Part shown: positions 1 through 64,000 of the stretch, in pieces
Layout of the letters: each line of letters starts with the position of its first letter
How positions within the stretch are numbered: the stretch's first letter is position 1
Virus record (IMG/VR): IMGVR_UViG_3300030673_000007
Strand: one strand, 5' to 3'
Length of the DNA stretch: 64,000 bases
From: an uncultured virus (IMG/VR IMGVR_UViG_3300030673_000007)
Lineage: Duplodnaviria > Heunggongvirae > Uroviricota > Caudoviricetes
The notes under the pieces: model-generated
Database searches by the model: none
Told to the model about the DNA's origin: nothing
What the model saw: the letters and a program-made list of their open reading frames with translations, nothing else
Translations under genes and position numbers: made by a program

Positions 1-43
1 GGCCCAGCGCGTACAGGGCGATTCCGCCAGCAATGAACTTCAT
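1..43 (-). CDS. 5' part of a leaderless early gene running off the window (MKFIAGGIALYALG...)
   Basis: ATG at 43-41 lies 6 nt after the TAAGAT -10 box. Confidence 0.6.
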   Translation of the reverse strand, partial: MKFIAGGIALYALG

Positions 44-49
44 GTCTCT

Positions 50-78
50 ATCTTAGGACACACAGAGGCCCGTGTCAA
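50..78 (-). promoter_or_regulatory. Early sigma-A-type promoter
   Basis: TTGACA-N17-TAAGAT-AGAGAC-ATG; TTTCGAGAAA at 82-91. Confidence 0.85.
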
Positions 79-111
79 CTCTTTCGAGAAACACGGGCCG
101 GGTAGTTGGGG

Positions 112-396
112 TCAGTTGATCTGGATGAAGAGTGCACCGGGAGCGAACCCAGTGCCGTGGTACAGCTGCTCCCGGGTCATGGCCGGGGCGTCGTAGTTGT
201 TCGTCTCGATCATGATGTCCAGCATCCCGTCGAGGCGAGCGGTGAGGTAGGCGACGTCCGCCTTCGCCTTGCGGTAGACGGCGGTGTTCTTGGCGGTGTT
301 CCGTGTGAGCCACCGGGCCTCTGACAGCTTGGCGTCGAGGTCCTTGTACTTGCTGGAGATGGAGTCCAGCAGGGCCTTGGGGAGTGTGCTGCTCAT
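112..396 (-). CDS. Hypothetical protein (MSSTLPK...)
   Basis: ORF with phage-typical GC3 codon bias, abuts upstream gene. Confidence 0.75.
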   Translation of the reverse strand: MSSTLPKALLDSISSKYKDLDAKLSEARWLTRNTAKNTAVYRKAKADVAYLTARLDGMLDIMIETNNYDAPAMTREQLYHGTGFAPGALFIQIN

Positions 397-398
397 GA

Positions 399-524
399 CT
401 ACTTGCCTTCCGTGCAGGTGGAGCAGATGACCGTGACGGCCTTGGAGTAGGAGGGGAACGTGTGGACTGCGGTGGCGATGTTCTCGATCCGCCCGCATTG
501 GGGGCAGTGGAACTGGATGTTCAT
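399..524 (-). CDS. Small zinc-ribbon protein (41 aa)
   Basis: MNIQFHCPQCG...ICSTC, two CxxC pairs; purine-rich RBS upstream; not in ORF track. Confidence 0.65.
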   Translation of the reverse strand: MNIQFHCPQCGRIENIATAVHTFPSYSKAVTVICSTCTEGK

Positions 525-659
525 GGGGGGAACCTTCCTGTGTTGAGAGAGCCCTTCGCTCTGTAGCCCCTGCGCTGTTGATCAGACTCAGGGTTCCAGC
601 TCAGCATCCATGCCTTGCTGCCAGTGCTTGTCTTCGGGCTCTCTCTTGCTTATGTACCT

Positions 660-688
660 AGCTTAGGTCATGGGAGGGCCCGTGTCAA
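660..688 (-). promoter_or_regulatory. Early sigma-A-type promoter
   Basis: TTGACA-N17-TAAGCT; TTTCAAGAAA at 693-702. Confidence 0.85.
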
Positions 689-806
689 GCTATTTCAAGA
701 AATAGATCGAAGGAGTTTGGGGCAACCCTGCCCCTTCCCGCCCAGCTGGGAGGGCTTGTACCGTTTGTGCTGCGGGGCCCCCCGTACCCAACTAGAGAGG
801 CGCACT

Positions 807-1112
807 GTGGCGACTATCCACATCCACCTCCACCACGACTACCCAGACTCCATCGACAGAAAGCTGGACATCATCATGGCCGACCTCACCGCATTGCAGT
901 CCGCTGTCACTCAGGTCCTGTCCGAGATCGAGGACGCTGTTGCTGCCCTTGCCGATCTCTCCACGAAGGTTGCCAACGGCACCGTCGTACAGGCCGACAT
1001 CGATGCCATCACCGCCAAGCTCACCGGCGCGGTCACCTCGCTGGACTCCGCGGTCGACACCAACGACCCCGACCTCGCCGACACCGATGAGCCGCCTGTG
1101 GAACCCGTCTGA
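807..1112 (+). CDS. Coiled-coil hypothetical protein
   Basis: GTG after GAGAGG; heptad-like A/L/D-rich helix. Confidence 0.75.
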   Translation: MATIHIHLHHDYPDSIDRKLDIIMADLTALQSAVTQVLSEIEDAVAALADLSTKVANGTVVQADIDAITAKLTGAVTSLDSAVDTNDPDLADTDEPPVEPV

Positions 1113-1230
1113 CAGTTTCAGAATCTTCCTCAGTTCCCACGCAGGAGGATCCGCTGAACAAGGCGTACTAATCCCAGACAGGGCAAGGCCCCCGGTTCGA
1201 TGATGAGCCGGGGGCCGAGCTGTGTGTGGA

Positions 1231-1533
1231 TCAGGCTGCATAGGCATCGACCAGACCCGGGTTGAGGTAGGTGTGCTTCTGGAACAGGTGGAGGATCCAC
1301 CCGTCACGGACGACGTTGCCCTTGGCGTCCCACTGCTTGACCTCGATGCCCCCCATGATGTCTGCTCCCGGCCAGTAGCGCAGGCGGGCGCTGATGTCGG
1401 ACACGTTGCCGTCCCAGTACCTGATGGCGTCTTCCAGCTTGTCGAAGGTGGTGGGTTCGGGAAGCTCGATGGCTTCGACGATGGCGGTCAGCTCGATGCT
1501 GACCTTGTACTCGTTGCGGACTGGAGTGTTCAT
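1231..1533 (-). CDS. Hypothetical protein
   Basis: ORF with strong codon bias. Confidence 0.75.
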   Translation of the reverse strand: MNTPVRNEYKVSIELTAIVEAIELPEPTTFDKLEDAIRYWDGNVSDISARLRYWPGADIMGGIEVKQWDAKGNVVRDGWILHLFQKHTYLNPGLVDAYAA

Positions 1534-1536
1534 GGC

Positions 1537-1614
1537 TCAGACCTCCATGGTGCGGCGGGAGACGGTGATCCAGATGCCGAGGATCCGGATCCTGCGGGTG
1601 GTGGTGACCTTCAT
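1537..1614 (-). CDS. 25-aa peptide MKVTTTRRIRILGIWITVSRRTMEV
   Basis: Follows promoter and conserved GAAGGGCAACAGCC-ATG leader. Confidence 0.55.
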   Translation of the reverse strand: MKVTTTRRIRILGIWITVSRRTMEV

Positions 1615-1647
1615 GGCTGTTGCCCTTCCTTGATTGGGTATGTACCT

Positions 1648-1677
1648 AGCTTAAGGCATGTACCTAGCTTGTGTCAA
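1648..1677 (-). promoter_or_regulatory. Early sigma-A-type promoter with internal direct repeat
   Basis: TTGACA-N18-TAAGCT; AAGCTAGGTACAT occurs twice. Confidence 0.85.
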
Positions 1678-1692
1678 GTGGTTTTGAGAAAC

Positions 1693-1998
1693 TCAGTCGT
1701 GCTCCCAGTAGCTGCCGCCGTTGGGGCAGAACCCGTCCGTGTTCTCGAAGTCCGTGCGGCGCACGAGGCACCCGGTGTCCTTCACGTGGGTGCGTACGTC
1801 GGACAGGGCGAGCTTCCAGTCCATGGGGGCAGGCTCCTGTGCCGCCGCTGCGGCGAGCTGGGGTGTGTGAGTGGTCCTGCGGGAGCGGGCTACCACGATG
1901 GTCACGGTGGCCCACACGGCACAGAGCAGGGCGACCCCGGCATGTCCCATGGTCAGCAGGCCGATGGCCAGCGCGTACAGAACGAGGGAGAGCTTCAC
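1693..1998 (-). CDS. Membrane protein with Cys-containing C-terminus
   Basis: Two N-terminal hydrophobic segments; GTGA overlap. Confidence 0.7.
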   Translation of the reverse strand: MKLSLVLYALAIGLLTMGHAGVALLCAVWATVTIVVARSRRTTHTPQLAAAAAQEPAPMDWKLALSDVRTHVKDTGCLVRRTDFENTDGFCPNGGSYWEHD

Positions 1999-2210
1999 GA
2001 ACAGACCTTCTTCTTGAGGTGCTTGCGCCCGTGGTGCTTCATGAGAGCGATGAGGCGATCAGGGGTGGACTCGAAGTAGCTGATGCCATTGACGTCCGTG
2101 ACCCTGTAGACCGTGCCTGAGGGCACGAAGACGATGTTCAGGCCCATGAAGCGGTCGACCTTGATGCACTCGGGGTTGAGTGTGTAGTTCAGAGGGGGGG
2201 CTGTGTTCAT
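1995..2210 (-). CDS. Hypothetical protein, leaderless
   Basis: ATG 6 nt after -10 box. Confidence 0.75.
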   Translation of the reverse strand: MNTAPPLNYTLNPECIKVDRFMGLNIVFVPSGTVYRVTDVNGISYFESTPDRLIALMKHHGRKHLKKKVCS

Positions 2211-2216
2211 GTCTCT

Positions 2217-2245
2217 AGCTTAGGCCATGTAGCTGCCGCTGTCAA
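2217..2245 (-). promoter_or_regulatory. Early sigma-A-type promoter
   Basis: TTGACA-N17-TAAGCT-AGAGAC-ATG; TTTCAGGAAA at 2249-2258. Confidence 0.85.
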
Positions 2246-2250
2246 GCGTT

Positions 2251-2424
2251 TCAGGAAACGAACGCTGCCTGCATCCCGAGCTTCACGTCGAGGATCGTCG
2301 AGTCCACGTACTGCGTGATCAGGCGCTCAGCGACGGCGAACTCACCCAACACGATGGTCTCGCTGATCGAGTAGAACGCCACGATGCGGTCGAGCGCGGT
2401 GAGGCGGACAAGGGCGGTGGTCAT
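2251..2424 (-). CDS. Hypothetical protein
   Basis: ORF with GAGAGG RBS; start uncertain (2424 or 2451). Confidence 0.6.
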   Translation of the reverse strand: MTTALVRLTALDRIVAFYSISETIVLGEFAVAERLITQYVDSTILDVKLGMQAAFVS

Positions 2425-2502
2425 GATGGTGCCTCTCGTTTTCAGAATCATCTATGGGTGCAACCCGGCGTGGCCCGAGGATCACTCCCCGGGCCCAGCT
2501 GG

Positions 2503-2925
2503 CTACTTGGTGAAGTCGTAGTACTCGTCGCGGTGACCCACCCGAAGGATGGTGCTTCCCATCCGGAGGCTGCACCCGTCGGGGGCCTTGTCGTTCAGCT
2601 CGGCGTACACGTTGCGGAAGGGCTTGCCGTTCACGCTCTTGAACACCTCGCCGATGTCCTCGGAGAACGGGACGTCAAGCGGGGGCTCGGTGGTGAACTC
2701 GTAGTCCTGTGACTCGGAGAAGCCGTTGCTGTCGGTGCGCCGTGCCTTGTCCCTGCTGGCCCTGATGGTGATGGTCTTCCCACTGGGGCTGACCGTGACC
2801 GTGCGTACCGTGTAGGCGTGCCTGTCGCTGTAGAGGAACATGGTGGCCCCATCCCCCACTGAGGGGACGGTGGTGACCGCTGCGCCTTCCTGCATCCTGT
2901 TGATGAGCCCGCCGTAGAACTTCAT
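2503..2925 (-). CDS. Hypothetical phage protein (GDGAT...SDRHAYTV...YYDF)
   Basis: ORF with GGGAG RBS and codon bias. Confidence 0.75.
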   Translation of the reverse strand: MKFYGGLINRMQEGAAVTTVPSVGDGATMFLYSDRHAYTVRTVTVSPSGKTITIRASRDKARRTDSNGFSESQDYEFTTEPPLDVPFSEDIGEVFKSVNGKPFRNVYAELNDKAPDGCSLRMGSTILRVGHRDEYYDFTK

Positions 2926-2926
2926 G

Positions 2927-3127
2927 TCAGTTCTCCCGTTCCATGTTGAAGGAGCCAACAGTCTGGCCGTTGAGGTCCACGAGGGTCCCAGCGAACTGGC
3001 CCTCCTTGACGTGCTTGGCTGCGATGTTGAGGAGGCGGTTCAGCTCCCACTCAGGGGAGAACACTTCCTGATCCTGTCCGTCATAGAACGCTGACCCTGT
3101 GGCCTTGATGGTGAGTGTGAACTTCAT
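2927..3127 (-). CDS. Hypothetical phage protein (..DLNGQTVG..)
   Basis: ORF downstream of promoter and conserved leader. Confidence 0.75.
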   Translation of the reverse strand: MKFTLTIKATGSAFYDGQDQEVFSPEWELNRLLNIAAKHVKEGQFAGTLVDLNGQTVGSFNMEREN

Positions 3128-3167
3128 GGCTTCTGCCCTTCGGTTGTTGTTCCGGCTTGATGTCTCA

Positions 3168-3260
3168 AGTTTATGGCATGTACCTAGCTTGTGTCAAGCG
3201 AATACTCGATCAATCTTTTTCTGGAAACGACTTGCTATACGCGCGGGCGTGTACTAAGCT
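3168..3260. promoter_or_regulatory. Divergent pair of early sigma-A-type promoters
   Basis: Minus: TTGACA-N18-TAAACT (3197-3168). Plus: TTGCTA-N17-TAAGCT (3232-3260). TTTCTGGAAA between them at 3218-3227. Confidence 0.8.
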
Positions 3261-3266
3261 AGAGAC

Positions 3267-3440
3267 ATGAACAAGCCGCAGCCCAGCAACCGGAAGTGCA
3301 CCGTCGCGACCATCACCGATGCAGCAGACGACATCGAGTTCACGTGGACCGAGTGGGCCGACGAGGACGTCATCGAAGCCGCAGAGGCAGCTGTCGAGGC
3401 CCTCAGGGCGCTCGCCAACACGATCCAGAACAGGAAGTGA
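3267..3440 (+). CDS. Hypothetical protein, leaderless (MNKPQPS..., 57 aa)
   Basis: ATG 6 nt after TAAGCT; not in ORF track. Confidence 0.65.
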   Translation: MNKPQPSNRKCTVATITDAADDIEFTWTEWADEDVIEAAEAAVEALRALANTIQNRK

Positions 3441-3442
3441 CC

Positions 3443-3685
3443 ATGAACGCGATCATCACCTCCCCGGGGGCTACGACCTACAAGGGCGAGACCTACCGGT
3501 TGGAGCGCAGGGAGATCTGGAGCCCCAGCTCGCGCACCGGCACCCGTGTGGTGTGGTGCTGGGAGATCAAGTCCGGCCCCGGGCGTGGGGACTACGGAGG
3601 CAAGTGCGGATCCAAGCGTGAGGCCGAGACCACGGTCAAGCGCGCGATCCGCGCCTACGCAGCAGAGGAGGCAGCCAAGAAGTGA
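3443..3685 (+). CDS. Hypothetical protein (MNAIITSPG...)
   Basis: AGGA RBS, codon bias. Confidence 0.7.
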   Translation: MNAIITSPGATTYKGETYRLERREIWSPSSRTGTRVVWCWEIKSGPGRGDYGGKCGSKREAETTVKRAIRAYAAEEAAKK

Positions 3686-3697
3686 GCCCAGCTCACG

Positions 3698-3731
3698 GCC
3701 CCTCGTTCCTTCGGGAGCGGGGGGCTTCTTC
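3698..3731 (+). terminator. Intrinsic terminator-like hairpin
   Basis: GCCCCTCGTTCC-TTCG-GGAGCGGGGGGC followed by TTCTTC. Confidence 0.6.
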
Positions 3732-3961
3732 ATGCCCAGCTGGAGCTGCACCGGTTTTCTGAACCAGCTCGGTGCAGGGATCCACGCACGCTCGTCGAGG
3801 CGGAGCTGCGCCCGCAGTGTTTCAGAATCTTCTCGGGCTCCCCTCCCAGTAGGGAACGCTCGAACAAGGCGCACTAATCACTCGCCACTAATCCGGAGCT
3901 GAACGTGGAAGACCCCCCGCTCCCGGTCGAAGGGGAGAGCGAGGGGCCTGTCCAGCGTAGC

Positions 3962-4159
3962 TCAGTCGAAGGGCCACACCAGCCCGGCACGCCTGATCGA
4001 GGCGCGGAGGTTCTTGTCTGCCCGGTGGTCGGAGGGAGTGAGGTGGAAGGACGTCGAGGTGATGCCGTCGGGGAAGCCGACCCACCAGCCGCAGTGCTTC
4101 CGCTTCATCGTGCACCCTTGGGCCTCCAGCGAGGCTGCAAGGGCTGCGTAGCGCTTCAC
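3962..4159 (-). CDS. HicA-like protein
   Basis: 65 aa basic protein with HLTPSDHRADKNLRASIRRAG, the signature of actinophage HicA-like proteins. Confidence 0.65.
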   Translation of the reverse strand: MKRYAALAASLEAQGCTMKRKHCGWWVGFPDGITSTSFHLTPSDHRADKNLRASIRRAGLVWPFD

Positions 4160-4371
4160 AGGAGGGGGGCTGCGTGGGCGAGGTCACCGACGGCTGCGAG
4201 GCGCTCCTGAATGCTCAGGGCGAGGTCGGAGTAGGGCTGCACGATCAGGCTGACCGGCTTGCGTCCCGGGGCTGCTGCCTTGAGGAGGAGCGTGTTGTCG
4301 GGACGGTGCCATTCGAGGATGGTGAGGTCGCCGTCGAGGTAGGTGGTGTCGGGTTCTTGGTAGCTGCTCAT
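4156..4371 (-). CDS. Hypothetical protein, leaderless
   Basis: ATG 6 nt after TACTCT. Confidence 0.7.
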   Translation of the reverse strand: MSSYQEPDTTYLDGDLTILEWHRPDNTLLLKAAAPGRKPVSLIVQPYSDLALSIQERLAAVGDLAHAAPLL

Positions 4372-4377
4372 AGGTAA

Positions 4378-4469
4378 AGAGTACCAAGCTAGGGACAGAC
4401 TGTCAAGGGTTATTTCAAGAAACTAATGTCCAGATTGGCTTGACTATGCGCGTGCGTGTGTACTAAGCT
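4378..4469. promoter_or_regulatory. Divergent pair of early sigma-A-type promoters
   Basis: Minus: TTGACA-N17-TACTCT (4406-4378). Plus: TTGACT-N18-TAAGCT (4440-4469). TTTCAAGAAA at 4413-4422. Confidence 0.8.
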
Positions 4470-4510
4470 AGAGACATCAAGCCGGAACAACCTACCGAAG
4501 GGCAACAGCC

Positions 4511-4936
4511 GTGAAGATCCACTCCGACGTACTGACCAGCGCGAACCTGCGCACCGCCACCACCTACCGGGGCATGACCGGTGTCCACCTCTCCGAATGG
4601 ATCACGCGGGGCTCCCGCTCCCGGGCCCGCTCCTTCGACGTCAAGCTCACCGGCAACAGCCCCAGCCGCCCGAACTTCGGCGCAGGCGAGGGCGACGACC
4701 ACGCAGCCCGCTGGGATGAATGGGGCATCTTCATCGAGTACCTGTTCACCATCGATCCGGAAGCCATCGTGGGGGTCTACAAGGACTACGAGACGTTCCG
4801 CAAGGTGACCGGTGGCCGCTTCGACACCCTCACGGGTGACCAGACCCACCGCAGGCACAAGTGGGTCCCGAACGGCGACTACACCGCCAACTGCTCCTGT
4901 GGGGCCTTCACCGCTTGGGGGCCTGCCGCTGAATGA
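4511..4936 (+). CDS. Hypothetical phage protein
   Basis: Conserved leader GAAGGGCAACAGCC-GTG; codon bias. Confidence 0.8.
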   Translation: MKIHSDVLTSANLRTATTYRGMTGVHLSEWITRGSRSRARSFDVKLTGNSPSRPNFGAGEGDDHAARWDEWGIFIEYLFTIDPEAIVGVYKDYETFRKVTGGRFDTLTGDQTHRRHKWVPNGDYTANCSCGAFTAWGPAAE

Positions 4937-4951
4937 CACAGACCGTGGATG

Positions 4952-4977
4952 CACTCCCCCCTTCGGGGGGGAGTGTT
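4952..4977 (+). terminator. Terminator-like hairpin
   Basis: CACTCCCCCC-TTCG-GGGGGGAGTG. Confidence 0.65.
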
Positions 4978-5020
4978 CTGCGTTGTGCCCTAAGTTGTCG
5001 AGGTTGTTTCTCGAAATGAC

Positions 5021-5049
5021 TTGACGTAGGGACAGTGGTGTACTAAACT
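5021..5049 (+). promoter_or_regulatory. Early sigma-A-type promoter
   Basis: TTGACG-N17-TAAACT; TTTCTCGAAA at 5007-5016. Confidence 0.85.
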
Positions 5050-5089
5050 TGAGACATCAAGCCGGATCACCTACCGAAGGGCAGCAGCC

Positions 5090-5722
5090 ATGACAGACCT
5101 CTCCACCACCGACACCGTCAAGGACCACGCCGACGACGTTACCGAGATCGACGAGACCTACGGCAACGCACGGATCGAGTGGGGCAACGGTGACGACAAC
5201 CAGCCCGCGATCATCTGGAACGAGCACATGCAGTTCCACAACGAGCGGCTCGACGACGGCGAGCACTTCGGCCACTACTCCACCATGGCCACCCGGACGC
5301 AGGAGGTCTTGCAGGGCCTGCTCCCCGTCGGCTTCGAGTGCGCCGTGCAGTGGAGTGATCAGGACGAGCAGGACGGCCACCCGTTCCTCGAACTGACCGT
5401 GTGGTGCACTGAGGAGATCCCGGGCTCAACCCCGGTGGCAGCCGCCTACGGCATGTTGTGGCCTGCCATTGCCACCCTGTTCAACATCACCGACCCGGGG
5501 ACCTTCAACAGCCCGTACCTGTTCAGCACGCTGGCACTCCCGGCCACGACCGATGGGCAGCGCGCCGAGCTGGAGTACCTGCGGGGTGAACTGGACGCCG
5601 AACGGATCAGCACTGGGGAACTGATTGAGCTTCAGGGCCTTGCCGAGTACATCGCACCCGGGGACGTGCAGCTGCTGGAAGCGGCAGGCGTGCCTGAGTA
5701 CCCGCAGCGGGGCAGGAACTGA
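5090..5722 (+). CDS. Acidic hypothetical protein
   Basis: Conserved leader, codon bias. Confidence 0.8.
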   Translation: MTDLSTTDTVKDHADDVTEIDETYGNARIEWGNGDDNQPAIIWNEHMQFHNERLDDGEHFGHYSTMATRTQEVLQGLLPVGFECAVQWSDQDEQDGHPFLELTVWCTEEIPGSTPVAAAYGMLWPAIATLFNITDPGTFNSPYLFSTLALPATTDGQRAELEYLRGELDAERISTGELIELQGLAEYIAPGDVQLLEAAGVPEYPQRGRN

Positions 5723-5723
5723 C

Positions 5724-6002
5724 ATGGCCAAGGTCAAGACCATCGGCGACCGCAGCCGCGACGGCTTGCTGGAGATCATGGACACCAGCGTGAGCAATGA
5801 GGGCATCCACCGTGTGACCATCCGGGAGACGGTAGGCGGCAACTGCCTGATCGGTGGCTTCCCGGAATCCAAGGCCCGCACGCTGGCCAAGGCGACGATG
5901 AAGGGTGCCAACCGGACCAGCATCGTCAACCGCTTCACGTACCACACGTGCGAGTACGTCACCGTCGAGGTGTGGAAGCGGGAGGTCATGCCGCACAACT
6001 GA
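5724..6002 (+). CDS. Hypothetical protein (MAKVKTIG...)
   Basis: AGGA RBS directly after previous stop. Confidence 0.7.
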   Translation: MAKVKTIGDRSRDGLLEIMDTSVSNEGIHRVTIRETVGGNCLIGGFPESKARTLAKATMKGANRTSIVNRFTYHTCEYVTVEVWKREVMPHN

Positions 6003-6126
6003 GCACGGACAGTGGGAAGGGCTCGGGGAGAGATCCTCGGGCCCTTGCCTTGCGTTCACTTGTCGTACTGACACCGGCCACGGTATCAGTCTTCTGGCCC
6101 CTGCGCTAGTTCTTCAGAATCTTCTC

Positions 6127-6300
6127 TCAGATCCCGGTCGAGTGCATGTCGTGGCTGAGCGAAGGGCGCAGCACCCTGCCCCTCGGGGTATTGATCCACG
6201 GGTGACCCCGCTCCATGAAGTAGCGCTCCGGGATGTCCGCCCGGTTCAGCCTGATCCGCAGGCGTGTCATGTACGTTGCAAGCTCGTCGGAGACCATCAC
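6127..6300 (-). CDS. Hypothetical protein (57 aa)
   Basis: GTGA overlap with 6297-6569; not in ORF track. Confidence 0.5.
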   Translation of the reverse strand: MMVSDELATYMTRLRIRLNRADIPERYFMERGHPWINTPRGRVLRPSLSHDMHSTGI

Positions 6301-6569
6301 GGTCCACCCTCCCCGTCCCTCGTGTCACCCGGAGGGGGACTTGCAAGGGATCTCAGGATTCCAGTCTCCACCCGTTCGAGGGAATCGGCTACGGCCAGCT
6401 GTGCGTACACCGCCGCCAGAGCTGTCGCCTGCGCGTCGTCGAGGGGATGAAGCAACACGGAGCTGGCAAGGGACAGAGCACGCTCGTAGGGGGTCTTCTC
6501 GGGCTCCTGAGGGGGCTCAGGATCTGTCTCCGGGTCCCGCTCAGGGTCGGGCTGCTCGAACTCGGTCAC
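6297..6569 (-). CDS. Hypothetical protein
   Basis: GTGA overlap, codon bias. Confidence 0.65.
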   Translation of the reverse strand: MTEFEQPDPERDPETDPEPPQEPEKTPYERALSLASSVLLHPLDDAQATALAAVYAQLAVADSLERVETGILRSLASPPPGDTRDGEGGP

Positions 6570-6880
6570 CCGGCCAGCCCCTTCCGTTCCAGCTCGTCGG
6601 CAATGGTGTCCGAGAGCAACAGGGTCCACTCCATGAGGTGCCGTTCCGCGAGGAGACGGTAGGCGCGGGCCTTGGCTGTCCGCTTGGCGACCTCCACGGG
6701 CTCCTGACCGCGCTCGTGGTCCTCCCGGTACCGCTTGGCCCTGTCGACCTTGGAGACGGCTGCACACGGGTCACAGAGCTTCTCGTGGTGCCTGTGGTGG
6801 CGACGCACCGCAGCGATGGTCCCGTGCGGGGCCAGCCGGTTGCTTCCACGGGCTTCGTTTTCACTAACGAGGTCGGGCAT
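6566..6880 (-). CDS. Putative metal-binding protein (HGT..RRH..CxxC)
   Basis: GGAGG RBS; PHGTIAAVRRHHRHHEKLCDPC. Confidence 0.65.
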   Translation of the reverse strand: MPDLVSENEARGSNRLAPHGTIAAVRRHHRHHEKLCDPCAAVSKVDRAKRYREDHERGQEPVEVAKRTAKARAYRLLAERHLMEWTLLLSDTIADELERKGLAG

Positions 6881-6994
6881 ATCTCTTCCTCCACAGGGTG
6901 CGGGTGATGGCGGTGATCTGACAGAGGGAAGCAAGAACAAAAGCACCAGTCAGGAACCAGTTGGCCATTGCTCTCCCCCCAGAGTTGATACGCC

Positions 6995-7405
6995 TCAACC
7001 TCCCGTGAACTCACCATCGAGCTTCACGAACTCCCCGGGGTGCTTGACCTTCGTTGCGCCGTACTCGCGAAGAAGGCGGGACTCCTCAGAATCTTCCTGC
7101 ACTGGGTGGTGCCTGCGCCAGCAGTTGATGAAGTCGATCTCGGCCAGTGCGATGAGGGCCTCGAAGTCGGTGAGCTGAAGCCGGGCTGCGGCATCGACGG
7201 CGAGGTCGGCAAGGAGTGCCTCGGGCTTGCCTGCGTCGAACAGGATGACCATGGGCCTGCCGTTGGCCAGCTGGGCGTCGAGCCTGCTCACTTCCCCGGT
7301 GGAGCACCACCAGTAGTGCTTGACCCACACCACGCCGGAGGTGTCGAGGAGCACCGACGCATCGACCAGCTCGGCGAGATCGGCCTCGGAGATCACAACC
7401 CTCAC
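6995..7405 (-). CDS. Hypothetical protein
   Basis: ORF with GTGA overlap. Confidence 0.7.
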   Translation of the reverse strand: MRVVISEADLAELVDASVLLDTSGVVWVKHYWWCSTGEVSRLDAQLANGRPMVILFDAGKPEALLADLAVDAAARLQLTDFEALIALAEIDFINCWRRHHPVQEDSEESRLLREYGATKVKHPGEFVKLDGEFTGG

Positions 7406-8367
7406 GGCAGCAACCAGCTACCAGCGGAGCCCTGTGGGGGGTCCACGGGCTCAGCAGCACCTTCCGTGGGTACTGGTATGGGTCCGGGGCTGGGAGGGGC
7501 TGAGATCGAAGAATCTGCCTCGTCCTTGGCGATCTGGGCCTGTGAGCGGAAGTCTCCGAAGAGCACCCCGCCGAAGTTCTCGGACACGACCACGCCCTTC
7601 TCCGGGCCGAAGTGGGCCTGTCCGACGTTCCGGGTGAGTGCGATTCGTCGATCCCCCTCGGCCATGGCTTCCTCAAAGTGGGCCTGTCCGACGTCGAAGC
7701 CGTGGAAGGGCTCCCGGATGAAGCCACGAGAGCTGATCTGCCCGCTCCTGTCGACGATCCCCACCGGGCGGGTGCCATTCATCCGCGAGGTGAGCACGAC
7801 CTTCTCCAACACGCCCTCGGAGTCGAAGACCGGCTCGGCGAAGATGACGGTGCCGGGAGCGAAGGAGTGTTCCTCGATGCGCCGGAGCTTCTCAGAATCT
7901 TCTTCGGCCTTGTCAGAGCCGGATTCGTTTCCCGAAAGGTCGTCGAGACCTCTGGAGCTGCGCTGCTCCCGGACCACGGCCACCGGGTCCCGCCAGTCGA
8001 GGAGGGGCCGGGGCTCGAAGATGTCCGCCGTCATGGCGGCATGCGCTTCCTGCCACGCCGAGTTGATGTTGGCCTGTGCCCGCTCGACGATCCCCACCAG
8101 CTCCTCATCGGACTTGTCCAGCCAGTCCAGCTCACCCCACACGCTGGCCGCGAGGTCCTCAAGGTTGGCGATGTCCTCGGGGTACGGGTGTGCCAGCCAG
8201 CGTTCGGTGGCCAGAGCGCGTGTACGGGCAGTGGAGGAGGACTCGATCCACGGGCAGGGGTGGTAGATCGTGCTGATCCCGCCGTTGGACCACACGCAGC
8301 CCTCCACGAGGATCTGGGCGAGGTTGTCCCGGTTGCGGATGAAGAAGCGGCGCGGCGGAGTGGTCAT
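7402..8367 (-). CDS. Hypothetical protein, probably leaderless from a middle promoter
   Basis: ATG at 8367 follows CGTATCAAC; internal VGQAHF repeat. Confidence 0.7.
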   Translation of the reverse strand: MTTPPRRFFIRNRDNLAQILVEGCVWSNGGISTIYHPCPWIESSSTARTRALATERWLAHPYPEDIANLEDLAASVWGELDWLDKSDEELVGIVERAQANINSAWQEAHAAMTADIFEPRPLLDWRDPVAVVREQRSSRGLDDLSGNESGSDKAEEDSEKLRRIEEHSFAPGTVIFAEPVFDSEGVLEKVVLTSRMNGTRPVGIVDRSGQISSRGFIREPFHGFDVGQAHFEEAMAEGDRRIALTRNVGQAHFGPEKGVVVSENFGGVLFGDFRSQAQIAKDEADSSISAPPSPGPIPVPTEGAAEPVDPPQGSAGSWLLP

Positions 8368-8459
8368 GGTTGTTGATACGCCGGGGGAAGAAGGATCCGC
8401 AAGGCGGGTGCGTTCAGAATCATCTTCGGCGGGGCGGAGCCGGTGGGGCCATTCGTCCA

Positions 8460-9539
8460 TCAGGCGCTCGCCTTCGTTTCCAGATACTTGATGAAGAGTT
8501 CCACCGCGTAGTCCAGCTGGATCCATTCGACCTCGAAGCCTGACGACTCGGTCTCGACCCGGGTGCGTCCCCGCTCCACCACCGCAGCGAACCAGCCGTG
8601 CAGCGTGTCGGTGAGTTCCCCGGTGAAGGTGGCGTACCGGGCAAGGAGGTCCTCCTCCTGTGCGTCCACGACGTCGTAGGCCTGCTGTGCGGCCTGCTGA
8701 GCCTTGGCGAGGGTGGGAACACGGGCCAGTGTCGTCTGGAAGCCTGAGAGGGCGCTCTGGGCCCGGAGGATCGATGTTTCGTCAGGGACCACGATGTCGG
8801 CGAGGCGCTGGAGGTTGGGGAGTGTGGGGTCGATGATGGTGACCGCGTCCAGTGCCTGTGAGAGCCGGGCGATCTGCTGGGTGAGCAGGCGGGCCTGCTC
8901 GATGCGAAGCTCTGCTGCTGTGAGTGCGTCGTCCTGTGCCCGCAGTGCCTTGAAGCCCGGGATGCGTTCCTTGATGGCTGCCAGTGATGCTGCGCGGTCC
9001 CGGAGGGTGACGGAGTTGGCAAGCTTCCTGCGGTTGGACTCCCGGGCTGCCTCGAAGATCACGTTGACGTTCGTGAGGGCTCCGAGTGTGCGGGCCACTT
9101 CGGCGGTGGAGTCGTCGAGGAGGAACGGCTTGTCGAACTGACCGGCGAAGATCAGGTTCGAGTTGGCCGGGATGCCCATGAATCTCGAAACGTCCTCGGG
9201 GGTGTCCCCGCCCAGCTTGGCGTAGATCCGCTGGAGGGTTGGCTGGCCGGTGGGCGTGATCGTGTACGCGTTGTCGCTGGAGGCCGATGATCTGGAGCGG
9301 GTGAGTGTGACCGTGCCCTGCTCCGTCTCGGCGGTGATGCTGGCTGTCCGCTCCCCATGGGTGATCCACTCCGTGCCGCGCCGGTTGGACGTGAGTGTCT
9401 TGATGGCACGGGTGAGTGCCGACTTGCCGGAGGAGCTTGGGCCCACGATGACCGTGAAGGGCAGGAGTTCGAGGTTGACGTCGTGGAGGCTCTGGAAGTT
9501 CCGGACGTGCAGGCGGTGGATCGTTGCTGTTGCGCTCAC
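8460..9539 (-). CDS. SMC/Rad50/SbcC-like ATPase, N-terminal half plus coiled coil
   Basis: LHVRNFQSL, Walker A GPSSSGKS, Q-loop FAGQFD; no Walker B or signature motif seen. Confidence 0.85.
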   Translation of the reverse strand: MSATATIHRLHVRNFQSLHDVNLELLPFTVIVGPSSSGKSALTRAIKTLTSNRRGTEWITHGERTASITAETEQGTVTLTRSRSSASSDNAYTITPTGQPTLQRIYAKLGGDTPEDVSRFMGIPANSNLIFAGQFDKPFLLDDSTAEVARTLGALTNVNVIFEAARESNRRKLANSVTLRDRAASLAAIKERIPGFKALRAQDDALTAAELRIEQARLLTQQIARLSQALDAVTIIDPTLPNLQRLADIVVPDETSILRAQSALSGFQTTLARVPTLAKAQQAAQQAYDVVDAQEEDLLARYATFTGELTDTLHGWFAAVVERGRTRVETESSGFEVEWIQLDYAVELFIKYLETKASA

Positions 9540-9556
9540 GTTTGTTGATACGCCGT

Positions 9557-9856
9557 TCAGGGGGTTGAACGCACGGTGAGGGACGGGTTGATCGAGAGCA
9601 TCGCCTCGGCGTCCAGTGCGACGGCGGTACGGGCTCCCTGTGTGATCCGTGCCACCGAGTCCCGGGACAGTCCGGTGAGCTTCATGATGTTGCGCTCGGG
9701 GATGCCTGCTGCCTTGAGTTCGACCATGAGGGCATCGCGGTCTGCTACGGCGTCCCGGTAGGCGTTGCGGGCGTCGGTGACCGTCTCGGCCTGATCCTTG
9801 AGTTCCGACATCACCATGGCGATGGAGACGCGGTGGACTTGTTTTGTGAAAGCCAT
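9557..9856 (-). CDS. Helix-turn-helix DNA-binding protein
   Basis: RDALMVELKAAGIPERNIMKLTGLSRDSVARI; leaderless after TAGACT. Confidence 0.75.
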   Translation of the reverse strand: MAFTKQVHRVSIAMVMSELKDQAETVTDARNAYRDAVADRDALMVELKAAGIPERNIMKLTGLSRDSVARITQGARTAVALDAEAMLSINPSLTVRSTP

Positions 9857-9964
9857 GTGGGGGAGTCTACACACACGTTTGCCGGGGTGAGTGCACGGAC
9901 GTTTTGGGAATCTGAGATCAGCTCGGAAATGAACTTTCGAGAAACGAGGTGGTGGGGTTCAGAA

Positions 9965-10198
9965 TCATGTCCGGTTGAGGCGGGTGATCTCGGCGGTGTG
10001 CACGCGGGTGTTGAAGACGATCCGGGTGGTGGGCGGGTAGTCCCGGTCGTACGACTCCAGCCAGCGCTGCTGGTACGGCTGGAGGTTGACCCCGAGCTGG
10101 CGGCAGTAGGCGACGAACCTGCTCTTGCCCTGCGGGGTGCGGGGCTCGGGGAGGCGGTCCATGCCGAAGCGGGCGCGGAGCTTGCGTGGGGAGGTCAC
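9965..10198 (-). CDS. Hypothetical protein
   Basis: GTGA overlap. Confidence 0.6.
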   Translation of the reverse strand: MTSPRKLRARFGMDRLPEPRTPQGKSRFVAYCRQLGVNLQPYQQRWLESYDRDYPPTTRIVFNTRVHTAEITRLNRT

Positions 10199-10599
10199 GC
10201 GAAGTGCTCCCAGCTCTTGCCGTCGTCGTGGCTCACGAGGACTCCCTTGCGGTACTGGAGGGCCAGCGGTGGCAGCTCGCGGTTGTACTTGACGGCGGCG
10301 GTCTTGGACGTGAAGACCCGGACCTCGTTGTTCATCCGGCGCATCCCGTACAGGGGCTTGGGCGGGACCGGGGTGCAGTCGTGGTACTCGACCACACGCT
10401 CCTCGGTGATCCACCACGCGTCGGGCTTCTGCTCGGCGAACTTCTCGGTGGCGAAGTCGCGGGCCTCCCCGACAGTGGGGATGGTCTCGGAGGTGACGCG
10501 CTGGTTGAAGCCGAAGCGGTCCACGAAGATGAAGACGACGCGGTAGCTGGACTCGGGGGAGGTCGTGGTGATGTCCGTGTCGGTGGTCGTGATGTCCAT
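10195..10599 (-). CDS. Hypothetical protein
   Basis: AAGGAG RBS. Confidence 0.75.
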   Translation of the reverse strand: MDITTTDTDITTTSPESSYRVVFIFVDRFGFNQRVTSETIPTVGEARDFATEKFAEQKPDAWWITEERVVEYHDCTPVPPKPLYGMRRMNNEVRVFTSKTAAVKYNRELPPLALQYRKGVLVSHDDGKSWEHFA

Positions 10600-10601
10600 G
10601 G

Positions 10602-10772
10602 TCAGGACTCCTTCTCGTTGCGGACGGCGGCGAGTGCCGCGTCGGGGTTGAGGTAGGCGTTGATCAGGATCTCGGCCCAGCTGGAGTCACCGAGGTACCA
10701 GCGGGAGGCGGCGCGGGCTGCGAGCAGACCCCGCTGGTTGGGCTCGACGTGGGCGAGGGGCTTGTCTGCCAT
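10602..10772 (-). CDS. Hypothetical protein (56 aa)
   Basis: AAGGAG RBS; not in ORF track. Confidence 0.65.
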   Translation of the reverse strand: MADKPLAHVEPNQRGLLAARAASRWYLGDSSWAEILINAYLNPDAALAAVRNEKES

Positions 10773-10775
10773 GGG

Positions 10776-11120
10776 TCAGGACTCCTTGATGAGGTCGAAG
10801 CGGCGAAGGATGTCGACCAGCTCGGAGTTGAACACGTAGGTGCGCCCGACGTGGCTGAGCAGCTCCCGGATGTCGTCGAGGGCGAGGGTCTGCGGGTCGT
10901 GCAGGACGATCACACGAGCCTCAGGGACGCGGCGGACGGTGGCCCTGTGCTCGACCACGAGGCGGTCAGTGCTGGGGTCCCTGCGCTCTACGGAGGAGGT
11001 GGCCCCGACGGAGCCGGAGACGGAGGCGTTGACGGCGGCGTCCTCGGCGCACTTGCGGCAGTCGCCACAGGAGCCGTGCAGGAGGTCGGTGATCTCGAAG
11101 TGGGATGCGGGTGCGGTCAT
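10776..11120 (-). CDS. Hypothetical protein with CxxCxxC
   Basis: Start MTAPASH..., codon bias. Confidence 0.7.
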   Translation of the reverse strand: MTAPASHFEITDLLHGSCGDCRKCAEDAAVNASVSGSVGATSSVERRDPSTDRLVVEHRATVRRVPEARVIVLHDPQTLALDDIRELLSHVGRTYVFNSELVDILRRFDLIKES

Positions 11121-11249
11121 GGTGTGCTCTTTCTTGAAACTCAGTGGAGGGCGTTGGAGACGGCGGCGGTGATGACGGTGAAGGCGGTGGTCCCGCCGAA
11201 GAGGATCAGGCACTCGACGGCGAGACGGAGCTTGGACGGGCGGGGCATC

Positions 11250-11783
11250 TCAGAACCGCCCTGCGCAGTCCGGGCCGATGCCAGCGGCGCGGCTGGACTC
11301 GTCGGTGAGCGTGCGGTGGCAGCGGCAGCAGCGACCGATCTCGCGACCGAAGCGGAAGCCCGCCTCGTGGATGTCCTCGGCGATCAGGGCCATGACCACG
11401 TCGCGGCGTGCGCCACGGACGGAGTACCGCTCGTCGCTGGCGAGCTGGGAGAGGAACGTGCGGCCTGCCCAGCGGCCCTCGGTGGGGCGGTCCAGCTGGA
11501 AGAACGCGACGGCCTGCGTGTCCCCGGGGACGGAGACGGCGTAGTAGCCAGCGGGGATGTCGGCGTCGGGCGCGACGTCGAACAGGGCTCCCGTGGTGGG
11601 GGCGAGGACGGCGACGCGGGGGCGGGCCAGCAGGGTGTCGATCAGGGTGTGGGCCTGACGGGCGGTGAACCGGTCGAGGGCCTCGGTCACGAGCCCGGTG
11701 GTGTCGCGCTCGACGACCAGCGTCTGGAGCCAGCTCAGCTGGCGGGGGGTGATCGGGGCGAGGGTCCGGGTGGTGGTGCTCAT
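11250..11783 (-). CDS. DUF6011-like zinc-finger protein
   Basis: C-terminal CCRCHRTLTDESSRAAGIGPDC; AGGAG RBS. Confidence 0.75.
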   Translation of the reverse strand: MSTTTRTLAPITPRQLSWLQTLVVERDTTGLVTEALDRFTARQAHTLIDTLLARPRVAVLAPTTGALFDVAPDADIPAGYYAVSVPGDTQAVAFFQLDRPTEGRWAGRTFLSQLASDERYSVRGARRDVVMALIAEDIHEAGFRFGREIGRCCRCHRTLTDESSRAAGIGPDCAGRF

Positions 11784-11822
11784 GGTGTTCTCCTGCTTGG
11801 GCGTTGACCGCTTGATGTCTCT

Positions 11823-11852
11823 AGTATAGGACCATGGGCTGCTCGGTGTCAA
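11823..11852 (-). promoter_or_regulatory. Early sigma-A-type promoter
   Basis: TTGACA-N18-TATACT; TTTCCGAAAA at 11857-11866. Confidence 0.85.
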
Positions 11853-11952
11853 CTCGTTTCCGAAAACAACAAGAGCACCGGTCAGGTAGGTGGCCGGTGC
11901 TCTCGGTACTGGCTGGAGGCTCCACCCCCATGATGTCCCCAGCTGTCTCAGG

Positions 11953-12735
11953 TCAGAACGGGCTCCCTCCCAGAGCCTCACTGACCTCGCTCTTCACGGT
12001 GTCGACCCACTCCTCCAGCTCGGTCTGGTAGGTGTCCCACTCGTCGCGGGTCTGCTCCCAGTCGCGCCAGTCGTCGGAGTCCTGATCGTCCGGCTCGTCA
12101 CCGGGCTCACCCTCGGAGGGCTCGTCGGGCTTGTCGGTGATGTCAGTGCTCTCCAGCTCATCGGCGAAGCTCTCCAGCTCGTCGGCCTGCTCGTTCAGCT
12201 CGTCGCTGGCGGAGGTGGCGTGCTGGAAGCCGTCCTCGATGTTCTGGGCGGACTCCCGCTTCTCCTCGGCCAACTCGCGGAACGAGGCGGCGGCGTCGTT
12301 CAGGATCTCCTGCACGTCGTCCACCTCGGACTCGGAGGTGATCTCCTGCTCCTCGGCGTCGTAGACGATCTGGGCGCAGCGGGCGGAGAGGCTGTTGGAC
12401 AGCTCCCAGACCTGCCAGTCGGGGCAGGTGGCGCAGCGGTACCGGGTGGTGCCACCGTAGGGGCCGGACTTCGGAGTCACGTGCTTGTAGGGCTGGCCGA
12501 TCTCGATGTCCTTGCCGCACTTCCCGCACTTCCGGGCGGGCAGCGGCTGGGTCTTGTCGGTGACGGTGACCTTCATGACCACCGGCTTGCCGGTCTTCGT
12601 GGTCTTCTGGCGCAGCTCACCGTCGCGGCCCTTGACCATGACGGGCGTGACCTTCTGCTCGCCGGTCGCCTCGTCGATGACGGGGACCATCTTGAAGCGG
12701 GGCTGGGCCTTGGCGACCCGGGTGATTCTGGCCAT
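11953..12735 (-). CDS. Zinc-finger plus acidic coiled-coil protein
   Basis: CGKCG...CATC, then a very acidic helical C-terminus. Confidence 0.8.
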   Translation of the reverse strand: MARITRVAKAQPRFKMVPVIDEATGEQKVTPVMVKGRDGELRQKTTKTGKPVVMKVTVTDKTQPLPARKCGKCGKDIEIGQPYKHVTPKSGPYGGTTRYRCATCPDWQVWELSNSLSARCAQIVYDAEEQEITSESEVDDVQEILNDAAASFRELAEEKRESAQNIEDGFQHATSASDELNEQADELESFADELESTDITDKPDEPSEGEPGDEPDDQDSDDWRDWEQTRDEWDTYQTELEEWVDTVKSEVSEALGGSPF

Positions 12736-12786
12736 GACTGGCTCTCTCTCGTCTGGTAGGCGGGGGGTGCCCGCCTTGATGTCTCT

Positions 12787-12816
12787 ATCTTAGGACCATC
12801 AAGGCGGGCGTGTCAA
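12787..12816 (-). promoter_or_regulatory. Early sigma-A-type promoter
   Basis: TTGACA-N18-TAAGAT; TTTCCGGAAA at 12820-12829. Confidence 0.85.
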
Positions 12817-12835
12817 CTGTTTCCGGAAACCCGCC

Positions 12836-13321
12836 TCAGGCGGAGAAGAATCCCTCGTGCTCGGAGCAGTACGTTCCCGTGGCCGCAACCATGGCAGCCA
12901 TCACGAGCATCCCGGTACGGGAGGTCGGGCTGATGTCCTGCCCGAGCATGACGGCGATCATGTTGTCCTTGGTCACGCCCTTGTCGATGGAGCTGCACGT
13001 GGTGTGGCCCAGTGTGCGCAGGGAGGCCATCTCGGCTGCCGTCGGCGTCTCCTTGGACAGGATCGGGATCAGTGCATCGAACCTGTCGTCGGGGCTCTCA
13101 GACTCGACGGTGGCGTCCTCGACAGGAGCTGCCGCAGCCGTGGTGGCAGGCACTGCGGGGGCTGTCACCGCAGCGGTGACAGGGGCCGTGGTGGGCCTGC
13201 CCATGAGGGAGCCTGCTCCCATGAGCAGGGCAGCGAGCACCACCCCGAGGGCGAGCTTGACACCGCCACTCATCGGCTTCTTGGGAGCTGGTTCGGGCAG
13301 GGTGTAGTAGGGATTGGACAT
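12836..13321 (-). CDS. Membrane-anchored exported protein (DUF732-like C-terminus)
   Basis: TM segment, T/A/P linker, GHTTC...AATGTYC; GGAGG RBS. Confidence 0.7.
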   Translation of the reverse strand: MSNPYYTLPEPAPKKPMSGGVKLALGVVLAALLMGAGSLMGRPTTAPVTAAVTAPAVPATTAAAAPVEDATVESESPDDRFDALIPILSKETPTAAEMASLRTLGHTTCSSIDKGVTKDNMIAVMLGQDISPTSRTGMLVMAAMVAATGTYCSEHEGFFSA

Positions 13322-13367
13322 GGTGCCTCCTGTTGCGTTGACCTTGTTTTCTAAAACGTACTGGGTA

Positions 13368-14279
13368 CTACTCGGCGGAGCGTTCCTCGACGAAGTCGGA
13401 GACCTCATCCCACAGGCTGGAGACCATCCGGAGCTTGTCGCGGCCCTCGGACTGCTCGTCCTGCCGGAGCTGGAAGGTGGGCCGGTGGATGTAGGTGTCG
13501 ATCTCCTCGGTGATCAGGGCGTTCAGCGTGGCCGGATCAAGAGCGTCCAGCTCCCAGCTCTCGTCCCCGAAGCGCTCGATGTAGCCCTCGGCGCGGGAGT
13601 CGGTGAGCTTGGCCGGGTTCGGCGGCGGGCTGTACTGCTCGATCTGGTCATAGTTGAGCGCGATCCGCTTGACCGTGGTGCTGGCCCCGAAGAGCCGAAG
13701 GCGGTCCCGGATGTCCCGGGTCATGTCGATGCCGCTGGGGTCGTGGTCACCGAGGTGGACGACAACCATGTCCTGCCCCTCGTTCTCCCAGTACCGGTGG
13801 CGCATGGCGGCGGCGTGCATCTCCGACTGGGAGACGTAGCCACGGCAGGAGAAGTAGTTGCAGCCCCGGGCCTTGGCGGCGCGCTCGATGACTCCAGCGA
13901 GGGCTTCCTTCTCCACCCACACCTCGACGCGGGTGTCCTGCGTCTCCCACAGGTCGATGTAGAACTTGTCCACGACGGACTCGATGATGGCTGCCGGGTC
14001 GTCGTAGGTCTGGTTGCCTGCGAGGTACCGGGTGCGGTCCACGATGTAGTTCCAGTCCAGCAGACCGGCGCGACGGGCCTTGTCGATGACCGTGCCCAGC
14101 ATCTTGTACTGGCGCTGGTTGTTCGGGATCTCGCCCCGGGAGACGAACTGGTAGTAGAGCTGCCGGAGCGTCAGGTCGTAGCCCTGCGCGCGGTAGTCGG
14201 CGCAGATCTGGTTGGCGGTCTGGATGAGGGCGAGAGAGGTGCCGGTGGGGTTCCAGTTCTCGTACTTGATCTTGGCCAT
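13368..14279 (-). CDS. Topoisomerase VI-A/Spo11/JetD-like winged-helix plus TOPRIM protein
   Basis: TLRQLYYQ (catalytic-Tyr-type motif), VEVWVEKEAL, RGYVS, LGDHDPSG (DxD). Confidence 0.8.
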   Translation of the reverse strand: MAKIKYENWNPTGTSLALIQTANQICADYRAQGYDLTLRQLYYQFVSRGEIPNNQRQYKMLGTVIDKARRAGLLDWNYIVDRTRYLAGNQTYDDPAAIIESVVDKFYIDLWETQDTRVEVWVEKEALAGVIERAAKARGCNYFSCRGYVSQSEMHAAAMRHRYWENEGQDMVVVHLGDHDPSGIDMTRDIRDRLRLFGASTTVKRIALNYDQIEQYSPPPNPAKLTDSRAEGYIERFGDESWELDALDPATLNALITEEIDTYIHRPTFQLRQDEQSEGRDKLRMVSSLWDEVSDFVEERSAE

Positions 14280-14371
14280 GGTTGGCTCTCTTTGTCGAAA
14301 CGATGGTGGTCCCCGAGCCGAGCACGGGCTGCTCGGCTGCGTGAATGAATCTCGGCTCGGGGTGTGTCCTT

Positions 14372-14401
14372 ATCTTAGGACACGAATCAGTGCGGTGTCA
14401 A
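14372..14401 (-). promoter_or_regulatory. Early sigma-A-type promoter
   Basis: TTGACA-N18-TAAGAT. Confidence 0.8.
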
Positions 14402-14695
14402 CAGCTTGGGTGCCTTGCCCCGTGGGCGGTCGGCGAGGCGCTGGAGCACGGTGGCCCAGTTCTCGGCCTGCCATGCCTCCCATGCCCCTGCTCCGGCCTT
14501 GCTGACCACCTTGTGGCGGAAGACCTCCTCCAATGCGTGGTCGTGGTGGAACTTCAGGGCGTAGTCGACGTCGATCTCCACGTACTCCCGGCACTCGACG
14601 CACCACGCGAACGGAGGGTGCTCCCCGGCGTGAGCCACGAAGGCGCGGTCGACCGGGTGGTGGGTGCACTGCTCGGGCGGGATGCTCAGAATCAT
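14387..14695 (-). CDS. Hypothetical protein (CxH...CxxC)
   Basis: ORF, codon bias. Confidence 0.65.
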   Translation of the reverse strand: MILSIPPEQCTHHPVDRAFVAHAGEHPPFAWCVECREYVEIDVDYALKFHHDHALEEVFRHKVVSKAGAGAWEAWQAENWATVLQRLADRPRGKAPKLLTPH

Positions 14696-14698
14696 CTC

Positions 14699-14965
14699 TC
14701 AGCCGATCTTGGTGAAGCTGGTGAAGGTTCCGTCGGAGTGCTTGGCGGCGTGGTAGTCCGGTCCTTCGGTGGGGACCAGCTGGCCATCGACCTTGACCAG
14801 CCCAGCACCCTTGCGAGTGTTCCAGACCTTCAGGTCGAAGCTCGCGATGTTGGGATCGGCGAAGGCGTCGAGGACCATCTTGTCCACGACGTCCTTGCTC
14901 CGGAAGGTCAGCTCCCGGGTGGTCTGCTGGCCGTGGATGTGGGTGGCAGTGATCCGGATGAACAT
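14699..14965 (-). CDS. Hypothetical protein (MFIRIT...)
   Basis: TGATG overlap, AAGG RBS. Confidence 0.7.
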   Translation of the reverse strand: MFIRITATHIHGQQTTRELTFRSKDVVDKMVLDAFADPNIASFDLKVWNTRKGAGLVKVDGQLVPTEGPDYHAAKHSDGTFTSFTKIG

Positions 14966-15095
14966 CAACGCACCTTCTTCTTGGACCACTTGGAGCGGCG
15001 GGCGTCCTCGGTACGGCGCTCGCGCGCCTCGGCAGCCATGTCCTTGGCGTAGTCCCGGCCCTCGTCGAGGTACTCGGTGATCGGCTCGTTCATGG

Positions 15096-15344
15096 TCAGT
15101 TCCCCTTGGAGCTGCGCTGGGCTTCCCAGCTGGTGAGCTGGGTCTTCTGGATGTCTTCGGGGAGGGCGTCGAACTCGTCGACCTCCATGAGGTAGCCGGA
15201 CTTGAACTCGGAGCCCTGCGTGTCCAGCAGGGGACCGTAGGGGGTGACCGAGCCCTGCACACGCAGCATGTCGGTGATGGCAGCGGACCTGCCCGCGAGG
15301 AAGGCGGGGGTGGTCACAAGCGTCTGGTACACGTGGTTCGTCAT
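15096..15344 (-). CDS. Hypothetical protein, leaderless
   Basis: ATG 6 nt after TAAGAT. Confidence 0.75.
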   Translation of the reverse strand: MTNHVYQTLVTTPAFLAGRSAAITDMLRVQGSVTPYGPLLDTQGSEFKSGYLMEVDEFDALPEDIQKTQLTSWEAQRSSKGN

Positions 15345-15350
15345 GTCTCT

Positions 15351-15380
15351 ATCTTAGGACCTGTCTCTACCTTATGTCAA
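15351..15380 (-). promoter_or_regulatory. Early sigma-A-type promoter
   Basis: TTGACA-N18-TAAGAT; TTTCGGGAAA at 15385-15394. Confidence 0.85.
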
Positions 15381-15856
15381 GTAGTTTCGGGAAAGAGGTG
15401 ATCGTCGTTGCGGCACTGGAGCTTCCCGCAGACCTTGCAGCGATCCTCGTCCCGACCCGTGGTGTAGTCGTAGCGTCCCGGCTGCCCCTTCTTGGGGGAT
15501 GCTCCCCACTGTGCAGTCAGGGCGGAGTGCTCTTCCAGCCACTTGGCCTTGACCAGCTCCCACTGCCGGAGAGCCTCGCGAGCCTGCTCAGGGGTCGGGG
15601 GGACGTACCTGCGCTTGGACCTCTGGATGGTCTCCAGCAGGTCGTGCAGCCAAACCTCGTCAGCCTCATCCCACTCGTGGGGTGGAGTCCGGTCCCTGCT
15701 CGTAGCCCAGCGCAGGGCGAAGGTGGCCTCCTTGAGGAAGCGCCGCTCGATCCCGGCTGGGGTCTCAGCGAGCAGCTGCTCGGCCTCCTCAGCAGTCCCG
15801 GTCCAGAGGATGAGTCCCCAGACGTTGGACCAGTGCGGGCTGTCGAAGATGCTCAC
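15377..15856 (-). CDS. Hypothetical protein with C-terminal CxxC..C..H
   Basis: AAGGAGG RBS, GTGA overlap. Confidence 0.7.
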   Translation of the reverse strand: MSIFDSPHWSNVWGLILWTGTAEEAEQLLAETPAGIERRFLKEATFALRWATSRDRTPPHEWDEADEVWLHDLLETIQRSKRRYVPPTPEQAREALRQWELVKAKWLEEHSALTAQWGASPKKGQPGRYDYTTGRDEDRCKVCGKLQCRNDDHLFPETT

Positions 15857-16230
15857 AACCCCTCCTTGAGGATGTCGCGGATGCGGGTGAGCTGGCTGAG
15901 GGACGCACGAGCGTAGGCCTTGAGCCCGTAGTTGTGCTCGACCCCCAACGTGCGAAGCTCGTCGCGAACCTCCTGTGAGGCGGCGTACTCGGCCCACCCC
16001 TGCTCGGTGTAGGCCGTGCGGGAGGAGCCGAACTTGACCCGCTCGTCACCACCAGCGATGGTGAAGGCGTGCTCACTCCACTTGTCTGCCTTGCCGGTGG
16101 AGCTGGCGTAGAAGTACACCCGGGAGACCCTGCTGACGATCAGCCTCTCGGCATTCATCTTGCGCCCCATGTCGTCGTAGGCGTAGATGACCTGCCCGAC
16201 CTCGACGTGCATCTTGGGTCCGTCGATCAT
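15853..16230 (-). CDS. Hypothetical protein
   Basis: Start MIDGPK...; codon bias. Confidence 0.7.
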   Translation of the reverse strand: MIDGPKMHVEVGQVIYAYDDMGRKMNAERLIVSRVSRVYFYASSTGKADKWSEHAFTIAGGDERVKFGSSRTAYTEQGWAEYAASQEVRDELRTLGVEHNYGLKAYARASLSQLTRIRDILKEGL

Positions 16231-16231
16231 G

Positions 16232-16513
16232 TCAGAGCGCCTTGAAGGCTGTGGTGGCGGCGTCGACACGGGTGGCCGTACCGGGCAGCTTGAAGGTCAC
16301 CATGTGCCACACGAGGGGGCTCCCGATCTGGCTGGTGAGCATCCCGTAGAGGGCGATGGCTCCGGTCATCATGCTGTAGGCCTCACGGATCGCCGCCTTG
16401 GACACCCCGTAGCTGGGGTGGTCCCTGCGGTTGCTGACCCGGCTGAGCATGGTGGAGGCGAGGGCGCGGATCTCGCGCTCGGCGAGGATGGTCTGTGCTT
16501 CGTTGAGGTCCAT
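16232..16513 (-). CDS. Hypothetical protein
   Basis: ORF in tight operon. Confidence 0.7.
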   Translation of the reverse strand: MDLNEAQTILAEREIRALASTMLSRVSNRRDHPSYGVSKAAIREAYSMMTGAIALYGMLTSQIGSPLVWHMVTFKLPGTATRVDAATTAFKAL

Positions 16514-16515
16514 GG

Positions 16516-16917
16516 TTAGCCCACAATCCGGGGGTTGAGGACGGCGTCGCCGTCGTAGTCGAGGGCCAGCAGGAACTTGTTCAGCATGGAGGCGTAGATG
16601 TCGTCCAGCTGGAAGTGGACGGTGTCGCCGACCACGGAGCGGCGGGCGGCGTAGCGCACGTCGATGTTGTAGAGGTCGTTGGAGTTCAGGGTGACCGTGA
16701 CCCGCATGATCCGGGCGGAGGAGCCCCGAGTGCCGTCCTTGCGGAAGGCGATGATCTTGGCGAGGAAGGTGTAGCCGGGGAGGAAGAGCCCAGTGCCGGG
16801 CTCGTTGGACGAGACGGCAGCGGAGTGGAAGCCGAGGCTCATCTTCACGCCGGTCTGGATCAGGCGGCTGATCTCGGCTGCCACCTCGTGGGCGGCGACG
16901 GTGTCGGTGCGGTTCAT
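16516..16917 (-). CDS. Hypothetical phage protein, leaderless
   Basis: ATG 6 nt after TAAGAT; VTLNSNDLYNI motif. Confidence 0.75.
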   Translation of the reverse strand: MNRTDTVAAHEVAAEISRLIQTGVKMSLGFHSAAVSSNEPGTGLFLPGYTFLAKIIAFRKDGTRGSSARIMRVTVTLNSNDLYNIDVRYAARRSVVGDTVHFQLDDIYASMLNKFLLALDYDGDAVLNPRIVG

Positions 16918-16923
16918 GTCTCT

Positions 16924-16952
16924 ATCTTAGGACTAGGTTGGGCAGATGTCAA
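16924..16952 (-). promoter_or_regulatory. Early sigma-A-type promoter
   Basis: TTGACA-N17-TAAGAT; TTTCAGGAAA at 16957-16966. Confidence 0.85.
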
Positions 16953-16958
16953 CACGTT

Positions 16959-17207
16959 TCAGGAAACGAGCCTCAGCTCCCTTGGCAGGCGGTAGATGAA
17001 CCGGAGCCTCTTGGGCCCACCCGCTGACAGCTCGATGACCAAGTCTCCGATGTTGAAGACCCGCCCGTACAGGCGGATGGGGCGCTCGTTCACAGTGAAG
17101 GGCTGGACCACCGGCAGGAGGCGCTTGTGTCCGTAGACCGTGGTCTCTACCAGCTCCCCCACCAGCGGCCACCACTCGTCCTCGGTGACCGGGGGAAGCT
17201 CAGGCAT
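16959..17207 (-). CDS. Hypothetical protein
   Basis: ORF overlapping previous stop. Confidence 0.65.
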   Translation of the reverse strand: MPELPPVTEDEWWPLVGELVETTVYGHKRLLPVVQPFTVNERPIRLYGRVFNIGDLVIELSAGGPKRLRFIYRLPRELRLVS

Positions 17208-17505
17208 GGTTCAGGCACCACGTCGCCATCATCTCCAGCTCGCGGGGCCACATAGGCATGGCCGTGCGCCCGGTCGCGCCGATGTCCTCGTAGAGGTAGT
17301 CGCGATCCACCGCTGCGCCGGAGGCCAGTGAGGCGAGGGCGCTGCCGACAGTGCCGGAGGACTGCCACCACGACGCGATGGTCTTGGCTGCCGCGTCGGA
17401 CAGCTCACCGTTCTCCGTGGGGATGGTGCCGAGGGCGACGGCGAGGATCTCGTGCCGGGCCTGCTCGGATGAGGCTGCGGGCTCGGTGATCTGGATGCTG
17501 GCCAT
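17200..17505 (-). CDS. Hypothetical protein
   Basis: AGGAGG RBS. Confidence 0.75.
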   Translation of the reverse strand: MASIQITEPAASSEQARHEILAVALGTIPTENGELSDAAAKTIASWWQSSGTVGSALASLASGAAVDRDYLYEDIGATGRTAMPMWPRELEMMATWCLNHA

Positions 17506-17544
17506 GGTTCCTCCTGTTGTGCAAGCTGACCGCTTGATGTCTCT

Positions 17545-17574
17545 AGCTTAGGCCATGGAGATGTCCCAAGTCAA
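17545..17574 (-). promoter_or_regulatory. Early sigma-A-type promoter
   Basis: TTGACT-N18-TAAGCT-AGAGACATC. Confidence 0.8.
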
Positions 17575-17679
17575 GCTAAGTGCGAGGTACCACCTCTCGC
17601 TCCCGGGGATCAACCAACTCGGTGGACGTCTCCACCTTCCCACCGTCAGGTACGTGACGGTGCCCGGCCCACTCGTGCC

Positions 17680-17928
17680 TCAGACAGTAGCCCTCGGGTG
17701 ACGCTCGAAGGTGATGTGGATGTCATCGCTGGCCAGCCGGGCTGCGTCGAACTCGGCGAACGCCTCCGGGTTGTTGACTCCCATCGTGATCTCGCCAGTC
17801 GGTGTCGCCGACGCCCACTCCTTGTTCGCGCCGTTGGCGTAGGACGGGCGCAGCCTGACGGTGCCCTGATCGTCGCGTCCGGCGTACTTGGTGACCTCGG
17901 AAACGTAGAACCTCGCGGTGATGGCCAT
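17680..17928 (-). CDS. Conserved small phage protein (..NKEWASATPTGEI..)
   Basis: Start MAITARF...; codon bias. Confidence 0.75.
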   Translation of the reverse strand: MAITARFYVSEVTKYAGRDDQGTVRLRPSYANGANKEWASATPTGEITMGVNNPEAFAEFDAARLASDDIHITFERHPRATV

Positions 17929-18056
17929 GGTGTCTTCTCTCTGTGTGGGGACGCAGTCGCGTCCGGTGTGGACAGCGGCTGCGAGCACCCCCTCTGGGGT
18001 CACCCGACCGAAGCCAAGGGTACCAGCATGGGACTCTGACCATGCTGATCTCAGCA

Positions 18057-18485
18057 TCAGACGCAGTCGGTGTCGGCGAGCAGGTTCGGCTCGCGCTTGG
18101 GCATGTCCTGTGCGGCGGCGCGGATGTCGGGCCTCGGCTGGCACGCCTCCTCATCGGAGATCGGCTTGACGTCCAGCTCTGCACCGTTGAGGGAGATGGC
18201 TCCGACGGGGATCCCCAGCAGCATCTCCAGCACGATGTCGGCGTTGTCCACCACCCCGTAGCGTGGGTGCCGCCCATGCCCCTGAAGCTCCCCATTCTGC
18301 AACTGCCCCAAGGTGATGATCTGCTCAGGCCTGAGGCGAACCCCCATCAGGGTGGCCTGCCTCTTGACCCACCCGGCCTGCGGTGAGTTGGCGACGATCA
18401 TGATGGCATCGGGATCGGCTGCGGTCAGCTTGATCATCTCGGAGGTCTTGCCTCCGGCGCGGCCCCTGACCACGACCCGGATCAT
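18057..18485 (-). CDS. Small protein with P-loop-like motif
   Basis: GRAGGKTS near N-terminus; VVDNAD. Confidence 0.6.
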   Translation of the reverse strand: MIRVVVRGRAGGKTSEMIKLTAADPDAIMIVANSPQAGWVKRQATLMGVRLRPEQIITLGQLQNGELQGHGRHPRYGVVDNADIVLEMLLGIPVGAISLNGAELDVKPISDEEACQPRPDIRAAAQDMPKREPNLLADTDCV

Positions 18486-18703
18486 ACGACCACCTCAGTT
18501 CCGAGATCCACGATGAAGCGGATCTCCTCACCGTCAGACTCGACCGTGACCACGTCGTCGAACGTGCGGTTCGGGATGCTCGCAGCAATCAGGTACTGCT
18601 GGACCCCAGCGAGCATCTTGGACACCTCAGCCCAGTTGCTGGGTGTCGGCAGGAAGAAGACCTTCTGGGTGGAGCGCTCGATGCGCTCGGAGTAGTTGGC
18701 CAT
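18482..18703 (-). CDS. Hypothetical protein
   Basis: Overlapping start/stop codons. Confidence 0.7.
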   Translation of the reverse strand: MANYSERIERSTQKVFFLPTPSNWAEVSKMLAGVQQYLIAASIPNRTFDDVVTVESDGEEIRFIVDLGTEVVV

Positions 18704-19014
18704 CAGGCCTCCTCAGAATCATCTTCGGTGTTGACGGTGATCGTGTACTGGCCATCGAGCCGGATCCACTGCTCGCCGGAGCCGAACACGGGGGCGGCGC
18801 AGATCGTGTCCCGGCGCAGGTCGAGGTCCGACAGCTGGGCGTCCCGGTACACCATGGTGGCGTTCGGAGCGGCGAGGAGGGCCACCTTGCCGTCTTCCAA
18901 GAGGATCTCCATGGTCAGGCTCAGGCCCCTGATCGGGGGCTGTGCCGAGACGAAGCCCTGAGGCAAGTGGGTGTCCCTGTGGTGCAGCTGAGCTGCCTCG
19001 AATCCCTCGGCCAT
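18703..19014 (-). CDS. Hypothetical protein
   Basis: TGATG overlap. Confidence 0.65.
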   Translation of the reverse strand: MAEGFEAAQLHHRDTHLPQGFVSAQPPIRGLSLTMEILLEDGKVALLAAPNATMVYRDAQLSDLDLRRDTICAAPVFGSGEQWIRLDGQYTITVNTEDDSEEA

Positions 19015-19502
19015 CAGAAGTCCTTCGGGTGCTGGAGGATGGTGCGCCGGGCCATGAGCAGCTCGCCCAGCATGTTGATGCCCTTGCCGCCACAGGTGCG
19101 CCGGGTGCACAGGCAGCTCCCCCAGAAGTTGTCGTGCCAGTCGTTGATCTCGATCAGCATGGTGCTGTCCGTGTCGATGAGCATGGCCGCGAGGTTGGGC
19201 AGGATGGGGCGGAAGGGGAGGCTGAACTTGGCCGAGATGACCATGGACATGGCTGCCACACGGCCACCTGCTTCCCAGCCCTCCCGCAGGGGTGCCTTCC
19301 GGCCCAGCCCCTTGGCCTGCCCCGGGGTCGTTGCCTTCAGGATGGCCTCACGGGTGGCCGTATCGACCGTCTTCAGGGCGTTGTAGGCGTGCTCCCCTGT
19401 GGGAGCCATCATGCCCAGCCTGCCTATCCACAGGGGCTGCTCGTAGAAGTTCGACAGGAAGAAGTAGTCACCCCGGAACCCAGACTCGGTGAAGCTAGCC
19501 AT
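19014..19502 (-). CDS. NADAR (YbiA-like) family protein
   Basis: FLSNFY, EHAYNALK, AKGLGR, AKF, LIE..WHDNFWG, G.NMLGELLM. Confidence 0.9.
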   Translation of the reverse strand: MASFTESGFRGDYFFLSNFYEQPLWIGRLGMMAPTGEHAYNALKTVDTATREAILKATTPGQAKGLGRKAPLREGWEAGGRVAAMSMVISAKFSLPFRPILPNLAAMLIDTDSTMLIEINDWHDNFWGSCLCTRRTCGGKGINMLGELLMARRTILQHPKDF

Positions 19503-19966
19503 CAGAGTTCGTCCAGCAGGATGTCGATGTCGCTGACCACGCCGGACTCATCGTTTTCGGAAACGTCCTTGACGTGGGAGATGGTGCCGGTGTCGTTGAG
19601 CTGCCACGTCCGGGCGAGGTTGACCAGCAGCTTCTCCTGCACGGCGTTGGCGAGGTCCTCGATGGTGTAGCCCTCGAAGGTCAGCTGGGACGCCAGCACG
19701 ATGAGCACGTCGGCGGCTTCCTTCAGCTTCTCGTCGGTGTCGTGCTCGGCCTCAAGGAACTCGGTGACCTCCTCGGGCAGCTTCAGCTCGGGCTGGGCGG
19801 TGGTGTGCGTGGCGTAGAGCGCGACCCACTCCACCAGTGTCTTCTGGACCTCGTCCCAGATGGCGGCGCGGGAGAGCTTGGCGGCGACGGCGTCGGCGAT
19901 CTCAGCGGCAAAGAGCGGAGGGTTCTCGACGGTCATGACGATGTTGAGGGTTGCAGGATGTGCCAT
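19502..19966 (-). CDS. MazG-like / DUF550-type nucleotide pyrophosphohydrolase
   Basis: KLPEEVTE...EAADVLI...KLLVNLARTW..SHVK. Confidence 0.75.
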   Translation of the reverse strand: MAHPATLNIVMTVENPPLFAAEIADAVAAKLSRAAIWDEVQKTLVEWVALYATHTTAQPELKLPEEVTEFLEAEHDTDEKLKEAADVLIVLASQLTFEGYTIEDLANAVQEKLLVNLARTWQLNDTGTISHVKDVSENDESGVVSDIDILLDEL

Positions 19967-20016
19967 ACCTACTGGTACGCCGCAGAACCGGGGATCCGCA
20001 GTCGATCTTCAGAGAC

Positions 20017-20166
20017 ATGTGCAACCACGAAGGAACCCCCGCCTGTGGATGGACGCTCGTCTGCCACCAGAAGGCAGGCCACCCCGGCTCCCATCAGGCC
20101 TACTGGTCCGACCGACTGTGGGAATGGGACACAGCCCCGCTCCTCGTAGGCGCAGCTAAGCCCTGA
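20017..20166 (+). CDS. Small Cys/His protein, leaderless from a late-type promoter
   Basis: GTCGATCTTC-AGAGAC-ATG; MCNHEGTPAC...CHQKAGHPGSH. Confidence 0.5.
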   Translation: MCNHEGTPACGWTLVCHQKAGHPGSHQAYWSDRLWEWDTAPLLVGAAKP

Positions 20167-20200
20167 CTCCCCTACGGGGGGGATTAGGGGAGTCAGGGCT
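20159..20200. terminator. Hairpin between convergent genes
   Basis: AGCCCTGACTCCCC...GGGGAGTCAGGGCT. Confidence 0.7.
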
Positions 20201-20226
20201 CGCGATTAGTCTACGGCAACTATTAC

Positions 20227-21588
20227 CTACCGATGAGCGTTCAGGTACTTCTGGAAAGCAGTCGAGGTCTTGGGACCCCAGTCGCCGTCCTTGGACACAC
20301 CGATCTTGGACTGCAACGCTCCGATGACACCGGAGTTCAGGACGTCACCGTCGCTGTAGCCGAGCCACTTGCGGAGCGCGCGGTAGGTCTGGCCCCCGGT
20401 CTGGCCATCGATCTCGACCCCGAGGAACTCCTGCACCCGCTTCCACGACTTGGTGCCGAAGTCACCGTCCACCGCGAGTGCGGCGGGCTTGCCGTAGGCC
20501 GACAGGAACGCCCGGTAGGCCGACAGTCGAGCGTCCCAGCCAGCCGGGTACTTCTCGCCGGAGGCGGTGCCCATGTTGACGGCGGTCTGGACCCTCTGGA
20601 AGTCGCCGGAGTTGCCGTAGCCCCACAGCTTGCGCGCTGAGAAGTACCAGATGCCTCCGACCCACGCCCACCCGAGCTTGCCGAGTTCATCCGGGTGGTC
20701 GACGAACAGGTTGGCGTCGGTGATGAGACCCCGGCTCTTGGCCCAGACCCCGAACGCCGCGTAGTTGTCCTTCCACGTGATCTGCTCGAACGACCGGCCC
20801 CGGTAGGGGTCGTAGCGCTTCTTGTCCGCGCCGTACTCGACGGTCGTGGCCAGCCATGCAGACTCCTGAAGCATCGTGCCGACCCACGCAGCGACGCCGT
20901 GACGGGTCAGCTTCTGACCCTTCAGCGCCACAGTGGCCATGGCCGCGAGGTCCTTCAGCGAGGTGGCGGTGTAGACCCGCTCACCCTTGGCGTTGTACCC
21001 GGTGCAGACCTTCGCGCGGACGGTGCTCGAACCGGCAGCCTTGAGTGCGGCAGCCAGCTGGGCCTCGGTGATGACGATGCCGGGGACCACGACAGGCACC
21101 GGCTTGGTGACGGTGGTGTACTGCGGGCGGATGATGTAGGTCCAGCCACCGGGGCGGTTCGCCAAGGTCCTGAAGCCGACCTCCTTGCCCGTCTGGTCTC
21201 CAGCCTTGCCACCGGATGCGCGGCCACGCTCGTCCTGATGGGCCGAGAACATCTTGGTCTCGCTGTAGACGAACTCGACGTGATGGCCCGGGGTCAGGAG
21301 GAAGTCGCCGACCTTGACCTGCGACATCGACTCGAACCGGATGACCTTGCAGCCAGCGGCCTTCATCTTGATGGCGTAGTTGCCGGTGTAGAACGTGCCG
21401 GACAGGACGACCGGGATACCGGCCTCCTTGGCGATGGCTCCACACACGGTCGAGCAGTCACCCTCGGTGGCTCCGAGCACGAGCTTGCCGTTGCGGTAGA
21501 AGTCCCACCGTTCGCCTTGGTCGTAGCCGATGTTGGCGACCTTGTCGAGCCGCAGGCAGAAGGCCTGTGCGTCCGCGAGGAGGATCAT
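20227..21588 (-). CDS. Endolysin: NlpC/P60-like peptidase + GH19-like glycosidase + peptidoglycan-binding repeats
   Basis: GYDQ..R..GDCS..GHHVE; QES...EY...YRGRSFEQITWKDNY; VDGDFG/DGDWGPKT repeats. Confidence 0.9.
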   Translation of the reverse strand: MILLADAQAFCLRLDKVANIGYDQGERWDFYRNGKLVLGATEGDCSTVCGAIAKEAGIPVVLSGTFYTGNYAIKMKAAGCKVIRFESMSQVKVGDFLLTPGHHVEFVYSETKMFSAHQDERGRASGGKAGDQTGKEVGFRTLANRPGGWTYIIRPQYTTVTKPVPVVVPGIVITEAQLAAALKAAGSSTVRAKVCTGYNAKGERVYTATSLKDLAAMATVALKGQKLTRHGVAAWVGTMLQESAWLATTVEYGADKKRYDPYRGRSFEQITWKDNYAAFGVWAKSRGLITDANLFVDHPDELGKLGWAWVGGIWYFSARKLWGYGNSGDFQRVQTAVNMGTASGEKYPAGWDARLSAYRAFLSAYGKPAALAVDGDFGTKSWKRVQEFLGVEIDGQTGGQTYRALRKWLGYSDGDVLNSGVIGALQSKIGVSKDGDWGPKTSTAFQKYLNAHR

Positions 21589-21725
21589 TCCGGCATCCCG
21601 TCGGTGCCCTCGATGGAGGGGTCGGCAGGCGGCTGGTTGGCTTCGAGTTCCTCGTCGGAGATCTCTTCGTCTTCGATCTCTTCGACCGGCTCAAGCTCGG
21701 GACTCAGTGCAGGGTCTATGGACAT
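21585..21725 (-). CDS. Acidic 46-aa peptide
   Basis: ATGA overlap with endolysin; follows late motif. Confidence 0.5.
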   Translation of the reverse strand: MSIDPALSPELEPVEEIEDEEISDEELEANQPPADPSIEGTDGMPE

Positions 21726-21747
21726 GCCATAGAAGATCGACCTAGCT

Positions 21748-22095
21748 CTAGCCCAGCACCTTGACCATGCCGTTGGGCAGCGGCTTCTCGGCCACGACCA
21801 CCTTGACCGGCTCCTGATCCATGAAGACCGCTGCGACCTCCCTCAGGAGGGCTCCAATGCCCCTCAGGCTCTCCGGGAGCGTGTCCCCTGCCGCCAGTCC
21901 ACCTGCGGTGACGTCGACCACTGTGGCCCCGTCTGGGTCCGTGCCGAAGCGCATCAGGATGGTGGGAGGCAGGCCGTCACCGAGGGTGATGTCGGTCTTG
22001 GCGATCTTGCCCGAGCCGGTGGGGTAGACAGCTCCCCGGACCCGCCATGCGACAGGCTCCAGCGGGATGTTTTCCTCGGCGTGCTTCTTGCTCAT
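21748..22095 (-). CDS. Hypothetical protein
   Basis: TGATG overlap, AAGGA RBS. Confidence 0.7.
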   Translation of the reverse strand: MSKKHAEENIPLEPVAWRVRGAVYPTGSGKIAKTDITLGDGLPPTILMRFGTDPDGATVVDVTAGGLAAGDTLPESLRGIGALLREVAAVFMDQEPVKVVVAEKPLPNGMVKVLG

Positions 22096-22616
22096 CAGAA
22101 CAGTCCTTCCCAATCAAAGTCGATGTTTTCTGAAACGGGTTCCGGAGCTGGCTGGATGGGGACGCGGGGCTCCTCCCGCTTCACCCACGGCAGCCGGATC
22201 GAGCTGTACCCACGAGCCTTGGTGGCCTCGAAGTAGCCCTGCTCCAAGATCCCGGCGTGCACCATGGCAGCCATCAGGTTGAGGTACTGGCCCCAGTCCA
22301 TGGGGTGATCGATGATCAGGTGGTGGTGCCCCGGGGTGGTGGAGGGCAGCAGGATGCACGGGATGTCGAGGTCGAGCACCGGGGCGTGCTGGCAGGCCCC
22401 TCCCACGAACTCCTGCTCCTCGTCGTAGAGGAACTCCGGCAGCTTCGCCTCGATCACGGAGGTGATGACGTTGGCCTCCTCGACCTCGGCCACCACCGGC
22501 TCGTCGTAGCAGTTGTAGGCGTGGCCCTGATCGGAGAGCTTCTTCTTGGCGACGAAGTCAACCTTGCGCAGGACGCGGCGCACAGCACCGGGAACGTCGG
22601 AGAGGGTACGGATCAC
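22095..22616 (-). CDS. Protein with AEP/PrimPol-like DxD and HxH motifs (paralog of 37078-37518)
   Basis: HAPVLDLD...PSTTPGHHHLIID; GTGA overlap. Confidence 0.65.
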   Translation of the reverse strand: MIRTLSDVPGAVRRVLRKVDFVAKKKLSDQGHAYNCYDEPVVAEVEEANVITSVIEAKLPEFLYDEEQEFVGGACQHAPVLDLDIPCILLPSTTPGHHHLIIDHPMDWGQYLNLMAAMVHAGILEQGYFEATKARGYSSIRLPWVKREEPRVPIQPAPEPVSENIDFDWEGLF

Positions 22617-23179
22617 TGGAGCACGTCCACGACAACACCCTTGACGCAGTAGACCCACGTCTCGGCGTTGAAGGGGCTCAGGGGCAGGAAGCCCAGCGTG
22701 ACACAGGCTGCCTGTGCGTCGGCCTTGGAGGGGGTTCCCGGTTCGCCGCTGGTGTTGGTCACCGACATCACGTCGCCCTTGACGCAGACCCACTGGTTGT
22801 TGTCGCCGACGAAGACACGGTTCCCGCCCGTGGCGCACTCCGAGACGAACTCGTTGCGGTGGGTGGCCTTCTCGTCGAGGGTGGCCAGCACGGACTGGAT
22901 GAAGACCGCAGCTCCGAACGCGGCGAACAGCAGGACGATCCACACCCCGATCCGGTTGACCATCTTCAGCATGAACTTGCGGCGGTCTGCCCTGTCCTGA
23001 ATCAGTGCATTGCTCCGGTCGGCGGCGACCGTGTGCTCAGCGGCCATGGAGTCGTGCTCAGCAGCAGCCGCGTGCTGCTCGGTGACGGACGCATCCACCA
23101 CCGCCGCCACGGCCTTCTCCACGGTTGCTTCCACGGCCTTGGATGGGGTCACAGTCCCCGGGTGGTCTTCATTGCTCAT
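22613..23179 (-). CDS. Membrane protein with Cys-rich extracellular domain
   Basis: One TM segment; two C..G..WVC-type repeats; leaderless after CGTACCAGT. Confidence 0.7.
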   Translation of the reverse strand: MSNEDHPGTVTPSKAVEATVEKAVAAVVDASVTEQHAAAAEHDSMAAEHTVAADRSNALIQDRADRRKFMLKMVNRIGVWIVLLFAAFGAAVFIQSVLATLDEKATHRNEFVSECATGGNRVFVGDNNQWVCVKGDVMSVTNTSGEPGTPSKADAQAACVTLGFLPLSPFNAETWVYCVKGVVVDVLQ

Positions 23180-23274
23180 ACTCACTGGTACGCCTCTCTT
23201 GGTGCATTACGCAGAACCGCCCCCGAACAGCCTCATACGAGGGCGGGGGCGGTTCTTCCTGTAGGTAGCGAATC

Positions 23275-23814
23275 TCAGGTCAGTGGGGGGTCCTCTTCGT
23301 CCACCGACGCGGCCCGCTCCGGGGCGTAGTCCTCAACAATCTCAACCGTAGGGATGCTGTTGTTCGTGATGACGATGGTCCCTGCGGGAGCGACCACGAC
23401 TGCCGGGGAGGAGGCCACGTTCACACCGGGGATGACGATCAGGGAAGCCTGCATGGCAGTGGCTGCTGCGGAGGCGAAAGCGCCCAGCAGGAGGGTCGTC
23501 CACGGCACGTTCTCAACCAACAGGATGGTGCCAATGCCAGCGATCATGAACTGGGTGAACTGGCGGATGAACCTGCTGCCAAGGATCTCCCAGAAGCCCG
23601 CATTGGGTCCCGGTTCAGGGAGCCCCTTGAAGGAGGTCAGCACGGTGATGATCAGGACCAGAACGACCTGCGACACCACCGCCAGCGGGAGGATGGGGAT
23701 GCCTGCGGAGTAGGCCAGCAGGAAGGGGAACACTGCCGCCACGAAGGTGCGGAACAGTGCGAAGCCGATTCCTTTCCAGAAATCCGGCGTGAGCAGTACG
23801 GACAGGGATGTCAT
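23275..23814 (-). CDS. Holin-like multi-TM membrane protein
   Basis: Four hydrophobic segments in two repeated halves; near endolysin. Confidence 0.6.
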   Translation of the reverse strand: MTSLSVLLTPDFWKGIGFALFRTFVAAVFPFLLAYSAGIPILPLAVVSQVVLVLIITVLTSFKGLPEPGPNAGFWEILGSRFIRQFTQFMIAGIGTILLVENVPWTTLLLGAFASAAATAMQASLIVIPGVNVASSPAVVVAPAGTIVITNNSIPTVEIVEDYAPERAASVDEEDPPLT

Positions 23815-23864
23815 TGGGTCCTCTTCTTGTACGTGGTCAGTCCTTCACACCCATGAAGATCGAC

Positions 23865-24434
23865 TCAGCGGTGATCCTCGAAGAGAGTGGGCTGGAGGTG
23901 ACCTGCCCGAGCAGTGACGATCATCTCGGCGGCGTTGTCGCTGGCCTTCTCCAGCAGGTCGGCCAAGATCACCGGGACGTTCTCCAAGTGCTCGTTCAAG
24001 GCCCCCTGAGTTTCCTTCATCCCGGAAGTAAGAGAGGCGACATCGACCTGTGTTTTGGCCACTCCTTCATTGAGAGTGGCGACCTCCTTGCGGAGGTTCT
24101 GTAGCTCTTCTGCGAGCTTCAGTTCGGAGCCATGGTTCGGGGTCACCTGCGACTCGATGGCTTCCAGCTTGGCGGTGTTCTTGATGATCTCGTCGCCGTG
24201 ATCCTTGAGGGTGGCCATGACCCCGGGACGCCCATCGACACCCTTCCGGTCAGGCTCTCCGTTCCAGTCCTCGAAGAAATGCTTGAGTCCCACAGCCAAC
24301 GGGGAAACGAACCTCCACGCAGCCACGATGGCCCCGATCCCGACCAGAACAACAAAGATCTGACCGACAGTTATGTCCGCCAACCACTGCGGGATGTTGG
24401 ACAAGTTGGACCCCTCCTGAATGTGCTTTCCCAC
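23865..24434 (-). CDS. Lysis-cassette membrane protein (TM + coiled coil)
   Basis: TM segment, DWNGEP.R.G..RPGVM, PNHGS motif. Confidence 0.7.
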   Translation of the reverse strand: MGKHIQEGSNLSNIPQWLADITVGQIFVVLVGIGAIVAAWRFVSPLAVGLKHFFEDWNGEPDRKGVDGRPGVMATLKDHGDEIIKNTAKLEAIESQVTPNHGSELKLAEELQNLRKEVATLNEGVAKTQVDVASLTSGMKETQGALNEHLENVPVILADLLEKASDNAAEMIVTARAGHLQPTLFEDHR

Positions 24435-24460
24435 CTCAGAAGATCGGCCCGTGATGATTT

Positions 24461-25090
24461 CTACTCAGGGGCTGGTAGCGATCTCACCCAATCACGGTAG
24501 CTCTGGGCCTCACGGAGGTGGGCCTCCACGTCGTTGAAGGCGCGGTGCACCTTGGCGTCCCCGTAGCTGGCGAGCTGGGGGTTCACCACGTACTGGCCTG
24601 CGGCACTCGCGATGCACCTGCGGAAGATGCCCCAGTCGTAGGGGTAGTAGGCCAGCCAGCTGGCGACCTTGGGCATCTTGGCCTTGACCAGTGGGTGGTC
24701 GAACGCAGCCACGCCGGACCCTGCGATGGCCCACATGCCCTTGGCCACGCCCGTCTCGGTGAGCCACTCGTCCAGCTCGGTGTCGATGTCGGCCAGCGTC
24801 TGGGTGGCGCGCGAGCAGTCCACGATCAGACCGTTCTCCTTGTGCATCTCCCGGGTGATCTCGTTGGCACGCAGGGAGTCCGCAGCTGCCATGGTGAGCT
24901 TGGTCACCGCCTGATACCCACCACCGCCGAACTCGGTCATGATGTTCAGCCCGACGTCGGTGAGGATGACCCCCACCTCCAAGATGTGCACCCCGGTGAA
25001 GTCGATGATCTCGTCGTGCTCGGTGGGCAGGGTGGTGGACTCGACGTCCAGCCAGAAGCAGTGGGTGGCGGTCGGGAACTTGCTGGACAT
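24461..25090 (-). CDS. orn: Oligoribonuclease-like DEDDh exonuclease
   Basis: WLDVEST, ILEVGVILTD, MHKENGL, AGSGVAAFD, HRAFND. Confidence 0.85.
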   Translation of the reverse strand: MSSKFPTATHCFWLDVESTTLPTEHDEIIDFTGVHILEVGVILTDVGLNIMTEFGGGGYQAVTKLTMAAADSLRANEITREMHKENGLIVDCSRATQTLADIDTELDEWLTETGVAKGMWAIAGSGVAAFDHPLVKAKMPKVASWLAYYPYDWGIFRRCIASAAGQYVVNPQLASYGDAKVHRAFNDVEAHLREAQSYRDWVRSLPAPE

Positions 25091-25114
25091 CGGGTGCCTC
25101 TCGATTCATGAAAC

Positions 25115-25168
25115 GGTGCTGGGCCCCCACCCCCTACCCCTAGATGGATGTGATGGGGCCCAGCACCG
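25115..25168 (-). terminator. Terminator-like hairpin
   Basis: CGGTGCTGGGCCCC...GGGGCCCAGCACCG. Confidence 0.6.
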
Positions 25169-25175
25169 GGCTTGA

Positions 25176-26342
25176 CTAGCTGGCGATCATCACCAGCGGC
25201 TCGTACGGGTTCAGCTGCTCGGCGTCAGCAGCGTGACCCTCGCGCCAGACACGGGCCTTCAGGGTGTCGAAGGTCGTGGTCGGAAGGGCTCCGCCGATCC
25301 GCATCAAGCGGTCCCGGCGACGGTCCTCCATGTCGGACTCGTTGGCCACCTCGGTGATGGCCTGCATGATGTGGTACATCGTGATCTCGCCCATGCCCAC
25401 CAGCCGCGTCATGATCGACTCGCGCTGGCTGACCGGCACCTCGTACTGGGCGAAGATCTCGCGGAGGACGTCCGGGGTGTTGCCGGTGACGTTGAGCTGG
25501 GTCAGCGCCTGCACCTGATCGAACATGTGCTCCATGCCACCGAGGATCTCGTTGACGGAGGTGCGCGCCCACTCGTAGACGTCCTCCTCCTGACCGTCGC
25601 GGCGACGGCTCCAGCTGCCCAGCGAGTCGAGCGTCGTGGTGCAGCCGTTGGTGCACCACCAGCGGAACATGAAGGCCTCTTCCGAGGTCTGCGTCTTGCC
25701 GATCAGGGAGTTGGACAGGTGGATCCCGGCCAGCCACGTATCCCACGAGCCCTCGGGGATGTCGTCCATGTTGGTGTCGTCCATGACGCGCTCGGCCTCG
25801 GGGACGATGAGCCGGATGTCAGTGCGCAGCAGCGAGTTGGCGTACTTGTAGTCGGCGTAGATCGGGGTGTTGGCCCCATGGATCTCCTGAATGCCCTCGA
25901 CCACGCTGTTGAGCAGCTGGATGTTGGAGAAGGGGACCAGCGTCGGACGGGTGAACGCACTGATCCGGTCGGCGACGGACAGGACCTTGAAAGCCTCCGA
26001 GCCCATGCCGGTGGAGTAGTGGTGGTTGAGCAGGCCCTCGGCGAAGTTGGCCGGGATCTTGCGCATGTAGGCACCCGGCAGGCCGAAGTTGGCACCGGCC
26101 TGAAGGACGGCCTCCTTGGTCATCTGGCGGTCGGTGCCGTTGATGGTCATGGTGACGTCGACCGGAGCAGTACCGGCGACGGTCTCGATGCCGTGGGCCC
26201 AGTCCGGGGTGAAGCGGAAGCGGACCTTCGACTCGTTGTCGATCCGCTCGTCGGTCAGCGGCTCCGTCTTCTGGAGCTGCTGGGTGATCTCTTCGATGGA
26301 CAGCAGCTTGTGCGCCATGTCCGAGAGGGTAACGGTGGCCAT
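25176..26342 (-). CDS. DUF932-like protein
   Basis: GIHLSNS..G....AFMFRWWCTNG; AAGGAG RBS. Confidence 0.7.
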   Translation of the reverse strand: MATVTLSDMAHKLLSIEEITQQLQKTEPLTDERIDNESKVRFRFTPDWAHGIETVAGTAPVDVTMTINGTDRQMTKEAVLQAGANFGLPGAYMRKIPANFAEGLLNHHYSTGMGSEAFKVLSVADRISAFTRPTLVPFSNIQLLNSVVEGIQEIHGANTPIYADYKYANSLLRTDIRLIVPEAERVMDDTNMDDIPEGSWDTWLAGIHLSNSLIGKTQTSEEAFMFRWWCTNGCTTTLDSLGSWSRRRDGQEEDVYEWARTSVNEILGGMEHMFDQVQALTQLNVTGNTPDVLREIFAQYEVPVSQRESIMTRLVGMGEITMYHIMQAITEVANESDMEDRRRDRLMRIGGALPTTTFDTLKARVWREGHAADAEQLNPYEPLVMIAS

Positions 26343-26399
26343 TACTGGCTCCTTCCGTGCTGTCTTGAGCTGTCTAGGTGACCGCTGTTTCTAAAAAGG

Positions 26400-26428
26400 A
26401 CGATAGCACTACCTGTTTCAAGAAACAA
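26400..26428 (-). promoter_or_regulatory. Sigma-A-type promoter overlapped by two palindromic sites
   Basis: TTGTTT-N17-TATCGT with TG extension; TGTTTCAAGAAACA at 26414-26427 and TTTCTAAAAA at 26388-26397. Confidence 0.6.
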
Positions 26429-26435
26429 GTCCTGC

Positions 26436-27701
26436 CTAGATGTCGATCCTGTTGCCTGCCGTTGAGGCCCCGACCAGCTCGTCCAGCTCAGCGCCGTCGA
26501 TGCCATCTTCGTCATCGTCCTCACTCTCTGGTACGCCCAACTTGGCCACGGACGCAAGTGAGGCCACGTTCTCCAGTGCGACCACCTTGGCGAGGTCGAT
26601 CATCGCGGTCCTCCACTCGGTGTGGGCGTCGGCGCTGGAGAAGACCCGAGCCTCCCCGTGGAGGTAGGGGCGCTTGGTCCCGGTGGTCTCCCGGCCCATC
26701 CACTCGGCGGGGATCTCCTCGATCAGGTTGTGGAAGTAGTACCTGCCGTTGGCGTAGATGATCTTCTTGTTGGCCAGCAGGATCTGCATGGCGGTCCAGA
26801 AGTCGTCGAAGCCCCTGCCGAAGCGGACCCGCACGATGCACTCCCGGAACGGCGGAGCGACCTTGTTCTTGACCACCTTGACCTTGACGTCGGTGGCCAC
26901 CGGGATCTCGATCTCCTGCTTGGTGAGGGCGTCGATCATCTTGCCCTTGACGTTGCGGATCTGGCGGAACTGGAGCCGGACGCTGGCGAAGAACTTCAGC
27001 GCCTTGCCCCCCGGGGTGGAGGTGGGGGCGGGCATCCCGGGCCGACGGTTGCCACCCATCTCCATGGTCTCGATCTCGTGGTTGATGAAGATGACCGTGC
27101 CGTTGTTGTTCTTCAGCACGGCGTTCAGGTTGGTGCCGAACACCTTCATCAGCTTGGCCTGCACCGCCGGGAGGGACTTGCCCACCGAGTCGGCCTCAGC
27201 CTGCGCGGAGGGGGTCATGGCCGCGACGGAGTCGACGATGGCCAGCCGGACCTCACCGGTCTTGAACGCCTCCATCAGGAAGTCCGCGCCCTCCTCCAGC
27301 ATGTCGGGCTGGCCGAAGAGGAAGGACTTGTGGCTGGTGTCGAGCCCCAGCGCATGGGCGTACCCGGCGTCGAAGGCCTGCTCGTAGTCGAGGTAGATGA
27401 TCGAGTCGTCCGGGCCGATCCCACGGGAGGGGTCTCCGCCGCTCAGGATGACCCGCTGCATCTCCACAGCGGTCTGGATGCCCAGTGTTGTCTTGCCCGA
27501 GCTGGGAGGCCCGTAGAACTCCACCGTGCGCCCCATGGGGACGCCGCCACCGATGGCGTGGTTGATGGCGATGTTCCCGGTGGAGATGAACACGGTGTCC
27601 GTGGCGATGGAGTCCAGCGTGCCCACCGCGAGGTTGTACTTCTTCTCGGACTGGGCCAGCAGGAGGGCGAGGCCGGAGACCTTCGGTTTTGCGACAGCCA
27701 T
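26436..27701 (-). CDS. recA: RecA-like recombinase
   Basis: ISTG, GGGVPMGR, YGPPSSGKT, IVDSVAA, IFINH, PGGKALKFFASVRL, KNKVAPPF. Confidence 0.95.
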   Translation of the reverse strand: MAVAKPKVSGLALLLAQSEKKYNLAVGTLDSIATDTVFISTGNIAINHAIGGGVPMGRTVEFYGPPSSGKTTLGIQTAVEMQRVILSGGDPSRGIGPDDSIIYLDYEQAFDAGYAHALGLDTSHKSFLFGQPDMLEEGADFLMEAFKTGEVRLAIVDSVAAMTPSAQAEADSVGKSLPAVQAKLMKVFGTNLNAVLKNNNGTVIFINHEIETMEMGGNRRPGMPAPTSTPGGKALKFFASVRLQFRQIRNVKGKMIDALTKQEIEIPVATDVKVKVVKNKVAPPFRECIVRVRFGRGFDDFWTAMQILLANKKIIYANGRYYFHNLIEEIPAEWMGRETTGTKRPYLHGEARVFSSADAHTEWRTAMIDLAKVVALENVASLASVAKLGVPESEDDDEDGIDGAELDELVGASTAGNRIDI

Positions 27702-27710
27702 GAATCCTTC

Positions 27711-28310
27711 TCAGAGTGAGGCGGTGGAGACGCCGGGCATTCCCGACAGCTCCTCGAATGTGAACCGGCTACAGAACTCAGCCATCAGGAATGCGGAGAT
27801 GTAGTCGGTCATCGACTTCTCCAAGACGTTGGTGTTCTTCTTGAGGACCTTCTTGCCTTCCGGCAATCCGGAGACGTATTCGGAAACAAGATCCGGGGGT
27901 GTGTAGCCCAGCCTTTCAGCGTGGATTCTTGCCGTCTCGATTCGCTCTTTGTCGGAGGCGGATTTCGTCAGGCCCTTGGTGGTCGCTACCTGAATGCCCG
28001 GGTAGTCCTTCATCCACACGGAGGGACCCATGAACAGGGTCTTGCTCACGCTCTGGGTGACCGACAGGTAGGACAGCAGGGCTCCCTGCAACCGCAGCAC
28101 GGGCTTGATCATCATCTGGTTGGAGATGCCGTAGGGCACGTCCTCCACGACCACGATGTCAGCTTCGTCGGCGGCGTACGCGATCTCCCGGAGGAAGCGC
28201 AGTGGGGGCTTGTCCCGGGAGTCGAACTGGGCGGTGACCCCACCACCAGCCCCCCGCAGGATCACTGCGGAGAGCTTGGCGGCGAGATCCACCGAGAGGA
28301 TCAGGCTCAC
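27711..28310 (-). CDS. RuvC-like Holliday junction resolvase
   Basis: N-terminal ILSVDL, VVVED, late D; located beside recA. Confidence 0.6.
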   Translation of the reverse strand: MSLILSVDLAAKLSAVILRGAGGGVTAQFDSRDKPPLRFLREIAYAADEADIVVVEDVPYGISNQMMIKPVLRLQGALLSYLSVTQSVSKTLFMGPSVWMKDYPGIQVATTKGLTKSASDKERIETARIHAERLGYTPPDLVSEYVSGLPEGKKVLKKNTNVLEKSMTDYISAFLMAEFCSRFTFEELSGMPGVSTASL

Positions 28311-29431
28311 ACCAGACCAGCGAGCAGGTCGTCGAAGTTGTCGACGGCGGGCTCGGCAGCAGCCTTGGCAGGGGCCTTGGTTGCAGCCTTGGCGGGGGCC
28401 TTCTTGACCGGCTCTGCCACCTTGGTCTCCTCCAGCCCCGCAAGGAGGTCGTCGGAGGTTTCCTCGGTGGCTTCCTCAGCCAGCTCCTCAGCGGGCTCTT
28501 CGACCGGCTCCTCAGCCGGGTCGTCGCCGATGCCTGCGAGCAGGTCGTCGGTCAGCACGTCGGGCAGCTCATCGAGCATCTCCCCCGTGTCGAGGTTGAC
28601 CTCGTCGTCGCTGATGCCAACGCCGCCGATGCCATCCAGCAGGCCGTTGAGGTCGTCTTCCAGACCCTCGGTGGATGCAGCCTGAGCAGCCACACCCTTG
28701 ACCTGATTCCACGCCTCCATGACGGCGGCGATGTCCTGCTGGACCCACTGGAGCTGCTTCGGCGAACCGCAGGCGATGGTCAGATCGGGGATCTGGTTCT
28801 CGCGGAAGGAGAGCGCCGTCATGGTCTGACGCTCCTTGTCGCCCAGCCACTCGGCGTTCGCCGCGACGGCGATGTCGAACTGCTGGAAGTTCTCGCTGGA
28901 GCACGGGCCGAGGAGCAGGTCGTGCTTGCGCAGGTCGGTCCACTCCTTCTTGGCGTCGATCAGCTTGTTGAACACCTTGTCGGCGAAGCCCCACACGAGG
29001 ACCTCGACCGAGTACGGCGTCTGGAGCGTGGTGGTCCCGGCCTTGGTGCGGTAGCGGATCACGTGCATGGCGTAGCGGCGCTGCGGCTCCTGCGCGTAGT
29101 CGGGGAAGTCCTTGGCCAGCTTGCACATCGGGCAGTTCTTGGGGTCGCTGCCCTTCTCGCCGAGGATGGTGGCGTCGCCCATGCAGATCGCCTTGGTGAT
29201 GAAGTCGGTCTTGTAGTCCTCGAACGTGGACTTGTCCTTGCGCTCCTTGGTCTCCATCTGCACGACGCCGTTGATGATCTGCGGCTTGCGGAGGGTGTGG
29301 ACGAACTCCATGACGGGGTTCTCCAGACCAACGAGGATGCGGGCGCGCTCCCCGTTCTTGAGCTTGAGCTTCGGGTAGTCGTAGTTCGTGACTGCAACCC
29401 TGTTCTCTTCCTCGAATGTGACTCTGGGCAT
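28307..29431 (-). CDS. Single-stranded DNA-binding protein (T4 gp32-like)
   Basis: KLKNGERARI, H..C..CPMC, acidic tail ending DNFDDLLAGLV. Confidence 0.7.
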   Translation of the reverse strand: MPRVTFEEENRVAVTNYDYPKLKLKNGERARILVGLENPVMEFVHTLRKPQIINGVVQMETKERKDKSTFEDYKTDFITKAICMGDATILGEKGSDPKNCPMCKLAKDFPDYAQEPQRRYAMHVIRYRTKAGTTTLQTPYSVEVLVWGFADKVFNKLIDAKKEWTDLRKHDLLLGPCSSENFQQFDIAVAANAEWLGDKERQTMTALSFRENQIPDLTIACGSPKQLQWVQQDIAAVMEAWNQVKGVAAQAASTEGLEDDLNGLLDGIGGVGISDDEVNLDTGEMLDELPDVLTDDLLAGIGDDPAEEPVEEPAEELAEEATEETSDDLLAGLEETKVAEPVKKAPAKAATKAPAKAAAEPAVDNFDDLLAGLV

Positions 29432-29526
29432 CTGTCTCTTTCTTGTTTCCCGGGAGCCGGATAGTTCCGGACTCGTTGGCTTCTAACTAATGGTACGGAT
29501 CAGCACTGACAATCCGCAGAATGACG

Positions 29527-30033
29527 TCACCGTTCCAGCGAGGACTCGAACTGGAGGGCGTGGAGCGAGGCGCGCAGGTCCTTGCGGATGGCGTCCAGCT
29601 GCCAGTGAACCTGTGAAATCACTTCGTGGGCATCATTGGTAACCGATACCAATCTGTCCCTAAGATAAGCCACCCTTCTTTCCTCAAACGAATCCAGCTT
29701 GGCGTCGGCTGCCCGCTCGGCGGCGGAGGAGAACTCGGTCCTCTTCGCCCCCCGGATCTGGGTGGCCTGCATCAGGGCTCGGTCAGCGGTGAAGGCTGCC
29801 TCCTCCTTGGCCCTACGTGCCCGGCCCCGAGCGAGGGTGACCTTGCTCAGCAGCTCGTCGACCCGGTCGGCGCGTGCCCTGACCCGCAGCAGCAGGTCGG
29901 TCATCTCCGCGATGCTCTCCTGCTCAGCACCGCGCAGCCTGCCCTTGGGGTCCCCTGCCTCACCGTGGCGAAGCTCCAGCGTCTCAGTGACCCACGCCAT
30001 GATCTGGGCCTCGAAGTCGGACTCGTTGCTCAT
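29527..30033 (-). CDS. Helical protein, possible UvsY-like recombination mediator
   Basis: Coiled coil between polymerase and SSB; function inferred from position only. Confidence 0.5.
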   Translation of the reverse strand: MSNESDFEAQIMAWVTETLELRHGEAGDPKGRLRGAEQESIAEMTDLLLRVRARADRVDELLSKVTLARGRARRAKEEAAFTADRALMQATQIRGAKRTEFSSAAERAADAKLDSFEERRVAYLRDRLVSVTNDAHEVISQVHWQLDAIRKDLRASLHALQFESSLER

Positions 30034-32639
30034 ACCAGCATCCCTGCCATCACGTCGTCGGCGTCGGCCACGTCGTCAGCGATCACCAGACCGGCCCCTC
30101 CGAGGATGAGGCTGATGGCTGGCTGATCGTCCGGGGAGATCCGGAACGTGCCGTCGAGCGTGACGACACCCTCCGGGGTCTCGACCTTGACCGTGTCCAC
30201 ACCCTGCCGGAAGTCGAGGTAGGTGGTGAACTTCAGCCACTGCTCCTCGTCGGGCATCTCGGAGATGGTCACCGTGGCGGTCTTGGGGGGCAGCAGTGCG
30301 GCGTTGTGCTCCGCGCTGTGGAACCACCCCGGGTCCTCCTCCTCAGGCTCCACAGCGGCAACGTCGGGCTGCTGGGAGGCATCTGCGGGTTCGGGCAGGG
30401 AGAAGTCTGGGTTGCGGGTGGCGTAGTACGGGGCGGAGAAGCCGAAGAAGCCTGCCTCCCACGCGTAGTACTGGTCCAGCACCTCGTGCAGCGTGGAGCC
30501 CTCCCAGTAGTGGGACTCCTTCAGCCACGGCAGCTCCACCTCGATGTCGAAGCTCTTGATCTGCTTGTTCTCGTCGAGCCGGACCTCGGTCTGGGCACCC
30601 CACTGGTAGCCCTCGTGCCAGTCCGCCCGGATCTCCAGCGGGAAGCCGGGCACCGGGAAGTTGACGCAGGGCTCGATCAGGTCGATGACCTGCTGGGTGG
30701 AGACGGACTCGTGGACGAGGAACTCCAGCGCGTCGTGGACGGTCAGGGTCATCCGGACGAGGTCCTCCAGCCCGGCCTCCTTGATGGCCTTCTTGGCACG
30801 GACCATGGCGATCTTGAGGATGTCGGCGGCGGTGCCCTGAATCGGTGCGTTGACCGACATCCGGTCACCCTTGGCCTTGATCCACTCCTTGGGCTGGTAG
30901 TGCTCCCAGATGGTGTAGAGCCGACCGAAGTGGGTGCGGACCTCCTTGGACTCACGACCGTGCGCCTTCTGGCTGGCGATCCAATCGGCCAGCGCTGGGT
31001 ACCCAGCGAAGTAGTCCTCCAGCATCTGCTCGGCGTCCTCCTTGGTCACCGGGTCGGAGGGGCTGGTCAGCATCTCGGCGATGTTCCCTGCACCGGACCC
31101 GAAGAGGGTGGCGAAGTTCAGGGTCTTGGCCGACTGCCGCTGCTTCTTGGTGACATCTTCGAGGCTGACCTTGAAGGTGGCCGAGGCGGTGGACTTGTGG
31201 AGGTCGAGCCCGTTGTTGAAGGCGTCGATGATCTTGCGCTCACCGGACAGGGCCCCGGCGATCCGCATCTCCACGTTGGCGTAGTCGAAGCCGACGATCC
31301 GGAAGTGGTCCGGGGAGATGAACAGGTCCCGGAAGTTGAGGTCGAAGGTGAGCCCGGACAGCAGCTGGAAGTGGTACGGCTTGGGCCACTGCTGGTAGCT
31401 GACCTGATCCACCGAGAGCCGCCCGGTGAGGGCACCGAACTGGTTGTGGTTGGGGAAGACGTAGCCGGTGCCGGAGTAGCCCAGCTCGTTGATGAACTTG
31501 GTCAGGTAGGACCCGTTGAGCTTCACCACCTGCCGGTACTCAAGGATCATCTTGATGATCGGGTCGGACTTGGCAATCACCTTCAGGGCGTCGTCGCTGG
31601 TGCTGGGTGCCCCGGTCTTCTCCGAGCGCACCTTCACTGGCAGGCCGAGGCCGTCGGGCTTCTCGTCGAACAGGACCTTGGCCAGCTGCGGGACCGAGTT
31701 CAGGTTGATGTTGATGGTCTTGTTCAGCCGCTTGCCCAGCTGGTCCTGAATCTCCTCACCCATGAGGGTGGCGAAGCGCAGGGCCTCCTCGGACTTCTTG
31801 CGGACGTTGGGCCAGTGGAAGAACATGTTGCCGGAGGCGACCCCGGTCTCCGGATCGATGACCCCGGCCTCCATCTCCACCAGTCCCGGGAGCAGGGCCA
31901 TCTCGGTCTTGAAGATGAACGTGTCCTTGAGGGCCTCGTAGTGCTTCTCCCAGACCATGAAGGAGGCGACGGAGTCCTCACAGGCGTAGCCCACGATCAC
32001 GGGGCTGTAGGAGTTGCGGGTGTTGAACCGGATGTACGGCTTGCCACCCCGCTTCATGGCCGGGCCGAGGTCGGTGTCAGTGGTGGGGAAGAGGTCGTCG
32101 AAGTGGGTCATCTCCATGCCGAACGCGGCCTTGGCCACCGACTTCAGGTCCTTGCCGACGCGGAGCGGGTCGTAGCAGGCGGCGAGCCAGACCAGCAGCA
32201 TCGTGTCAGCGAGGATCGGGAACATGCCCTTGGTGCGTCGGATCTCTTCGCCCAGCTCGTCGTCGTTCCACAACGTTTCACGAAACCACCGGGACATGCC
32301 CTTGAGTTCGTAGGCTGCGTTGTGGGCGATCCCCTGCCCGGAGCTGAGCAGCCGCCACAAGGCGCGGGCCACCGGGACGATGTCGTCGATGTTGCCGCCG
32401 CTGTCGTGGGCGAAGGGGATGTAGCGGGCCCACTCGGTGGAGACCGTGAAGGAGATGCCGACCACGAGGTAGTCGGGGTGGTACTGCTGGAGGGAGACAC
32501 CCTTCTTGTCGTCCCCGGTGTAGCCCGCCTCGATGTCGAAGTCGAAGGGCTTACCGCTGGCTGTGATCCGGTCGATGAAGGAGACCGCACCCTTGGACCC
32601 GTAGGCCTCCCGGAGGGCTCCGTAGTTGCGAGTGGTCAC
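30030..32639 (-). CDS. polA: Family A DNA polymerase with 3'-5' exonuclease domain
   Basis: DFDIE, AHNAAYE, YACED; TGRLS; motif A DYANVEMRI; motif B RQSAKTLNF; NAPIQGTAAD; motif C VHD. Confidence 0.95.
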   Translation of the reverse strand: MTTRNYGALREAYGSKGAVSFIDRITASGKPFDFDIEAGYTGDDKKGVSLQQYHPDYLVVGISFTVSTEWARYIPFAHDSGGNIDDIVPVARALWRLLSSGQGIAHNAAYELKGMSRWFRETLWNDDELGEEIRRTKGMFPILADTMLLVWLAACYDPLRVGKDLKSVAKAAFGMEMTHFDDLFPTTDTDLGPAMKRGGKPYIRFNTRNSYSPVIVGYACEDSVASFMVWEKHYEALKDTFIFKTEMALLPGLVEMEAGVIDPETGVASGNMFFHWPNVRKKSEEALRFATLMGEEIQDQLGKRLNKTININLNSVPQLAKVLFDEKPDGLGLPVKVRSEKTGAPSTSDDALKVIAKSDPIIKMILEYRQVVKLNGSYLTKFINELGYSGTGYVFPNHNQFGALTGRLSVDQVSYQQWPKPYHFQLLSGLTFDLNFRDLFISPDHFRIVGFDYANVEMRIAGALSGERKIIDAFNNGLDLHKSTASATFKVSLEDVTKKQRQSAKTLNFATLFGSGAGNIAEMLTSPSDPVTKEDAEQMLEDYFAGYPALADWIASQKAHGRESKEVRTHFGRLYTIWEHYQPKEWIKAKGDRMSVNAPIQGTAADILKIAMVRAKKAIKEAGLEDLVRMTLTVHDALEFLVHESVSTQQVIDLIEPCVNFPVPGFPLEIRADWHEGYQWGAQTEVRLDENKQIKSFDIEVELPWLKESHYWEGSTLHEVLDQYYAWEAGFFGFSAPYYATRNPDFSLPEPADASQQPDVAAVEPEEEDPGWFHSAEHNAALLPPKTATVTISEMPDEEQWLKFTTYLDFRQGVDTVKVETPEGVVTLDGTFRISPDDQPAISLILGGAGLVIADDVADADDVMAGMLV

Positions 32640-32827
32640 TTGGTCGGCGGGAAGGTGTAGGTGTTCTGGGTCAGGGGAGCCTGCGGGACCTCAGCTGAGC
32701 CCGCACTCTTCATGGCTGCCTTGACACCTGCTCCTGCCACCGCGATGGCGAACGACAGCGGCACGGCCAGCGCTACGAGAGCGATGCCTGCCTGCGCCAG
32801 CAGGATCCAGTACGTTGCCCAGTCCAT
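32636..32827 (-). CDS. Small membrane protein
   Basis: Hydrophobic N-terminus, AAGGAG RBS. Confidence 0.65.
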   Translation of the reverse strand: MDWATYWILLAQAGIALVALAVPLSFAIAVAGAGVKAAMKSAGSAEVPQAPLTQNTYTFPPTK

Positions 32828-32872
32828 GTCAGTTCTCCTTGATCTGCGGGGTGCTCCACTTACTGGTACGCC

Positions 32873-33907
32873 TCACCAGAACGCCACGACAACTTCGAGC
32901 AGACCCGTTGTCTGCCCGGAGCGGTAGGCCTCGTCGACCACGGCCAGCGTCCTGCGGATCGCGAGCCTGCGCTTGGCGTTGTAGTGCTTGGAGACGTTCA
33001 TCAGCTCGGTGAGCAGGAACGCCTGCGGACCCAGAGCCTTGGCCATGTCGCCGGGTGACTTGTGGTCCACCTGCATGTCATGGATCATCCCAGCCTTGTC
33101 GAGCTTCGCGTCCAGCAGGCCGATGATGCGCCCGACCTCCTCGCGAGGGATCGACTCGGCGGCGAGCAGTGCGGTCTTGCGGTCCAGCGCCAGCAGGGCG
33201 TCGGTGAAGCTGTCCCGGGGCTGCTCGGCCAGCAGGGTGTTGACCACTGAGATGGTGATCTCACCGGGGAACACGGCGAGCTTCAGGCAGATGTCGCGGA
33301 CCAGCCGCAGGTTCCAGTTCGAGCGGGTGAGCAGGTGCCGGGCGATGCCGTCCCGCATGGGGGCCTTCGACTGGACCCACTCCACGGAGCGCAGCGCGGT
33401 GGCCGAGGTGAACGGCTTGCACTCCACCACGTGGCCCTTGGATCCGATACAGGCTATGTGCGGGAGGGGCTCCGGGCGGGTACCGTGTCTGCGCTCCTCC
33501 GGGGTGGGCTCGGTCTTCGGAACAGCCGCCTCGGAGGAGACCATGACCACGTAGGTCCGGGGGTTGCGCGAGCGGTCCTTGACCCACTGCACGAAGCGGT
33601 CCCACTCATGGATCTTCTCGACGTGCCGGACGATCACCAGCCGGGGTGAGGTGTCCATCGGGTGCTGGTCCAGCGCGGCCCAGATGTCCCGCTCAGAATC
33701 ATCTCCGGCCACGAGGCTGACCCGGTTCCACGGCTCGGGGGCGAGGAACTCCGAGACGCTCCGGACGACCTCCTCCACAAGCACGACCTCCGGCCCGCAC
33801 ACCCACGTGATCTGCCGGGGCTCAGGGGTCTTCTTGGTCCCGGTCAGCCAGCCACTGAAGGTGGCGATGTCAGACCTCCCTCTTCTTACGAGGACGACGC
33901 TTAGCAT
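32873..33907 (-). CDS. DNA polymerase III delta (HolA)-like clamp-loader subunit
   Basis: WVCGPEVVLVEE, RLVIVRHVE, NLRLVRDICLKL, FTDALL; start uncertain. Confidence 0.7.
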   Translation of the reverse strand: MLSVVLVRRGRSDIATFSGWLTGTKKTPEPRQITWVCGPEVVLVEEVVRSVSEFLAPEPWNRVSLVAGDDSERDIWAALDQHPMDTSPRLVIVRHVEKIHEWDRFVQWVKDRSRNPRTYVVMVSSEAAVPKTEPTPEERRHGTRPEPLPHIACIGSKGHVVECKPFTSATALRSVEWVQSKAPMRDGIARHLLTRSNWNLRLVRDICLKLAVFPGEITISVVNTLLAEQPRDSFTDALLALDRKTALLAAESIPREEVGRIIGLLDAKLDKAGMIHDMQVDHKSPGDMAKALGPQAFLLTELMNVSKHYNAKRRLAIRRTLAVVDEAYRSGQTTGLLEVVVAFW

Positions 33908-34337
33908 CGTTGATCCTCTGACACCCCAAGCAGTACGGAGCGCCGGTCGACTTGATCCGCTCGAACTCAGCGCGAAGGTGGAGACCTCTCTTGCACATCT
34001 CTGTCCGGTGGACGTCGTGCATCCGCTGGCGGTTGACCTTCAGGGTCACGAGTTCAAGATGACCTTCCCTGACGCAGTCCCGCTGCAAGCAGAGGTGGTC
34101 AATCTCGTCCTCGCGACCCACCACGGCGCTGCGGATGTGCTGCTCTCCGTGAAGCAGTCCGTAGGAGTACCGGTGGGCCTTCACAGCACGCGGGCCGGAG
34201 TTGTCATCGCGCTGGAGATCGAACACCCCGTACCCATTCACCTTCCTGCCGGTCCAGATCACGCAGGGAGTGATGTACCCCCGGTCTTCATCAAGGGTCT
34301 TGGCGAAGAAGCGCCGGATTTCCTGTGTAGGTCTCAT
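33870..34337 (-). CDS. HNH homing endonuclease
   Basis: CVIWTG..NGYG, AHRYSY, DHLC...CV..HLELVT..N, CKRGLH. Confidence 0.85.
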   Translation of the reverse strand: MRPTQEIRRFFAKTLDEDRGYITPCVIWTGRKVNGYGVFDLQRDDNSGPRAVKAHRYSYGLLHGEQHIRSAVVGREDEIDHLCLQRDCVREGHLELVTLKVNRQRMHDVHRTEMCKRGLHLRAEFERIKSTGAPYCLGCQRINDAKRRPRKKREV

Positions 34338-34627
34338 CAGGCGTGCGGCAGGACCCGGACGCACTGGGCGCAGGCCACACCGCTCACCGGCAGCATCGGG
34401 TTGTCGGAGAACTGGACCTTGGAGACCCAGTCCTGCCGCTTGACGATGTGGTCGAAGTTGATCGTGCACACCCCGCCGTAGACAGCCTGAAAGCGGCGTC
34501 CGATCAGCTCGAACTCCTGCACATCAGCGTTTCCGAAAACAGCCACGGGTTCCTCCTTGATGCCCTGACAGTGGGCGCACGAATACTTCGGCATGTCGGT
34601 CTTCTCGCACAGCTCTTCGCTCACCAC
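34337..34627 (-). CDS. Cys-rich zinc-binding protein
   Basis: C....CAHC...C...CAQC. Confidence 0.65.
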   Translation of the reverse strand: MVSEELCEKTDMPKYSCAHCQGIKEEPVAVFGNADVQEFELIGRRFQAVYGGVCTINFDHIVKRQDWVSKVQFSDNPMLPVSGVACAQCVRVLPHA

Positions 34628-35397
34628 TCGCTCCTCAGCACGCCCATCAAGCTGGAGCGTACGACCAGCCTCGGACGTATCCCGGGGCCTAGCGCGATCA
34701 GGATCCGCAGGGGCAGCTTCCTGCCGATGCCCTCGATCTCCTCAGAGTTGAAGATCCGGTAGCGCCCGGAGATGGCCTCGGTGCATAGCGTCACCATGAG
34801 TTCGGAGTGCTCGTCGCTCCACTTCACGGCGAGGTCGTCCAGAGTGTCGGGGTCCCTCTCGGTGATCGCACGCAGGGCCGACAGCACGACCTGCTTGGTG
34901 TCGACCGTATCGCCTCGATTGAGGGCGTTGCGCATCTGCCCCCCGGCAGCCAGTGCCAGCCTCTTGGCCTCGACCGCGCTGAAGTTCCGGTTCAGCAGGA
35001 TCTCCTCCACAGCCGCGTCGGTGAGCAGCGGGAAGCGGTAGACGGTGCACCGCGAGGTGATCGTCTCAGGGGGCAGCTCAGTGTCGATCAGGATGAACTT
35101 GGTGGCCGTGGTCGAGCACTCCTCCAGCGTCTTCAGCAGCACGTTCTGGGCTGCCTCCGTGGACCGGGTGAGCCGGGCGATGACCAGCCGGGGGGAGGAG
35201 AAGTTGGACAGCACGGTGAGGTCCCGGGCGGCGTCCATGGTGAGGGCCCGGACCCGGATGACGCCGAAGGAGTTGTAGAAGTGGCGACCGAGGGCTTCAG
35301 CGATGGTCCACTTGCCGACCGACGCAGGCCCGACGAAGAGCGAGATCGGCGGCAGGTCATCGAACATGCCCAGCACCGTGACGGGCATCTTGATCAT
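34621..35397 (-). CDS. DNA polymerase III delta-prime (HolB)-like AAA+ subunit
   Basis: LFVGPASVGK, AAQNVLLKTLEE, TITSRC (SRC motif). Confidence 0.85.
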   Translation of the reverse strand: MIKMPVTVLGMFDDLPPISLFVGPASVGKWTIAEALGRHFYNSFGVIRVRALTMDAARDLTVLSNFSSPRLVIARLTRSTEAAQNVLLKTLEECSTTATKFILIDTELPPETITSRCTVYRFPLLTDAAVEEILLNRNFSAVEAKRLALAAGGQMRNALNRGDTVDTKQVVLSALRAITERDPDTLDDLAVKWSDEHSELMVTLCTEAISGRYRIFNSEEIEGIGRKLPLRILIALGPGIRPRLVVRSSLMGVLRSEW

Positions 35398-36062
35398 GAC
35401 TCGAAGACCTCATGGATCTCGGCGCGCAGGGCCTTCAGCCGGTTCCGGATCGTGGTCTCGGAGACCTCGAAGTACTGGGACAGGATTTCAACGTTGGGGC
35501 TGCCGTAGGTGACCGAGTGCTCCAAGGTCATGTTGAACAGGTCCAGCATCTCGCAGCGGCCCCGGGGGTCGGAGAGGGTGGCAAGGTGGTCCTGCACGGT
35601 GAGGACGGCATCCTCGATCATCAGCTGATCGTAGGTGTCGACGTGGGTCTCCCCGTAGTAGTCCATCCACGTGTTGTCGTCACCGGCTGGTGCGTCGAGC
35701 GAGATGGCCTCGCGAGCCTTGGTGATGATCTGGCGGTCCCGGTGGTGCCGGACGTAGATCTTGACGAAGCCGGACAGGAAGGTCCGGAACATGGCCTTGC
35801 GGGTGACCCCACCATGGGTGGAGGTGAACTCGGGGTTGAAGTCGGCCAGCACGTCGTGGGCGAAGAACTTCTCAAGGATGGACATGGTCACGTCCGCACA
35901 GCTCTGGGAGTCGATGCCGGACTTGAAGACGATGCCCCGGACGTAAGGGTAGTAGTGGTCGAACAGCTCGGTGTAGTTGGCTGGGACGAAGTCCGGATAC
36001 CTCGACGATGAGGGCCTTCCGGCCTGCGTGATGGTGCGGGGGGAAACGGTAAGACTGGGCAC
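35394..36062 (-). CDS. ECF-type sigma-70 factor
   Basis: Region 2-like ELFDHYYPYVRGIV..ADVT..FRTFL; region 4 HTH ILSQYFEVSETTIRNRL; GGAGG RBS before GTG at 36062 (alternative TTG at 36119). Confidence 0.7.
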   Translation of the reverse strand: MPSLTVSPRTITQAGRPSSSRYPDFVPANYTELFDHYYPYVRGIVFKSGIDSQSCADVTMSILEKFFAHDVLADFNPEFTSTHGGVTRKAMFRTFLSGFVKIYVRHHRDRQIITKAREAISLDAPAGDDNTWMDYYGETHVDTYDQLMIEDAVLTVQDHLATLSDPRGRCEMLDLFNMTLEHSVTYGSPNVEILSQYFEVSETTIRNRLKALRAEIHEVFES

Positions 36063-36209
36063 AGAAATCCTCCATGGGGTGACCGATAAGTTGACCGCTT
36101 GTTTCTCGTAAAACGCCAAGTGACGGACTCCTTAATGGGAGCCCGTCACTCGCTAAGCGGTCAACTTAGGCAGGAGGTGAAGGGCGTGAACCCTCCAGCT
36201 GCAAGACGA

Positions 36210-36239
36210 AGTATATCCGACCATGAGGCGTAGTGGCAA
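36210..36239 (-). promoter_or_regulatory. Sigma-A-type promoter for the ECF-like sigma gene
   Basis: TTGCCA-N18-TATACT. Confidence 0.7.
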
Positions 36240-36288
36240 CGGGAGTGAAGCTGTGTCTGACCATAGCCCTGAGGGGTGACATATGCAA

Positions 36289-36531
36289 CTAACGTCTGCG
36301 ATCCGGGCGTGTCACAAGCAGCTCCTCCTGAAGCTCGGAAAGAGCTACCACATAACTCGGTTTGGTGCCAATGCGACACACCGTCTTCCAGCCACCCATT
36401 TTGCCCTCATTGGCCAAACGTGCACGTCGGTACGCGTGCTGTCGGGAGATGCCCAAGATCTCTGCGGCCTCGGTGAGGTTGACCCAGCCCTCCAGCTGGG
36501 GGAGGTTCCCCAGCTTCTCGTCCGTGCTCAT
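36289..36531 (-). CDS. HTH DNA-binding protein (excisionase/MerR-like)
   Basis: VNLTEAAEILGISRQHAYRR. Confidence 0.75.
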   Translation of the reverse strand: MSTDEKLGNLPQLEGWVNLTEAAEILGISRQHAYRRARLANEGKMGGWKTVCRIGTKPSYVVALSELQEELLVTRPDRRR

Positions 36532-37091
36532 GCCCGTGCCTCCATCGTTGCCTTCATGACCTTCTTGGTGATGCTCAGCCAGTTCGTGGCGTCATCATCG
36601 GTGTGGACCTTGCGGAGGAGAGCGAGGCATTGGGTGAGCTTGTGCGAGACCGCTTCATCGAACTGGCGTTCCTCCCAGTTCGGGACCATTCTGGCGCACG
36701 CAACCTTGAGGGCTTCGGCCAAGTCTGCCGTGTCGACCACTGGCTTCTCGGACATCAGCGCGTCCCACTGATCCTGATAGTTGGGTGCTACGTACCCAGT
36801 CTCCTCCAGCAGGGCCTCCGCTGCATCTTCCTCGGAGATGTCCCTACTGGTGGAGATGAGCTTGACCGGGTCGTAGTAGCCGCACCCAGCGAAGCAGAAG
36901 GCGCTGTTGGACTCGGCGTAGATCCGCATGGATTTCGACATTCCACCGTCCTGATGGAAGATCTCGCCGAAGGGGCAGTAGACCTTCATCGACGCGGCGG
37001 CGTAGTCGCTGACGTTCATCCCGATCATGTTGCAGGCCTTGGTGATCGAGACTCTCTCGTTGGCGATCCGGAGCAGCTCAGCTCTCTCCAC
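36528..37091 (-). CDS. Primase-type CHC2 zinc-finger protein without TOPRIM domain
   Basis: CPF...H.D....S......FCFAGCG. Confidence 0.75.
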   Translation of the reverse strand: MERAELLRIANERVSITKACNMIGMNVSDYAAASMKVYCPFGEIFHQDGGMSKSMRIYAESNSAFCFAGCGYYDPVKLISTSRDISEEDAAEALLEETGYVAPNYQDQWDALMSEKPVVDTADLAEALKVACARMVPNWEERQFDEAVSHKLTQCLALLRKVHTDDDATNWLSITKKVMKATMEARA

Positions 37092-37518
37092 GATGGTTCC
37101 TCAGCTTGAAGAACATCCCGAAGGTGTAGTGGGTGTTCTCAGCCTCGGTCTTCTTCACCTCGGGTCGGCGGACGAAGGTCCCGCCCCGGCGCAGTGACCA
37201 CCAGAAGTTGCCCTGCTCGATCACACCGGTCACCCGCAGGGCCCACAGCAGGAGCATCATCTTCGGCTGGGACATGGGGGTGTCGATGTAGAGGTGACCG
37301 TGCCCACCGTTGGTGCTCGGCACGTAGTGGTGGGGGAAGTCGAGGTCGATGATCGGCGCGTGCTGGCGGGTGCCCAGCAGGTAGGAGGAGACCAGCTCCC
37401 CCTCTGGGTGAGGCTGACGATCCGCGTCCATGTCGTAGCGGATCAGGGAGAGGATCATCGGCTCGTCGACCACGTTGAGCAGGTCCGCGTGCCAGTTGAC
37501 CCGCTCCACGTCAGTCAT
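37078..37518 (-). CDS. Protein with AEP/PrimPol-like DxD and HxH motifs
   Basis: HAPIIDLD...PSTNGGHGHLYID. Confidence 0.65.
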   Translation of the reverse strand: MTDVERVNWHADLLNVVDEPMILSLIRYDMDADRQPHPEGELVSSYLLGTRQHAPIIDLDFPHHYVPSTNGGHGHLYIDTPMSQPKMMLLLWALRVTGVIEQGNFWWSLRRGGTFVRRPEVKKTEAENTHYTFGMFFKLRNHRGES

Positions 37519-37639
37519 CCAGTAGTCCCATCTTCTTGGCCAGCCATGCGAGTGGGAGCACGATGAAGAGGTACACCATGCCGTAGAGAATCGAGAAGAT
37601 GGCCTCAAGGCCTCCCTCGCCGTCGTCGTAATCGCTCAT
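37511..37639 (-). CDS. 42-aa single-TM peptide, leaderless
   Basis: ATG follows CGTATCAAT; hydrophobic core; not in ORF track. Confidence 0.55.
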   Translation of the reverse strand: MSDYDDGEGGLEAIFSILYGMVYLFIVLPLAWLAKKMGLLDD

Positions 37640-37659
37640 ACCTATTGATACGCCTCAGC

Positions 37660-39141
37660 TCAGGCGCTCAGCAGGCTTTCCATGGTGCCGTTGGTGGAGT
37701 AGTCGAGACCACCCGTACCGAGGGCTCCCAGCATCCGCTTGCTGCGGAAGTGACAGGTGGCGTAGTCGACCTCGACGATCATGCCGTTGGCCGTCTCGCC
37801 GTCCCGGTTCTTCAGGATCTGGAAGGTGACGTCGGCGTGCCGGTCGGTGTTGTCGGTGGGGGCCAGCAGGCTGACGATCACGTCGGAGGAGTTCGTCGCC
37901 TCAGCCGTCTCGGAGAGCGCGGCGGACGTGTACTGCCCGAGGTTCTCTGCGGCCTCCCTGTGCTGTCTGGAGACCTGCCACGGGGACACGAAGGCCACTC
38001 CCCGCCCGTTGTCGAAGGCGACCGACAGGAGCTTGGCGTTCTTCAGCACCTCGGCGTACTCCTCCCGGGCCGTGGTGCGTCTGCGCTCGGCGATCAGCAG
38101 CGCGAGGTAGTCGGCGATGACCAGCTTGATGTTGAACTTCCGCTGGATCCGCAGCAGCCTCTGCTCGATGCTGGCGATGCCTGCCGCCCGAGGGACCTGC
38201 GCGATGTAGATCTTGCCGTAGGCGGGGTTCTTGGCGAGGTCGTCGATCACCCGGGGGAGGATGAGTTCCTGCTCATCCGTCAAGGTGCCTGCCTTCAGAT
38301 CCCGGGTGTTAAGGCCCTCGGGTGTCTCGAAGATCGGCAGCTTGGAGTGGCGGGCGATGATCTTGCGGCGGATCTGGGGACGCAGGGTCTCGGTGGTCAG
38401 GAAGACCACGTTCTGTCCCTGCTCCACGGCGGCGCTCCACGCGAGCTGGACGCACAGGGAGGACTTGCCGTCGCTGGAGTAGCCCGCGAGCAGCACCAGC
38501 TCTCCCGGCTGGAGCCCACCGATCTTGCGGTCCAGCTCGTCGATGCCGAACCGGATGCCGGAGGACACACCCTTGAGGCGCGCGTTCTTCCGCTCGGCGT
38601 AGTCGGCCTTCATCTCGGTGGCCTCGTCTGCGAGGTCCCCCTCCGGCGCGTCCTGCCGAACCAGCTCACGGTCGATTTCCTGAAACGATTCCAGCAGGCG
38701 AGCGCGGGCATCGTTGTGGCCCTGATAGGTCTGGTTGTCGATGGTCTTGCCTCGGCGCAGGATCTCCATGGCCTCAGTCAGGGCTTCGCCTGTGGTCTTG
38801 TCGGCAGCCAGCTCGCGCAGCTGCTGGAGGGACCACGCGAACTCAGAATCTTCTGTCGTGGTCTCCGACAGCATCTCGTAGGTCTCGGTGAACAGCTGAG
38901 CCTTGCCCGGCTCCATGCGGCCACGGAGGTTGTCGTCGAGGTACTTCAGCGGCATGACCGCGCCCCCGGTGTAGTCCGAGAAGCGCATGAGCATGGTGAA
39001 GAGGTCGGCGTGGACCTTCTCCGGGAAGTGGGCTGGCGTCAGGTGGGCGACAGCCTTCTCCAGCAGATCGCGCCTGCCCGCCAAGATGGCCGAGAGGACG
39101 ATCTGGGAGTGTTCAGAGGCTGATGCCAACGGACTCTCCAA
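37660..39141 (-). CDS. dnaB: DnaB-like replicative helicase
   Basis: LDRKIGGLQPGEL, AGYSSDGKS, FLTTE, IADYL, ILKNRDG. Confidence 0.9.
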   Translation of the reverse strand: MESPLASASEHSQIVLSAILAGRRDLLEKAVAHLTPAHFPEKVHADLFTMLMRFSDYTGGAVMPLKYLDDNLRGRMEPGKAQLFTETYEMLSETTTEDSEFAWSLQQLRELAADKTTGEALTEAMEILRRGKTIDNQTYQGHNDARARLLESFQEIDRELVRQDAPEGDLADEATEMKADYAERKNARLKGVSSGIRFGIDELDRKIGGLQPGELVLLAGYSSDGKSSLCVQLAWSAAVEQGQNVVFLTTETLRPQIRRKIIARHSKLPIFETPEGLNTRDLKAGTLTDEQELILPRVIDDLAKNPAYGKIYIAQVPRAAGIASIEQRLLRIQRKFNIKLVIADYLALLIAERRRTTAREEYAEVLKNAKLLSVAFDNGRGVAFVSPWQVSRQHREAAENLGQYTSAALSETAEATNSSDVIVSLLAPTDNTDRHADVTFQILKNRDGETANGMIVEVDYATCHFRSKRMLGALGTGGLDYSTNGTMESLLSA

Positions 39142-39364
39142 GCGTGAAGGCGCGCATGACGGTGTCGTTTGTGAAAACGAACGACAGCCCGGAGGCGAAG
39201 GAGATCTTGGTCGTGGTCACGTGCTTCTCGATCTCCTTGACCATGCCCATGTCCTGCACGATGTCCCCTGTGTCGAGGTCCCACGCGCGGGTCTGGACCC
39301 AGCGCCTGCCCGAGGTGTTGAGGCTGATGCTGGGACGGGAGAAGGGCTTGGGGATGTGAGCCAT
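39113..39364 (-). CDS. Hypothetical protein
   Basis: ORF in operon. Confidence 0.65.
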   Translation of the reverse strand: MAHIPKPFSRPSISLNTSGRRWVQTRAWDLDTGDIVQDMGMVKEIEKHVTTTKISFASGLSFVFTNDTVMRAFTLGESVGISL

Positions 39365-39365
39365 G

Positions 39366-39560
39366 TCAGTTCTCTTCAGGCTTGGGCCCGGTGAGGGCGG
39401 AGTAGTCGAGCAGGCACGCGCCGTACCCGAGGTCGAAGGCGTCGTCGGGAGTCATGCCGGTCAGCTGCTTCCGGTTCGGGTCCGCCTTCATGGCCGTCAG
39501 GTTGGCGTGCATCTGGATGACGGCATCGTCGGGGGACAGGTCGTACTGCGGATCGGTCAT
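39366..39560 (-). CDS. Hypothetical protein
   Basis: AAGGAG RBS. Confidence 0.65.
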   Translation of the reverse strand: MTDPQYDLSPDDAVIQMHANLTAMKADPNRKQLTGMTPDDAFDLGYGACLLDYSALTGPKPEEN

Positions 39561-39617
39561 GGGGCTCCTTCGGGCTTCACTTACTGGTACGCCTGAGGAG
39601 GTCCCAGACGCAGGTGA

Positions 39618-40364
39618 TCAGGAGCGCGCAGTCTGGACCATGGCGGCGTGGATCAGCAGGATCTGCTGCTGGTGGGTGACCTTGACGGTGGACACGCTGG
39701 AGCCCAGCTCGGCGGCGATCTGGGGGAAGCTCATGCCCATGTAGTACCGCAGGACGATGACCGACTTCTCGAACGACGGCATCCCCTCCATGACCTCGAC
39801 CATGGCCTCCTGAAGCATGTGGGCTGCGACTGATCCCTCGGTGCCTCCCTCAGCTGGGGGAGCCATGTTGCCCCGGTCGCTGTCGCCTGCCATGTCGTCC
39901 AGTGAGACCGGGGGGCACTCGACTGCGTGGGTGATCGCACGGACCCGGTTGACGTCGATCCCGAGGATCTCTGCGGTCTCCTCAGGGCTCCTGCCGGGGG
40001 CCAGCTCCTGCATGTCCTTGTAGATGGTGCGCTGCCTGCGGGGGACGTGGTCCAGCTGGCGCATCCAGTCCTGAATGGCTCCCCCGATGCGGCGCTTGGC
40101 GTACTGGCCGAACGTCAGTGCAACAGGGGGCAGCGCCACGTCCGGGTCGTTCTCCGGGACGATGTTGGGTTCGTACCTCTGGGCGGCGGTGATCAGCCCC
40201 TGATAGGCGATGGCCACGATCTCGTCGCGGTCCACTTCCGATGCGGCTCGTTTCCAGAAAGACATTGCAATGCTCTGGGCAAGGCCCACGTGGGTCCTGA
40301 CCAACTCGCTCTGGTAGTCGGAGAGGGGGACGGGGGTGGCGGCGGTCATTGTCACTGCTTTCAT
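39618..40364 (-). CDS. FliA/WhiG (sigma-28)-like sigma factor
   Basis: GLITAAQRYEP, FGQYAKRRIGGAIQDWMRQLDHVPR, SLD, EKSVIVLRYY..SFPQIAAELG. Confidence 0.9.
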   Translation of the reverse strand: MKAVTMTAATPVPLSDYQSELVRTHVGLAQSIAMSFWKRAASEVDRDEIVAIAYQGLITAAQRYEPNIVPENDPDVALPPVALTFGQYAKRRIGGAIQDWMRQLDHVPRRQRTIYKDMQELAPGRSPEETAEILGIDVNRVRAITHAVECPPVSLDDMAGDSDRGNMAPPAEGGTEGSVAAHMLQEAMVEVMEGMPSFEKSVIVLRYYMGMSFPQIAAELGSSVSTVKVTHQQQILLIHAAMVQTARS

Positions 40365-42112
40365 CCGGAAATGAGCTGTAGAAGGGCCAAGGGTGAGAGG
40401 GCAGTGAACAGCTGGGAATCCTCGTCCCAGATGTGCGCGGCCAGCGCTGCTTCACGCTCCAGCAGGGGGAGGTACTTCTCCTCCTGCGTATTGATGGTCA
40501 GGAGGTTGTGCACGTAGACGTGCTGGAAGGCCGAGCCGTCGCGGCGAATACGTCCGGCCAACTGCTCCATTCTCGCTGGGTTCAAGATCATGTCAATGTT
40601 GACGAGGTGCCGGGAGACCTGAAGGTTCAGGGACTGCTCGATGGCCTTGGTGCCGATCAGCACCTTGCACTTCGGGTCGGTCCAGAACCGCTCCTGTGAG
40701 GCTGCGCGCTTGACCTTGTCGTTCTCCTGCCCCCACACCGTGACGAAGCCCACACCCTCCTCCTTGAGCCGGATCTGGAGGGCCCTGACGGTGTTCTTCA
40801 GGTTGGCGAACACGACCACCTTCTCGCCGCGCTCGCTGAGCCCACCCTCGGTGAGCTGGTTGACCACCCAGTCGAGCTTGACGCTGGTCCCGGGGCCGTC
40901 CTCTTCCCCAAGCGCGGCGAGCCCTGCACAGATGGCCGCACCGTAGTGGATCTTGGCCAGCGCGTTGGGGCGCTTCACCTGCGTGCCCTCCTCGCGGATG
41001 ATCTTCAGCACGCCCTTGCGCAGCTCGGTGTACTTGGCCCGCTGCACGGGGTAGAGGTCGAGCATGACGTCGTTGGGGATGATCGTGGGCAGGTCGACGT
41101 CGTCGAGGTCGGCGGCGGTGCGGCGGAGCACGAGCGGGGCGATCCGGGCCTTGACCGTACCGAGGTCCCGGTAGCCGACCACGACCTCCTTGCGGATGTC
41201 CTTGCCTGACTTCCGGTCGTACTCGGTGATGGTGGCCTTGCGGACGTGGCGGTGGACGAAGGAGTCCATGCTGCCCAGCGCGAGGGTGCCCCCGATGCCG
41301 TCCAGCACCGCGTGCAGCTCGGGCAGGCGCTTCTGGAGGGGGGTGCCGGTCATGATGACGTAGCGGTCGGTGCCGGGACGCAGGCCCTCGACCCCCCGGG
41401 CACCCATCCGGTCCAGCACGTAGGAGGTCTCGGTGGTGGGGTTGCGGAGGGCGTCGATGTCGTCGGTGAGGAAGAGGGAGAGGTCGAAGTTCTCCAGCAG
41501 CTGGTAGTCGTTGCGCAGCATCTCAGGCCCGATCAGGAGGACCTGCCACGGCTGGAGGTAGAACTGGGTGCGCTGCTTGCGGGTGCCTTCGGAGACGAGG
41601 ATGTTCAGGCTGGGCATCATCCGGAGAAGCTCGGTGCGCCACTGGTGGAGGGCGGGGGACCGGGGCACGATGATGACTCGACCCTTGCCACCGTGGGCGC
41701 TGGATCTGTCACGGAAGAGGGACAGCTCCCCGGTCTCGATCAGCATGGCGATCAGCCCGCCAGCCTCGGTGGTCTTGCCCGATCCCATGGTGTCAGCCAG
41801 CAGGGCGTGTTTCTTGAAATAGAGCCACGCCACCCCGATGTGCTGGTGCCTGCGGAAGTGGATCCCACAGTCCCGGCAGCCGGGCTTGGGCCGGTCGTAG
41901 ACGGTGTGGGTCTTGACCTCACCGTCGGTGTCACGGATCTCCTCGACCCACCCGCGCGCATGGATGCGGCACAGGTCGTAGTTCCACACCTTCAGGGGCG
42001 GGAGCTTCCAGTTCACGGACTGGTGGATCCTCCACGCGAGCTGCTCACGGCGAGCTTCGGTGAAGTTCCGGACGTCAAAGTTGAGTGGCAAGGGATTATT
42101 CCTCCTGACCAC
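40361..42112 (-). CDS. SNF2-family helicase/ATPase
   Basis: LLADTMGSGKT, MTGTPLQ, EKVVVF, SLNLQ, NPARMEQLAGRIRR. Confidence 0.9.
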   Translation of the reverse strand: MVRRNNPLPLNFDVRNFTEARREQLAWRIHQSVNWKLPPLKVWNYDLCRIHARGWVEEIRDTDGEVKTHTVYDRPKPGCRDCGIHFRRHQHIGVAWLYFKKHALLADTMGSGKTTEAGGLIAMLIETGELSLFRDRSSAHGGKGRVIIVPRSPALHQWRTELLRMMPSLNILVSEGTRKQRTQFYLQPWQVLLIGPEMLRNDYQLLENFDLSLFLTDDIDALRNPTTETSYVLDRMGARGVEGLRPGTDRYVIMTGTPLQKRLPELHAVLDGIGGTLALGSMDSFVHRHVRKATITEYDRKSGKDIRKEVVVGYRDLGTVKARIAPLVLRRTAADLDDVDLPTIIPNDVMLDLYPVQRAKYTELRKGVLKIIREEGTQVKRPNALAKIHYGAAICAGLAALGEEDGPGTSVKLDWVVNQLTEGGLSERGEKVVVFANLKNTVRALQIRLKEEGVGFVTVWGQENDKVKRAASQERFWTDPKCKVLIGTKAIEQSLNLQVSRHLVNIDMILNPARMEQLAGRIRRDGSAFQHVYVHNLLTINTQEEKYLPLLEREAALAAHIWDEDSQLFTALSPLALLQLISG

Positions 42113-42334
42113 TTATACGCCGCTGAACTCCATGTCCTCAGAACGGGCGACAACTACTGCCTGCTGGCTCCCGACGGTGGCCATCTCAATGGCATACGAC
42201 GGGTCAGAGAGAAAAGCCGATACAGCAGCAGCCCACATGGGGCGGAGGCGTTCGAGCAAGGACTCTGGCACGGAGCAGATCGTATCAAGAAACCTACTAC
42301 CTAGTGTCGTAGGTCACGCCCGGCGTGTCGCAAC

Positions 42335-45300
42335 TCAGGTCACTCCGGCCACACGCCGGATGAACTCGTACGACGAGACTCCCTTGATCCCACTCCCCCA
42401 CGAGGAACAGTGCACCCCGACATGGGTGGGGGTGATCGCGCACGACACGGTGGTCCCGGGCACCCACGACACTCCATCAGGAGAGATGTCTGTCCGCCAC
42501 GTAGTACCCCCAAGGAAGACCAGCCGCTCGTACAGCGGACCATGGGGGTACCCAACCGTTGTGGACTGCGCCCCGGCTACCTGATAGTTCGTCATCACTC
42601 GGGTATCCACGCTGAGGGCCCCATTGTTGGTGAACGACAGCGTGATGAGCTGGGTTCCAGCCCCCGATGTGACTCCGTCGGCGAGGACGAGTCCCCCCAT
42701 GACGTAAGCGCCGTTAGAGCCGTTCAGGCTCAGGTGGGTCACGAACGCGTCTCCGGCGATCAGACTTCCCCCCACACCAGACAGGGGGCGCATCATGGCG
42801 TGCAGTTCGGAGGCTGCGTCCTCTCCGTTGTTGAACACAGACAGGACGTCAGCAGCCTCAGTCCAGACCGCTCGGGCGGTGCCTCCCGACTTGTCGACTC
42901 GCACCCACGCGGCGTCCAGTGAGGCGTTGTTGAACTCATCAAAGGACGTCCAGCCAACCGGGACGTTCCAGCGGCGGTCGCCGATTCCAGCGGCTGGGGC
43001 AACCACGGGGGTCTCGGGATTCGACCCGGACAGTTCGCCTGTCCAGACAGTGACGTTGCGGATCCATCCGGTCTCCGTCCGCGAGTAGAGACCGACCCGC
43101 CCCGTGTTGACTGCTCCGGCAGCCGTGATCGTGACCTGATAGACGTGGTCGACGTAGACGTCGAACAGAGTGGGGAGCACAACGGACTGGTAGACCGACA
43201 GGACGTAGTCGGTGTCCAGCGCGAGTGATGTCGCCATCGTGAACGTCGAGCCCCCGACCCCGTACCTGTCCCACCAGATCTTGGACACTGCGCCTGCCCG
43301 CTGGAGACCGATACCCAGCCCGCCAGCTGCCCACGCTCCGGAGGAGTAGAACCCGACGCCGAGCCCGGTCCCGTCGGCGGTGATCCGGACGGTGCACTGC
43401 ACCGCACGGGCCTTGACCCCCAGATCGGTGTTGAACTCCAGCCAGCTGTCCTGCAAGGTTGAGGTCTGGTTCACGCCATACGCACCACCGGAGGTCCACG
43501 TGCCTGAGCGCGATGTCCACCCGGTGAGGTCGGCCATCCCGGACGCGTCCAGCCTCTTCGTCCAGACAGCCTTCATCCCATCGCTGCTGCCTCCGCTGCC
43601 ACCTGAGGGGGTGACTGGCTCCCACTGGGTGCCGGTGTATCCCAGCACCTTTCCAGAAACAGCTCCAGCGGTGGCGACGTCGGTGAGGGAGTCAAGGGTG
43701 GATGCCCCACCACCTGTGGCGGTATCCCACTTCATCCCCGTAGCTGCGGTGGGGTCGGAGGTCAAGACCTTGCCCGCCGTAGCTGCCACAGGAAGCGTGG
43801 TGGCCCCCGGCATCGCTGCCGTGAAGACGATCTCCGGGATGGTCTGGTAGTTGTCGCCGTTGCTTGCACTGATGTAGATCCGGTAGTGGAGGTAGGCGGT
43901 CGTTGTGGTGACCGCGAAGGACTGGGTCTGTCCGATGAGCCACGTGATGCCGGTGTAGGTCGTCAGGTCCACCCACGTGGTGCCGTCGCTCGACCCCTGA
44001 ATCATGAAGTCTCGGGGGCTGCGGTTGGCCGAGAAGGTGTAGATGCGGATCGAGACGGACACCACCTTGGCGATGGCGGAGAACTGAGCGGCGATCCACT
44101 GGGGCATCGCGTTGGTGCTGTGCCAGTAGGTGGCCGAGTTGCCGTCGAAAGCGTTGCTGGCCTGATTGGCTGGGTTGGCGTCAATGACTGTGGCTGCCGT
44201 GACTCCCACGACGGTCGGTGTGTACTGCGTCCCTGTGGCACTAGCTGTGACGAGGTCGCCAATGGCGACGGGCTGAACCACCGTGGCCGGAGCACCGACA
44301 ACGGCCTTGCCGACGGAGACCCAGTCGGATGCGGTGCCCGGCATGACAGGGGACCCGTAGATCTTGAAGACTCCAGCGGAGCCGCCTGTGCGGGCTCCCG
44401 CAGCCGGTCGGAAGGTGGCTCCCATAGCGGCGTAGTTGCCGACCGTCCACGTCTTGATCAGGAGACCCGCTGAGGAGTAGAGGCTGATCGAAGTGGCGGC
44501 GTACCGGATCTCCCAGACGTCGTCGTTGGTGTCGGACGCCAGCGCCATGGTGTCAGCCAGAACGACCCCTGCGACGTAGCACTTCAGGAGGTTGTTGAAG
44601 ACGTCCCACACCACCCCGTAGAACGAGGGGAGGGCCTCCACGGTGGTCGCGACCGTGGCTGACTGGGTGGAGGAGACGATGCCGATGGCAAGGGCGTCCG
44701 CCACAGTAGTGGTGCTGCCTCGCCACTTCAGGGTCAGGGGGGTGGCGAATATGAAGGTCTCGTTGCTGATCACCGAGGCGACAGCACTGCCCGCGTTGTT
44801 GATCAGGGTGACCACATGGTTGGTGGTGTCCACCGATGCACAGTTGTTCCGAGTGAAGGCGGTGCCGTCGACCCCGGTGGTGGTGCTCGCCGAGCCGGAG
44901 TTCAACGGGTCGGTCATGTTCGAGGTGACACACAACCAGAGGATCCCGTTGCGGAGCATGATCTGGCCGGGCAGGTACGTCTTGCCGGGGGTGTAGCCGT
45001 TCTCGTAGAACACCCCTCCGGATGTCCACAGGGCGTCCCCGTCGGTGACCGAGTTCTTCCGGAGGGCGTCTCCGACAGCGCCGCCTATGGGGAGTGCGCC
45101 TCCGCCCCCTGTCTGGGAGACAGGTACCCACTTGGTGCCGTTGAAGCCAAGCACCTTTCCGGAAACAACTCCGGAAGTGTCGACGTCGGTGGTGAGGCCA
45201 GCGAGGGCGGTGGTGCCTCCACCTGTCGGGGTGGTGGGCACCCACTTGGTGCCGTTGTAGGCGAGCACCTTTCCGGAAACAGCTCCGGTGGTGTCCACAT

Positions 45301-47047
45301 CAGTGGTCAAGCCCGCGAGCGCGGTGATCACGGTGGCGGGGGTTGCCGGGGCCCACTTGGTGCCGTTCCACGTCAGGACCTTGCCGGAGGCGATCCCGGT
45401 GGTGATCACGTCAGTGAGGGCTGCCAGCGTGGTGACTCCGGACGATGGCGTGGCGGGGGTCCACTTGCCGGTGGTGGAGTTCCACACCAAGACCTGACCG
45501 TTGGCCAGCCCGACGACAGTGACGTCCGTCTGGGTGGCAAGAGTGGTGGGGCCAGCTGCGCCGACGCCGGGGACCCACTGGATGCCGTTCCACTTCAGGA
45601 CCTGCCCGGAGACGGGAGCGACCGTGGCGGTGTCGACGTCCTTGAGGTAGTCGAGCCCCAGTGTCACGGGGAAGACTCCCCCGGCCTGTGAGTAGGTCAG
45701 GACGTCCCCACCCAGCGCGGAGGCGAGGTGCACGTCCTTGAGCAGGGCGAAGGCGACGGTGGCCTGTGCTTCGCTGCCGGAGGAGATCGGGGTGGAGGAG
45801 GTGCCTCCCAGCGCCGAGCCTCCCATCTTGTCGAGCAGCCGGGTGAGCCGGAGCGCGACCGTCTCGAACTTGGTCATCACGGTCAGCTCGTAGGTGACCT
45901 CGGTGTTGGAGTTGATCCCGATGCTGAGGCTGGAGACCTGCACGACCTCGGTCTGGTACTCACCCGTGACGGGGTCCTTGTCGCCGTTCTCGACCGTGAC
46001 CCAGTCGTTGATCCCGAAGTCGTCAAAGGGGATCCGACCCTCGCGGGCGACGATGGAGAGGGTCCGTCCCACCAGCTTGTTCTGGAACATCTCAAGGTTG
46101 GACTCAGCGACGGCTGCCGCTGCCGTTGCGGAGGTCTCGCTGCCACCCTCAGCCCAGCCCTCACGGATGTGCGGGGTGGCGTCGGAGGTGCCCACTGCGG
46201 TGGCCATGGAGCCGTCGGCAGCCGGGGTGTAGATGTGGTTGGCAATCGTCCGGGTGGAGGACTTGTAGGTGTGACTCTTCTGGTCTCCGCCGATGAAGAA
46301 CTTGATCTCCGACTCCCGGTGGGAGCCGACGGAATCCTGCGAGATGAAGAGCCGGAAGCCCTCCATCATCGTGAACTCCCACCCGAAGGAGTCAGAGAAC
46401 CTCTGGAGGAGGTCCAGAGGGGTCTCTCCGGGGCTAACGCTGACGTCCTGAAGGTCGGTCCACGGCTGACCCTTGGAGTCCGTGTACTCGTCAAATGTCA
46501 GGTCGAGGAACATGAGTCCCCCGCGACCCTGAATGTGGCCGATCAGCCACACCAGAGCAGTCGCTGCGTGCACCCCGAGGAAGTCCTTGGACACGAAGGC
46601 ATCGGTCAGGGCCTCATCATCGAAGGCCAGCATCGGGACCATGACGCCCCACTGGAGGACGGACAGGGTGCCCTGCCCAGCGATGGTGACCTGCTCACCG
46701 CCGTCCTCACCTGCGACGACGTCCTTCTCGACATCCTGCCCGAGCCACTCGCCCCGGAAGGCTCCGTTCTCGTAGACCTTCCACAGGTACTCACGGTCGA
46801 GGATCGTGCCCGCGATACCCGACGGCAGGGGCTCGGTCAGGACGGGAGCGCCCGCGTCAAGGGTGATCGACCCAGAGCCCTGCTCGGCGGAGGAGTCGCC
46901 GTAGGACATGTCCGAGAAGGTGTTGATCCGCGCGATGACGGTGGCCCAGTCGTCCGGGCTCAGGATCACGAACTCCCAGCCGGTGTTCTCCAGCGGGACC
47001 GGGGGCTTGACCGTGACCCAGACGGTGTTCGAGATGCGGATGGTCAT
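42335..47047 (-). CDS. Large minor tail / receptor-binding fibre protein (1570 aa)
   Basis: N-terminal tail hub-like region; repeats L..LTDV...G.VL.(W/Y/F)NGTKW.P; F5/8 discoidin-like domain NAFDGNSATYWHS; lectin-like C-terminal domains. Confidence 0.85.
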   Translation of the reverse strand: MTIRISNTVWVTVKPPVPLENTGWEFVILSPDDWATVIARINTFSDMSYGDSSAEQGSGSITLDAGAPVLTEPLPSGIAGTILDREYLWKVYENGAFRGEWLGQDVEKDVVAGEDGGEQVTIAGQGTLSVLQWGVMVPMLAFDDEALTDAFVSKDFLGVHAATALVWLIGHIQGRGGLMFLDLTFDEYTDSKGQPWTDLQDVSVSPGETPLDLLQRFSDSFGWEFTMMEGFRLFISQDSVGSHRESEIKFFIGGDQKSHTYKSSTRTIANHIYTPAADGSMATAVGTSDATPHIREGWAEGGSETSATAAAAVAESNLEMFQNKLVGRTLSIVAREGRIPFDDFGINDWVTVENGDKDPVTGEYQTEVVQVSSLSIGINSNTEVTYELTVMTKFETVALRLTRLLDKMGGSALGGTSSTPISSGSEAQATVAFALLKDVHLASALGGDVLTYSQAGGVFPVTLGLDYLKDVDTATVAPVSGQVLKWNGIQWVPGVGAAGPTTLATQTDVTVVGLANGQVLVWNSTTGKWTPATPSSGVTTLAALTDVITTGIASGKVLTWNGTKWAPATPATVITALAGLTTDVDTTGAVSGKVLAYNGTKWVPTTPTGGGTTALAGLTTDVDTSGVVSGKVLGFNGTKWVPVSQTGGGGALPIGGAVGDALRKNSVTDGDALWTSGGVFYENGYTPGKTYLPGQIMLRNGILWLCVTSNMTDPLNSGSASTTTGVDGTAFTRNNCASVDTTNHVVTLINNAGSAVASVISNETFIFATPLTLKWRGSTTTVADALAIGIVSSTQSATVATTVEALPSFYGVVWDVFNNLLKCYVAGVVLADTMALASDTNDDVWEIRYAATSISLYSSAGLLIKTWTVGNYAAMGATFRPAAGARTGGSAGVFKIYGSPVMPGTASDWVSVGKAVVGAPATVVQPVAIGDLVTASATGTQYTPTVVGVTAATVIDANPANQASNAFDGNSATYWHSTNAMPQWIAAQFSAIAKVVSVSIRIYTFSANRSPRDFMIQGSSDGTTWVDLTTYTGITWLIGQTQSFAVTTTTAYLHYRIYISASNGDNYQTIPEIVFTAAMPGATTLPVAATAGKVLTSDPTAATGMKWDTATGGGASTLDSLTDVATAGAVSGKVLGYTGTQWEPVTPSGGSGGSSDGMKAVWTKRLDASGMADLTGWTSRSGTWTSGGAYGVNQTSTLQDSWLEFNTDLGVKARAVQCTVRITADGTGLGVGFYSSGAWAAGGLGIGLQRAGAVSKIWWDRYGVGGSTFTMATSLALDTDYVLSVYQSVVLPTLFDVYVDHVYQVTITAAGAVNTGRVGLYSRTETGWIRNVTVWTGELSGSNPETPVVAPAAGIGDRRWNVPVGWTSFDEFNNASLDAAWVRVDKSGGTARAVWTEAADVLSVFNNGEDAASELHAMMRPLSGVGGSLIAGDAFVTHLSLNGSNGAYVMGGLVLADGVTSGAGTQLITLSFTNNGALSVDTRVMTNYQVAGAQSTTVGYPHGPLYERLVFLGGTTWRTDISPDGVSWVPGTTVSCAITPTHVGVHCSSWGSGIKGVSSYEFIRRVAGVT

Positions 47048-47961
47048 CAGGAGCCGTCCGTAACCAAGCGGAAGGAGACGCCCGGGGGGACAGCCTCGAC
47101 GGGGATCTGGACTTCGATCACGGTGTGCTGCATGTCCATCTCACCCGAGAGCATGTCCATCTGCCGGGCGGCTGTGTAGGCGTTCACGGTCGGGGGGAAG
47201 GTCTGCCACGACGTGACGCTGAGCGGATCCCACTCCACACCATTCCTCCACTCCAGCGATCCGGCGTACTGACTCTGAAGATCGCCAAAGCCGAAGCCGA
47301 AGATTCGGATGCCGTCCCCCGCCCTGCCGTTGTCGGGAGTGACGAACCAGATCCGGGGGTCAGGGGTGCCTGTGTTGACGTCTCCCTCGTGGACGTACTC
47401 GACCGCGACCGACCTGCGGGTGACCTCCACGCCATGGTTGTAGTTGACGTACTCCTGTGCGACATCCTCGTGGACCTGCTCGATGCCGAAGTTCTGGAAA
47501 ACGTACTCAGCGTCTGAGCCGACCATGGCCGGGTCGATGCCGAAGTTGGAGTACACGTAGGAGCAGGCAGCTCCGACCACTGTGTTGATGCCGAAGGACC
47601 AGATCGGGCTCCACACAGTCCACGCGGTGGTGCCGGTCTGGGCAGCTCGGGCTCGCCAGTAGTAGTTGGTCAGGTTGACCAGACCGGACGCCAGCGCCGT
47701 CACGAAGCCGTCCGGCTTGTTGGTGAGGGTCACATCCACCACGGGGGAGGAGAAGGTGTTCTCTGTCGCCACCTGAATCTGCACGTCGGTGTTGCTGGCG
47801 TCGGAGGAGGAGACCAGCACCTTCAGGGTGACCGTGGTGGTCGGGCTGGTGGTGGTATCGGATGGCTCGATCTGGGAGACGGCCCACGCGGACACGGCAA
47901 CAGTCGCTACGCCAGTGAGCTTGCGTAGCGCTCCGGTTCCTCCGGTGTCCAAGAAGGCCAT
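47047..47961 (-). CDS. Minor tail protein with Fn3- and IPT/TIG-like domains
   Basis: TNYYWRARA...WS; PRIWFVTP..G..GDGIRIFG.GFG. Confidence 0.75.
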   Translation of the reverse strand: MAFLDTGGTGALRKLTGVATVAVSAWAVSQIEPSDTTTSPTTTVTLKVLVSSSDASNTDVQIQVATENTFSSPVVDVTLTNKPDGFVTALASGLVNLTNYYWRARAAQTGTTAWTVWSPIWSFGINTVVGAACSYVYSNFGIDPAMVGSDAEYVFQNFGIEQVHEDVAQEYVNYNHGVEVTRRSVAVEYVHEGDVNTGTPDPRIWFVTPDNGRAGDGIRIFGFGFGDLQSQYAGSLEWRNGVEWDPLSVTSWQTFPPTVNAYTAARQMDMLSGEMDMQHTVIEVQIPVEAVPPGVSFRLVTDGS

Positions 47962-47971
47962 GGTCCGACTC

Positions 47972-48382
47972 CTACTGCTGGGTGATGGTCAGGCCCCCGG
48001 CGACGATGCGGGGGACATCCCCTGCACCGCTCACGGCGACGGTGGCGGTCAGGGGTCCTGCATATGTCAGGACTCCTCCTGCTGAGTTGTCGAAGGCTGC
48101 CCAGTGGGTCAGGCTGGCCTGCGAGTAGACCCCTGTGGCCGTGGCGAAGACGATGTCGGTGGCGTTGGTCACCGAGACCGCCGACCCACCGATGGTGCCC
48201 CAGAGGGCGATGTCGTTGGTCACGGCCTTGCGGGCGTACCCACCTGTGGAGGTCGGCTCGACACCGGCTCCTTCGGGGTCGCCGTTGAAGAGGGCGAAGT
48301 ACAGGGTGGGCAGGGCGACGGCGCTCTTGTCTGCCCCGAAGTGGGAGCGGAGCGAGATGTTGCGGGCGTTCACAGTGGACAT
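47972..48382 (-). CDS. Minor tail protein
   Basis: LYFALF.GDP...EP...GYAR; phage tail-fibre-associated family. Confidence 0.75.
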   Translation of the reverse strand: MSTVNARNISLRSHFGADKSAVALPTLYFALFNGDPEGAGVEPTSTGGYARKAVTNDIALWGTIGGSAVSVTNATDIVFATATGVYSQASLTHWAAFDNSAGGVLTYAGPLTATVAVSGAGDVPRIVAGGLTITQQ

Positions 48383-48385
48383 CGG

Positions 48386-49189
48386 TCAGCTCCAAGACTC
48401 TGCTTCGGCATACAGGCGGAACGTGTGCAGTCCCAGCTGTGCGTTGGATGGGGTGATCCTCCGGAGGGTGAGGACCCCGGAGATGGCTCCGGGTCCGATG
48501 GCTCCGATGGTCTGCTGGGCAAGGAACAGGGTGTCCTTCGCGATGATGTGCTCCAGCTGGGCCGACGGAGTGGAGTCTGTCGGGGACTCCATGGCCACCA
48601 CGACGTTGCGCGCCGTCAGCAGGGTGGAGGTGTTCTTCACCCGGAAGTAGCGGTCATCGGTCGAGGACCTCGGGACGTTGCCCCAGTCGAAGTTGGAGGG
48701 GGAGACCCGCTCGTCTCCGAAGGCGCTCCACAGGATCAACTGGTCAAGGCTCTGACCCACCGTGTTCTCTCCGTACAGGTGAAGTGCGGTGAGGCTCCCG
48801 GGAGCTGTGAACTTCACAGCCTTGATGCCCAGCTTGGTGGTGCTGGAGTATGCGCGGTAGTCCGGGCTGATGGTGGAGCCGCCGCCAGCGGTGGACACTC
48901 CAGTGACCCACGTGCCGTCCACCCCATTGGTGGAGTCGACCGAGGTCTTCACCCCGATCACGCCTCCTGAGGACCGCAGGAAGTAGCCGTCGAGGTCACG
49001 CTTCTGCGGGAAGATGACGATCAGCTCGTCGCCTCCGGACACAGCCGTCTGCACGGTCTCGTTGTTCAGGTTCACCAGATCGGCTGCGGACAGCTGCGAG
49101 AGGGTGTCGCCGGACAACCGGTAGACCTGTGTGCCGTCCTTGTCGATGGCCATCCGCCACGAGGTGGCATCGGGGTAGTTACCGGCCAT
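48386..49189 (-). CDS. Minor tail protein, paralog 3
   Basis: MAGNYP..SWRMA.D.DGTQ. Confidence 0.8.
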   Translation of the reverse strand: MAGNYPDATSWRMAIDKDGTQVYRLSGDTLSQLSAADLVNLNNETVQTAVSGGDELIVIFPQKRDLDGYFLRSSGGVIGVKTSVDSTNGVDGTWVTGVSTAGGGSTISPDYRAYSSTTKLGIKAVKFTAPGSLTALHLYGENTVGQSLDQLILWSAFGDERVSPSNFDWGNVPRSSTDDRYFRVKNTSTLLTARNVVVAMESPTDSTPSAQLEHIIAKDTLFLAQQTIGAIGPGAISGVLTLRRITPSNAQLGLHTFRLYAEAESWS

Positions 49190-49201
49190 AGCCGTCTCCT
49201 G

Positions 49202-50056
49202 TCAGGCCCATGACTGGGCCTCCGAGAACACCCGGAAGGATCCGGCACCCAGCTGGGCATTGGCGGGGGTGAGCCTCCGGAGGGTGAGGATGCCAGAGAC
49301 TGCGCCGGGGGCCAGCGTGGAGATCGTCTGCTGCGCCGTGTAGGACCCTCCGTTGAGGGACAGGGCGTGCTGGCCCGGTACCGACGGGCTCTGGTTGGTC
49401 AGCACCTCCATGGCCACCCGGACGTTGGTCGCCGTCTTGGTGGGGGACATGTTCTTGATCCGGAACTGCCGGGTGTCCGAAGAGTTGCGGGGCACATCAC
49501 CCCAGTCGAACCACGAGGGAGAGACCCGCTCGTCGAGGGTGGGGTGCCACACGAGGAGGCGGTCCAGCGTCTGACCTGCGGTGATCTCTCCGTAGATGTG
49601 GATGGCCATCAGGGCGGAGGCTCCGGCGAACTTCACTGCTTGAATGCCCAGCTTGGTGGTGCTGACAGCTTCGCGGTAGTCCGGAGCCACCTTGGCGTTG
49701 CCGTCGCTGAACGTTCCGATGGCGAAGGTGCCTGCGGTGGTCCATGTCCCATCCACCCCATTGGTGGAGTCGACTGAGGTTGTGACCGTGGCGGTGCCTC
49801 CTCCGAGACCTCCCGTCCTGCCCTTACCGAAGAAGGCGTCGAGATCCCGCTTCTCCGGGAAGATGAGGACGACCTCCCCGTAATCGAACATGCCGAAGGC
49901 AGTCAAGACGGCATCCCCGGTGGCCTCGTTGTTCAGGTTCACCAAGTCGGTCCCGCTGAGGGGTGTGACCACCCCGCGCACGACGCGGTAGCCCTGAGTG
50001 CCGTCCGTGTCGTATCCCATGCGCCATGACGGCGCGTTCGGGTAGTTACCTGCCAT
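49202..50056 (-). CDS. Minor tail protein, paralog 2
   Basis: MAGNYP..SWRMG.D.DGTQ. Confidence 0.8.
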   Translation of the reverse strand: MAGNYPNAPSWRMGYDTDGTQGYRVVRGVVTPLSGTDLVNLNNEATGDAVLTAFGMFDYGEVVLIFPEKRDLDAFFGKGRTGGLGGGTATVTTSVDSTNGVDGTWTTAGTFAIGTFSDGNAKVAPDYREAVSTTKLGIQAVKFAGASALMAIHIYGEITAGQTLDRLLVWHPTLDERVSPSWFDWGDVPRNSSDTRQFRIKNMSPTKTATNVRVAMEVLTNQSPSVPGQHALSLNGGSYTAQQTISTLAPGAVSGILTLRRLTPANAQLGAGSFRVFSEAQSWA

Positions 50057-50062
50057 GGCTCA

Positions 50063-50914
50063 TCAGCTCCACGTCGCTGCTTCGGCGAACACCCGGAAGG
50101 CGCTGAGACTCAGCTGTGCGTTGGCGGGGGTGATCCTGCGGAGGGTGAGGACGTCGGAGAGGGCTCCGGGGGCCAGCGTGGCGATGGTCTGCTGTGGCAG
50201 GTAGGACCCGCCGCCGATGGACAAGGTGTGCTGTGCCGGTACCGAGGGGGATCCATCGGTCAAGGACTCCATGGCCACCCGGACGGTGTTCGCCGTCTTC
50301 GCTGCGGCGAGGTTCTTCACCCGGAAGGTGCGGGAGGCAGAGGTGTTACGGGGGACGTTGCCCCAGTCGAAGTACGCCGGGGTGATGCGCTCATCAAGGG
50401 TGGGGTGCCACAGCGCGAGCCGGTCGATGCTCTGGCCTGCGGAAATCTCACCGTAGAGGTGGACAGCTGCGGGGTTGAACCCAGTGCCCAGCCCAGCTCC
50501 TGCGGAGATCCGGACGCCCCGGATCCCGAGGGCTGTGGCCGACTGAGCGTGGAGCCGGTAGTTCGGTACAACCGCCTCGACCACGCTGTAGGTGCCGCCG
50601 AGGTTCGTCCACGTGCCATCGGACCCGTTCGTGGTGTTCGTCGAGGTCTGCACCTGCGCGCTGAAGTTGTCCCTGTCACTGCCCGTGATCCAGTATCCGT
50701 CGAGGTCTCTCTTTTCAGGAAACAGGAGGATCAGGTACCCAGCCTGATTCTGGCTGATGCCGATGTTGATGTAGTCGTCAGCTTCGTTGTTGATCGTGAT
50801 GAGATTGGCGTTGGTCAGCTGCGTCAGAACGCCGGAGTTCATCTTGAAGCCCTGCGTGCCGTCGCGGTCGTATGCCATGCGCCACGAGGGCACGTCGGCG
50901 TAGTTGCCTGCCAT
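50063..50914 (-). CDS. Minor tail protein, paralog 1
   Basis: MAGNYA..SWRMA.D.DGTQ; AGGAG RBS. Confidence 0.8.
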   Translation of the reverse strand: MAGNYADVPSWRMAYDRDGTQGFKMNSGVLTQLTNANLITINNEADDYINIGISQNQAGYLILLFPEKRDLDGYWITGSDRDNFSAQVQTSTNTTNGSDGTWTNLGGTYSVVEAVVPNYRLHAQSATALGIRGVRISAGAGLGTGFNPAAVHLYGEISAGQSIDRLALWHPTLDERITPAYFDWGNVPRNTSASRTFRVKNLAAAKTANTVRVAMESLTDGSPSVPAQHTLSIGGGSYLPQQTIATLAPGALSDVLTLRRITPANAQLSLSAFRVFAEAATWS

Positions 50915-50924
50915 GTCGGATCTC

Positions 50925-51764
50925 CTAGTCGAAGTACGCGGGACGCCACTTGATGATTGCCTGACCGGAGCCAGCATCCCGGGTCAGTGTCACAATGTTG
51001 CTTCCGGAGGCGAGTCCGAACCATTGCCGCATACCCGAACGCGTGACCGCTCCAATCAGGTTCGCCCCGTCGGAATCGCGTCTTGCAGACATCTTGTCCA
51101 CGTCCAAGGTCACTGTATCGGCAATAGCGACCGAAGACCCCAACTTGACCCAGTTCTGGGGGGCGAATGTTGCATTGGTGAGGACCGGGTTGGTCAGCTG
51201 ACCCTCGAAGTCCATCGTGATCTTGTGGGTGCGCGCGTCCCCGGGGTTGGCGATCACGACCGTCTCCCCCGCCTCGACCACGGTGGTCTGCTCCTCACCG
51301 AAGAACAGGCCCTCCAGCATGAGCAGGTCGACGGAGAAGGTGGCGTGCGCGTTGCCCTGCATGGTGGGGGCCATGACCCCGGTGTTCTCCACCAGTGCGG
51401 AGGCGGACATGACCTCGAAGGTGTCCGGATCGATCCAGCGCTTGGTCAACGTGAAGGGCATCGAGTCGTCCCTCCAGAAGAGCTGGCGCAGGGCCCTCCA
51501 GTTCTTCTGGAACTCCAGCTCGGTGCTGCGGGCCGTAGGAGCCCCGCCGTCAGCCGTGGAGCCCTGTACCCACATGGACAGCGACAAGGCCTTGGAATCG
51601 ATGGTCTTGGCCTTGTGGAAGGTGCCCGGGTAGTAGGCGAGGTTCACGTTGGAGCCCCGGAAGTTGGCGACGCCGCTGCGGCCTGTGAGGGTGCGGATGT
51701 TCCATGCGAAGTTCTGGATCGAGACGCCGTCCACATCCCAGTAGACCGGGGTCGTGTTGGTCAC
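50925..51764 (-). CDS. Distal tail (Dit)-like protein
   Basis: Directly after tape measure; NPGD, GSNIVT, WRPAY C-terminus. Confidence 0.75.
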   Translation of the reverse strand: MTNTTPVYWDVDGVSIQNFAWNIRTLTGRSGVANFRGSNVNLAYYPGTFHKAKTIDSKALSLSMWVQGSTADGGAPTARSTELEFQKNWRALRQLFWRDDSMPFTLTKRWIDPDTFEVMSASALVENTGVMAPTMQGNAHATFSVDLLMLEGLFFGEEQTTVVEAGETVVIANPGDARTHKITMDFEGQLTNPVLTNATFAPQNWVKLGSSVAIADTVTLDVDKMSARRDSDGANLIGAVTRSGMRQWFGLASGSNIVTLTRDAGSGQAIIKWRPAYFD

Positions 51765-54700
51765 TTGAAGTCACCTGCGTTCAGTCCGAGATGGGCGAGC
51801 TGCTGGGTCTTGGTCGTCAGCGAGTTGGTCGCACGCTCAGGCACCGGGTTCTGGATGATGACGTCGCCGAAGGTCACGCTGTTGACCGTGGTGTTGCCAC
51901 CGCCCCCGAAACTCGGGCCCCTGCCGCCACCGGGTGAGTTGGTGGGTGCCATGGTCGGCACGAGACCGCCACCGTTGAAGACCAGCTGGCTGCCACCGTC
52001 CTTGGGCTTGCGCGAGGAGCTGGCGGCTGCCGCGAGCAGCTGGGCGTAGGACATGACGCCCGAGTTGAGCTTGACGAGGTTGTCGATCCCGACCCTGTCG
52101 ACGATGCCCTTGCGGACGACGAACTCACCGGGAGTGAGTCGTGCTGCCACGGTGTCGCTGTTGCCATGTCCGGGGACGCCGCCACCACCCGCACGGTGGA
52201 TCTCTCCGCCGTTGTGGGGCGTCTGGGTACCGTCGCCATGCCCTGCACCGAACCCTGCTCCGGCGTTGCCCCAGAAGTCCGTCCACCACTTGCCAATGGT
52301 GTTCTTGACGCCGTCCCACCAACGGCCCCACGCGGTGCTCACACTGTCGACGAAGTCGGTGGCGATCTTGGCCAGATCCCTGCCGAAGCCGGGGAGCGTC
52401 ACGTTCCAGAACTTGTCCCACATGGGACCAATGCCGGAGACCCACTTCTGGATCTGCGCCTTGGCGTTGGCCAGCCACTTCGGGAAGGTGACTGCCCAGA
52501 AGTTGTTCCACGCTGGGCCGATGCTGGAGATCCACGAGCGGACGGCAGCCGACGCGCTGGAGATCCACGCGGGGAAGGTGACCGTCCAGAAGGTGGTCCA
52601 TGCCACCCCGATACCTGCGAACCACTGGGTGACGGCTGCGGATGCCTGCGTGACCCACAGCGGGAAGGTGACCGTCCAGAAGGTGGTCCACGCCGCTCCG
52701 ATGCCTGCGAACCACTGACCCACTGCCAGCGTGGCGCTGGTGACCCACTTCGGGAAGGTCTCGGTCCAGAAGGTGGTCCATGCCGGGCCGATGCCCTCGA
52801 ACCACTTGACGGTGGCTCCCAAGGCGTACCCCGCCCAGTAGGGGAACGTCTTGGTCCAGAAGTCGGTCCACGAGGTGCCAAGGTCGTCGAACCACTTGGT
52901 GGCCCCAGCGCCGAGGTCGTTCCAGAACTTGGGGACCTGCACCCCCCAGTACTCATCCCACAGCTTGCCGAAGTCGCCGAACCACTTGCTGATGCCCCCG
53001 GTGAGGTCGTTCCAGAACTTGGGGACCTGCACCCCCCAGTACTCATCCCACAGCTTGCCGAAGTCGCCGAACCACTTGCTGATGCCCCCGGTGAGGTCGT
53101 TCCACCACTTGGGGAGGGTGGTGCCCCAGAACTCGTTCCACCCCTTGACGAAGTCGGTGAAGAACTGGTCGATGTCCTCCTTGGCGGAGCCGAAGAATCC
53201 CACGAGGGCTCCGATGAGCCCACCGATGATCGCGCCGGGGACTGCCCCGATGCCACCGAACAGCAGGCCGACAGAGCCACCGATGCCTGCGCCTGTGGCT
53301 GCCCCGGAGAGGGTGTTGCCTCCGAGCCGCTGGCCGGATCCGTCCTTGCCCTCGGGGGCGTTGTTCGAGATGACGTCGCCCACGATGGTGCCCAGAATCG
53401 ACGCGATGGCCGCGAGCGGGCCACCTGCACCCTTCAGGATCGACGCGAACCCCTTGAGGCTACCGAACCCCTTGATCAGGGTGGAGAAGCCCTTCAGACC
53501 TCCCCCGGAGAGGAGGACCTTGAAGCCATCGAGCAGGCTGCCTAGCCACTTGAAGCCCTTCAGCCCACTGAGGAGCTTGGGCAGCCCCTTGAACAGGCCG
53601 AACAGCTTGCCGAGCTTTCCGAAAAGGAACTTGGCTCCGTCGGCGATCCCATAGAACATCGCCTTGATGAAGCTGAGTCCGGTGTACCGCTTCCCGGTGA
53701 TGCCGAAGAGCTTCATCAGGACGGTCTTCAGCGACTCGAAGAACTTGAGGATGCCACCGGTCTTGTAGAGCTTGATCAGCCACCCGATGAGGTTCTCAAG
53801 GCCGGTGAACTTGGCCACGAAGGACATGGCTCCGATAGCTGCGGCGGCTCCGATGAGCATCTGGAGGACGGGGCCGATGACTGGCATCTTGATGACGGTC
53901 AGCAGGATGTCGAGGAGCCCGTTCAGGGTGTCGAAGAAGACCGCAGTGCCGGGGCCATCCACCAGTGTGGTGATCAGGTCGACGATCTTGATCAGCGAGT
54001 CCACGAACTTGGGGCCAATGTTGGCCTTGCTCAGGGCATCGAACAGTGACGCCAGCTTGGGACCAAGATCGTCGGTGATCTTCTTGAAGATCTCCGTCAT
54101 CTGCTTGATGTTCTTCGGGTCGGCAGCCTGCTTGCCGAACCACTTGAAGAAGGTGCCGAACATCCGGGAGATCTCGGACAGGAGGGGCTTGATGTCCTCA
54201 AGCCATTTCTTGAAAGGAGATCCCTTCTTGGTGGCTGCCTCGGAGGACGCCAGCCAGCCCTCGGTGGTCTTCTGGATACCGTCGGTGATCCAACCACCGA
54301 ACGCCTCCGCCGCCTTGGCGAAGTTGAACAGGGTCTTGGCGATGTTCTTGATGATCTGCCACCACTGGCGCAGCGTCCCGAGGACACCCTTCGACCCGGT
54401 CTCCTTGTCACCCATCAGCCACTTGCTGAGGGACCCGCTCTTGCGGGCCTCCTTGACCATGGCCGCGATGTTCTCGGCACCCTTCTTGAACCCCTTGGCG
54501 AGTTCGATCAGGAATGGCATCGCGATGACGGTGAGGTCCTTGAAGACGCCCCACAGGACGTTCAGCCCGCCACCGATGGCGTGGATCAGAGGGACGTTCT
54601 GCTTGCCCAGCAGGATCAGGTCGCTCTTCCACTCCGGGGAGGAGATCATCCCGATGAACTCGTGGGCGACGTCGCCGAGCGCACCTGCGGTGTCAGACAG

Positions 54701-56176
54701 CAGGCTCTGGATGGTGGGCAGCATCGAGCGCAGCTTGCCGGTGTCGTTGACGATCTTGGAGAAGAAGGACTCCTGCACGGTCCTCTTGACCTTGGTCCAC
54801 GCCTTGTCCATGGCGAGGATCGCCTCGACGAACTTGCGAGCCGAGGGGGAGAGCTTGGCCAGTGCGGCGGCGAGCGCGTTGTTGGCGGAGGCCCCACCAC
54901 CGGAGGCCTTGGCGTCGCCCTTCTTGGCGTTGATCAGCGCGATCTGTGCGTCCCGCTGAGCCCAGATGGCATCGGTCAGGGCACGCTGGGCCATGATGAC
55001 CGCCCGGTCACCCTTCATGCCCTTCTTCTTCATGTCCTTCAGGTCATCCTGAAGTTTCGCGTTGTTGTCCTTGGCCTTCTGCTCGGCGGTCTTGGCGTCC
55101 TCGACGGCTGCCTGCGCGGCCATCTTCTCGGCCTTGGTCGAGTTCGGGTCGGCCAAGATCCGAGCGAGGTTCTTCTCCGCGTTCTCCCGCTGGGCGGTGA
55201 GGCGCTTCTCCGAGGCAGCTGCATCCTTGGCGGTCTGCTCCAGATCCTTCAGCCTCTGGAGGTAGTCCTTGCGGGCGTCGGCGAGATCCTCTTCAGCCCA
55301 CTTCAGGTTCTCCGTGGCGCGGCGCAGGTTCTCCCGGGCGCGGGCGACCTTCTCGGCCTGCGAGATCTCGGCCTGTGAGCTTCCACCGCCGCCTCCGCCA
55401 CCCCCACCTGAGGCTCCAGCCTTCTTCGCTGCCTTGAAGGCCGAGAACACCCCTCCGATGCCGCTGAAGGCCACCTTGAGGGCCCCGACGATGGAGAGCA
55501 GGGAGAACAGTGCCGGGATGGCTGCGAGGGCCGCTCCGGCGACCTGACCGAGGCTGGAGGCCAGCCCGATGCCCGCGCCGCCCAGTGCGCCGATGCCTGC
55601 CACCAGAGGGTTCATCAGGGACAGCAGGCCAGCGATGATCGGGACCAACGCGATGAAAGGCGGCGTCAGCTTGGGTCGCCACTTGCCGAGCTTGTCGAAG
55701 CCGTTGTTGATCTTCTCGACCCACGGGACCGCGCGCTGCACCCCGCGCTGGAAGTTGGTCATCTTGGAGGCTGCCGGAGTCAGCGCCGCCCCGACGCGCT
55801 CGGTCTCGGTGGCCATCCTCCGCGCCTCACCAGCGTGCTTGGAGATCGTGGAGGTGGCGCTCTTGAGGACGGTGTCAGCCTTCGAGGTGGCATTCCCGAG
55901 GGCGCTCGCAGCAGCTCCACCCTCCTTGAGGACGGTGTTGTGATCCCGGTGCGCGTTGGCACTCTCGTGCACGGCGTTGGTGTCGTTGCTGATGGCCTTG
56001 GTGTGGCCCTGCGTGGCCGCTGTGGACGCCTTGGCCCCCGAGACGGACGCGGCGTTGAGGCCAGCCTCCTCGGCCTTCAGAGCCGCGATCTCAGCCTTGG
56101 CCTTGCGTGCCTCCCGGGCAACAGCGGAGAAGTCGGCAATGGCCTTGTAGATGACCCGAGTCTCGTTCTCAGCCAT
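51761..56176 (-). CDS. Tape measure protein (1471 aa)
   Basis: Long A/G/K-rich helical protein with W/F-periodic repeats; C-terminal ARLTPGEFVV; follows tail chaperones. Confidence 0.95.
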   Translation of the reverse strand: MAENETRVIYKAIADFSAVAREARKAKAEIAALKAEEAGLNAASVSGAKASTAATQGHTKAISNDTNAVHESANAHRDHNTVLKEGGAAASALGNATSKADTVLKSATSTISKHAGEARRMATETERVGAALTPAASKMTNFQRGVQRAVPWVEKINNGFDKLGKWRPKLTPPFIALVPIIAGLLSLMNPLVAGIGALGGAGIGLASSLGQVAGAALAAIPALFSLLSIVGALKVAFSGIGGVFSAFKAAKKAGASGGGGGGGGGSSQAEISQAEKVARARENLRRATENLKWAEEDLADARKDYLQRLKDLEQTAKDAAASEKRLTAQRENAEKNLARILADPNSTKAEKMAAQAAVEDAKTAEQKAKDNNAKLQDDLKDMKKKGMKGDRAVIMAQRALTDAIWAQRDAQIALINAKKGDAKASGGGASANNALAAALAKLSPSARKFVEAILAMDKAWTKVKRTVQESFFSKIVNDTGKLRSMLPTIQSLLSDTAGALGDVAHEFIGMISSPEWKSDLILLGKQNVPLIHAIGGGLNVLWGVFKDLTVIAMPFLIELAKGFKKGAENIAAMVKEARKSGSLSKWLMGDKETGSKGVLGTLRQWWQIIKNIAKTLFNFAKAAEAFGGWITDGIQKTTEGWLASSEAATKKGSPFKKWLEDIKPLLSEISRMFGTFFKWFGKQAADPKNIKQMTEIFKKITDDLGPKLASLFDALSKANIGPKFVDSLIKIVDLITTLVDGPGTAVFFDTLNGLLDILLTVIKMPVIGPVLQMLIGAAAAIGAMSFVAKFTGLENLIGWLIKLYKTGGILKFFESLKTVLMKLFGITGKRYTGLSFIKAMFYGIADGAKFLFGKLGKLFGLFKGLPKLLSGLKGFKWLGSLLDGFKVLLSGGGLKGFSTLIKGFGSLKGFASILKGAGGPLAAIASILGTIVGDVISNNAPEGKDGSGQRLGGNTLSGAATGAGIGGSVGLLFGGIGAVPGAIIGGLIGALVGFFGSAKEDIDQFFTDFVKGWNEFWGTTLPKWWNDLTGGISKWFGDFGKLWDEYWGVQVPKFWNDLTGGISKWFGDFGKLWDEYWGVQVPKFWNDLGAGATKWFDDLGTSWTDFWTKTFPYWAGYALGATVKWFEGIGPAWTTFWTETFPKWVTSATLAVGQWFAGIGAAWTTFWTVTFPLWVTQASAAVTQWFAGIGVAWTTFWTVTFPAWISSASAAVRSWISSIGPAWNNFWAVTFPKWLANAKAQIQKWVSGIGPMWDKFWNVTLPGFGRDLAKIATDFVDSVSTAWGRWWDGVKNTIGKWWTDFWGNAGAGFGAGHGDGTQTPHNGGEIHRAGGGGVPGHGNSDTVAARLTPGEFVVRKGIVDRVGIDNLVKLNSGVMSYAQLLAAAASSSRKPKDGGSQLVFNGGGLVPTMAPTNSPGGGRGPSFGGGGNTTVNSVTFGDVIIQNPVPERATNSLTTKTQQLAHLGLNAGDFK
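52913..53092. repeat. Perfect 90-bp tandem duplication inside the tape measure gene
   Basis: Two identical copies encoding TGGISKWFGDFGKLWDEYWGVQVPKFWNDL. Confidence 0.85.
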
Positions 56177-56194
56177 TGCCCACCTCCTTTGTGC

Positions 56195-56755
56195 CTAGAG
56201 CATCTTTCCCCGCTGGTCGAGGCCCCCTACCATGCCCCGGAGCCTCTCGAAGGACCCGTTGCTGTTCTTCGCTAGTGCCCGAGCGATGGCCTCGTTCGGA
56301 TCGATGTCAGGTGCCTTGCCGTTCTCTGTCGGAACAGAGGGTGAGGTCTGCCTGTCGGGAGTGGCCCCGAGCATTGCGGCCTCGATGTCGTCGTACGCGA
56401 GGGACCCTGCCTGAGCCAGAGGCTCCTTCTTGTCCTTCGCATCCGCCATGTATCCGTTGACGATGAACCCCGCGAGGTTCCGTGCCAGCCATGAGAAGCG
56501 GCCATCCTCATCTCGTTTCTGGAAGAAGCGCCGCTGCTGGATGGCTGCGGTGATCTGCCGGAAGCGTGCGAGGGGAAGCTCCCAGATGACCTCGTCGGCC
56601 CAGCCGTACTCCGCCGACACGAGGTCGAAGGCAGCTGAGAACCCACCGAGGAGGCCATCGGGGTCTAGGACCGCGAGCTTCTCTTCGAGGATGCGCCCTG
56701 CTTCGCGACTGCGCTCGTCTGCTGGACCTTCAGCAGAAGAGCTAGACGTTTTCCC
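56195..56755 (-). CDS. Tail assembly chaperone, -1 frameshift extension (gpT-like part)
   Basis: The -1 frame is open from the slippery site through VSAEYGW to the stop at 56195. Confidence 0.8.
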   Translation of the reverse strand, partial: GKTSSSSAEGPADERSREAGRILEEKLAVLDPDGLLGGFSAAFDLVSAEYGWADEVIWELPLARFRQITAAIQQRRFFQKRDEDGRFSWLARNLAGFIVNGYMADAKDKKEPLAQAGSLAYDDIEAAMLGATPDRQTSPSVPTENGKAPDIDPNEAIARALAKNSNGSFERLRGMVGGLDQRGKML

Positions 56756-57198
56756 AGTGCCACGATGTGGGGTGCCTCGACCTTGATGATCTGCTCCAAG
56801 ATGGTGACGAGGTCATCGATCTCCGGGTCAACCAGCTCCAGACGAAGCTCGGCTTCGGCCTGCTCGTTCTCGGCCTTCTCGATGGCAGTCAGGCGGGCCC
56901 CGTCGTGGAGACCTGCCGGGAAGACCATCCGGTTGATGAACTCGACGGCCTCGTCCTCCGCCTCCGGGATGGCGATGATGACCGCCCCCAGCAGCTGGCC
57001 GGTGAACGCCTCGGTGGAGGTGTTCGGGTCGAAGCTCAGGGTGGGCAAGACCTCCGATGCGCCTCGGGTGAGGATCTTCAGCAGGGACATCAGGGCCCGC
57101 GTCTTGAGACGCTCGACCTTGATCTGGGTGCCGGACACCAAAGCCACCGGGGTTGCCTCCGGTGCCAAGGTGTCGATGTCAGTGTTTCCGGTCGTCAT
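56665..57198 (-). CDS. Tail assembly chaperone (gpG-like)
   Basis: Between major tail and tape measure genes; G GGA AAA slippery heptamer at 56755-56749. Confidence 0.85.
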   Translation of the reverse strand: MTTGNTDIDTLAPEATPVALVSGTQIKVERLKTRALMSLLKILTRGASEVLPTLSFDPNTSTEAFTGQLLGAVIIAIPEAEDEAVEFINRMVFPAGLHDGARLTAIEKAENEQAEAELRLELVDPEIDDLVTILEQIIKVEAPHIVALGKRLALLLKVQQTSAVAKQGASSKRSSRS

Positions 57199-57243
57199 GC
57201 GACTCTCTCTCCTACTTAGTTGTTTTTGGAATCAGCTCCAGCG

Positions 57244-57822
57244 TCAGAGCGGACGGCTCAGCAGGTGTCCGATGCGCTTGGTCGGCTGGCCGGTGCGGCT
57301 GTCGAGGACCGGGTTGCCCTTCTCGTCGGTCGAGGAGAACAGTGCGGAACCGTTGTAGTTCAGCAGCAGGCCTTCCTTGTACGACGGGCCGTCAAAGCTG
57401 AAGGGCTGGAACTGGACCTTGTAGAGCACGAAGTCCAGCAGGCGCACGACACCGTCGGCGTCCTTGGACGGCACCCGCACGACCATCGGTCGCGGCTTGG
57501 TGTTCATCGTGTTCTCTTCCCACAGGGGGAGAGTGAAGGTCTGGTTCGCGCCCGTGCCGGAGCTGGCCACGACCGAGCCGGAGATCAGCGACAGGGTCTG
57601 GAACGGGATGTAGCCGCCCTGCACCGTCACGTTGACCTTGTTGGCCCAGTACCACGTCGACAGGATGGTGTCGTCGCCGGTGTTGTCGTAGCTGTCCTGA
57701 TCAAGCTCCATGGAGCCAGACCGGATGCCGTAGATGTCACCAAACTCCTCTTCGAGACCGGTGGCCCCGTCAAGGATGGCGGCGTGAGAGATGCTGAAAC
57801 CCTCAACTGTCGGGTTGCCCAT
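57244..57822 (-). CDS. Major tail protein
   Basis: Position, size, beta-rich sequence, strong AAGGAG RBS. Confidence 0.8.
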   Translation of the reverse strand: MGNPTVEGFSISHAAILDGATGLEEEFGDIYGIRSGSMELDQDSYDNTGDDTILSTWYWANKVNVTVQGGYIPFQTLSLISGSVVASSGTGANQTFTLPLWEENTMNTKPRPMVVRVPSKDADGVVRLLDFVLYKVQFQPFSFDGPSYKEGLLLNYNGSALFSSTDEKGNPVLDSRTGQPTKRIGHLLSRPL

Positions 57823-57899
57823 GGTCGATCTCCTTCAGAACGAGTTGGCAAGTGAACAGGTTCGAGTTCTTGCCTACCTCTGAAGATCGGCCTCAGCCC

Positions 57900-58124
57900 T
57901 CAGGGCTGGTAGACGGCCTCCGACTCCACCAGATCGCCGATCAGGTTGAACCGGTGGAGCACTCGCAGCACCGGCTTCCCCTCCCGCCGCATGGTCTTCT
58001 TGCAGTCATCACAGGACAGCTCCACGAGGTTGCCGTCCACGATCTTGGGGTGTCCTCCGGCCACAACGGTCTTGGCCAGCAGGCGGCGTGGTCCCACTGG
58101 GCAGCGAAGCTCAACGATCTGCAT
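57900..58124 (-). CDS. Small zinc-binding protein
   Basis: ELRCP...ELSCDDC...H. Confidence 0.7.
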   Translation of the reverse strand: MQIVELRCPVGPRRLLAKTVVAGGHPKIVDGNLVELSCDDCKKTMRREGKPVLRVLHRFNLIGDLVESEAVYQP

Positions 58125-59271
58125 GTTCGCTTCTCGCGATCTGGGCCAAGGTCCACAGGCGTTCGCCCTGAGCGGCGGGGAGGTTGTCCTTGAGCTTCAG
58201 GAAGAGCTTCGCCACGACGGCATCCCAGCTGTGTGCCTGCGGGATGATGCGGGCAGCCAGCTCGCCCTTCTCGTGGGCCTCGTTGCGGTGCTGGAAGACG
58301 TGGATCATCAGCCGGGCGAGGTCTTCGATGGACGCCCGAGCGTTGAACGTTTCTGGAAAATCAGAGCTGACCGGCTCCAGCGTGTAGGCCAGCGGGTAGG
58401 AGTAGGCAGGGTCGAGCCACTGGGTGTGGCCTGCCCAGTTGGTGGCGATGACCGTGCCTCCGGTGCTCATGAACTCCAGCGCCGGGACGTTCTTGCCCTC
58501 ACCCCGGGACGGGGCCAGCAGGCAGTGCTGGACCTTGTAGAACTGGCGGACCACCTCGGTCGGCCAGATGTCGTAGAAGATCCGCAGGGAGGAGAACTCG
58601 TCACCGGTCTCCGGGTCGATGTCCCGGTACAGGTCCTCGATCTTGTGGTGCAGGCCGGGGGCAGTGGTCTTCAGGCTGAGCCGGGCCCAGCGCCAGAACT
58701 CCGCGTCCATGGTGCGCGCGAGCCGGAACGCCTCGATGGTGCGGAAGGGATCCTTGCGCTCGCTGAGCACACCGATCTGGGCGAAGTGGAACTCCTTGGT
58801 GTCCCACTCCCGGTCGAACATGTGGGGCCACTCGGCGGGGTCGAAGCCGCCCTGAAGGACGAACAGCGGGCCGTCGAAGTAGGGCCGGAAGCAGTCCGGG
58901 TCGACGTCGGAGTAGCCGATGAAGGCGTCGAAGTTCTTCAGCCGCTTGCGCAGGTCCTTGCGAGACTTCTTGGCGAGGTTGAGCAGGTTGGAGTACTCCC
59001 ACATGGTCCATGCGACCTTGACCGCTGCGTGGGGTACGACCTCGTCGGGGCACTGGAGGTTGGCCGGGTCGACGTGGTTGATGTAGAGGTCGAACGGAGC
59101 GGCCAGCTCCTTGGTCAGCAGGTTGGCCACGTCCTGCGGGAGGGGGGCGTCCACTGAGGTGGCCTGTAGGTAGACGTCGGCTCCGGCGCGCATCAATGCC
59201 TGCGCCAGTCCGATCCCATCGTTGCCATAGCCGGAGTACCGACTCATCGGTGTGCGGAGCAACACCTTCAT
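58111..59271 (-). CDS. GT-B fold glycosyltransferase (GT4 / Glycos_transf_1-like)
   Basis: SGYGNDG, ERKDP, LLAPSRGEGKNVPALEFMSTG, SWDAV. Confidence 0.85.
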   Translation of the reverse strand: MKVLLRTPMSRYSGYGNDGIGLAQALMRAGADVYLQATSVDAPLPQDVANLLTKELAAPFDLYINHVDPANLQCPDEVVPHAAVKVAWTMWEYSNLLNLAKKSRKDLRKRLKNFDAFIGYSDVDPDCFRPYFDGPLFVLQGGFDPAEWPHMFDREWDTKEFHFAQIGVLSERKDPFRTIEAFRLARTMDAEFWRWARLSLKTTAPGLHHKIEDLYRDIDPETGDEFSSLRIFYDIWPTEVVRQFYKVQHCLLAPSRGEGKNVPALEFMSTGGTVIATNWAGHTQWLDPAYSYPLAYTLEPVSSDFPETFNARASIEDLARLMIHVFQHRNEAHEKGELAARIIPQAHSWDAVVAKLFLKLKDNLPAAQGERLWTLAQIARSEHADR

Positions 59272-59307
59272 CTTGGACCTCCTTGGGTCTCTCTTTTTGG
59301 AAACTGC

Positions 59308-59817
59308 TTAGGGTACGTTCACGCCGTAGGTCATGCGGCCCATGTAGGCCCCGTCGGTGTCCCGGATGGGAGACAGGGTGGGTCCGTCCACGCGGTGGCT
59401 CCCAGCGACCACCACGCCCGTCTTGGAGGCCACCTGATCGGTGGTGCCCCAGATGTATGGCATCCCCTGCCGGGTGCCTGCGTCGGTGAGGTGCAGGTGC
59501 TTGTCGAGGAGCTTCTGGATGCGCTCGATCTTGGACTTGGCGTCGTTGACCTTGACCGAGCGGTCCTCGTTGCGGGTGGGGTCGGCCCAGATGTCGATGT
59601 AGACCCGGGGGAAGCGCATCGTGTTGTGGTCGTTGGGGGACGTCCACGTGCCGTCCTCATTGATCACGAGCAGGCACTTGCCGGTGTTCTCCACCTTCAC
59701 GTTGATCGGGTTCTCGTCGAAGATCCACGTGTCCCAGCTGATCGAGCGGCCCAGCAGCTCCCGCAGCCCAGCGTCCTGCGCGAGGTAGTTGCGGATGGCC
59801 AGAGAGAGGTCGGTCAT
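59308..59817 (-). CDS. Tail terminator-like protein
   Basis: Position; AIRNYLAQD, PRVYIDIWAD. Confidence 0.65.
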   Translation of the reverse strand: MTDLSLAIRNYLAQDAGLRELLGRSISWDTWIFDENPINVKVENTGKCLLVINEDGTWTSPNDHNTMRFPRVYIDIWADPTRNEDRSVKVNDAKSKIERIQKLLDKHLHLTDAGTRQGMPYIWGTTDQVASKTGVVVAGSHRVDGPTLSPIRDTDGAYMGRMTYGVNVP

Positions 59818-60299
59818 TTCCGGAGTCCTTCCAAGTATCGGAGCGCGGACTGAATCCTGCTCACTGAGTCCCGGAAAGCCCCCAGTCCGGTATTGCACGA
59901 GTAGCACAGTAGGCCTCGAACACAGGCCCCACAGGAACGCTCTCCGGGGCAACAGGAATGGTCATGATCTACTGCCAACCGACGGGGAAGGCCGGTCTTC
60001 TGGTGGACGGCTGTCTCCGGCTCCTTACAGACCGCACAGCACCCGTTCTGGGATTCGAGCAGCGCGTCGTACTGGGCAGGGGTGAGGCCGTACTTGGAGA
60101 GCAGGTGGTATCCGTGGAGGTAGTCAGGGTTGCCCCTGCGCCACTTGGCATGAGTCTCCGCCGTGGCCTCTCGCGTGCTCTCGTACTGAGCCGATGACCT
60201 CCTGTTGCAACAGCTGATGCACTCAGCTCGGTAGCCCTTGCGGTACTTGTAGAACTCGGTCAGGTCCTTGACCGCACCACACATGGTGCAGCGCTTCAC
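59814..60299 (-). CDS. Endonuclease VII-like homing endonuclease
   Basis: KYGLT..QY..LLESQNGCCAVC, LAVDHDH, VRGLLC..CNTGLG. Confidence 0.9.
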   Translation of the reverse strand: MKRCTMCGAVKDLTEFYKYRKGYRAECISCCNRRSSAQYESTREATAETHAKWRRGNPDYLHGYHLLSKYGLTPAQYDALLESQNGCCAVCKEPETAVHQKTGLPRRLAVDHDHSCCPGERSCGACVRGLLCYSCNTGLGAFRDSVSRIQSALRYLEGLRK

Positions 60300-60673
60300 T
60301 TCCGGAGTCCTTCCAGCATCGCTTCCACCCACAGGGGGTGCAAGTCAGCCAATGGTCTCATAAAGTCGTGGTCGCCACGGGCTGCGGACTTCCCCACCCA
60401 GTGGGTGCCCCGGCGCTTCTCGTAGATGGCGTAGTCGACCGGGCCAGCTCCGCCGTACTGGATCTCACCCTCCCACGTCTCTCCGCCTCCTGAGACTGAG
60501 ATCTTGCCGGACGCCTTCAGGGCTCCGGACTCCACGTGGACAGCGGCCTGAGTCTGGGCGAAGCCGAAGTCGAGCACAGCGTGCAGTGCCGCCTTGGCCT
60601 TCATGGTGGGCATCATCATGAGGCGGTCCAGCTCGCGCTCCACGTCGGACCAGTCGGTGGTGACCTCGATCAT
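60296..60673 (-). CDS. HK97 gp10-like head-tail protein
   Basis: VHVESGALKASG, DYAIYE, DFMRP. Confidence 0.7.
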   Translation of the reverse strand: MIEVTTDWSDVERELDRLMMMPTMKAKAALHAVLDFGFAQTQAAVHVESGALKASGKISVSGGGETWEGEIQYGGAGPVDYAIYEKRRGTHWVGKSAARGDHDFMRPLADLHPLWVEAMLEGLRK

Positions 60674-61122
60674 GGGACGAAGTCCTCAATGGGCTCTTCG
60701 GACGGCCAGTTCTCGCCGGTCAGCTCCTGACCGGTCTCGATGATCTGGACCTCGATGTGGTGCCTGTCGGCGAAGGCCACGACCTCGTCAGGGATCGAGC
60801 GGATCTCGAAGGTGCCAGCCACCGGGATCGCTCCGCGCTCGTTGGGGATGGTCACGATGCGGTCCCCGGCCCTGATGGGGGCGTAGGGGCCTGTGAGCAT
60901 CACGCCCACCCGGTCGGGTGCCTTGCCCGCGACCATGGCAGGGAGTGCGTCCTTGCCCTCGCGGATGAAGTTCATGTCGAGTCGGCACCGCAGGAACTGG
61001 AGAGCGTCGTTGATCGCCGGGTCCGGGTCGGTGGCCTGCGAGTAGGCCATGGTGGCGACACCGTCGTCAACGGTCAGCGTGAGTCGCTCGACCCGCACTG
61101 CGGAGTTGAACAGGTGCTCCAC
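60670..61122 (-). CDS. Head-to-tail stopper-like protein
   Basis: IRAGDRI, HHIEVQI; position. Confidence 0.7.
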   Translation of the reverse strand: MEHLFNSAVRVERLTLTVDDGVATMAYSQATDPDPAINDALQFLRCRLDMNFIREGKDALPAMVAGKAPDRVGVMLTGPYAPIRAGDRIVTIPNERGAIPVAGTFEIRSIPDEVVAFADRHHIEVQIIETGQELTGENWPSEEPIEDFVP

Positions 61123-61126
61123 GTCG

Positions 61127-61666
61127 TCACACCCCTTCGACGATCACCAAGGCGTTGGGGTCCCAGCCGAAGGTGGTCGAGAGGCGGCGGTCCACGGGGG
61201 ACAGGTACTCCACGTTTCCGGAAAGGTGTCCGGCGATGAAGGTGCCGTCGTGCTCGAACATCTCGATGCCGCCCCGCTGGAAGTCCCCGCTCGCGCGGTC
61301 ACAGACCGACAGCTGGCCGACGGCCATGTCGAACCACATGATGCCGGTCTCCAGCCCCTTCTGGGCAGCCTGAGCCACCTTCGAGTAGGAGTAGGAGCCG
61401 ATGGACTCGGAGTTGAACGGGGAGGCCTTGGCAGCCTGATACGGAGCGGAGAGGTGGATGGCGTCGGCCATGGAGATGATCGCGAAGTCAACCAGCTGCT
61501 GCTGGTCAGCCGTCAGCAGCTCGGGGTCGAAGATGCAGGTCCCGATCTTGAACAGCAGCATGGCCTGAGGGATGGCGGAGGAGGCGATGAACGTTTCAGG
61601 AAATGAGGCTGCGGGCCTGCCTGTGAACGCCGCGATCATCTCCCGGTCGTAGGTCTTGTATGCCAT
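61127..61666 (-). CDS. Head-to-tail adaptor-like protein
   Basis: SESIGSYSYS motif; position. Confidence 0.75.
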   Translation of the reverse strand: MAYKTYDREMIAAFTGRPAASFPETFIASSAIPQAMLLFKIGTCIFDPELLTADQQQLVDFAIISMADAIHLSAPYQAAKASPFNSESIGSYSYSKVAQAAQKGLETGIMWFDMAVGQLSVCDRASGDFQRGGIEMFEHDGTFIAGHLSGNVEYLSPVDRRLSTTFGWDPNALVIVEGV

Positions 61667-61684
61667 CCCTCAGGTTCCCTTCTG

Positions 61685-62287
61685 TCAGGCTCGCGGCAGC
61701 GGGACTGCCCGGCCACGCCGAGCATCCTGAGCGACCATGTCGTCATCGAACGTCTCGCCGGGGAAGGCCACGAACGGCCCCGGGCTGAAGTAGTGCTTGC
61801 CCCAGCGGCGGATCTGGGCGTTGGGGTCGTTGGCGAGATCGAGCCACGACTTGCCGGTGCGGTCCTGCGTGCGCTTGAAGGCGTCGCCGCCGATCTCGAA
61901 CTCCAGCTCCTGACCCCGGTACCAGTTCTCGCCGAAGGCCACGAAGCCGTCGTAGACGAAGTGGATCACGAACTTCTCGCCGTCCCCGGCCTTGGCGTAC
62001 TGGGTCGGGGAGTTCTCAGCGATGATGGCGTTGCGCTTGGCCATCTTGTCCTCAAGCTCCTTGATCCGGAGCTGAGCTGCGGTCAGCTCGACCGGCTCTT
62101 CCACGACGTCGAAGGAAGGCATCGGGGCGGAGAGCATGGCCTCCAGCTCGCGGATGCGGGCCTCTTCCGGGTCCTCGGGAGCCGTGTCTGCCGGTGCCTC
62201 AGTGACCGGCGTGTCGTCGGCTGTGAGGTCGAGCAGGTCGTCGAAGTTGTCCACCAGTGCGTCCGTTGGCTTCTTGGGGTCAGCCAT
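61685..62287 (-). CDS. Hypothetical protein of the head module
   Basis: GGGAGG RBS after late motif. Confidence 0.7.
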   Translation of the reverse strand: MADPKKPTDALVDNFDDLLDLTADDTPVTEAPADTAPEDPEEARIRELEAMLSAPMPSFDVVEEPVELTAAQLRIKELEDKMAKRNAIIAENSPTQYAKAGDGEKFVIHFVYDGFVAFGENWYRGQELEFEIGGDAFKRTQDRTGKSWLDLANDPNAQIRRWGKHYFSPGPFVAFPGETFDDDMVAQDARRGRAVPLPRA

Positions 62288-62379
62288 TGTTGTTGCCCTC
62301 CCGGGGTCTCTATTGAAGATCGGCCTGTAACCGCTTGGGACAATGGTACCGGAGTCCCTACCTTGGCGCACACAGCGAC

Positions 62380-63717
62380 TCAGTAGGTGTAGACCACCAT
62401 GTAGCCCGTTCCCCCGGCTCCACCGTTGCCTCCGAGGCCCGGGTTCATCCCGACGCCGCCACCGCCCCCACCTCCACCACCGAGCCCACCATTGCCGCCG
62501 TTACCTCCAGCAGCGCTTGCGAACTGGGTGACGCCACCGCCACCACCCCCGCACCCACCCTGCATGGTGTTGGCAGCAGCTCCAGCGGTTCCGGCTCCAG
62601 CAGACCCTGTGGTCGAGTCCGTGCCGACAGCGCCACCGTTGCCTGCCGTGTACGTCCCGGACTTCCCTCCGTTGCCTCCGGCGATGTTGGTGGTCGTGGC
62701 CGAGTGGGATCCTCCTGCGCCACCCCCGGATCCGCCCTTCAGGGAAGACCCTCCGTGGCTGCTGGCCACCGGGGTGGCCGCGATGCCTGCGCCTCCGGCA
62801 CCTCCGAACTCTGCGTTGGCTGTGGTTGCCACAGCTGCGGTGCCCGTAACTCCTGCGCCGCCTGCGCCGTTGGTGCCTGCCGTGGGAACACCTCCGGACC
62901 CTCCCGAGGTAGACCCGACGCTGCCCTGACCGCCTGCACCACCCCCACCGCCGCCACCTGTGACGACAGCCGTGATCGCTCCACCGTTGCCACCCCCGCC
63001 GCCGTATGCGGTCACGTAGGACCCGAAGGTCGTGTTGCCGCCAGCGCCTCCGTTACCACCAGCTGCACCAGCTGCACCACGGGCTCCAGCAGTGCCTGCG
63101 GTGCCGAGCCCAACAGCCACAGTGGAGGAAAGCTCAGAGGCAGCCATGACCCTGTGGACGCAACATCCTCCTCCTCCGCCGCCGCCACCCTTGGCAACGA
63201 CCGCAGTGGCCAGAGAAGCTCCTGCACCACCGCCACCACCGCCGCCGATGGCCTCCACGATCACGACCTTGGGGGTGAAGGAGGTCGGCATGGTCCACGT
63301 TCCACCCACGGTGAAGATCTGGACGTCGGCGTTGCCCAAGCCACCTGCGGAGAGAGGAATGCCTGCCGAGTTCGAGTGGGAGACGCCGACACCGTCCATG
63401 AACGCCATGCGCTCACCGGCAGCGAGGAGGGTGTTCTCGATGTCGTAGGAGGTCGCTCCGACCTTCTTGCGGATGGTGACCGAACTCGCAGTGGTGGCGT
63501 GCTTGTTGCTGATCGAGATCCACTTGATGGCTCGTGTGGTGGAGACATCCGGGGCGTCACAGATGGTGGTGGTGGTGGCGGTGTTGATGGCGATCTCGTG
63601 AGAGCCCGGGAGGGCTCCGGTGTCGGTGAGGTCCGCGTAGGTGACCACCACGTCGAGGGTGGCCGTCGAGCTGGTCACCAACTCCAGCAGCTGGTCGGTC
63701 GCAGAGAGAATGATCAC
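62380..63717 (-). CDS. Glycine-rich virion protein
   Basis: IGGGGGGGAG and GGAGGNTTFG repeats; GYMVVYTY C-terminus. Confidence 0.8.
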   Translation of the reverse strand: MIILSATDQLLELVTSSTATLDVVVTYADLTDTGALPGSHEIAINTATTTTICDAPDVSTTRAIKWISISNKHATTASSVTIRKKVGATSYDIENTLLAAGERMAFMDGVGVSHSNSAGIPLSAGGLGNADVQIFTVGGTWTMPTSFTPKVVIVEAIGGGGGGGAGASLATAVVAKGGGGGGGGCCVHRVMAASELSSTVAVGLGTAGTAGARGAAGAAGGNGGAGGNTTFGSYVTAYGGGGGNGGAITAVVTGGGGGGGAGGQGSVGSTSGGSGGVPTAGTNGAGGAGVTGTAAVATTANAEFGGAGGAGIAATPVASSHGGSSLKGGSGGGAGGSHSATTTNIAGGNGGKSGTYTAGNGGAVGTDSTTGSAGAGTAGAAANTMQGGCGGGGGGVTQFASAAGGNGGNGGLGGGGGGGGGVGMNPGLGGNGGAGGTGYMVVYTY

Positions 63718-63721
63718 GGAA

Positions 63722-64000
63722 CTACACCCCTATCCACATGCGCGCCGCAACCTGCGGGGCGGTCAATCCAGCGGCTGGAGCATCGGCCCAGATGATGTCG
63801 AAGTCTCCGTCGCTGTTCTTGGTCAACACCTGCCCTGTCCCCCCAGCTATTGGGATCGGATGGGAGGCCGTGGAGAACGCTGTCCAGCTAACGTAGTCCT
63901 GATCTGGGGGAAGGTTCCCGGGCACTGATGATGCGACAGCACTCGTGCAGTACCAGAAGTCTGTGGCTCCGACGGAGTACCGGACCACCTTCCCGATGCT
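63722..64000 (-). CDS. 3' end of a virion fibre/decoration-like protein entering from the right
   Basis: GGTGQVLTKNS.GDFDIIW resembles a segment of the 1570-aa fibre. Confidence 0.6.
   Translation of the reverse strand, partial: SIGKVVRYSVGATDFWYCTSAVASSVPGNLPPDQDYVSWTAFSTASHPIPIAGGTGQVLTKNSDGDFDIIWADAPAAGLTAPQVAARMWIGV

What the first reader, a model, noticed from the sequence alone, without database searches (positions are those of the whole stretch)
50..62325. Three promoter classes and two phage sigma factors arranged as a transcriptional cascade
Seen: class I promoters (TTGACA-N17/18-TAAGMT) precede the small early genes, and one precedes the ECF-like sigma gene (36210-36239). Class II promoters (TGCG-N17-CGTAYCA) precede DNA-metabolism units, including the SNF2 helicase unit (42113-42140) whose next gene is the FliA/WhiG-like sigma. 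Class III motifs (GYCGATCTTC) precede lysis and virion genes. Established: CGTA -10 cores are typical of several ECF sigmas, GCCGAT is the sigma-28 -10 core, and Bacillus phage SPO1 uses a sigma cascade. Inference: host sigma-A -> phage ECF-like sigma (middle) -> phage sigma-28-like factor (late), with each sigma gene placed under the previous class. I do not know of such a circuit being mapped in an actinophage, but I cannot check the literature here.
Basis: partly seen in the sequence, partly recalled or inferred. Interest (0 to 1): 0.85.

Follow-up and report, generated by a model that had tools for sequence, protein, structure and literature searches.

The report
Two-sigma promoter relay in an actinophage
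A large phage of high-GC Gram-positive bacteria carries two sigma factors of its own and three distinct, conserved promoter types, which most likely let it pass the host RNA polymerase from early to middle to late genes, although the wiring is read from sequence only and no transcript has been mapped.

Summary
All three motif classes are real, far above chance and strand-specific (all genes and motifs lie on the minus strand). Class I is a sigma-A-type promoter of the small-gene arm. Class II is a bipartite cTGCG-N16-GGCGTAYCA promoter before replication and other non-virion genes. Class III is a -10-only GYCGATCTTC box before packaging, virion and lysis genes. Six related genomes (Microbacterium phage Magritte and five uncultured contigs), down to 28% protein identity, keep both sigma genes in the same order. 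Each independently shows a GGCGTA-type and a CGAT-type motif family. In 19 of 19 ortholog groups the class is the same across genomes. The 248-aa protein is a clear FliA-type sigma that keeps the residues reading GC-CGA. The 241-aa protein is a very diverged two-domain sigma, supported by fold, language-model neighbours and a weak sequence bridge. Which sigma reads which class, and the order host sigma-A, then ECF-like, then FliA-like, remain inferences (about 0.58). The promoter before the ECF-like gene is generic sigma-A-type, not class I. The site before the SNF2/FliA-like unit is degenerate but conserved in 6 of 6 genomes. This is a new variant of the SPO1-type cascade, testable in Magritte.

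The parts
35394..36119 (-). Gene for the 241-aa ECF-like (two-domain sigma2-sigma4) sigma factor candidate, TTG start
   Evidence: TIGR02937 full-length but weak (E 0.0049, 16.5 bits, cutoff 42.9). AF2 model with helices 49-137 and 163-240. Foldseek and VIA-align top hits are ECF sigmas. The deep profile hits RpoE region 2 at E 6.5e-4, and Sigma70_r2 is found in 26 of 124 family members.
36120..36195 (-). Structured leader of the ECF-like sigma gene; its Shine-Dalgarno AAGGAG lies inside a 15-bp hairpin
   Evidence: RNA fold -38.8 kcal/mol, z -5.24, 0 of 200 shuffles as good. Equivalent leaders in G003, G004, Magritte and G005 have z -4.4 to -6.7.
36210..36239 (-). Sigma-A-type promoter candidate TTGCCA-N18-TATACT before the ECF-like sigma gene
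   Evidence: It is the only sigma-70-type site found in 20001-40000. The hexamers are kept in G003 as TTGCGA / TACACT.
36260..36288 (-). Second sigma-A-type candidate TTGCAT-N17-TATGGT
   Evidence: Coordinates. G003 has TTGCAT-N17-TAGGGT at the same place.
39618..40364 (-). Gene for the 248-aa FliA/WhiG-like group 3 sigma factor; its ATG overlaps the SNF2 stop (ATGA)
   Evidence: Pfam r4_2 6.5e-14 and r2 3.2e-6. TIGR02479 1.3e-21. The family profile against E. coli FliA 6pmi_F gives 5.9e-26 over the full length. The -10 contact residues are kept.
40361..42112 (-). SNF2-family helicase gene, first large gene of the unit holding the FliA-like sigma gene (probable start TTG 42091 behind AGGAGG)
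   Evidence: Pfam SNF2-rel_dom 3.4e-23 and Helicase_C 1.6e-13. The sequence around the start is shown.
42113..42140 (-). Degenerate class II promoter TGAG-N16-GCGTATAA before the SNF2 ribosome-binding site
   Evidence: Match to the relaxed pattern. GGCGTAY is kept at this place in 6 of 6 genomes.
42113..42271 (-). Small conserved ORF (about 52 aa, ...DPSYAIEMA...SGV*) between the tail fibre gene and SNF2
   Evidence: Translation. The same ORF is seen in all relatives. No Pfam family.
39585..39612 (-). Class II promoter, directly after the FliA-like sigma gene
37646..37673 (-). Class II promoter (TGCT at -35)
   Evidence: Orthologous site in G003.
32864..32891 (-). Class II promoter before the small ORF and DNA polymerase I
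   Evidence: Orthologous site in G003.
29491..29518 (-). Class II promoter (CCGTACCA variant)
26529..26556 (-). Class II promoter inside the 3' end of the RecA-like gene, before the 388-aa gene
   Evidence: The downstream ortholog carries a class II site in 6 genomes.
23186..23213 (-). Class II promoter, start codon 8 nt after GCGTAC
19973..20000 (-). Class II promoter before the pyrophosphohydrolase-like and NADAR genes, ATG 8 nt after GCGTAC
9546..9573 (-). Class II promoter before the SMC/AAA-like gene, GTG 8 nt after GCGTAT
   Evidence: Ortholog group in 3 genomes.
8374..8401 (-). Class II promoter, ATG 8 nt after GCGTAT
6986..7013 (-). Class II promoter (TGAG at -35)
62315..62324 (-). Class III box before a virion-module gene (ATG about 27 nt downstream, behind GGGAGGG)
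   Evidence: Ortholog group in 4 genomes.
57882..57891 (-). Class III box before the major tail protein gene (57244-57822)
   Evidence: Ortholog group in 5 genomes, including Magritte gp33, which is annotated as major tail protein.
24439..24448 (-). Class III box before the holin-like gene (23865-24434)
23855..23864 (-). Class III box before gene 23275-23814
   Evidence: Also present in G003.
21732..21741 (-). Class III box before the endolysin gene (20227-21588)
38329..38338 (-). Class III-like word inside the DnaB gene; function doubtful
   Evidence: Kept only in the close relative G003, where the coding sequence is 92% identical.
12787..17573 (-). Five class I (sigma-A-type) promoters: 12787-12816, 14372-14401, 15351-15380, 16924-16952 and the variant 17545-17573
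50..2245 (-). Four class I promoters: 50-78, 660-688, 1648-1677, 2217-2245
3232..4469 (+). Two class I variants on the plus strand (3232-3260, 4440-4469) before plus-strand genes

Best explanation
The window is about 60% of a lytic siphophage genome of roughly 104-115 kb, related to Microbacterium phage Magritte, that runs a three-step transcription programme with two sigma factors of its own.

Step 1 (inferred). Host RNA polymerase with the primary sigma reads the class I promoters of the small-gene arm, TTGACA-N17/18-TAAGMT, many of which start leaderless mRNAs. It also reads a generic sigma-A-type promoter before the 241-aa ECF-like sigma gene. That gene's mRNA carries a leader that hides its ribosome-binding site.

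Step 2 (inferred). The ECF-like sigma directs the polymerase to the bipartite class II promoters, cTGCG-N16-GGCGTAYCA. These lie before replication, recombination and nucleotide-metabolism genes and before the unit of small ORF, SNF2 helicase and FliA-like sigma.

Step 3 (inferred). The FliA-like sigma reads the class III boxes (GG)GYCGATCTTC, an extended -10 of sigma-28 type with no -35 element. These lie before packaging, head, tail and lysis genes.

What is shown: the motifs, their strand, their placement and their conservation; the two sigma genes; and the retention of the sigma-28 contact residues. What is inferred: that the motifs fire, in which order, and with which sigma.
For: (1) The motif classes are far above chance and strand-specific. 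In the near-identical 104-kb contig G002, class III occurs 10 times forward and 1 time reverse, with 0/0 for the reversed-pattern control.

(2) The gene sets are coherent.
- In G002, 9 of 11 G[CT]CGATCTT sites lie before packaging, virion or lysis genes. One lies inside the scaffold-like gene and one inside DnaB.
- The first class III site marks the switch from the clamp and clamp-loader genes to the packaging module.
- Class II sites lie before replication-type and unknown genes.
- Sigma-70-type sites number 8 against 1.6 expected in 1-20000, but 1 against 2.0 expected in each of the next two 20-kb stretches.

(3) Geometry of a -10 element.
- ATG or GTG begins 8-9 nt after CGTA in 27 of 62 class II sites.
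- ATG or GTG begins 8-10 nt after CGAT in 26 of 65 class III sites, pooled over the genomes.
- I estimate about 2 per offset by chance.
- Other sites have longer leaders with a normal ribosome-binding site.

(4) Class II has a -35-like element at a fixed distance in all 6 genomes tested.

(5) Phylogeny.
- SNF2, FliA-like sigma, DnaB and ECF-like sigma keep the same order in all 6 genomes that cover the region.
- De novo 9-mer enrichment in G004, G005 and G007 recovers GGCGTAT-type and/or CGATA-type words without being told the motif.
- Magritte gives gGyCGATATCCCTG 11 times, all on the coding strand.
- In 19 multi-genome ortholog groups downstream of sites, 8 are class III only, 11 are class II only and 0 are mixed.

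(6) The late sigma.
- The family profile matches FliA structures best: 6pmi_F at 5.9e-26, with SigA at 1e-13.
- It keeps Y88, R92, D99, D105 and R109. These align with P. aeruginosa sigma-28 Y76, R80, D87, D93 and R97, which read A-11, G-12 and the GC extended -10 of GCCGATAA (PMC12784957, passages).

(7) The middle sigma.
- There are separate sigma2 and sigma4 hits at rmsd 2.1-3.9 A.
- Language-model neighbours are mostly sigma-70-family clusters.
- The deep profile hits RpoE region 2 at 6.5e-4, and Sigma70_r2 is found in 26 of 124 members.

(8) Wiring.
- GGCGTAY sits about 7 nt before the SNF2 ribosome-binding site in 6 of 6 genomes.
- Sigma-A-type hexamers lie before the ECF-like gene.
- The one sigma-70-type site before the FliA-like gene is not conserved.
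Against: - No transcript data of any kind were available.
- Class III has no -35 element in any of 7 genomes, whereas sigma-28 uses TCTAAAG/TAAA and the phage sigma keeps a strong region 4. The residue aligned with the -35 reader Q228 is variable in the phage family. That fits -35 independence, but it is also a departure from FliA.
- The class II -35 element (cTGCG/cTTG) lacks the AAC core that I recall as typical of ECF promoters.
- No class II site lies before the ECF-like gene itself, so the autoregulation usual for ECF sigmas is absent.
- The SNF2 site is degenerate and overlaps the codons ...GGC GTA TAA of a conserved small ORF.
- One class III word lies inside DnaB, and one lies on the opposite strand at 20001-20010.
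- No terminator-like site was found between the tail fibre gene and SNF2, so late read-through could also feed the FliA-like gene.
Confidence: 0.58

Rival explanations
1. Swapped pairing. The FliA/SigF-like sigma reads the bipartite class II promoters. The cTTG...GGCGTAT arrangement is loosely like the GTTT...GGGTAT promoters of SigB/SigF-type group 3 sigmas (recalled). This sigma would then boost its own operon. The ECF-like protein would read the late CGAT boxes.
For: - The FliA-like protein also scores with the SigB/F/G model (5.6e-15) and has a well-kept region 4, which would suit a promoter with a -35 element.
- The class II-like box before its own operon would then be an autoregulatory loop.
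- The ECF-like gene has sigma-A-type hexamers and a gated leader.
Against: - CGA at -13 to -11 with a GC extension is the sigma-28 signature, and the residues that read it are kept in the FliA-like protein.
- ECF sigmas as known depend on a -35 element (recalled), and class III has none.
- A late sigma made directly from a host-type promoter gives no obvious delay.
Confidence: 0.12
2. One or both classes are not read by a phage sigma. A host alternative sigma, or host sigma-A helped by a phage activator bound at the box, fires them. One or both phage sigma-like proteins would then do something else, such as host shut-off, competition for core polymerase or acting as a DNA-binding regulator.
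For: - No dependence on either sigma was tested.
- Magritte's annotators call both proteins only 'DNA binding protein'.
- -10-only promoters served by activators are known for other phages, for example Mu C and RinA (abstracts listed).
- The C-terminal domain of the ECF-like family matches many generic HTH families.
Against: - The same two cores persist in phages of 55% to 65% GC, which probably have different hosts and all carry the two sigma genes.
- The boxes lie at -10 distance from leaderless starts, not at activator distance.
- Neither core fits the TAnnnT -10 of actinobacterial sigma-A (consensus recalled).
Confidence: 0.15
3. The boxes are not promoters. They would be start-associated sequences acting on RNA (translation initiation, processing or stability), like the SAS/ESAS motifs described for Cluster K mycobacteriophages and Cluster EF Microbacterium phages.
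For: - Many boxes lie at a fixed short distance from start codons.
- Such motifs of unknown role are reported in Microbacterium phages (PMC7302621, passages).
Against: - The boxes do not look like ribosome-binding sites.
- About 60% of sites have no start codon at the fixed 8-10 nt offset, and several of these have longer leaders (25-145 nt) with a separate Shine-Dalgarno sequence.
- Class II has a second element 16-17 nt upstream at fixed spacing.
- Two sites lie inside upstream genes (26529 in the RecA-like gene, and the internal scaffold-gene site).
Confidence: 0.05

Closest known systems
Bacillus phage SPO1 cascade (host sigma-A, then gp28, then gp33/gp34)
   Same: Early genes use host-type promoters. 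A phage sigma made early reads middle promoters, and the late sigma is made from the middle class (abstract of PMC13401047; details recalled).
   Different: The host phylum differs (Actinobacteria, not Firmicutes). The sigmas are unrelated: an ECF-like two-domain protein and a single-chain FliA-like protein, instead of gp28 and the two-part gp33/gp34. Many transcripts are leaderless. Nothing here has been measured.
phiEco32 gp36 (with gp79) and phage 7-11
   Different: phiEco32 has one sigma and a helper. Here there are two sigmas and no recognised gp79 homolog. The promoter sequences are unrelated.
Bacterial sigma-28 (FliA / WhiG) and its GCCGATAA promoters
   Same: Full-length similarity, the same -10 core CGA with a GC extension at the same distance from the start, and retention of the contact residues.
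   Different: It scores below the family cutoff (77 against 190 bits). There is no TAAA -35 element, the Q228 equivalent is variable, the phage protein has a 10-14 residue insertion in region 2, and no FlgM/RsiG-type partner was recognised.
T4 late transcription (gp55 at the TATAAATA box)
   Same: Late promoters consist of a single -10-type box without a -35 element (recalled; abstracts).
   Different: gp55 lacks region 4 and needs gp33 and the sliding clamp. The phage sigma here has regions 2, 3 and 4.
Microbacterium phages of clusters EC and EI (one sigma gene plus repeated intergenic motifs)
   Same: Actinophages of the same host genus with an annotated sigma gene and 5-12 oriented intergenic repeats 21-30 bp before start codons, whose function is stated to be unknown (PMC7302621, passages).
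   Different: They have a single sigma, a different motif and no stated link between sigma and motif. The protein searches found no relative of the present sigmas among phage records other than Magritte, apart from three very distant (20-29% identity) unannotated 'Bacteriophage sp.' records for the FliA-like protein.

Membership tests
Group 3 sigma, FliA/WhiG subfamily (TIGR02479) | Regions 2, 3 and 4 in one chain, alignable over the full length to FliA | tested here: met
   Profile positions 10-228 align with 6pmi_F residues 13-233 at 5.9e-26. FliA chains rank above all SigA chains. Pfam r2 and r4 hits.
Group 3 sigma, FliA/WhiG subfamily (TIGR02479) | Score above the curated NCBIfam cutoff | tested here: not met
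   77.4 bits against a cutoff of 189.6.
Group 3 sigma, FliA/WhiG subfamily (TIGR02479) | Residues that read the -10 and extended -10 of GCCGATAA (P. aeruginosa Y76, R80, D87, D93, R97) | tested here: met
   Window protein Y88, R92, D99, D105, R109. D99, D105 and R102 are invariant in 14 of 14 family members, and R109 is R in 13 of 14 and K in one. Residue roles come from PMC12784957 (passages).
Group 3 sigma, FliA/WhiG subfamily (TIGR02479) | Cognate promoter with a TAAA-type -35 element, read by region 4.2 (S224, Q228) | tested here: not met
   No information content upstream of the class III box in 7 genomes. The Q228 equivalent is variable: V, E, T, A, S or Q.
Group 3 sigma, FliA/WhiG subfamily (TIGR02479) | Control by an anti-sigma (FlgM, RsiG) | not tested
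   The small neighbouring ORFs 39366-39560 and 39113-39364 have no Pfam family.
Group 4 (ECF) sigma (TIGR02937) | Two-domain sigma2-sigma4 architecture without sigma3 | tested here: met
Group 4 (ECF) sigma (TIGR02937) | Significant sequence match to the family model | tested here: not met
   16.5 bits against a cutoff of 42.9, E 0.0049. The deep profile reaches RpoE region 2 only at 6.5e-4. Sigma70_r2 is found in 26 of 124 relatives, with best E 6e-6.
Group 4 (ECF) sigma (TIGR02937) | Bipartite promoter with a CGT-type -10 and an AAC-type -35 (consensus recalled) | tested here: inconclusive
   Class II is bipartite with a CGTA -10 and fixed spacing, but its -35 is cTGCG/cTTG, with no AAC. The assignment of class II to this protein is itself inferred.
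Group 4 (ECF) sigma (TIGR02937) | Autoregulation from its own promoter type and a co-transcribed anti-sigma | tested here: not met
   No class II box lies upstream of the gene in 6 genomes; there are sigma-A-type hexamers and a structured leader instead. The next gene is a clamp-loader-like ATPase.
SPO1-type phage sigma cascade | Each sigma gene lies behind a promoter of the preceding class | tested here: inconclusive
   ECF-like gene: a generic sigma-A-type site. FliA-like gene: a degenerate class II box kept in 6 of 6 genomes but overlapping a coding end.
SPO1-type phage sigma cascade | Temporal order of the classes and dependence on the sigmas | not testable with these tools
   No RNA holder was listed for the stretch asked.

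The most novel reading that the evidence does not exclude
A whole lineage of 100-136-kb actinophages runs a self-contained sigma relay of a kind not described outside Firmicutes phages. It would have three elements:
- A middle sigma from a large, unannotated family (436 representative clusters) of extremely diverged ECF-like proteins, whose synthesis is gated by a leader that hides its own ribosome-binding site.
- A late sigma derived from sigma-28 that has given up the -35 element and starts leaderless late mRNAs from an extended GC-CGAT box.
- Possibly a third regulator that binds the highly over-represented palindrome TTTC-N2-GAAA next to the early promoters.
Probability: 0.4. Interest if true: 0.75.

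Novelty: new variant of a known kind. Interest (0 to 1): 0.62.

Why it matters
How actinobacteriophages time their genes is mostly unknown. Published surveys note sigma genes and unexplained intergenic repeats without linking them (PMC7302621, passages). A survey of phage sigma factors found several sigma genes per genome mainly in Firmicutes phages (bioRxiv 10.1101/2021.11.12.468384, passages).

Here the full candidate circuit can be read from sequence, is conserved in seven genomes, and includes a cultivated phage (Magritte on M. foliorum), so every step can be tested directly. It would give:
- two orthogonal sigma/promoter pairs for high-GC Gram-positive hosts;
- a natural case of a sigma-28 relative working without a -35 element;
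- a name for a large family of phage proteins now annotated at best as 'DNA binding protein'.

Tried and rejected
- Megablast of 36000-48000 against annotated phages found no match. Relatives were reached only through proteins.
- No whole genome is held for the window. I used the 99%-identical contig G002, whose right arm differs in places from the window.
- RNA evidence: no RNA holder was listed for 19900-29600, so no reads could be laid.
- Profile-profile comparison of the two sigma families showed no similarity (probability 1.3%). The shallow 10-sequence profile against solved structures was not significant (RpoE at 0.056).
- Rfam at gathering thresholds found nothing on the whole window.
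- Sigma-70-type site 40596-40569, inside SNF2 and about 205 nt before the FliA-like gene: rejected as a promoter, because its -10 is not kept in G003, G004, Magritte or G006.
- A sigma-A-type promoter before the small ORF upstream of SNF2: the hexamers TTGCGA-N16/17-TAnnAn fail the T at position 6 and were not called by the scan. This is left open.
- A TAAA-like -35 element for class III was sought in 7 genomes and not found.
- The leader fold of G006 (L012) gave z -0.16, but I had set its coordinates wrongly, so it counts as not examined.
- The exact class III string is absent from the right context in Magritte. The relation appeared only through de novo enrichment.
- Literature searches for a mapped two-sigma circuit in actinophages found none. 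Only the held library was searched. Supplements and figures of PMC7302621 (motif alignments in its S10 Fig) were not seen.

Full report
WHAT THE WINDOW IS

The window has 61-68% GC. By third-position GC analysis, almost all genes lie on the minus strand, so the phage reads from 64000 down to 1. In that order Pfam and PHROGs give:
- virion genes: tail assembly chaperone, 1471-aa tape measure protein, 1570-aa fibre-like protein ending at 42335;
- an SNF2 helicase (40361-42112);
- a sigma-70-family gene (39618-40364);
- DnaB;
- a 241-aa gene with no family (35394-36119);
- a clamp-loader-like ATPase, DNA polymerase I and a RecA-like recombinase;
- a holin-like gene and an endolysin;
- an arm of mostly small genes of unknown function.

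Megablast found no annotated phage. Protein searches found one clear relative, Microbacterium phage Magritte (133 kb). Its gp47 and gp60, both annotated 'DNA binding protein', are 42% and 34% identical to the two window proteins. Three very distant (20-29% identity) unannotated 'Bacteriophage sp.' records also matched the FliA-like protein. A 104-kb viral contig (G002) is 99% identical over the sigma region and holds the window in the opposite orientation. Five further viral contigs (G003-G007, 60-136 kb, four rated complete) are relatives at 28-59% identity of the 241-aa protein.

CHECK OF THE OBSERVATION

- The exact class I pattern has 8 hits (0.01 expected), all on the minus strand.
- The exact class II pattern has 7 hits (0.02 expected), all on the minus strand.
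- The exact class III pattern has 7 hits (0.33 expected): 6 minus and 1 plus.
- A relaxed class II pattern (TG-N18-GCGTAYMA) has 10 hits, all minus, against 0.11 expected.
- With flanks, class I is TTGACA-N17/18-CCTAAGMTAGAGAC, often running straight into ATG.
- Class II is yTGCGk-N16-GCGTAYCA(GTAAGT).
- Class III is (G)GYCGATCTTC with nothing conserved upstream.
This is a good generic sigma-70-type site, but not the class I consensus.

ARE THE MOTIFS PROMOTERS?

Four lines of evidence bear on this.

1. Placement.
- In G002, 9 of 11 G[CT]CGATCTT sites on the coding strand lie before genes of the packaging, head, tail and lysis modules. One lies inside the scaffold-like gene and one inside DnaB.
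- The first site stands exactly where clamp, ATPase and clamp-loader genes (which have class II sites) give way to the packaging module.
- Sigma-70-type sites are enriched only in the small-gene arm: 8 against 1.6 expected in 1-20000, and 1 against 2.0 expected in each of the next two 20-kb stretches.

2. Geometry.
- Pooled over the genomes, an ATG or GTG begins 8-9 nt after CGTA in 27 of 62 class II sites.
- An ATG or GTG begins 8-10 nt after CGAT in 26 of 65 class III sites.
- This puts the cores at about -13 to -10 of leaderless mRNAs.
- Other sites have leaders of 25-145 nt with an ordinary ribosome-binding site. That argues against a role in translation.

3. Architecture.
- Class II has a second conserved element, with an almost invariant T, at a fixed 16-17 nt upstream in all six genomes tested.
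- Class III has none in seven genomes.

4. Conservation.
- A motif-blind search for over-represented 9-mers gave GGCGTATCAC and GGCCGATATCACA in G004, TGGTCGATAGT in G005, and GCGATAGTAG and AGGCGTATACAT in G007. All are strongly biased to the coding strand.
- In Magritte the top words include GTTAGCGCGTA(YCAC) and CGATATCCCTGA, the latter with 11 copies, all on the coding strand.
- Taking the first gene downstream of each site and clustering the proteins gave 19 groups present in two or more genomes. Eight carry only class III sites, eleven carry only class II sites, and none is mixed.
- Class III groups: the first gene of the packaging module and the major tail protein in 5 genomes each; the scaffold-like gene in 4 genomes, with an internal site at offset about 510-535 in three of them.
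- Class II groups: the 388-aa gene after RecA in 6 genomes.
- G002 and G003 are close relatives and do not count as independent. The other lineages are far apart.

THE TWO SIGMA PROTEINS

The 248-aa protein:
- It has Pfam region 2 and region 4 hits. Its best NCBIfam model is FliA_WhiG (1.3e-21, below the cutoff).
- As a 14-sequence profile it matches E. coli FliA over the full length at 5.9e-26, ahead of every SigA chain.
- A structural paper on P. aeruginosa sigma-28 (PMC12784957, passages read) places the -10 element at (-15)GCCGATAA(-8). R97 reads the GC extension, A-11 is flipped onto Y76, R80 is on G-12, and D87 and D93 lie nearby.
- With the chain numbering offset of 5 that I derived from the printed alignment, these align with Y88, R92, D99, D105 and R109 of the window protein. 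All are conserved in the family.
- The residue aligned with Q228, which reads the -35 element, is variable. This matches the absence of a -35 element in class III.

The 241-aa protein:
- By sequence it is only weakly sigma-like (TIGR02937 E 0.0049 over its whole length; RpoE 0.3).
- A model built on 10 homologs (pLDDT 69.8) has two helical domains.
- Foldseek's 48 listed rows are sigma factors or chain F of initiation complexes, mostly ECF, except two whose chain identity I could not tell (9a4r_A, 9n9q_C). The best E-value is 1.6e-3.
- Language-model neighbours are mostly sigma-70-family clusters (score 0.95-0.96).
- The family is large: 436 representative clusters at E up to 0.001.
- A 124-sequence profile reaches RpoE region 2 at 6.5e-4.
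- Sigma70_r2 is the Pfam family matched by most members (26 of 124, best 6e-6). The C-terminal domain matches assorted HTH families.
- I take it as a diverged two-domain sigma with about 0.88 confidence.

THE WIRING

- SNF2, FliA-like sigma, DnaB and the ECF-like sigma keep this order in all six genomes that cover the region.
- The FliA-like gene overlaps the SNF2 stop by ATGA.
- Between the tail fibre gene and SNF2 lies a small conserved ORF ending ...GGC GTA TAA. The word GGCGTAY is kept in 6 of 6 genomes about 7 nt before the SNF2 ribosome-binding site, while the surrounding DNA has diverged. This is a footprint in favour of a class II -10 element, but coding constraint on the ORF's end cannot be excluded.
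- The single sigma-70-type site before the FliA-like gene (40596-40569) is not conserved.
- Before the ECF-like gene, the window and G003 share two sigma-A-type hexamer pairs. The other genomes have TAnnnT candidates, which is weak evidence because the word is short.
- In all, the pairing of the ECF-like sigma with class II and the FliA-like sigma with class III rests on four things: the match of CGTA to -10 elements of ECF sigmas (recalled, for example B. subtilis sigma-W); the match of GC-CGA to sigma-28 together with the kept contact residues; the bipartite versus -10-only architectures; and the position of the FliA-like gene behind a class II box. None of these is a measurement.

A NEW ELEMENT OF THE CIRCUIT

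- The leader of the ECF-like gene folds much better than shuffled controls in the window, G003, G004, Magritte and G005 (z -4.4 to -6.7, 0 of 200 shuffles each).
- In G003, G004, Magritte and G005 an upstream CCUCCUG pairs with the gene's own CAGGAGG. In the window the AAGGAG lies inside a 15-bp hairpin.
- The sequences differ between genomes, but the architecture is kept.
- This suggests that translation of the first phage sigma is gated, which could set the delay between early and middle transcription (inference).

COMPARISON WITH WHAT IS KNOWN

- The logic is that of SPO1 (abstract of PMC13401047; details recalled).
- The first sigma resembles phiEco32 gp36 in being an extremely diverged ECF-like phage sigma (PMC12276001 abstract).
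- The late promoters resemble sigma-28 promoters in their -10 half and T4 late promoters in lacking a -35 element.
- The Magritte genome paper (whole text read) mentions neither sigma factors nor promoters.
- The Microbacterium phage survey notes single sigma genes in clusters EC and EI, and oriented intergenic repeats of unknown function (passages).
- A survey of phage sigma factors reports several sigma genes per genome mainly in Firmicutes phages (passages).
- Six searches of the held library found no mapped two-sigma circuit in an actinophage. Subscription-journal papers are not covered.
It is not independent evidence, but its claims were re-derived here on this window.

VERDICT

- It is a new variant of a known kind.

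Noticed in passing
window 36120-36195 (-); equivalent leaders in L008, L010, L002 (Magritte), L011: The mRNA leader of the ECF-like sigma gene forms a stable structure that hides the gene's own Shine-Dalgarno sequence. An upstream CCUCCUG pairs with CAGGAGG in four relatives. z is -4.4 to -6.7, with 0 of 200 shuffles as good. Rfam at gathering thresholds finds nothing in the window.
   Followed up: partly
window, 26 sites, e.g. 82-91, 693-702, 2249-2258, 12820-12829, 15385-15394, 16957-16966, 26416-26425, 40251-40260, 45156-45165: The palindrome TTTCNNGAAA occurs 26 times against 0.15 expected (G002 35, G003 19, G004 11). The N1 spacing is also enriched, but N0, N3 and N4 are not. It lies 5-6 nt upstream of the -35 element of 8 of 11 class I promoters. 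Elsewhere it lies inside genes, using the rare codons TTT and GAA. The binder is unknown; it may be a regulator of the early promoters.
   Followed up: partly
window, 12 sites on the minus strand, e.g. 18713-18720, 14686-14693, 8414-8421, 7086-7093, 38843-38850: The word GA(W)GATTCTGA occurs 12 times against 0.44 expected. In most cases it is in frame as E/D-D-S-E with the rare codon TCT. Magritte has GATTCGGAG enriched in the same way. It may be a short acidic peptide motif or a DNA/RNA signal; this is not resolved.
   Followed up: no
G002 (L026) 24865-24873; Magritte L001 18889-18898; G004 56783; G007 88687: A class III box lies inside the scaffold/protease-like gene, about 510-535 nt after its start, in three genomes that also have the upstream box. 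It is followed by an in-frame start giving a C-terminal product of about 190 aa. This looks like a conserved internal late promoter for a shorter protein form.
   Followed up: partly
window 20001-20010 (+): One class III word lies on the opposite strand, directly abutting the -35 element of the class II promoter at 19973-20000 and pointing back into the end of the lysis unit. It is kept in G002. It could be an antisense start or chance.
   Followed up: no
L008 1373-1690 and 2486-4132: In relative G003 the SNF2 helicase matches in two pieces about 800 nt apart, as if interrupted by an inserted element (intein or homing endonuclease gene). L013 has an extra HNH-like ORF between SNF2 and the FliA-like gene.
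   Followed up: no
window 59814-60332 (-) and 33870-34469 (-): Two ORFs with lower third-position GC, lying in apparent 'gaps', are nuclease genes. One is an endonuclease VII family protein (Pfam 2.7e-21). The other is a weak HNH / His-Me homing endonuclease (4.7e-4). They are probably mobile inserts within the virion and replication modules.
   Followed up: partly
window 42113-42271 (-): A small ORF (about 52 aa, motif DPSYAIEMA, ending SGV) is conserved in all six relatives between the tail fibre gene and SNF2. It has no Pfam family. In Magritte it is gene 45, annotated as hypothetical.
   Followed up: partly
window 20167-20226 (-): Directly after the endolysin gene lies a long GC-rich hairpin (GCCCTGACTCCCC...GGGGAGTCAGGGC). 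It is a likely terminator of the lysis unit, just ahead of the class II promoter at 19973-20000. The consensus terminator scan, which requires a T run, was not run over this stretch.
   Followed up: no

What the first reader, a model, noticed from the sequence alone, without database searches (positions are those of the whole stretch)
82..61603. Window-wide array of the palindrome TTTCNNGAAA, beside early promoters and written into coding sequence
Seen: 26 perfect copies counted by eye, starting at 82, 693, 2249, 3218, 4413, 5007, 7928, 9935, 11130, 12820, 15385, 16957, 23773, 26416, 32276, 38676, 40251, 41810, 43650, 45156, 45270, 50713, 54206, 58350, 61215 and 61594. There are also about a dozen near matches (e.g. 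1682, 9842, 11857, 14291, 19554, 22126, 34530, 53616, 59294). The site is often extended to GTTTCNNGAAAC. In the early region it lies 3-6 bp upstream of the -35 box of 11 promoters. Elsewhere it sits inside polA, dnaB, the sigma-28-like gene, the helicase, tail fibre, tape measure, glycosyltransferase and adaptor genes, using A/T-ending codons that this sequence otherwise avoids. A rough base-composition estimate predicts well under one copy by chance. Established: bacterial parS (GTTTCACGTGAAAC) and Noc sites have the same TTTC/GAAA arms with a 4-bp spacer, and mycobacteriophage L5 spreads repressor stoperators through its genome. Inference: this is the site of a dimeric protein that both controls early promoters and coats or organises the whole phage chromosome. 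Candidate binders are the HTH proteins at 9557-9856 (which has sites at its own start) and 36289-36531, or a host factor.
Basis: partly seen in the sequence, partly recalled or inferred. Interest (0 to 1): 0.88.

Follow-up and report, generated by a model that had tools for sequence, protein, structure and literature searches.

The report
Dispersed promoter palindrome in actinophage
A 10-base palindrome that sits just upstream of nearly every early promoter of an uncultured high-GC phage has also been written dozens of times into its genes through rare synonymous codons, which suggests that one DNA-binding factor recognises the whole phage chromosome.

Summary
TTTCNNGAAA occurs 26 times in the window, against 0.15 expected from dinucleotide shuffles. 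Inside genes there are 15 copies, against 0.37 from codon-preserving shuffles. The real unit is TTTYNNRAAA with symmetric YG flanks.

There are two classes of site. Twelve of 13 sigmaA-type, mostly leaderless promoters carry the motif, mostly 3-4 nt upstream of TTGACA (centre about -44). About two thirds of the sites have no promoter and lie inside genes. These were made by synonymous changes to rare codons. They are conserved in an 85%-identical relative (11 of 12) but turned over in more distant ones.

The motif is lineage-specific in a family of about 125-kb actinophages, and I found no enrichment in 301 sampled actinobacterial genomes.

My best reading (about 0.4) is an operator for a small phage-encoded dimeric regulator. 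The leading candidate is the BldC/Xis-like winged-helix protein at 36289-36531, because close homologues of it track the motif across lineages. The parS analogy fails on spacing and on the lack of a ParB. The closest published analogue is the unexplained 17-bp dyad repeat of Cluster O mycobacteriophages.

The parts
82..91 (.). Motif copy, promoter-linked. On the - strand: TTTCTCGAAA-gag-TTGACA-N17-TAAGATAGAGACATG (leaderless start).
693..702 (.). Motif copy, promoter-linked (- strand, 4-nt gap to TTGACA).
1682..1691 (.). Relaxed copy (TTTCTCAAAA on the - strand), promoter-linked.
2249..2258 (.). Motif copy, promoter-linked (- strand, leaderless).
3218..3227 (.). Motif copy shared by two divergent promoters: the + strand promoter with its -10 block at 3255, and the - strand tandem promoter.
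4413..4422 (.). Motif copy in a divergent promoter region. It has a 6-nt gap to TTGACA on the - strand. The + strand promoter -10 block starts 51 nt downstream of the motif start.
5007..5016 (.). Motif copy, promoter-linked (+ strand promoter, TTGACG).
7928..7937 (.). Intragenic copy, in my CDS call 7402-8367 (-).
9935..9944 (.). Intergenic copy about 80 nt upstream of the HTH gene 9557-9856. A relaxed copy at 9842-9851 overlaps codons 2-5 of that gene.
11130..11139 (.). Intergenic copy 9 nt upstream of an ATG with no Shine-Dalgarno sequence.
11857..11866 (.). Relaxed copy (TTTTCGGAAA on the - strand), promoter-linked.
12820..12829 (.). Motif copy, promoter-linked (- strand).
15385..15394 (.). 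Motif copy, promoter-linked (- strand). It overlaps the 3' end of my CDS call 15377-15856.
16957..16966 (.). Motif copy, promoter-linked (- strand).
17538..17595 (-). The one promoter of this class without the motif (TTGACT-N17-TAAGCTAGAGACA). Coordinates are approximate.
23773..23782 (.). Intragenic copy, 32 nt into CDS 23275-23814 (-). Conserved in G004.
26388..26425 (.). Pair of copies (exact at 26416, relaxed at 26388) between the RecA-like gene and gene 25176-26342. The pair is conserved in G004.
32276..32285 (.). Intragenic copy in DNA polymerase I. Codons TTT CGT GAA here, against TTC CGN GAG in 6 of the 7 relatives outside the window clade.
38676..38685 (.). Intragenic copy in the DnaB-like helicase.
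40251..40260 (.). Intragenic copy in the FliA/WhiG-like sigma factor gene 39618-40364.
41810..41819 (.). Intragenic copy in the SNF2 helicase. It is the only window site also kept in G005.
43650..43659 (.). Intragenic copy in a repeat unit of tail fibre gene 42335-47047.
45156..45165 (.). Intragenic copy in a tail fibre repeat unit. Not independent of 43650 and 45270.
45270..45279 (.). Intragenic copy in a tail fibre repeat unit.
50713..50722 (.). Intragenic copy in tail gene 50063-50914.
54206..54215 (.). Intragenic copy in the tape measure gene. Codons TTC AAG AAA here, against TTC AAG AAG in relatives with the same residues.
58350..58359 (.). Intragenic copy in the glycosyltransferase-like gene.
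61215..61224 (.). Intragenic copy in gene 61127-61666.
61594..61603 (.). Intragenic copy in gene 61127-61666. Codons TTT CCT GAA here, against TTC CCN GAG in relatives.
36289..36531 (-). Candidate binder gX: an 80-aa BldC/Xis-like winged-helix protein with a conserved (S/T)RQHAYR helix.
   Evidence: Pfam HTH_17 E=6e-5, below the family cut-off. AF2 pLDDT 79. Z 7.8 to BldC-DNA and 6.3 to Pukovnik Xis. Co-occurs with the motif across lineages.
9557..9856 (-). Second candidate binder g20: a long helix plus a C-terminal HTH, next to an SMC-like ATPase gene.
   Evidence: It is present in every lineage compared, including motif-free G007.
35394..36062 (-). ECF-like sigma factor candidate (regions 2 and 4). 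Context for the switch away from the sigmaA promoters.
39618..40364 (-). FliA/WhiG-like sigma factor candidate.

Best explanation
TTTYNNRAAA, with the extended half-site YG-TTTC, is the binding site of a small dyad-symmetric DNA-binding protein encoded by the phage. The most likely binder is the BldC/Xis-like winged-helix protein at 36289-36531 acting as two head-to-head subunits. The coiled-coil HTH protein at 9557-9856 is the alternative.

At 12 of 13 sigmaA-type, mostly leaderless promoters in the small-gene arm, the site is centred near -44, directly beside the place where sigma region 4 and the alpha C-terminal domain sit. A protein bound there would switch these promoters together. I think it most likely shuts them off when the phage's own sigma factors take over.

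The same protein also occupies about 30 promoter-less sites per genome that selection has written into coding sequence. This gives it a genome-wide distribution on phage DNA, for organisation, protection or titration.

Shown: enrichment, promoter geometry, DNA-level selection, conservation, symmetric lineage-specific flanks, and co-occurrence with gX.

Inferred: that a protein binds the site, which protein it is, the direction of regulation, and any role of the intragenic copies.
For: - Enrichment: 26 copies against 0.15 expected. Fifteen in CDS against 0.37 from codon-preserving shuffles, with 0 of 2000 reaching 15. Strict N2 spacing.
- Promoters: 12 of 13 carry the site, 10 of them at a 3-4 nt gap from -35.
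- Conservation: 11 of 12 aligned sites are intact in G004, which is 85% identical. Motif bases are identical at 95 of 96 positions, against 421 of 480 in the flanks. The background for keeping those eight positions is 39.7%, P=3e-4.
- DNA-level origin: the sites arose by synonymous changes to rare codons where relatives keep the same residues.
- No second conserved element lies around 42 unique non-promoter sites. About 33 of 50 sites in G003 have no sigmaA-like promoter on either side.
- Flanks are symmetric and lineage-specific: YG|TTTC in the window clade and G005, CA|TTTC in G013, A|TTTC in Magritte. Promoter-linked and intragenic sites share the YG flank.
- The motif is lineage-specific within the family.
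- The motif is not enriched in 301 sampled Actinomycetota genomes. The best case is 42 against 6 control copies in 7.5 Mb (this sample includes ten genomes flagged unpublished).
- gX co-occurrence: close gX homologues (E<1e-8) occur in 6 lineages, and 4 of these are motif-enriched (window clade, G005, G426, G013). None of 14 lineages without one is enriched. Fisher's exact test gives about 0.003 by my own arithmetic, with phylogeny ignored. G013 shares gX and the motif even though Magritte and G007 are closer by capsid identity and have neither.
- gX has a BldC/Xis/MerR-type DNA-binding fold.
Against: - No binding data exist, and no RNA data could be laid.
- G008 has a gX homologue with the same helix type but only 1-2 copies. 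G009 is ambiguous.
- The co-occurrence rests on few lineages and is confounded by relatedness.
- BldC and Xis relatives bind direct repeats as monomers or head-to-tail multimers, as I recall. A head-to-head dimer on a 10-bp palindrome would be unusual for this fold.
- Early promoters must fire before any phage protein is made, so an element fixed at -44 in nearly all of them fits a host component at least as well.
- Magritte has a similar element (TTTCAGAAA) upstream of -35 but no gX.
- The same composite (motif, 3-4 nt, TTGACA, -10) occurs in at least 117 unrelated viral contigs, most of them low-GC.
- The role proposed for the intragenic sites is not tested at all.
Confidence: 0.4

Rival explanations
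1. The motif is an UP-element-like promoter module read by the host RNA polymerase alpha C-terminal domains, or by a conserved host factor that docks beside sigma region 4. The T-tract, four bases and A-tract just upstream of -35 would boost the phage's early promoters. The intragenic copies would be extra polymerase-capture sites that concentrate host polymerase on phage DNA, or they would have some unrelated use.
For: - TTT-N4-AAA equals the 3' ten bases (TTTTNNNAAA) of the E. coli UP consensus AAAWWTWTTTTNNNAAA, whose subsites are centred near -42 and -52 (PMC2412878, passages read). Here the AAA lies at about -41 to -39, because the gap to -35 is 3-4 nt in 10 of 12 cases.
- The element sits at the same place in distant relatives that probably have different hosts: G013 and Microbacterium phage Magritte.
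- The composite with TTGACA and a -10 occurs in at least 117 unrelated viral contigs. Those hits look more like real promoters than hits to a reversed-motif control: TG upstream of -10 in 59 of 97 against 30 of 87, and at least 5 of 6 matches to TATAAT in 65 of 97 against 44 of 87.
- A few conserved host promoters in Actinomycetota carry TTTYNNRAAA 3-4 nt from TTGAC.
- Early promoters need no phage protein.
Against: - C at position 4 and G at position 7 are strongly preferred: 26 of 36 copies in the window.
- The flanks are symmetric and change together between lineages. An alpha-CTD site does not predict this.
- The 5' half of the UP consensus is absent. The sequence upstream of the motif is GC-rich.
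- Twenty-eight of 50 sites in G003 are intragenic, with no promoter on either side, yet they are conserved and made by synonymous change. A promoter module does not explain this.
- Close relatives G007 and others have strong promoters but no copy of the motif.
- The composite is no commoner than its control in 401 Actinomycetota genomes.
Confidence: 0.27
2. The motif is the site of a host nucleoid-associated protein or transcription factor. The phage would exploit it as an activator at promoters, or use the many sites to soak up a silencer.
For: - The site is AT-rich in a 64% GC genome.
- The density on phage DNA is about one site per 2-3 kb. The densest low-control case in the sampled host phylum is one per 180 kb. 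A host protein would therefore be drawn to phage DNA.
- Magritte, a relative, encodes an Lsr2-like protein according to its annotation.
Against: - No sampled actinobacterial genome shows a regulon-sized excess.
- The host is unknown.
- The motif lacks the TpA steps that Lsr2/H-NS-type silencers prefer, as I recall.
- The lineage-specific symmetric flanks and the presence or absence among close relatives fit a factor that travels with the phage better.
Confidence: 0.13
3. The motif is the target of a dimeric DNA enzyme rather than a regulator. One example is the Toprim protein at 13368-14279, which resembles Topo VI-A/Spo11, a family that I recall cuts with a 2-base stagger. That stagger would match the 2-bp centre of the palindrome.
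For: - The nearest named clusters in the ESM Atlas carry TOP6A-Spo11_Toprim (score 0.89, 191 shared features).
- The PHROG family is labelled DNA topoisomerase.
- Among the genomes compared, the gene is found only in the window clade, which has the densest sites.
- Phages Phobos and Ppu-503 carry a homologue beside their terminase genes. Each has a single motif copy, and in Phobos it sits at bases 2-11 of the record.
Against: - G005, G013 and G426 are motif-enriched without this gene. For G426 the gene's absence was not tested.
- The family has at least 8000 members in many phages and prophages, so it is not tied to this motif.
- No Pfam hit supports a catalytic domain.
- The Atlas score is below 0.9 and is only a lead.
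- Promoter geometry is not explained.
Confidence: 0.04
4. The motif is a by-product of base composition, codon use or repeated protein motifs.
For: Three of the 26 copies lie in repeat units of one tail fibre gene and are not independent.
Against: - Dinucleotide and codon-preserving shuffles reject this.
- All three reading frames are used.
- Rare codons are used.
- The site is conserved beyond its flanks.
Confidence: 0.01

Closest known systems
17-bp dyad repeats of Cluster O mycobacteriophages (TGTTCGGNNNCCGAACA; PMC4351075, abstract and passages read)
   Same: Both occur in lytic-looking actinophages. Both are dyad-symmetric with a variable centre. Both have more than 30 copies spread through the genome and denser towards one arm. 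About a third or more of the copies lie inside ORFs. The authors predicted that a dimeric protein binds the site, and its function is unknown.
   Different: The sequence and length differ (10 bp against 17 bp). [quoted passage not shown] Here 12 of 13 promoters carry the site at a fixed distance from -35. Here the intragenic copies can be shown to arise from synonymous changes and to be conserved.
Stoperators of Cluster A mycobacteriophages such as L5 (recalled; also mentioned in the discussion of PMC4351075)
   Same: Dozens of short repressor sites spread across a phage genome.
   Different: Stoperators are asymmetric, oriented with transcription, mostly intergenic, and serve lysogenic silencing. 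This site is a palindrome and is often intragenic. No integrase or immunity repressor was seen among the 174 proteins scanned.
KorB operators (OB) of IncP plasmid RK2 (recalled)
   Same: Both are palindromic operators of a mobile element. Some copies lie immediately upstream of -35 boxes and others far from any promoter. One protein acts as a global regulator and in DNA organisation.
   Different: KorB is a ParB-family protein with about a dozen sites. No ParB domain was found here, and there are about 50 sites.
E. coli UP element (consensus AAAWWTWTTTTNNNAAA; PMC2412878, passages read)
   Same: A T-tract, spacer and A-tract directly upstream of -35. The position of the AAA is within 1-3 bp of the -42 subsite.
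   Different: Only the 3' ten bases match. C and G are preferred at positions 4 and 7. The flanks are symmetric. Most copies are nowhere near a promoter.
parS/ParB and Noc sites
   Same: TTTC and GAAA arms in inverted orientation.
   Different: The spacer is 2 bp rather than 4 (the N4 count is 0). No ParB is encoded in the parts scanned. The sites are dispersed and promoter-linked.
BldC, phage Xis and RacA: minimal MerR-type winged-helix DNA binders
   Same: The candidate binder gX has this fold: Z 7.8 to BldC-DNA, 6.3 to Pukovnik Xis and 5.1 to RacA-DNA. As I recall, RacA binds about 25 dispersed palindromic sites on a chromosome.
   Different: BldC and Xis bind direct repeats, as I recall. 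RacA has a long coiled coil that gX lacks. Z values under 8 can be a common arrangement only.

Membership tests
ParABS centromere (parS/ParB) | Palindrome with TTTC and GAAA arms separated by 4 bp (consensus recalled). | tested here: not met
   TTTC-N4-GAAA occurs 0 times in the window, against 26 for N2.
ParABS centromere (parS/ParB) | A ParB protein (ParB N-terminal domain plus HTH) encoded by the element. | tested here: not met
   There is no ParB-domain hit among 90 window proteins at E<=0.001 or 84 further proteins of the same phage at E<=0.01. The only hit is a weak RepB-HTH match, E 0.0077, for the g20 orthologue. The genome is about 84% complete, so an unseen gene is possible.
Cluster A stoperators | An asymmetric site whose orientation follows the direction of transcription. 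| tested here: not met
   The site is a palindrome, with the same counts on both strands.
Cluster A stoperators | A temperate phage with an immunity repressor and an integrase. | tested here: inconclusive
   No integrase or repressor family appears among the 174 proteins scanned. Part of the genome has not been seen.
UP element (alpha-CTD site) | An A/T-rich element directly upstream of -35, with subsites near -42 and -52. | tested here: inconclusive
   The position of the proximal part is met in 12 of 13 promoters. The distal AAAWWTW half is absent, because the upstream flanks are GC-rich.
UP element (alpha-CTD site) | Occurs and acts only next to a promoter. | tested here: not met
   Twenty-eight of 50 sites in the 104-kb relative record are intragenic. 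About 33 have no sigmaA-like promoter on either side.
UP element (alpha-CTD site) | Bound by the RNA polymerase alpha C-terminal domain. | not testable with these tools
   Needs in vitro transcription or footprinting.
Dispersed dyad repeats of lytic actinophages (Cluster O type, a descriptive class) | A dyad-symmetric short repeat, more than 30 copies per genome, spread through the genome, with a sizeable share inside ORFs. | tested here: met
   There are 35 exact and 50 relaxed copies in 104 kb, 28 of them intragenic.
Dispersed dyad repeats of lytic actinophages (Cluster O type, a descriptive class) | Same repeat sequence, or homologous phages. | tested here: not met
   The sequence differs. 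The nearest named phage is Microbacterium phage Magritte (PolA 48% identical), not a Cluster O phage.
HTH_17 / BldC-Xis-like winged helix (for candidate binder gX) | Match to the Pfam family above its curated cut-off. | tested here: not met
   PF12728 gives E=6e-5 and 23.6 bits, against a cut-off of 27.
HTH_17 / BldC-Xis-like winged helix (for candidate binder gX) | Strand-helix-helix-wing fold of the minimal MerR-type domain. | tested here: inconclusive
   The AF2 model has pLDDT 79 and the expected order of elements. The best match is Z 7.8, rmsd 2.3 over 54 residues, to BldC-DNA. Foldseek gives no match at E<=0.001.

The most novel reading that the evidence does not exclude
The phage tags its own chromosome about every 2-3 kb with a site that is essentially absent from GC-rich host DNA. 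One small BldC/Xis-like protein reads all of these sites. At the early promoters it acts as the common switch beside sigma region 4. At the roughly 30 sites written into genes it nucleates a genome-wide scaffold. That scaffold would mark phage DNA as self, for compaction, protection or polymerase capture. This would be a lytic-phage counterpart of KorB or RacA that evolved by recoding genes.
Probability: 0.2. Interest if true: 0.8.

Novelty: new variant of a known kind. Interest (0 to 1): 0.6.

Why it matters
Dispersed dyad repeats in lytic actinophages have been known since the Cluster O work, but they remain unexplained.

This case adds three things that make the question testable:
- A fixed geometry at nearly every early promoter.
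- Direct evidence that the intragenic copies are selected at the DNA level, against codon preference.
- A named candidate binder whose presence tracks the motif across lineages.

If a phage protein binds these sites, it would be a global regulator with a genome-wide address system. If the host polymerase binds them, it would define an UP-like element for high-GC Actinobacteria and would leave about 30 promoter-less copies to explain.

Tried and rejected
- Expression data: the look-up of sequencing runs listed 24 peat-metagenome runs, all kept as contigs, and no RNA holder was listed. I did not use read laying, because contigs cannot show transcript ends.
- Complex prediction, which I wanted for a g20 homodimer, was not available.
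- g20 fold: Foldseek found no PDB match at E<=0.001. The profile search of PDB gave only repeat-driven TAL-effector hits, which I regard as spurious.
- Profile search of PDB with gX found nothing below E 0.7.
- Host identification: the endolysin found no relative in genome contigs. Thymidylate synthase gave only a handle for an actinobacterial genome.
- Phage sigma promoter idea (GAAAC as an ECF-type -35): there is no conserved second element around 42 non-promoter sites, and lone half-sites are not enriched.
- The g29 Toprim protein as the motif's enzyme: kept only as a minor rival.
- Literature: the string TTTCNNGAAA gave 0 papers. A search on Microbacterium phage, inverted repeat, promoter and leaderless returned nothing relevant in the listing. 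A search for the Phobos genome paper did not find it in the library (listing only).
- The search of earlier findings returned nothing for this genome.
- G009 (3 exact copies, 5 relaxed, GC 54%) is too weak to count either way.

Full report
**What the window is.** The window has 64% GC. By my own codon-model gene calls, nearly all genes lie on the - strand. These calls are not curated and the start codons are uncertain. Pfam and PHROGs identify the following:
- A siphovirus-type tail module, with tape measure 51761-56176 and tail fibre 42335-47047.
- A replication module, with SNF2 helicase, DnaB-like helicase, DNA polymerase I, clamp-loader-like proteins and a RecA-like recombinase.
- A lysis region.
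- From about 17 kb down to position 1, an arm of small genes of unknown function.

Several families are typical of actinobacterial phages (DUF6011, DUF6003, DUF732). The nearest named phage is Microbacterium phage Magritte, 133 kb, with PolA 48% identical and a syntenic replication module. IMG/VR holds the same phage as a 104-kb record (G003), an 85%-identical relative (G004), and a large family of roughly 125-140-kb relatives. Runs that hold the sequence are peat metagenomes. The host is unknown.

**The observation.** All 26 coordinates are exact matches, against 0.15 expected.
- TTTC is rare, with 62 copies. Half of them sit in the palindrome. Spacing is strict: N2 gives 26, N1 gives 5, and everything else gives 0-1. 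The inverse arrangement gives 0.
- Codon-preserving shuffles give 0.37 copies inside genes, against 15 observed.
- One-mismatch sites are also in excess, 44 in total against 5.6 expected.
- The N1 sites are really one-mismatch N2 sites, so the unit is TTTYNNRAAA. There are 36 copies in the window, 50 in G003 and 30 in G004.
- Half-site-symmetrised flanks prefer Y at -2 and G at -1.

**Two classes of site.** A conserved -10/start block, TAAGMTAGRKACA, marks 13 promoters in the window. Each has TTGACA or a near variant 17 nt upstream, and in several the transcript would start at the ATG itself.
- Twelve of the 13 promoters have the motif upstream. In 10 the gap to the -35 hexamer is 3-4 nt, which puts the dyad centre near -44.
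- One copy (3218) serves two divergent promoters.
- One promoter (near 17550) has no copy.

In the 104-kb record G003 the 50 sites divide as follows:
- 10-12 are linked to such promoters.
- 5 lie within 45 nt upstream of a start codon.
- About 6 are otherwise intergenic.
- 28 are intragenic.

Intergenic DNA makes up about 8% of the record and holds 22 of the 50 sites. A position-weight test found no sigmaA-like promoter on either side of about 33 sites. An alignment of 42 unique non-promoter sites from three genomes shows no second conserved element within 50 nt. The intragenic sites are therefore stand-alone palindromes, not hidden promoters of a recognisable kind.

**Selection at the DNA level.** Against G004 (85% identical over 36.5 kb), 11 of 12 alignable sites are intact. 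Motif bases are identical at 95 of 96 positions, against 421 of 480 in the flanks. Only 39.7% of arbitrary aligned 10-mers keep the same eight positions (P=3e-4). The one changed site became TTTTCGGAAA, which is a relaxed copy.

In G005 (PolA 59% identical) only 1 of 8 alignable sites is kept. That genome has 11 exact and 24 relaxed copies of its own, against 0.7 expected. Positions therefore turn over while abundance is maintained.

Codon-level comparison shows how the sites arise. In PolA the residues F-R-E are encoded TTT CGT GAA in the window and G004, but TTC CGN GAG in six of the seven relatives outside the window clade. The same pattern holds in the SNF2 helicase, the tape measure and gene 61127-61666. 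All three reading frames are used. Three copies in the tail fibre lie in repeat units and are not independent.

**Distribution among relatives.** Exact copies per record, with the reversed-pattern control in brackets:

| Record | Exact copies (control) |
|---|---|
| G003 | 35 (0) |
| G004 | 19 (0) |
| G024 | 13 (0) |
| G023 | 7 (0) |
| G005 | 11 (0) |
| G013 | 11 (0) |
| G018 | 5 (1) |
| G017 | 4 (5) |
| G009 | 3 (0) |
| G022 | 3 (1) |
| G021 | 3 (3) |
| G008 | 1 (0) |
| G014 | 1 (0) |
| G006 | 1 (3) |
| G020 | 1 (3) |
| G007, G010, G011, G012, G015, G016, G019 | 0 |
| Magritte | 0 |

G426 has 22 relaxed copies against 4 for the control. In G013 the consensus is CATTTCNNGAAATG, and at least three copies lie 4 nt upstream of a -35-like hexamer. 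Magritte has six copies of a 9-bp version, TTTC(A/T)GAAA, against 0.08 expected. At least two of them lie 4-5 nt upstream of a -35-like hexamer.

Other lineages carry other palindromes in or near their promoters: GTTACN4GTAAC in G013, GTTAYGCGCTAAC in G007 and GATGACAATTGCAAT in G005. The upstream element is therefore old in this family. Its exact form is lineage-specific, and its spread into genes is strongest in the window clade.

**Is it a host signal?** In 301 sampled Actinomycetota genomes the motif and its reversed control have similar counts. The best low-control case is 42 against 6 in 7.5 Mb, about 60 times sparser than in the phage. That sample includes ten genomes flagged unpublished (G145, G026, G196, G242, G073, G253, G043, G171, G093, G113). 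The statement rests on the whole sample, and none of these genomes is singled out.

The composite motif-N3-4-TTGAC occurs in 111 of 401 genomes, at about control frequency. A few instances recur across species and look like conserved promoters (this sample includes unpublished G073).

The layout TTT-N4-AAA does match the 3' core of the E. coli UP consensus (PMC2412878, passages read). The composite with a -10 occurs in at least 117 unrelated viral contigs, most of them low-GC. A generic UP-like contribution at the promoters therefore cannot be dismissed.

**Who might bind it.** Four proteins in the window have DNA-binding features.
- Two are sigma-like: 35394-36062 is ECF-like, and 39618-40364 is FliA/WhiG-like. 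A sigma factor does not explain a palindrome without a -10.
- g20 (9557-9856) is a long helix followed by an HTH (AF2 pLDDT 80). It has no convincing PDB relative. It sits beside an SMC-like ATPase gene in every lineage examined. In the window, G005, G013 and Magritte a copy of the TTTC/GAAA-type motif lies upstream of it, and in G007 that genome's own palindrome (GTTAGCGCGTAAC) does. Because most early promoters carry such elements, this is weak evidence. g20 is also present in genomes with no copy of the motif.
- gX (36289-36531) is a conserved 80-aa protein between the primase-like gene and the ECF-like sigma gene. It has a conserved (S/T)RQHAYR helix, a sub-threshold HTH_17 match, and a model that aligns best to BldC-DNA (Z 7.8), Pukovnik Xis (Z 6.3), other excisionases, MerR N-terminal domains and RacA (Z 5.1).

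Close gX homologues (E<1e-8) occur in the window clade, G005, G426, G013, G009 and G008. The first four are motif-enriched, G009 is ambiguous, and G008 is not enriched. None of 14 lineages without a close homologue is enriched. By my arithmetic this gives Fisher p of about 0.003, ignoring phylogeny. The pattern does not simply follow overall relatedness. Magritte and G007 are closer to the window by capsid identity (77% and 75%) than G013 (68%), yet they lack both gX and the motif. This is the best lead to a binder, but it is no more than a lead.

**Mechanism.** I commit to a phage-encoded symmetric binder, with gX first and g20 second, that recognises YG-TTTC-NN-GAAA-CR. At -44 it would touch or displace sigma region 4 or the alpha-CTD, and so switch the whole set of sigmaA promoters. 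The gene lies in the replication module beside a phage sigma gene, which fits an early-to-middle switch.

The intragenic sites show that occupancy along the whole chromosome is itself selected. What it achieves is not known: scaffold, protection, titration or polymerase capture are all possible.

The main rival is a host polymerase or host-factor UP-like element. It explains the fixed geometry, and it explains why early promoters have the element before any phage protein exists. It does not explain the preference for C and G, the flanks that co-vary symmetrically, the absence from close relatives, or the 28 promoter-less conserved copies.

**Comparison and novelty.** The closest published case is the 17-bp dyad repeat of Cluster O mycobacteriophages: 34 copies in Corndog, a third of them in ORFs, function unknown, and a dimeric binder predicted (PMC4351075, passages read). 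The present case differs in sequence. It also has a near-universal, fixed-distance link to promoters and demonstrable recoding of genes. I found no paper with the string TTTCNNGAAA. I rate it a new variant of a known kind.

Noticed in passing
window 43-91, 653-702, 2210-2258, 12780-12829, 15344-15394, 16917-16966 and others: The early promoters share a much longer conserved block than a -10 box: CC-TAAGMT-AGRKACAT. In several the ATG of the gene follows at once, so the transcripts would be leaderless. Others continue as CAAGCGGTCAAC.
   Followed up: partly
window 11800-11830, 17520-17550, 36070-36100; G004, G005, Magritte and Phobos loci: The heptamer GGTCAAC recurs 5-15 nt upstream of Shine-Dalgarno sequences and just after promoter start blocks. 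This is seen in the window, G004, G005 and Magritte, and also twice near the start of the Phobos record. It could be a 5'-UTR or late-promoter element. I ran no statistics on it.
   Followed up: no
window 13368-14279 (-): A 303-aa protein with no Pfam hit. Its PHROG family is labelled DNA topoisomerase, and the ESM Atlas places it near Topo VI-A/Spo11 Toprim clusters (score 0.89). Its family has at least 8000 members at more than 50% identity, in phages and in actinobacterial genomes. A 48-nt stretch is 92% identical to Pseudomonas phages Phobos and Ppu-503, where the gene lies beside the terminase genes.
   Followed up: partly
L229 1-14 (Phobos record start); L230 1301-1314 (Ppu-503): Each of these two Pseudomonas phages has a single copy of TTTCAGGAAA. 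In Phobos it occupies bases 2-11 of the deposited record. The homologous place in Ppu-503 is in a long intergenic region. I could not tell whether the Phobos record starts at a physical end.
   Followed up: partly
window 35394-36062 and 39618-40364: There are two separate sigma-like genes, one ECF-like and one FliA/WhiG-like. Both are conserved in Magritte, where they are annotated only as DNA binding proteins.
   Followed up: partly
G005 (L012-L018), G007 (L126-L132), G013 (L119-L125): Each relative has its own enriched palindrome in promoter-like contexts: GATGACAATTGCAAT (12 copies) in G005, GTTAYGCGCTAAC (8) in G007 and GTTACN4GTAAC (8) in G013. In G007 and Magritte the palindrome lies in the spacer between -35 and -10.
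   Followed up: partly
window 1-10000 versus G003 83000-93000: The small-gene arm differs between the window and the otherwise identical 104-kb record G003. Different genes lie between shared promoters, which suggests rapid gene turnover at promoter-flanked cassettes.
   Followed up: no
G003 92185-93414 (outside the window, beyond its left end): The phage encodes a histone-deacetylase-family protein (Pfam E=4e-51). Elsewhere it encodes a beta-clamp, an RlaP-type nucleotidyltransferase and a PNKP-type phosphatase.
   Followed up: no
window 8460-9539 and 9557-9856: A small coiled-coil HTH gene followed by an SMC/RecF-like ATPase gene forms a pair. The pair is adjacent in 7 of the 8 lineages compared (window, G005, G006, G007, G013, G018, Magritte). 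In G008 the two genes lie about 700 nt apart.
   Followed up: partly
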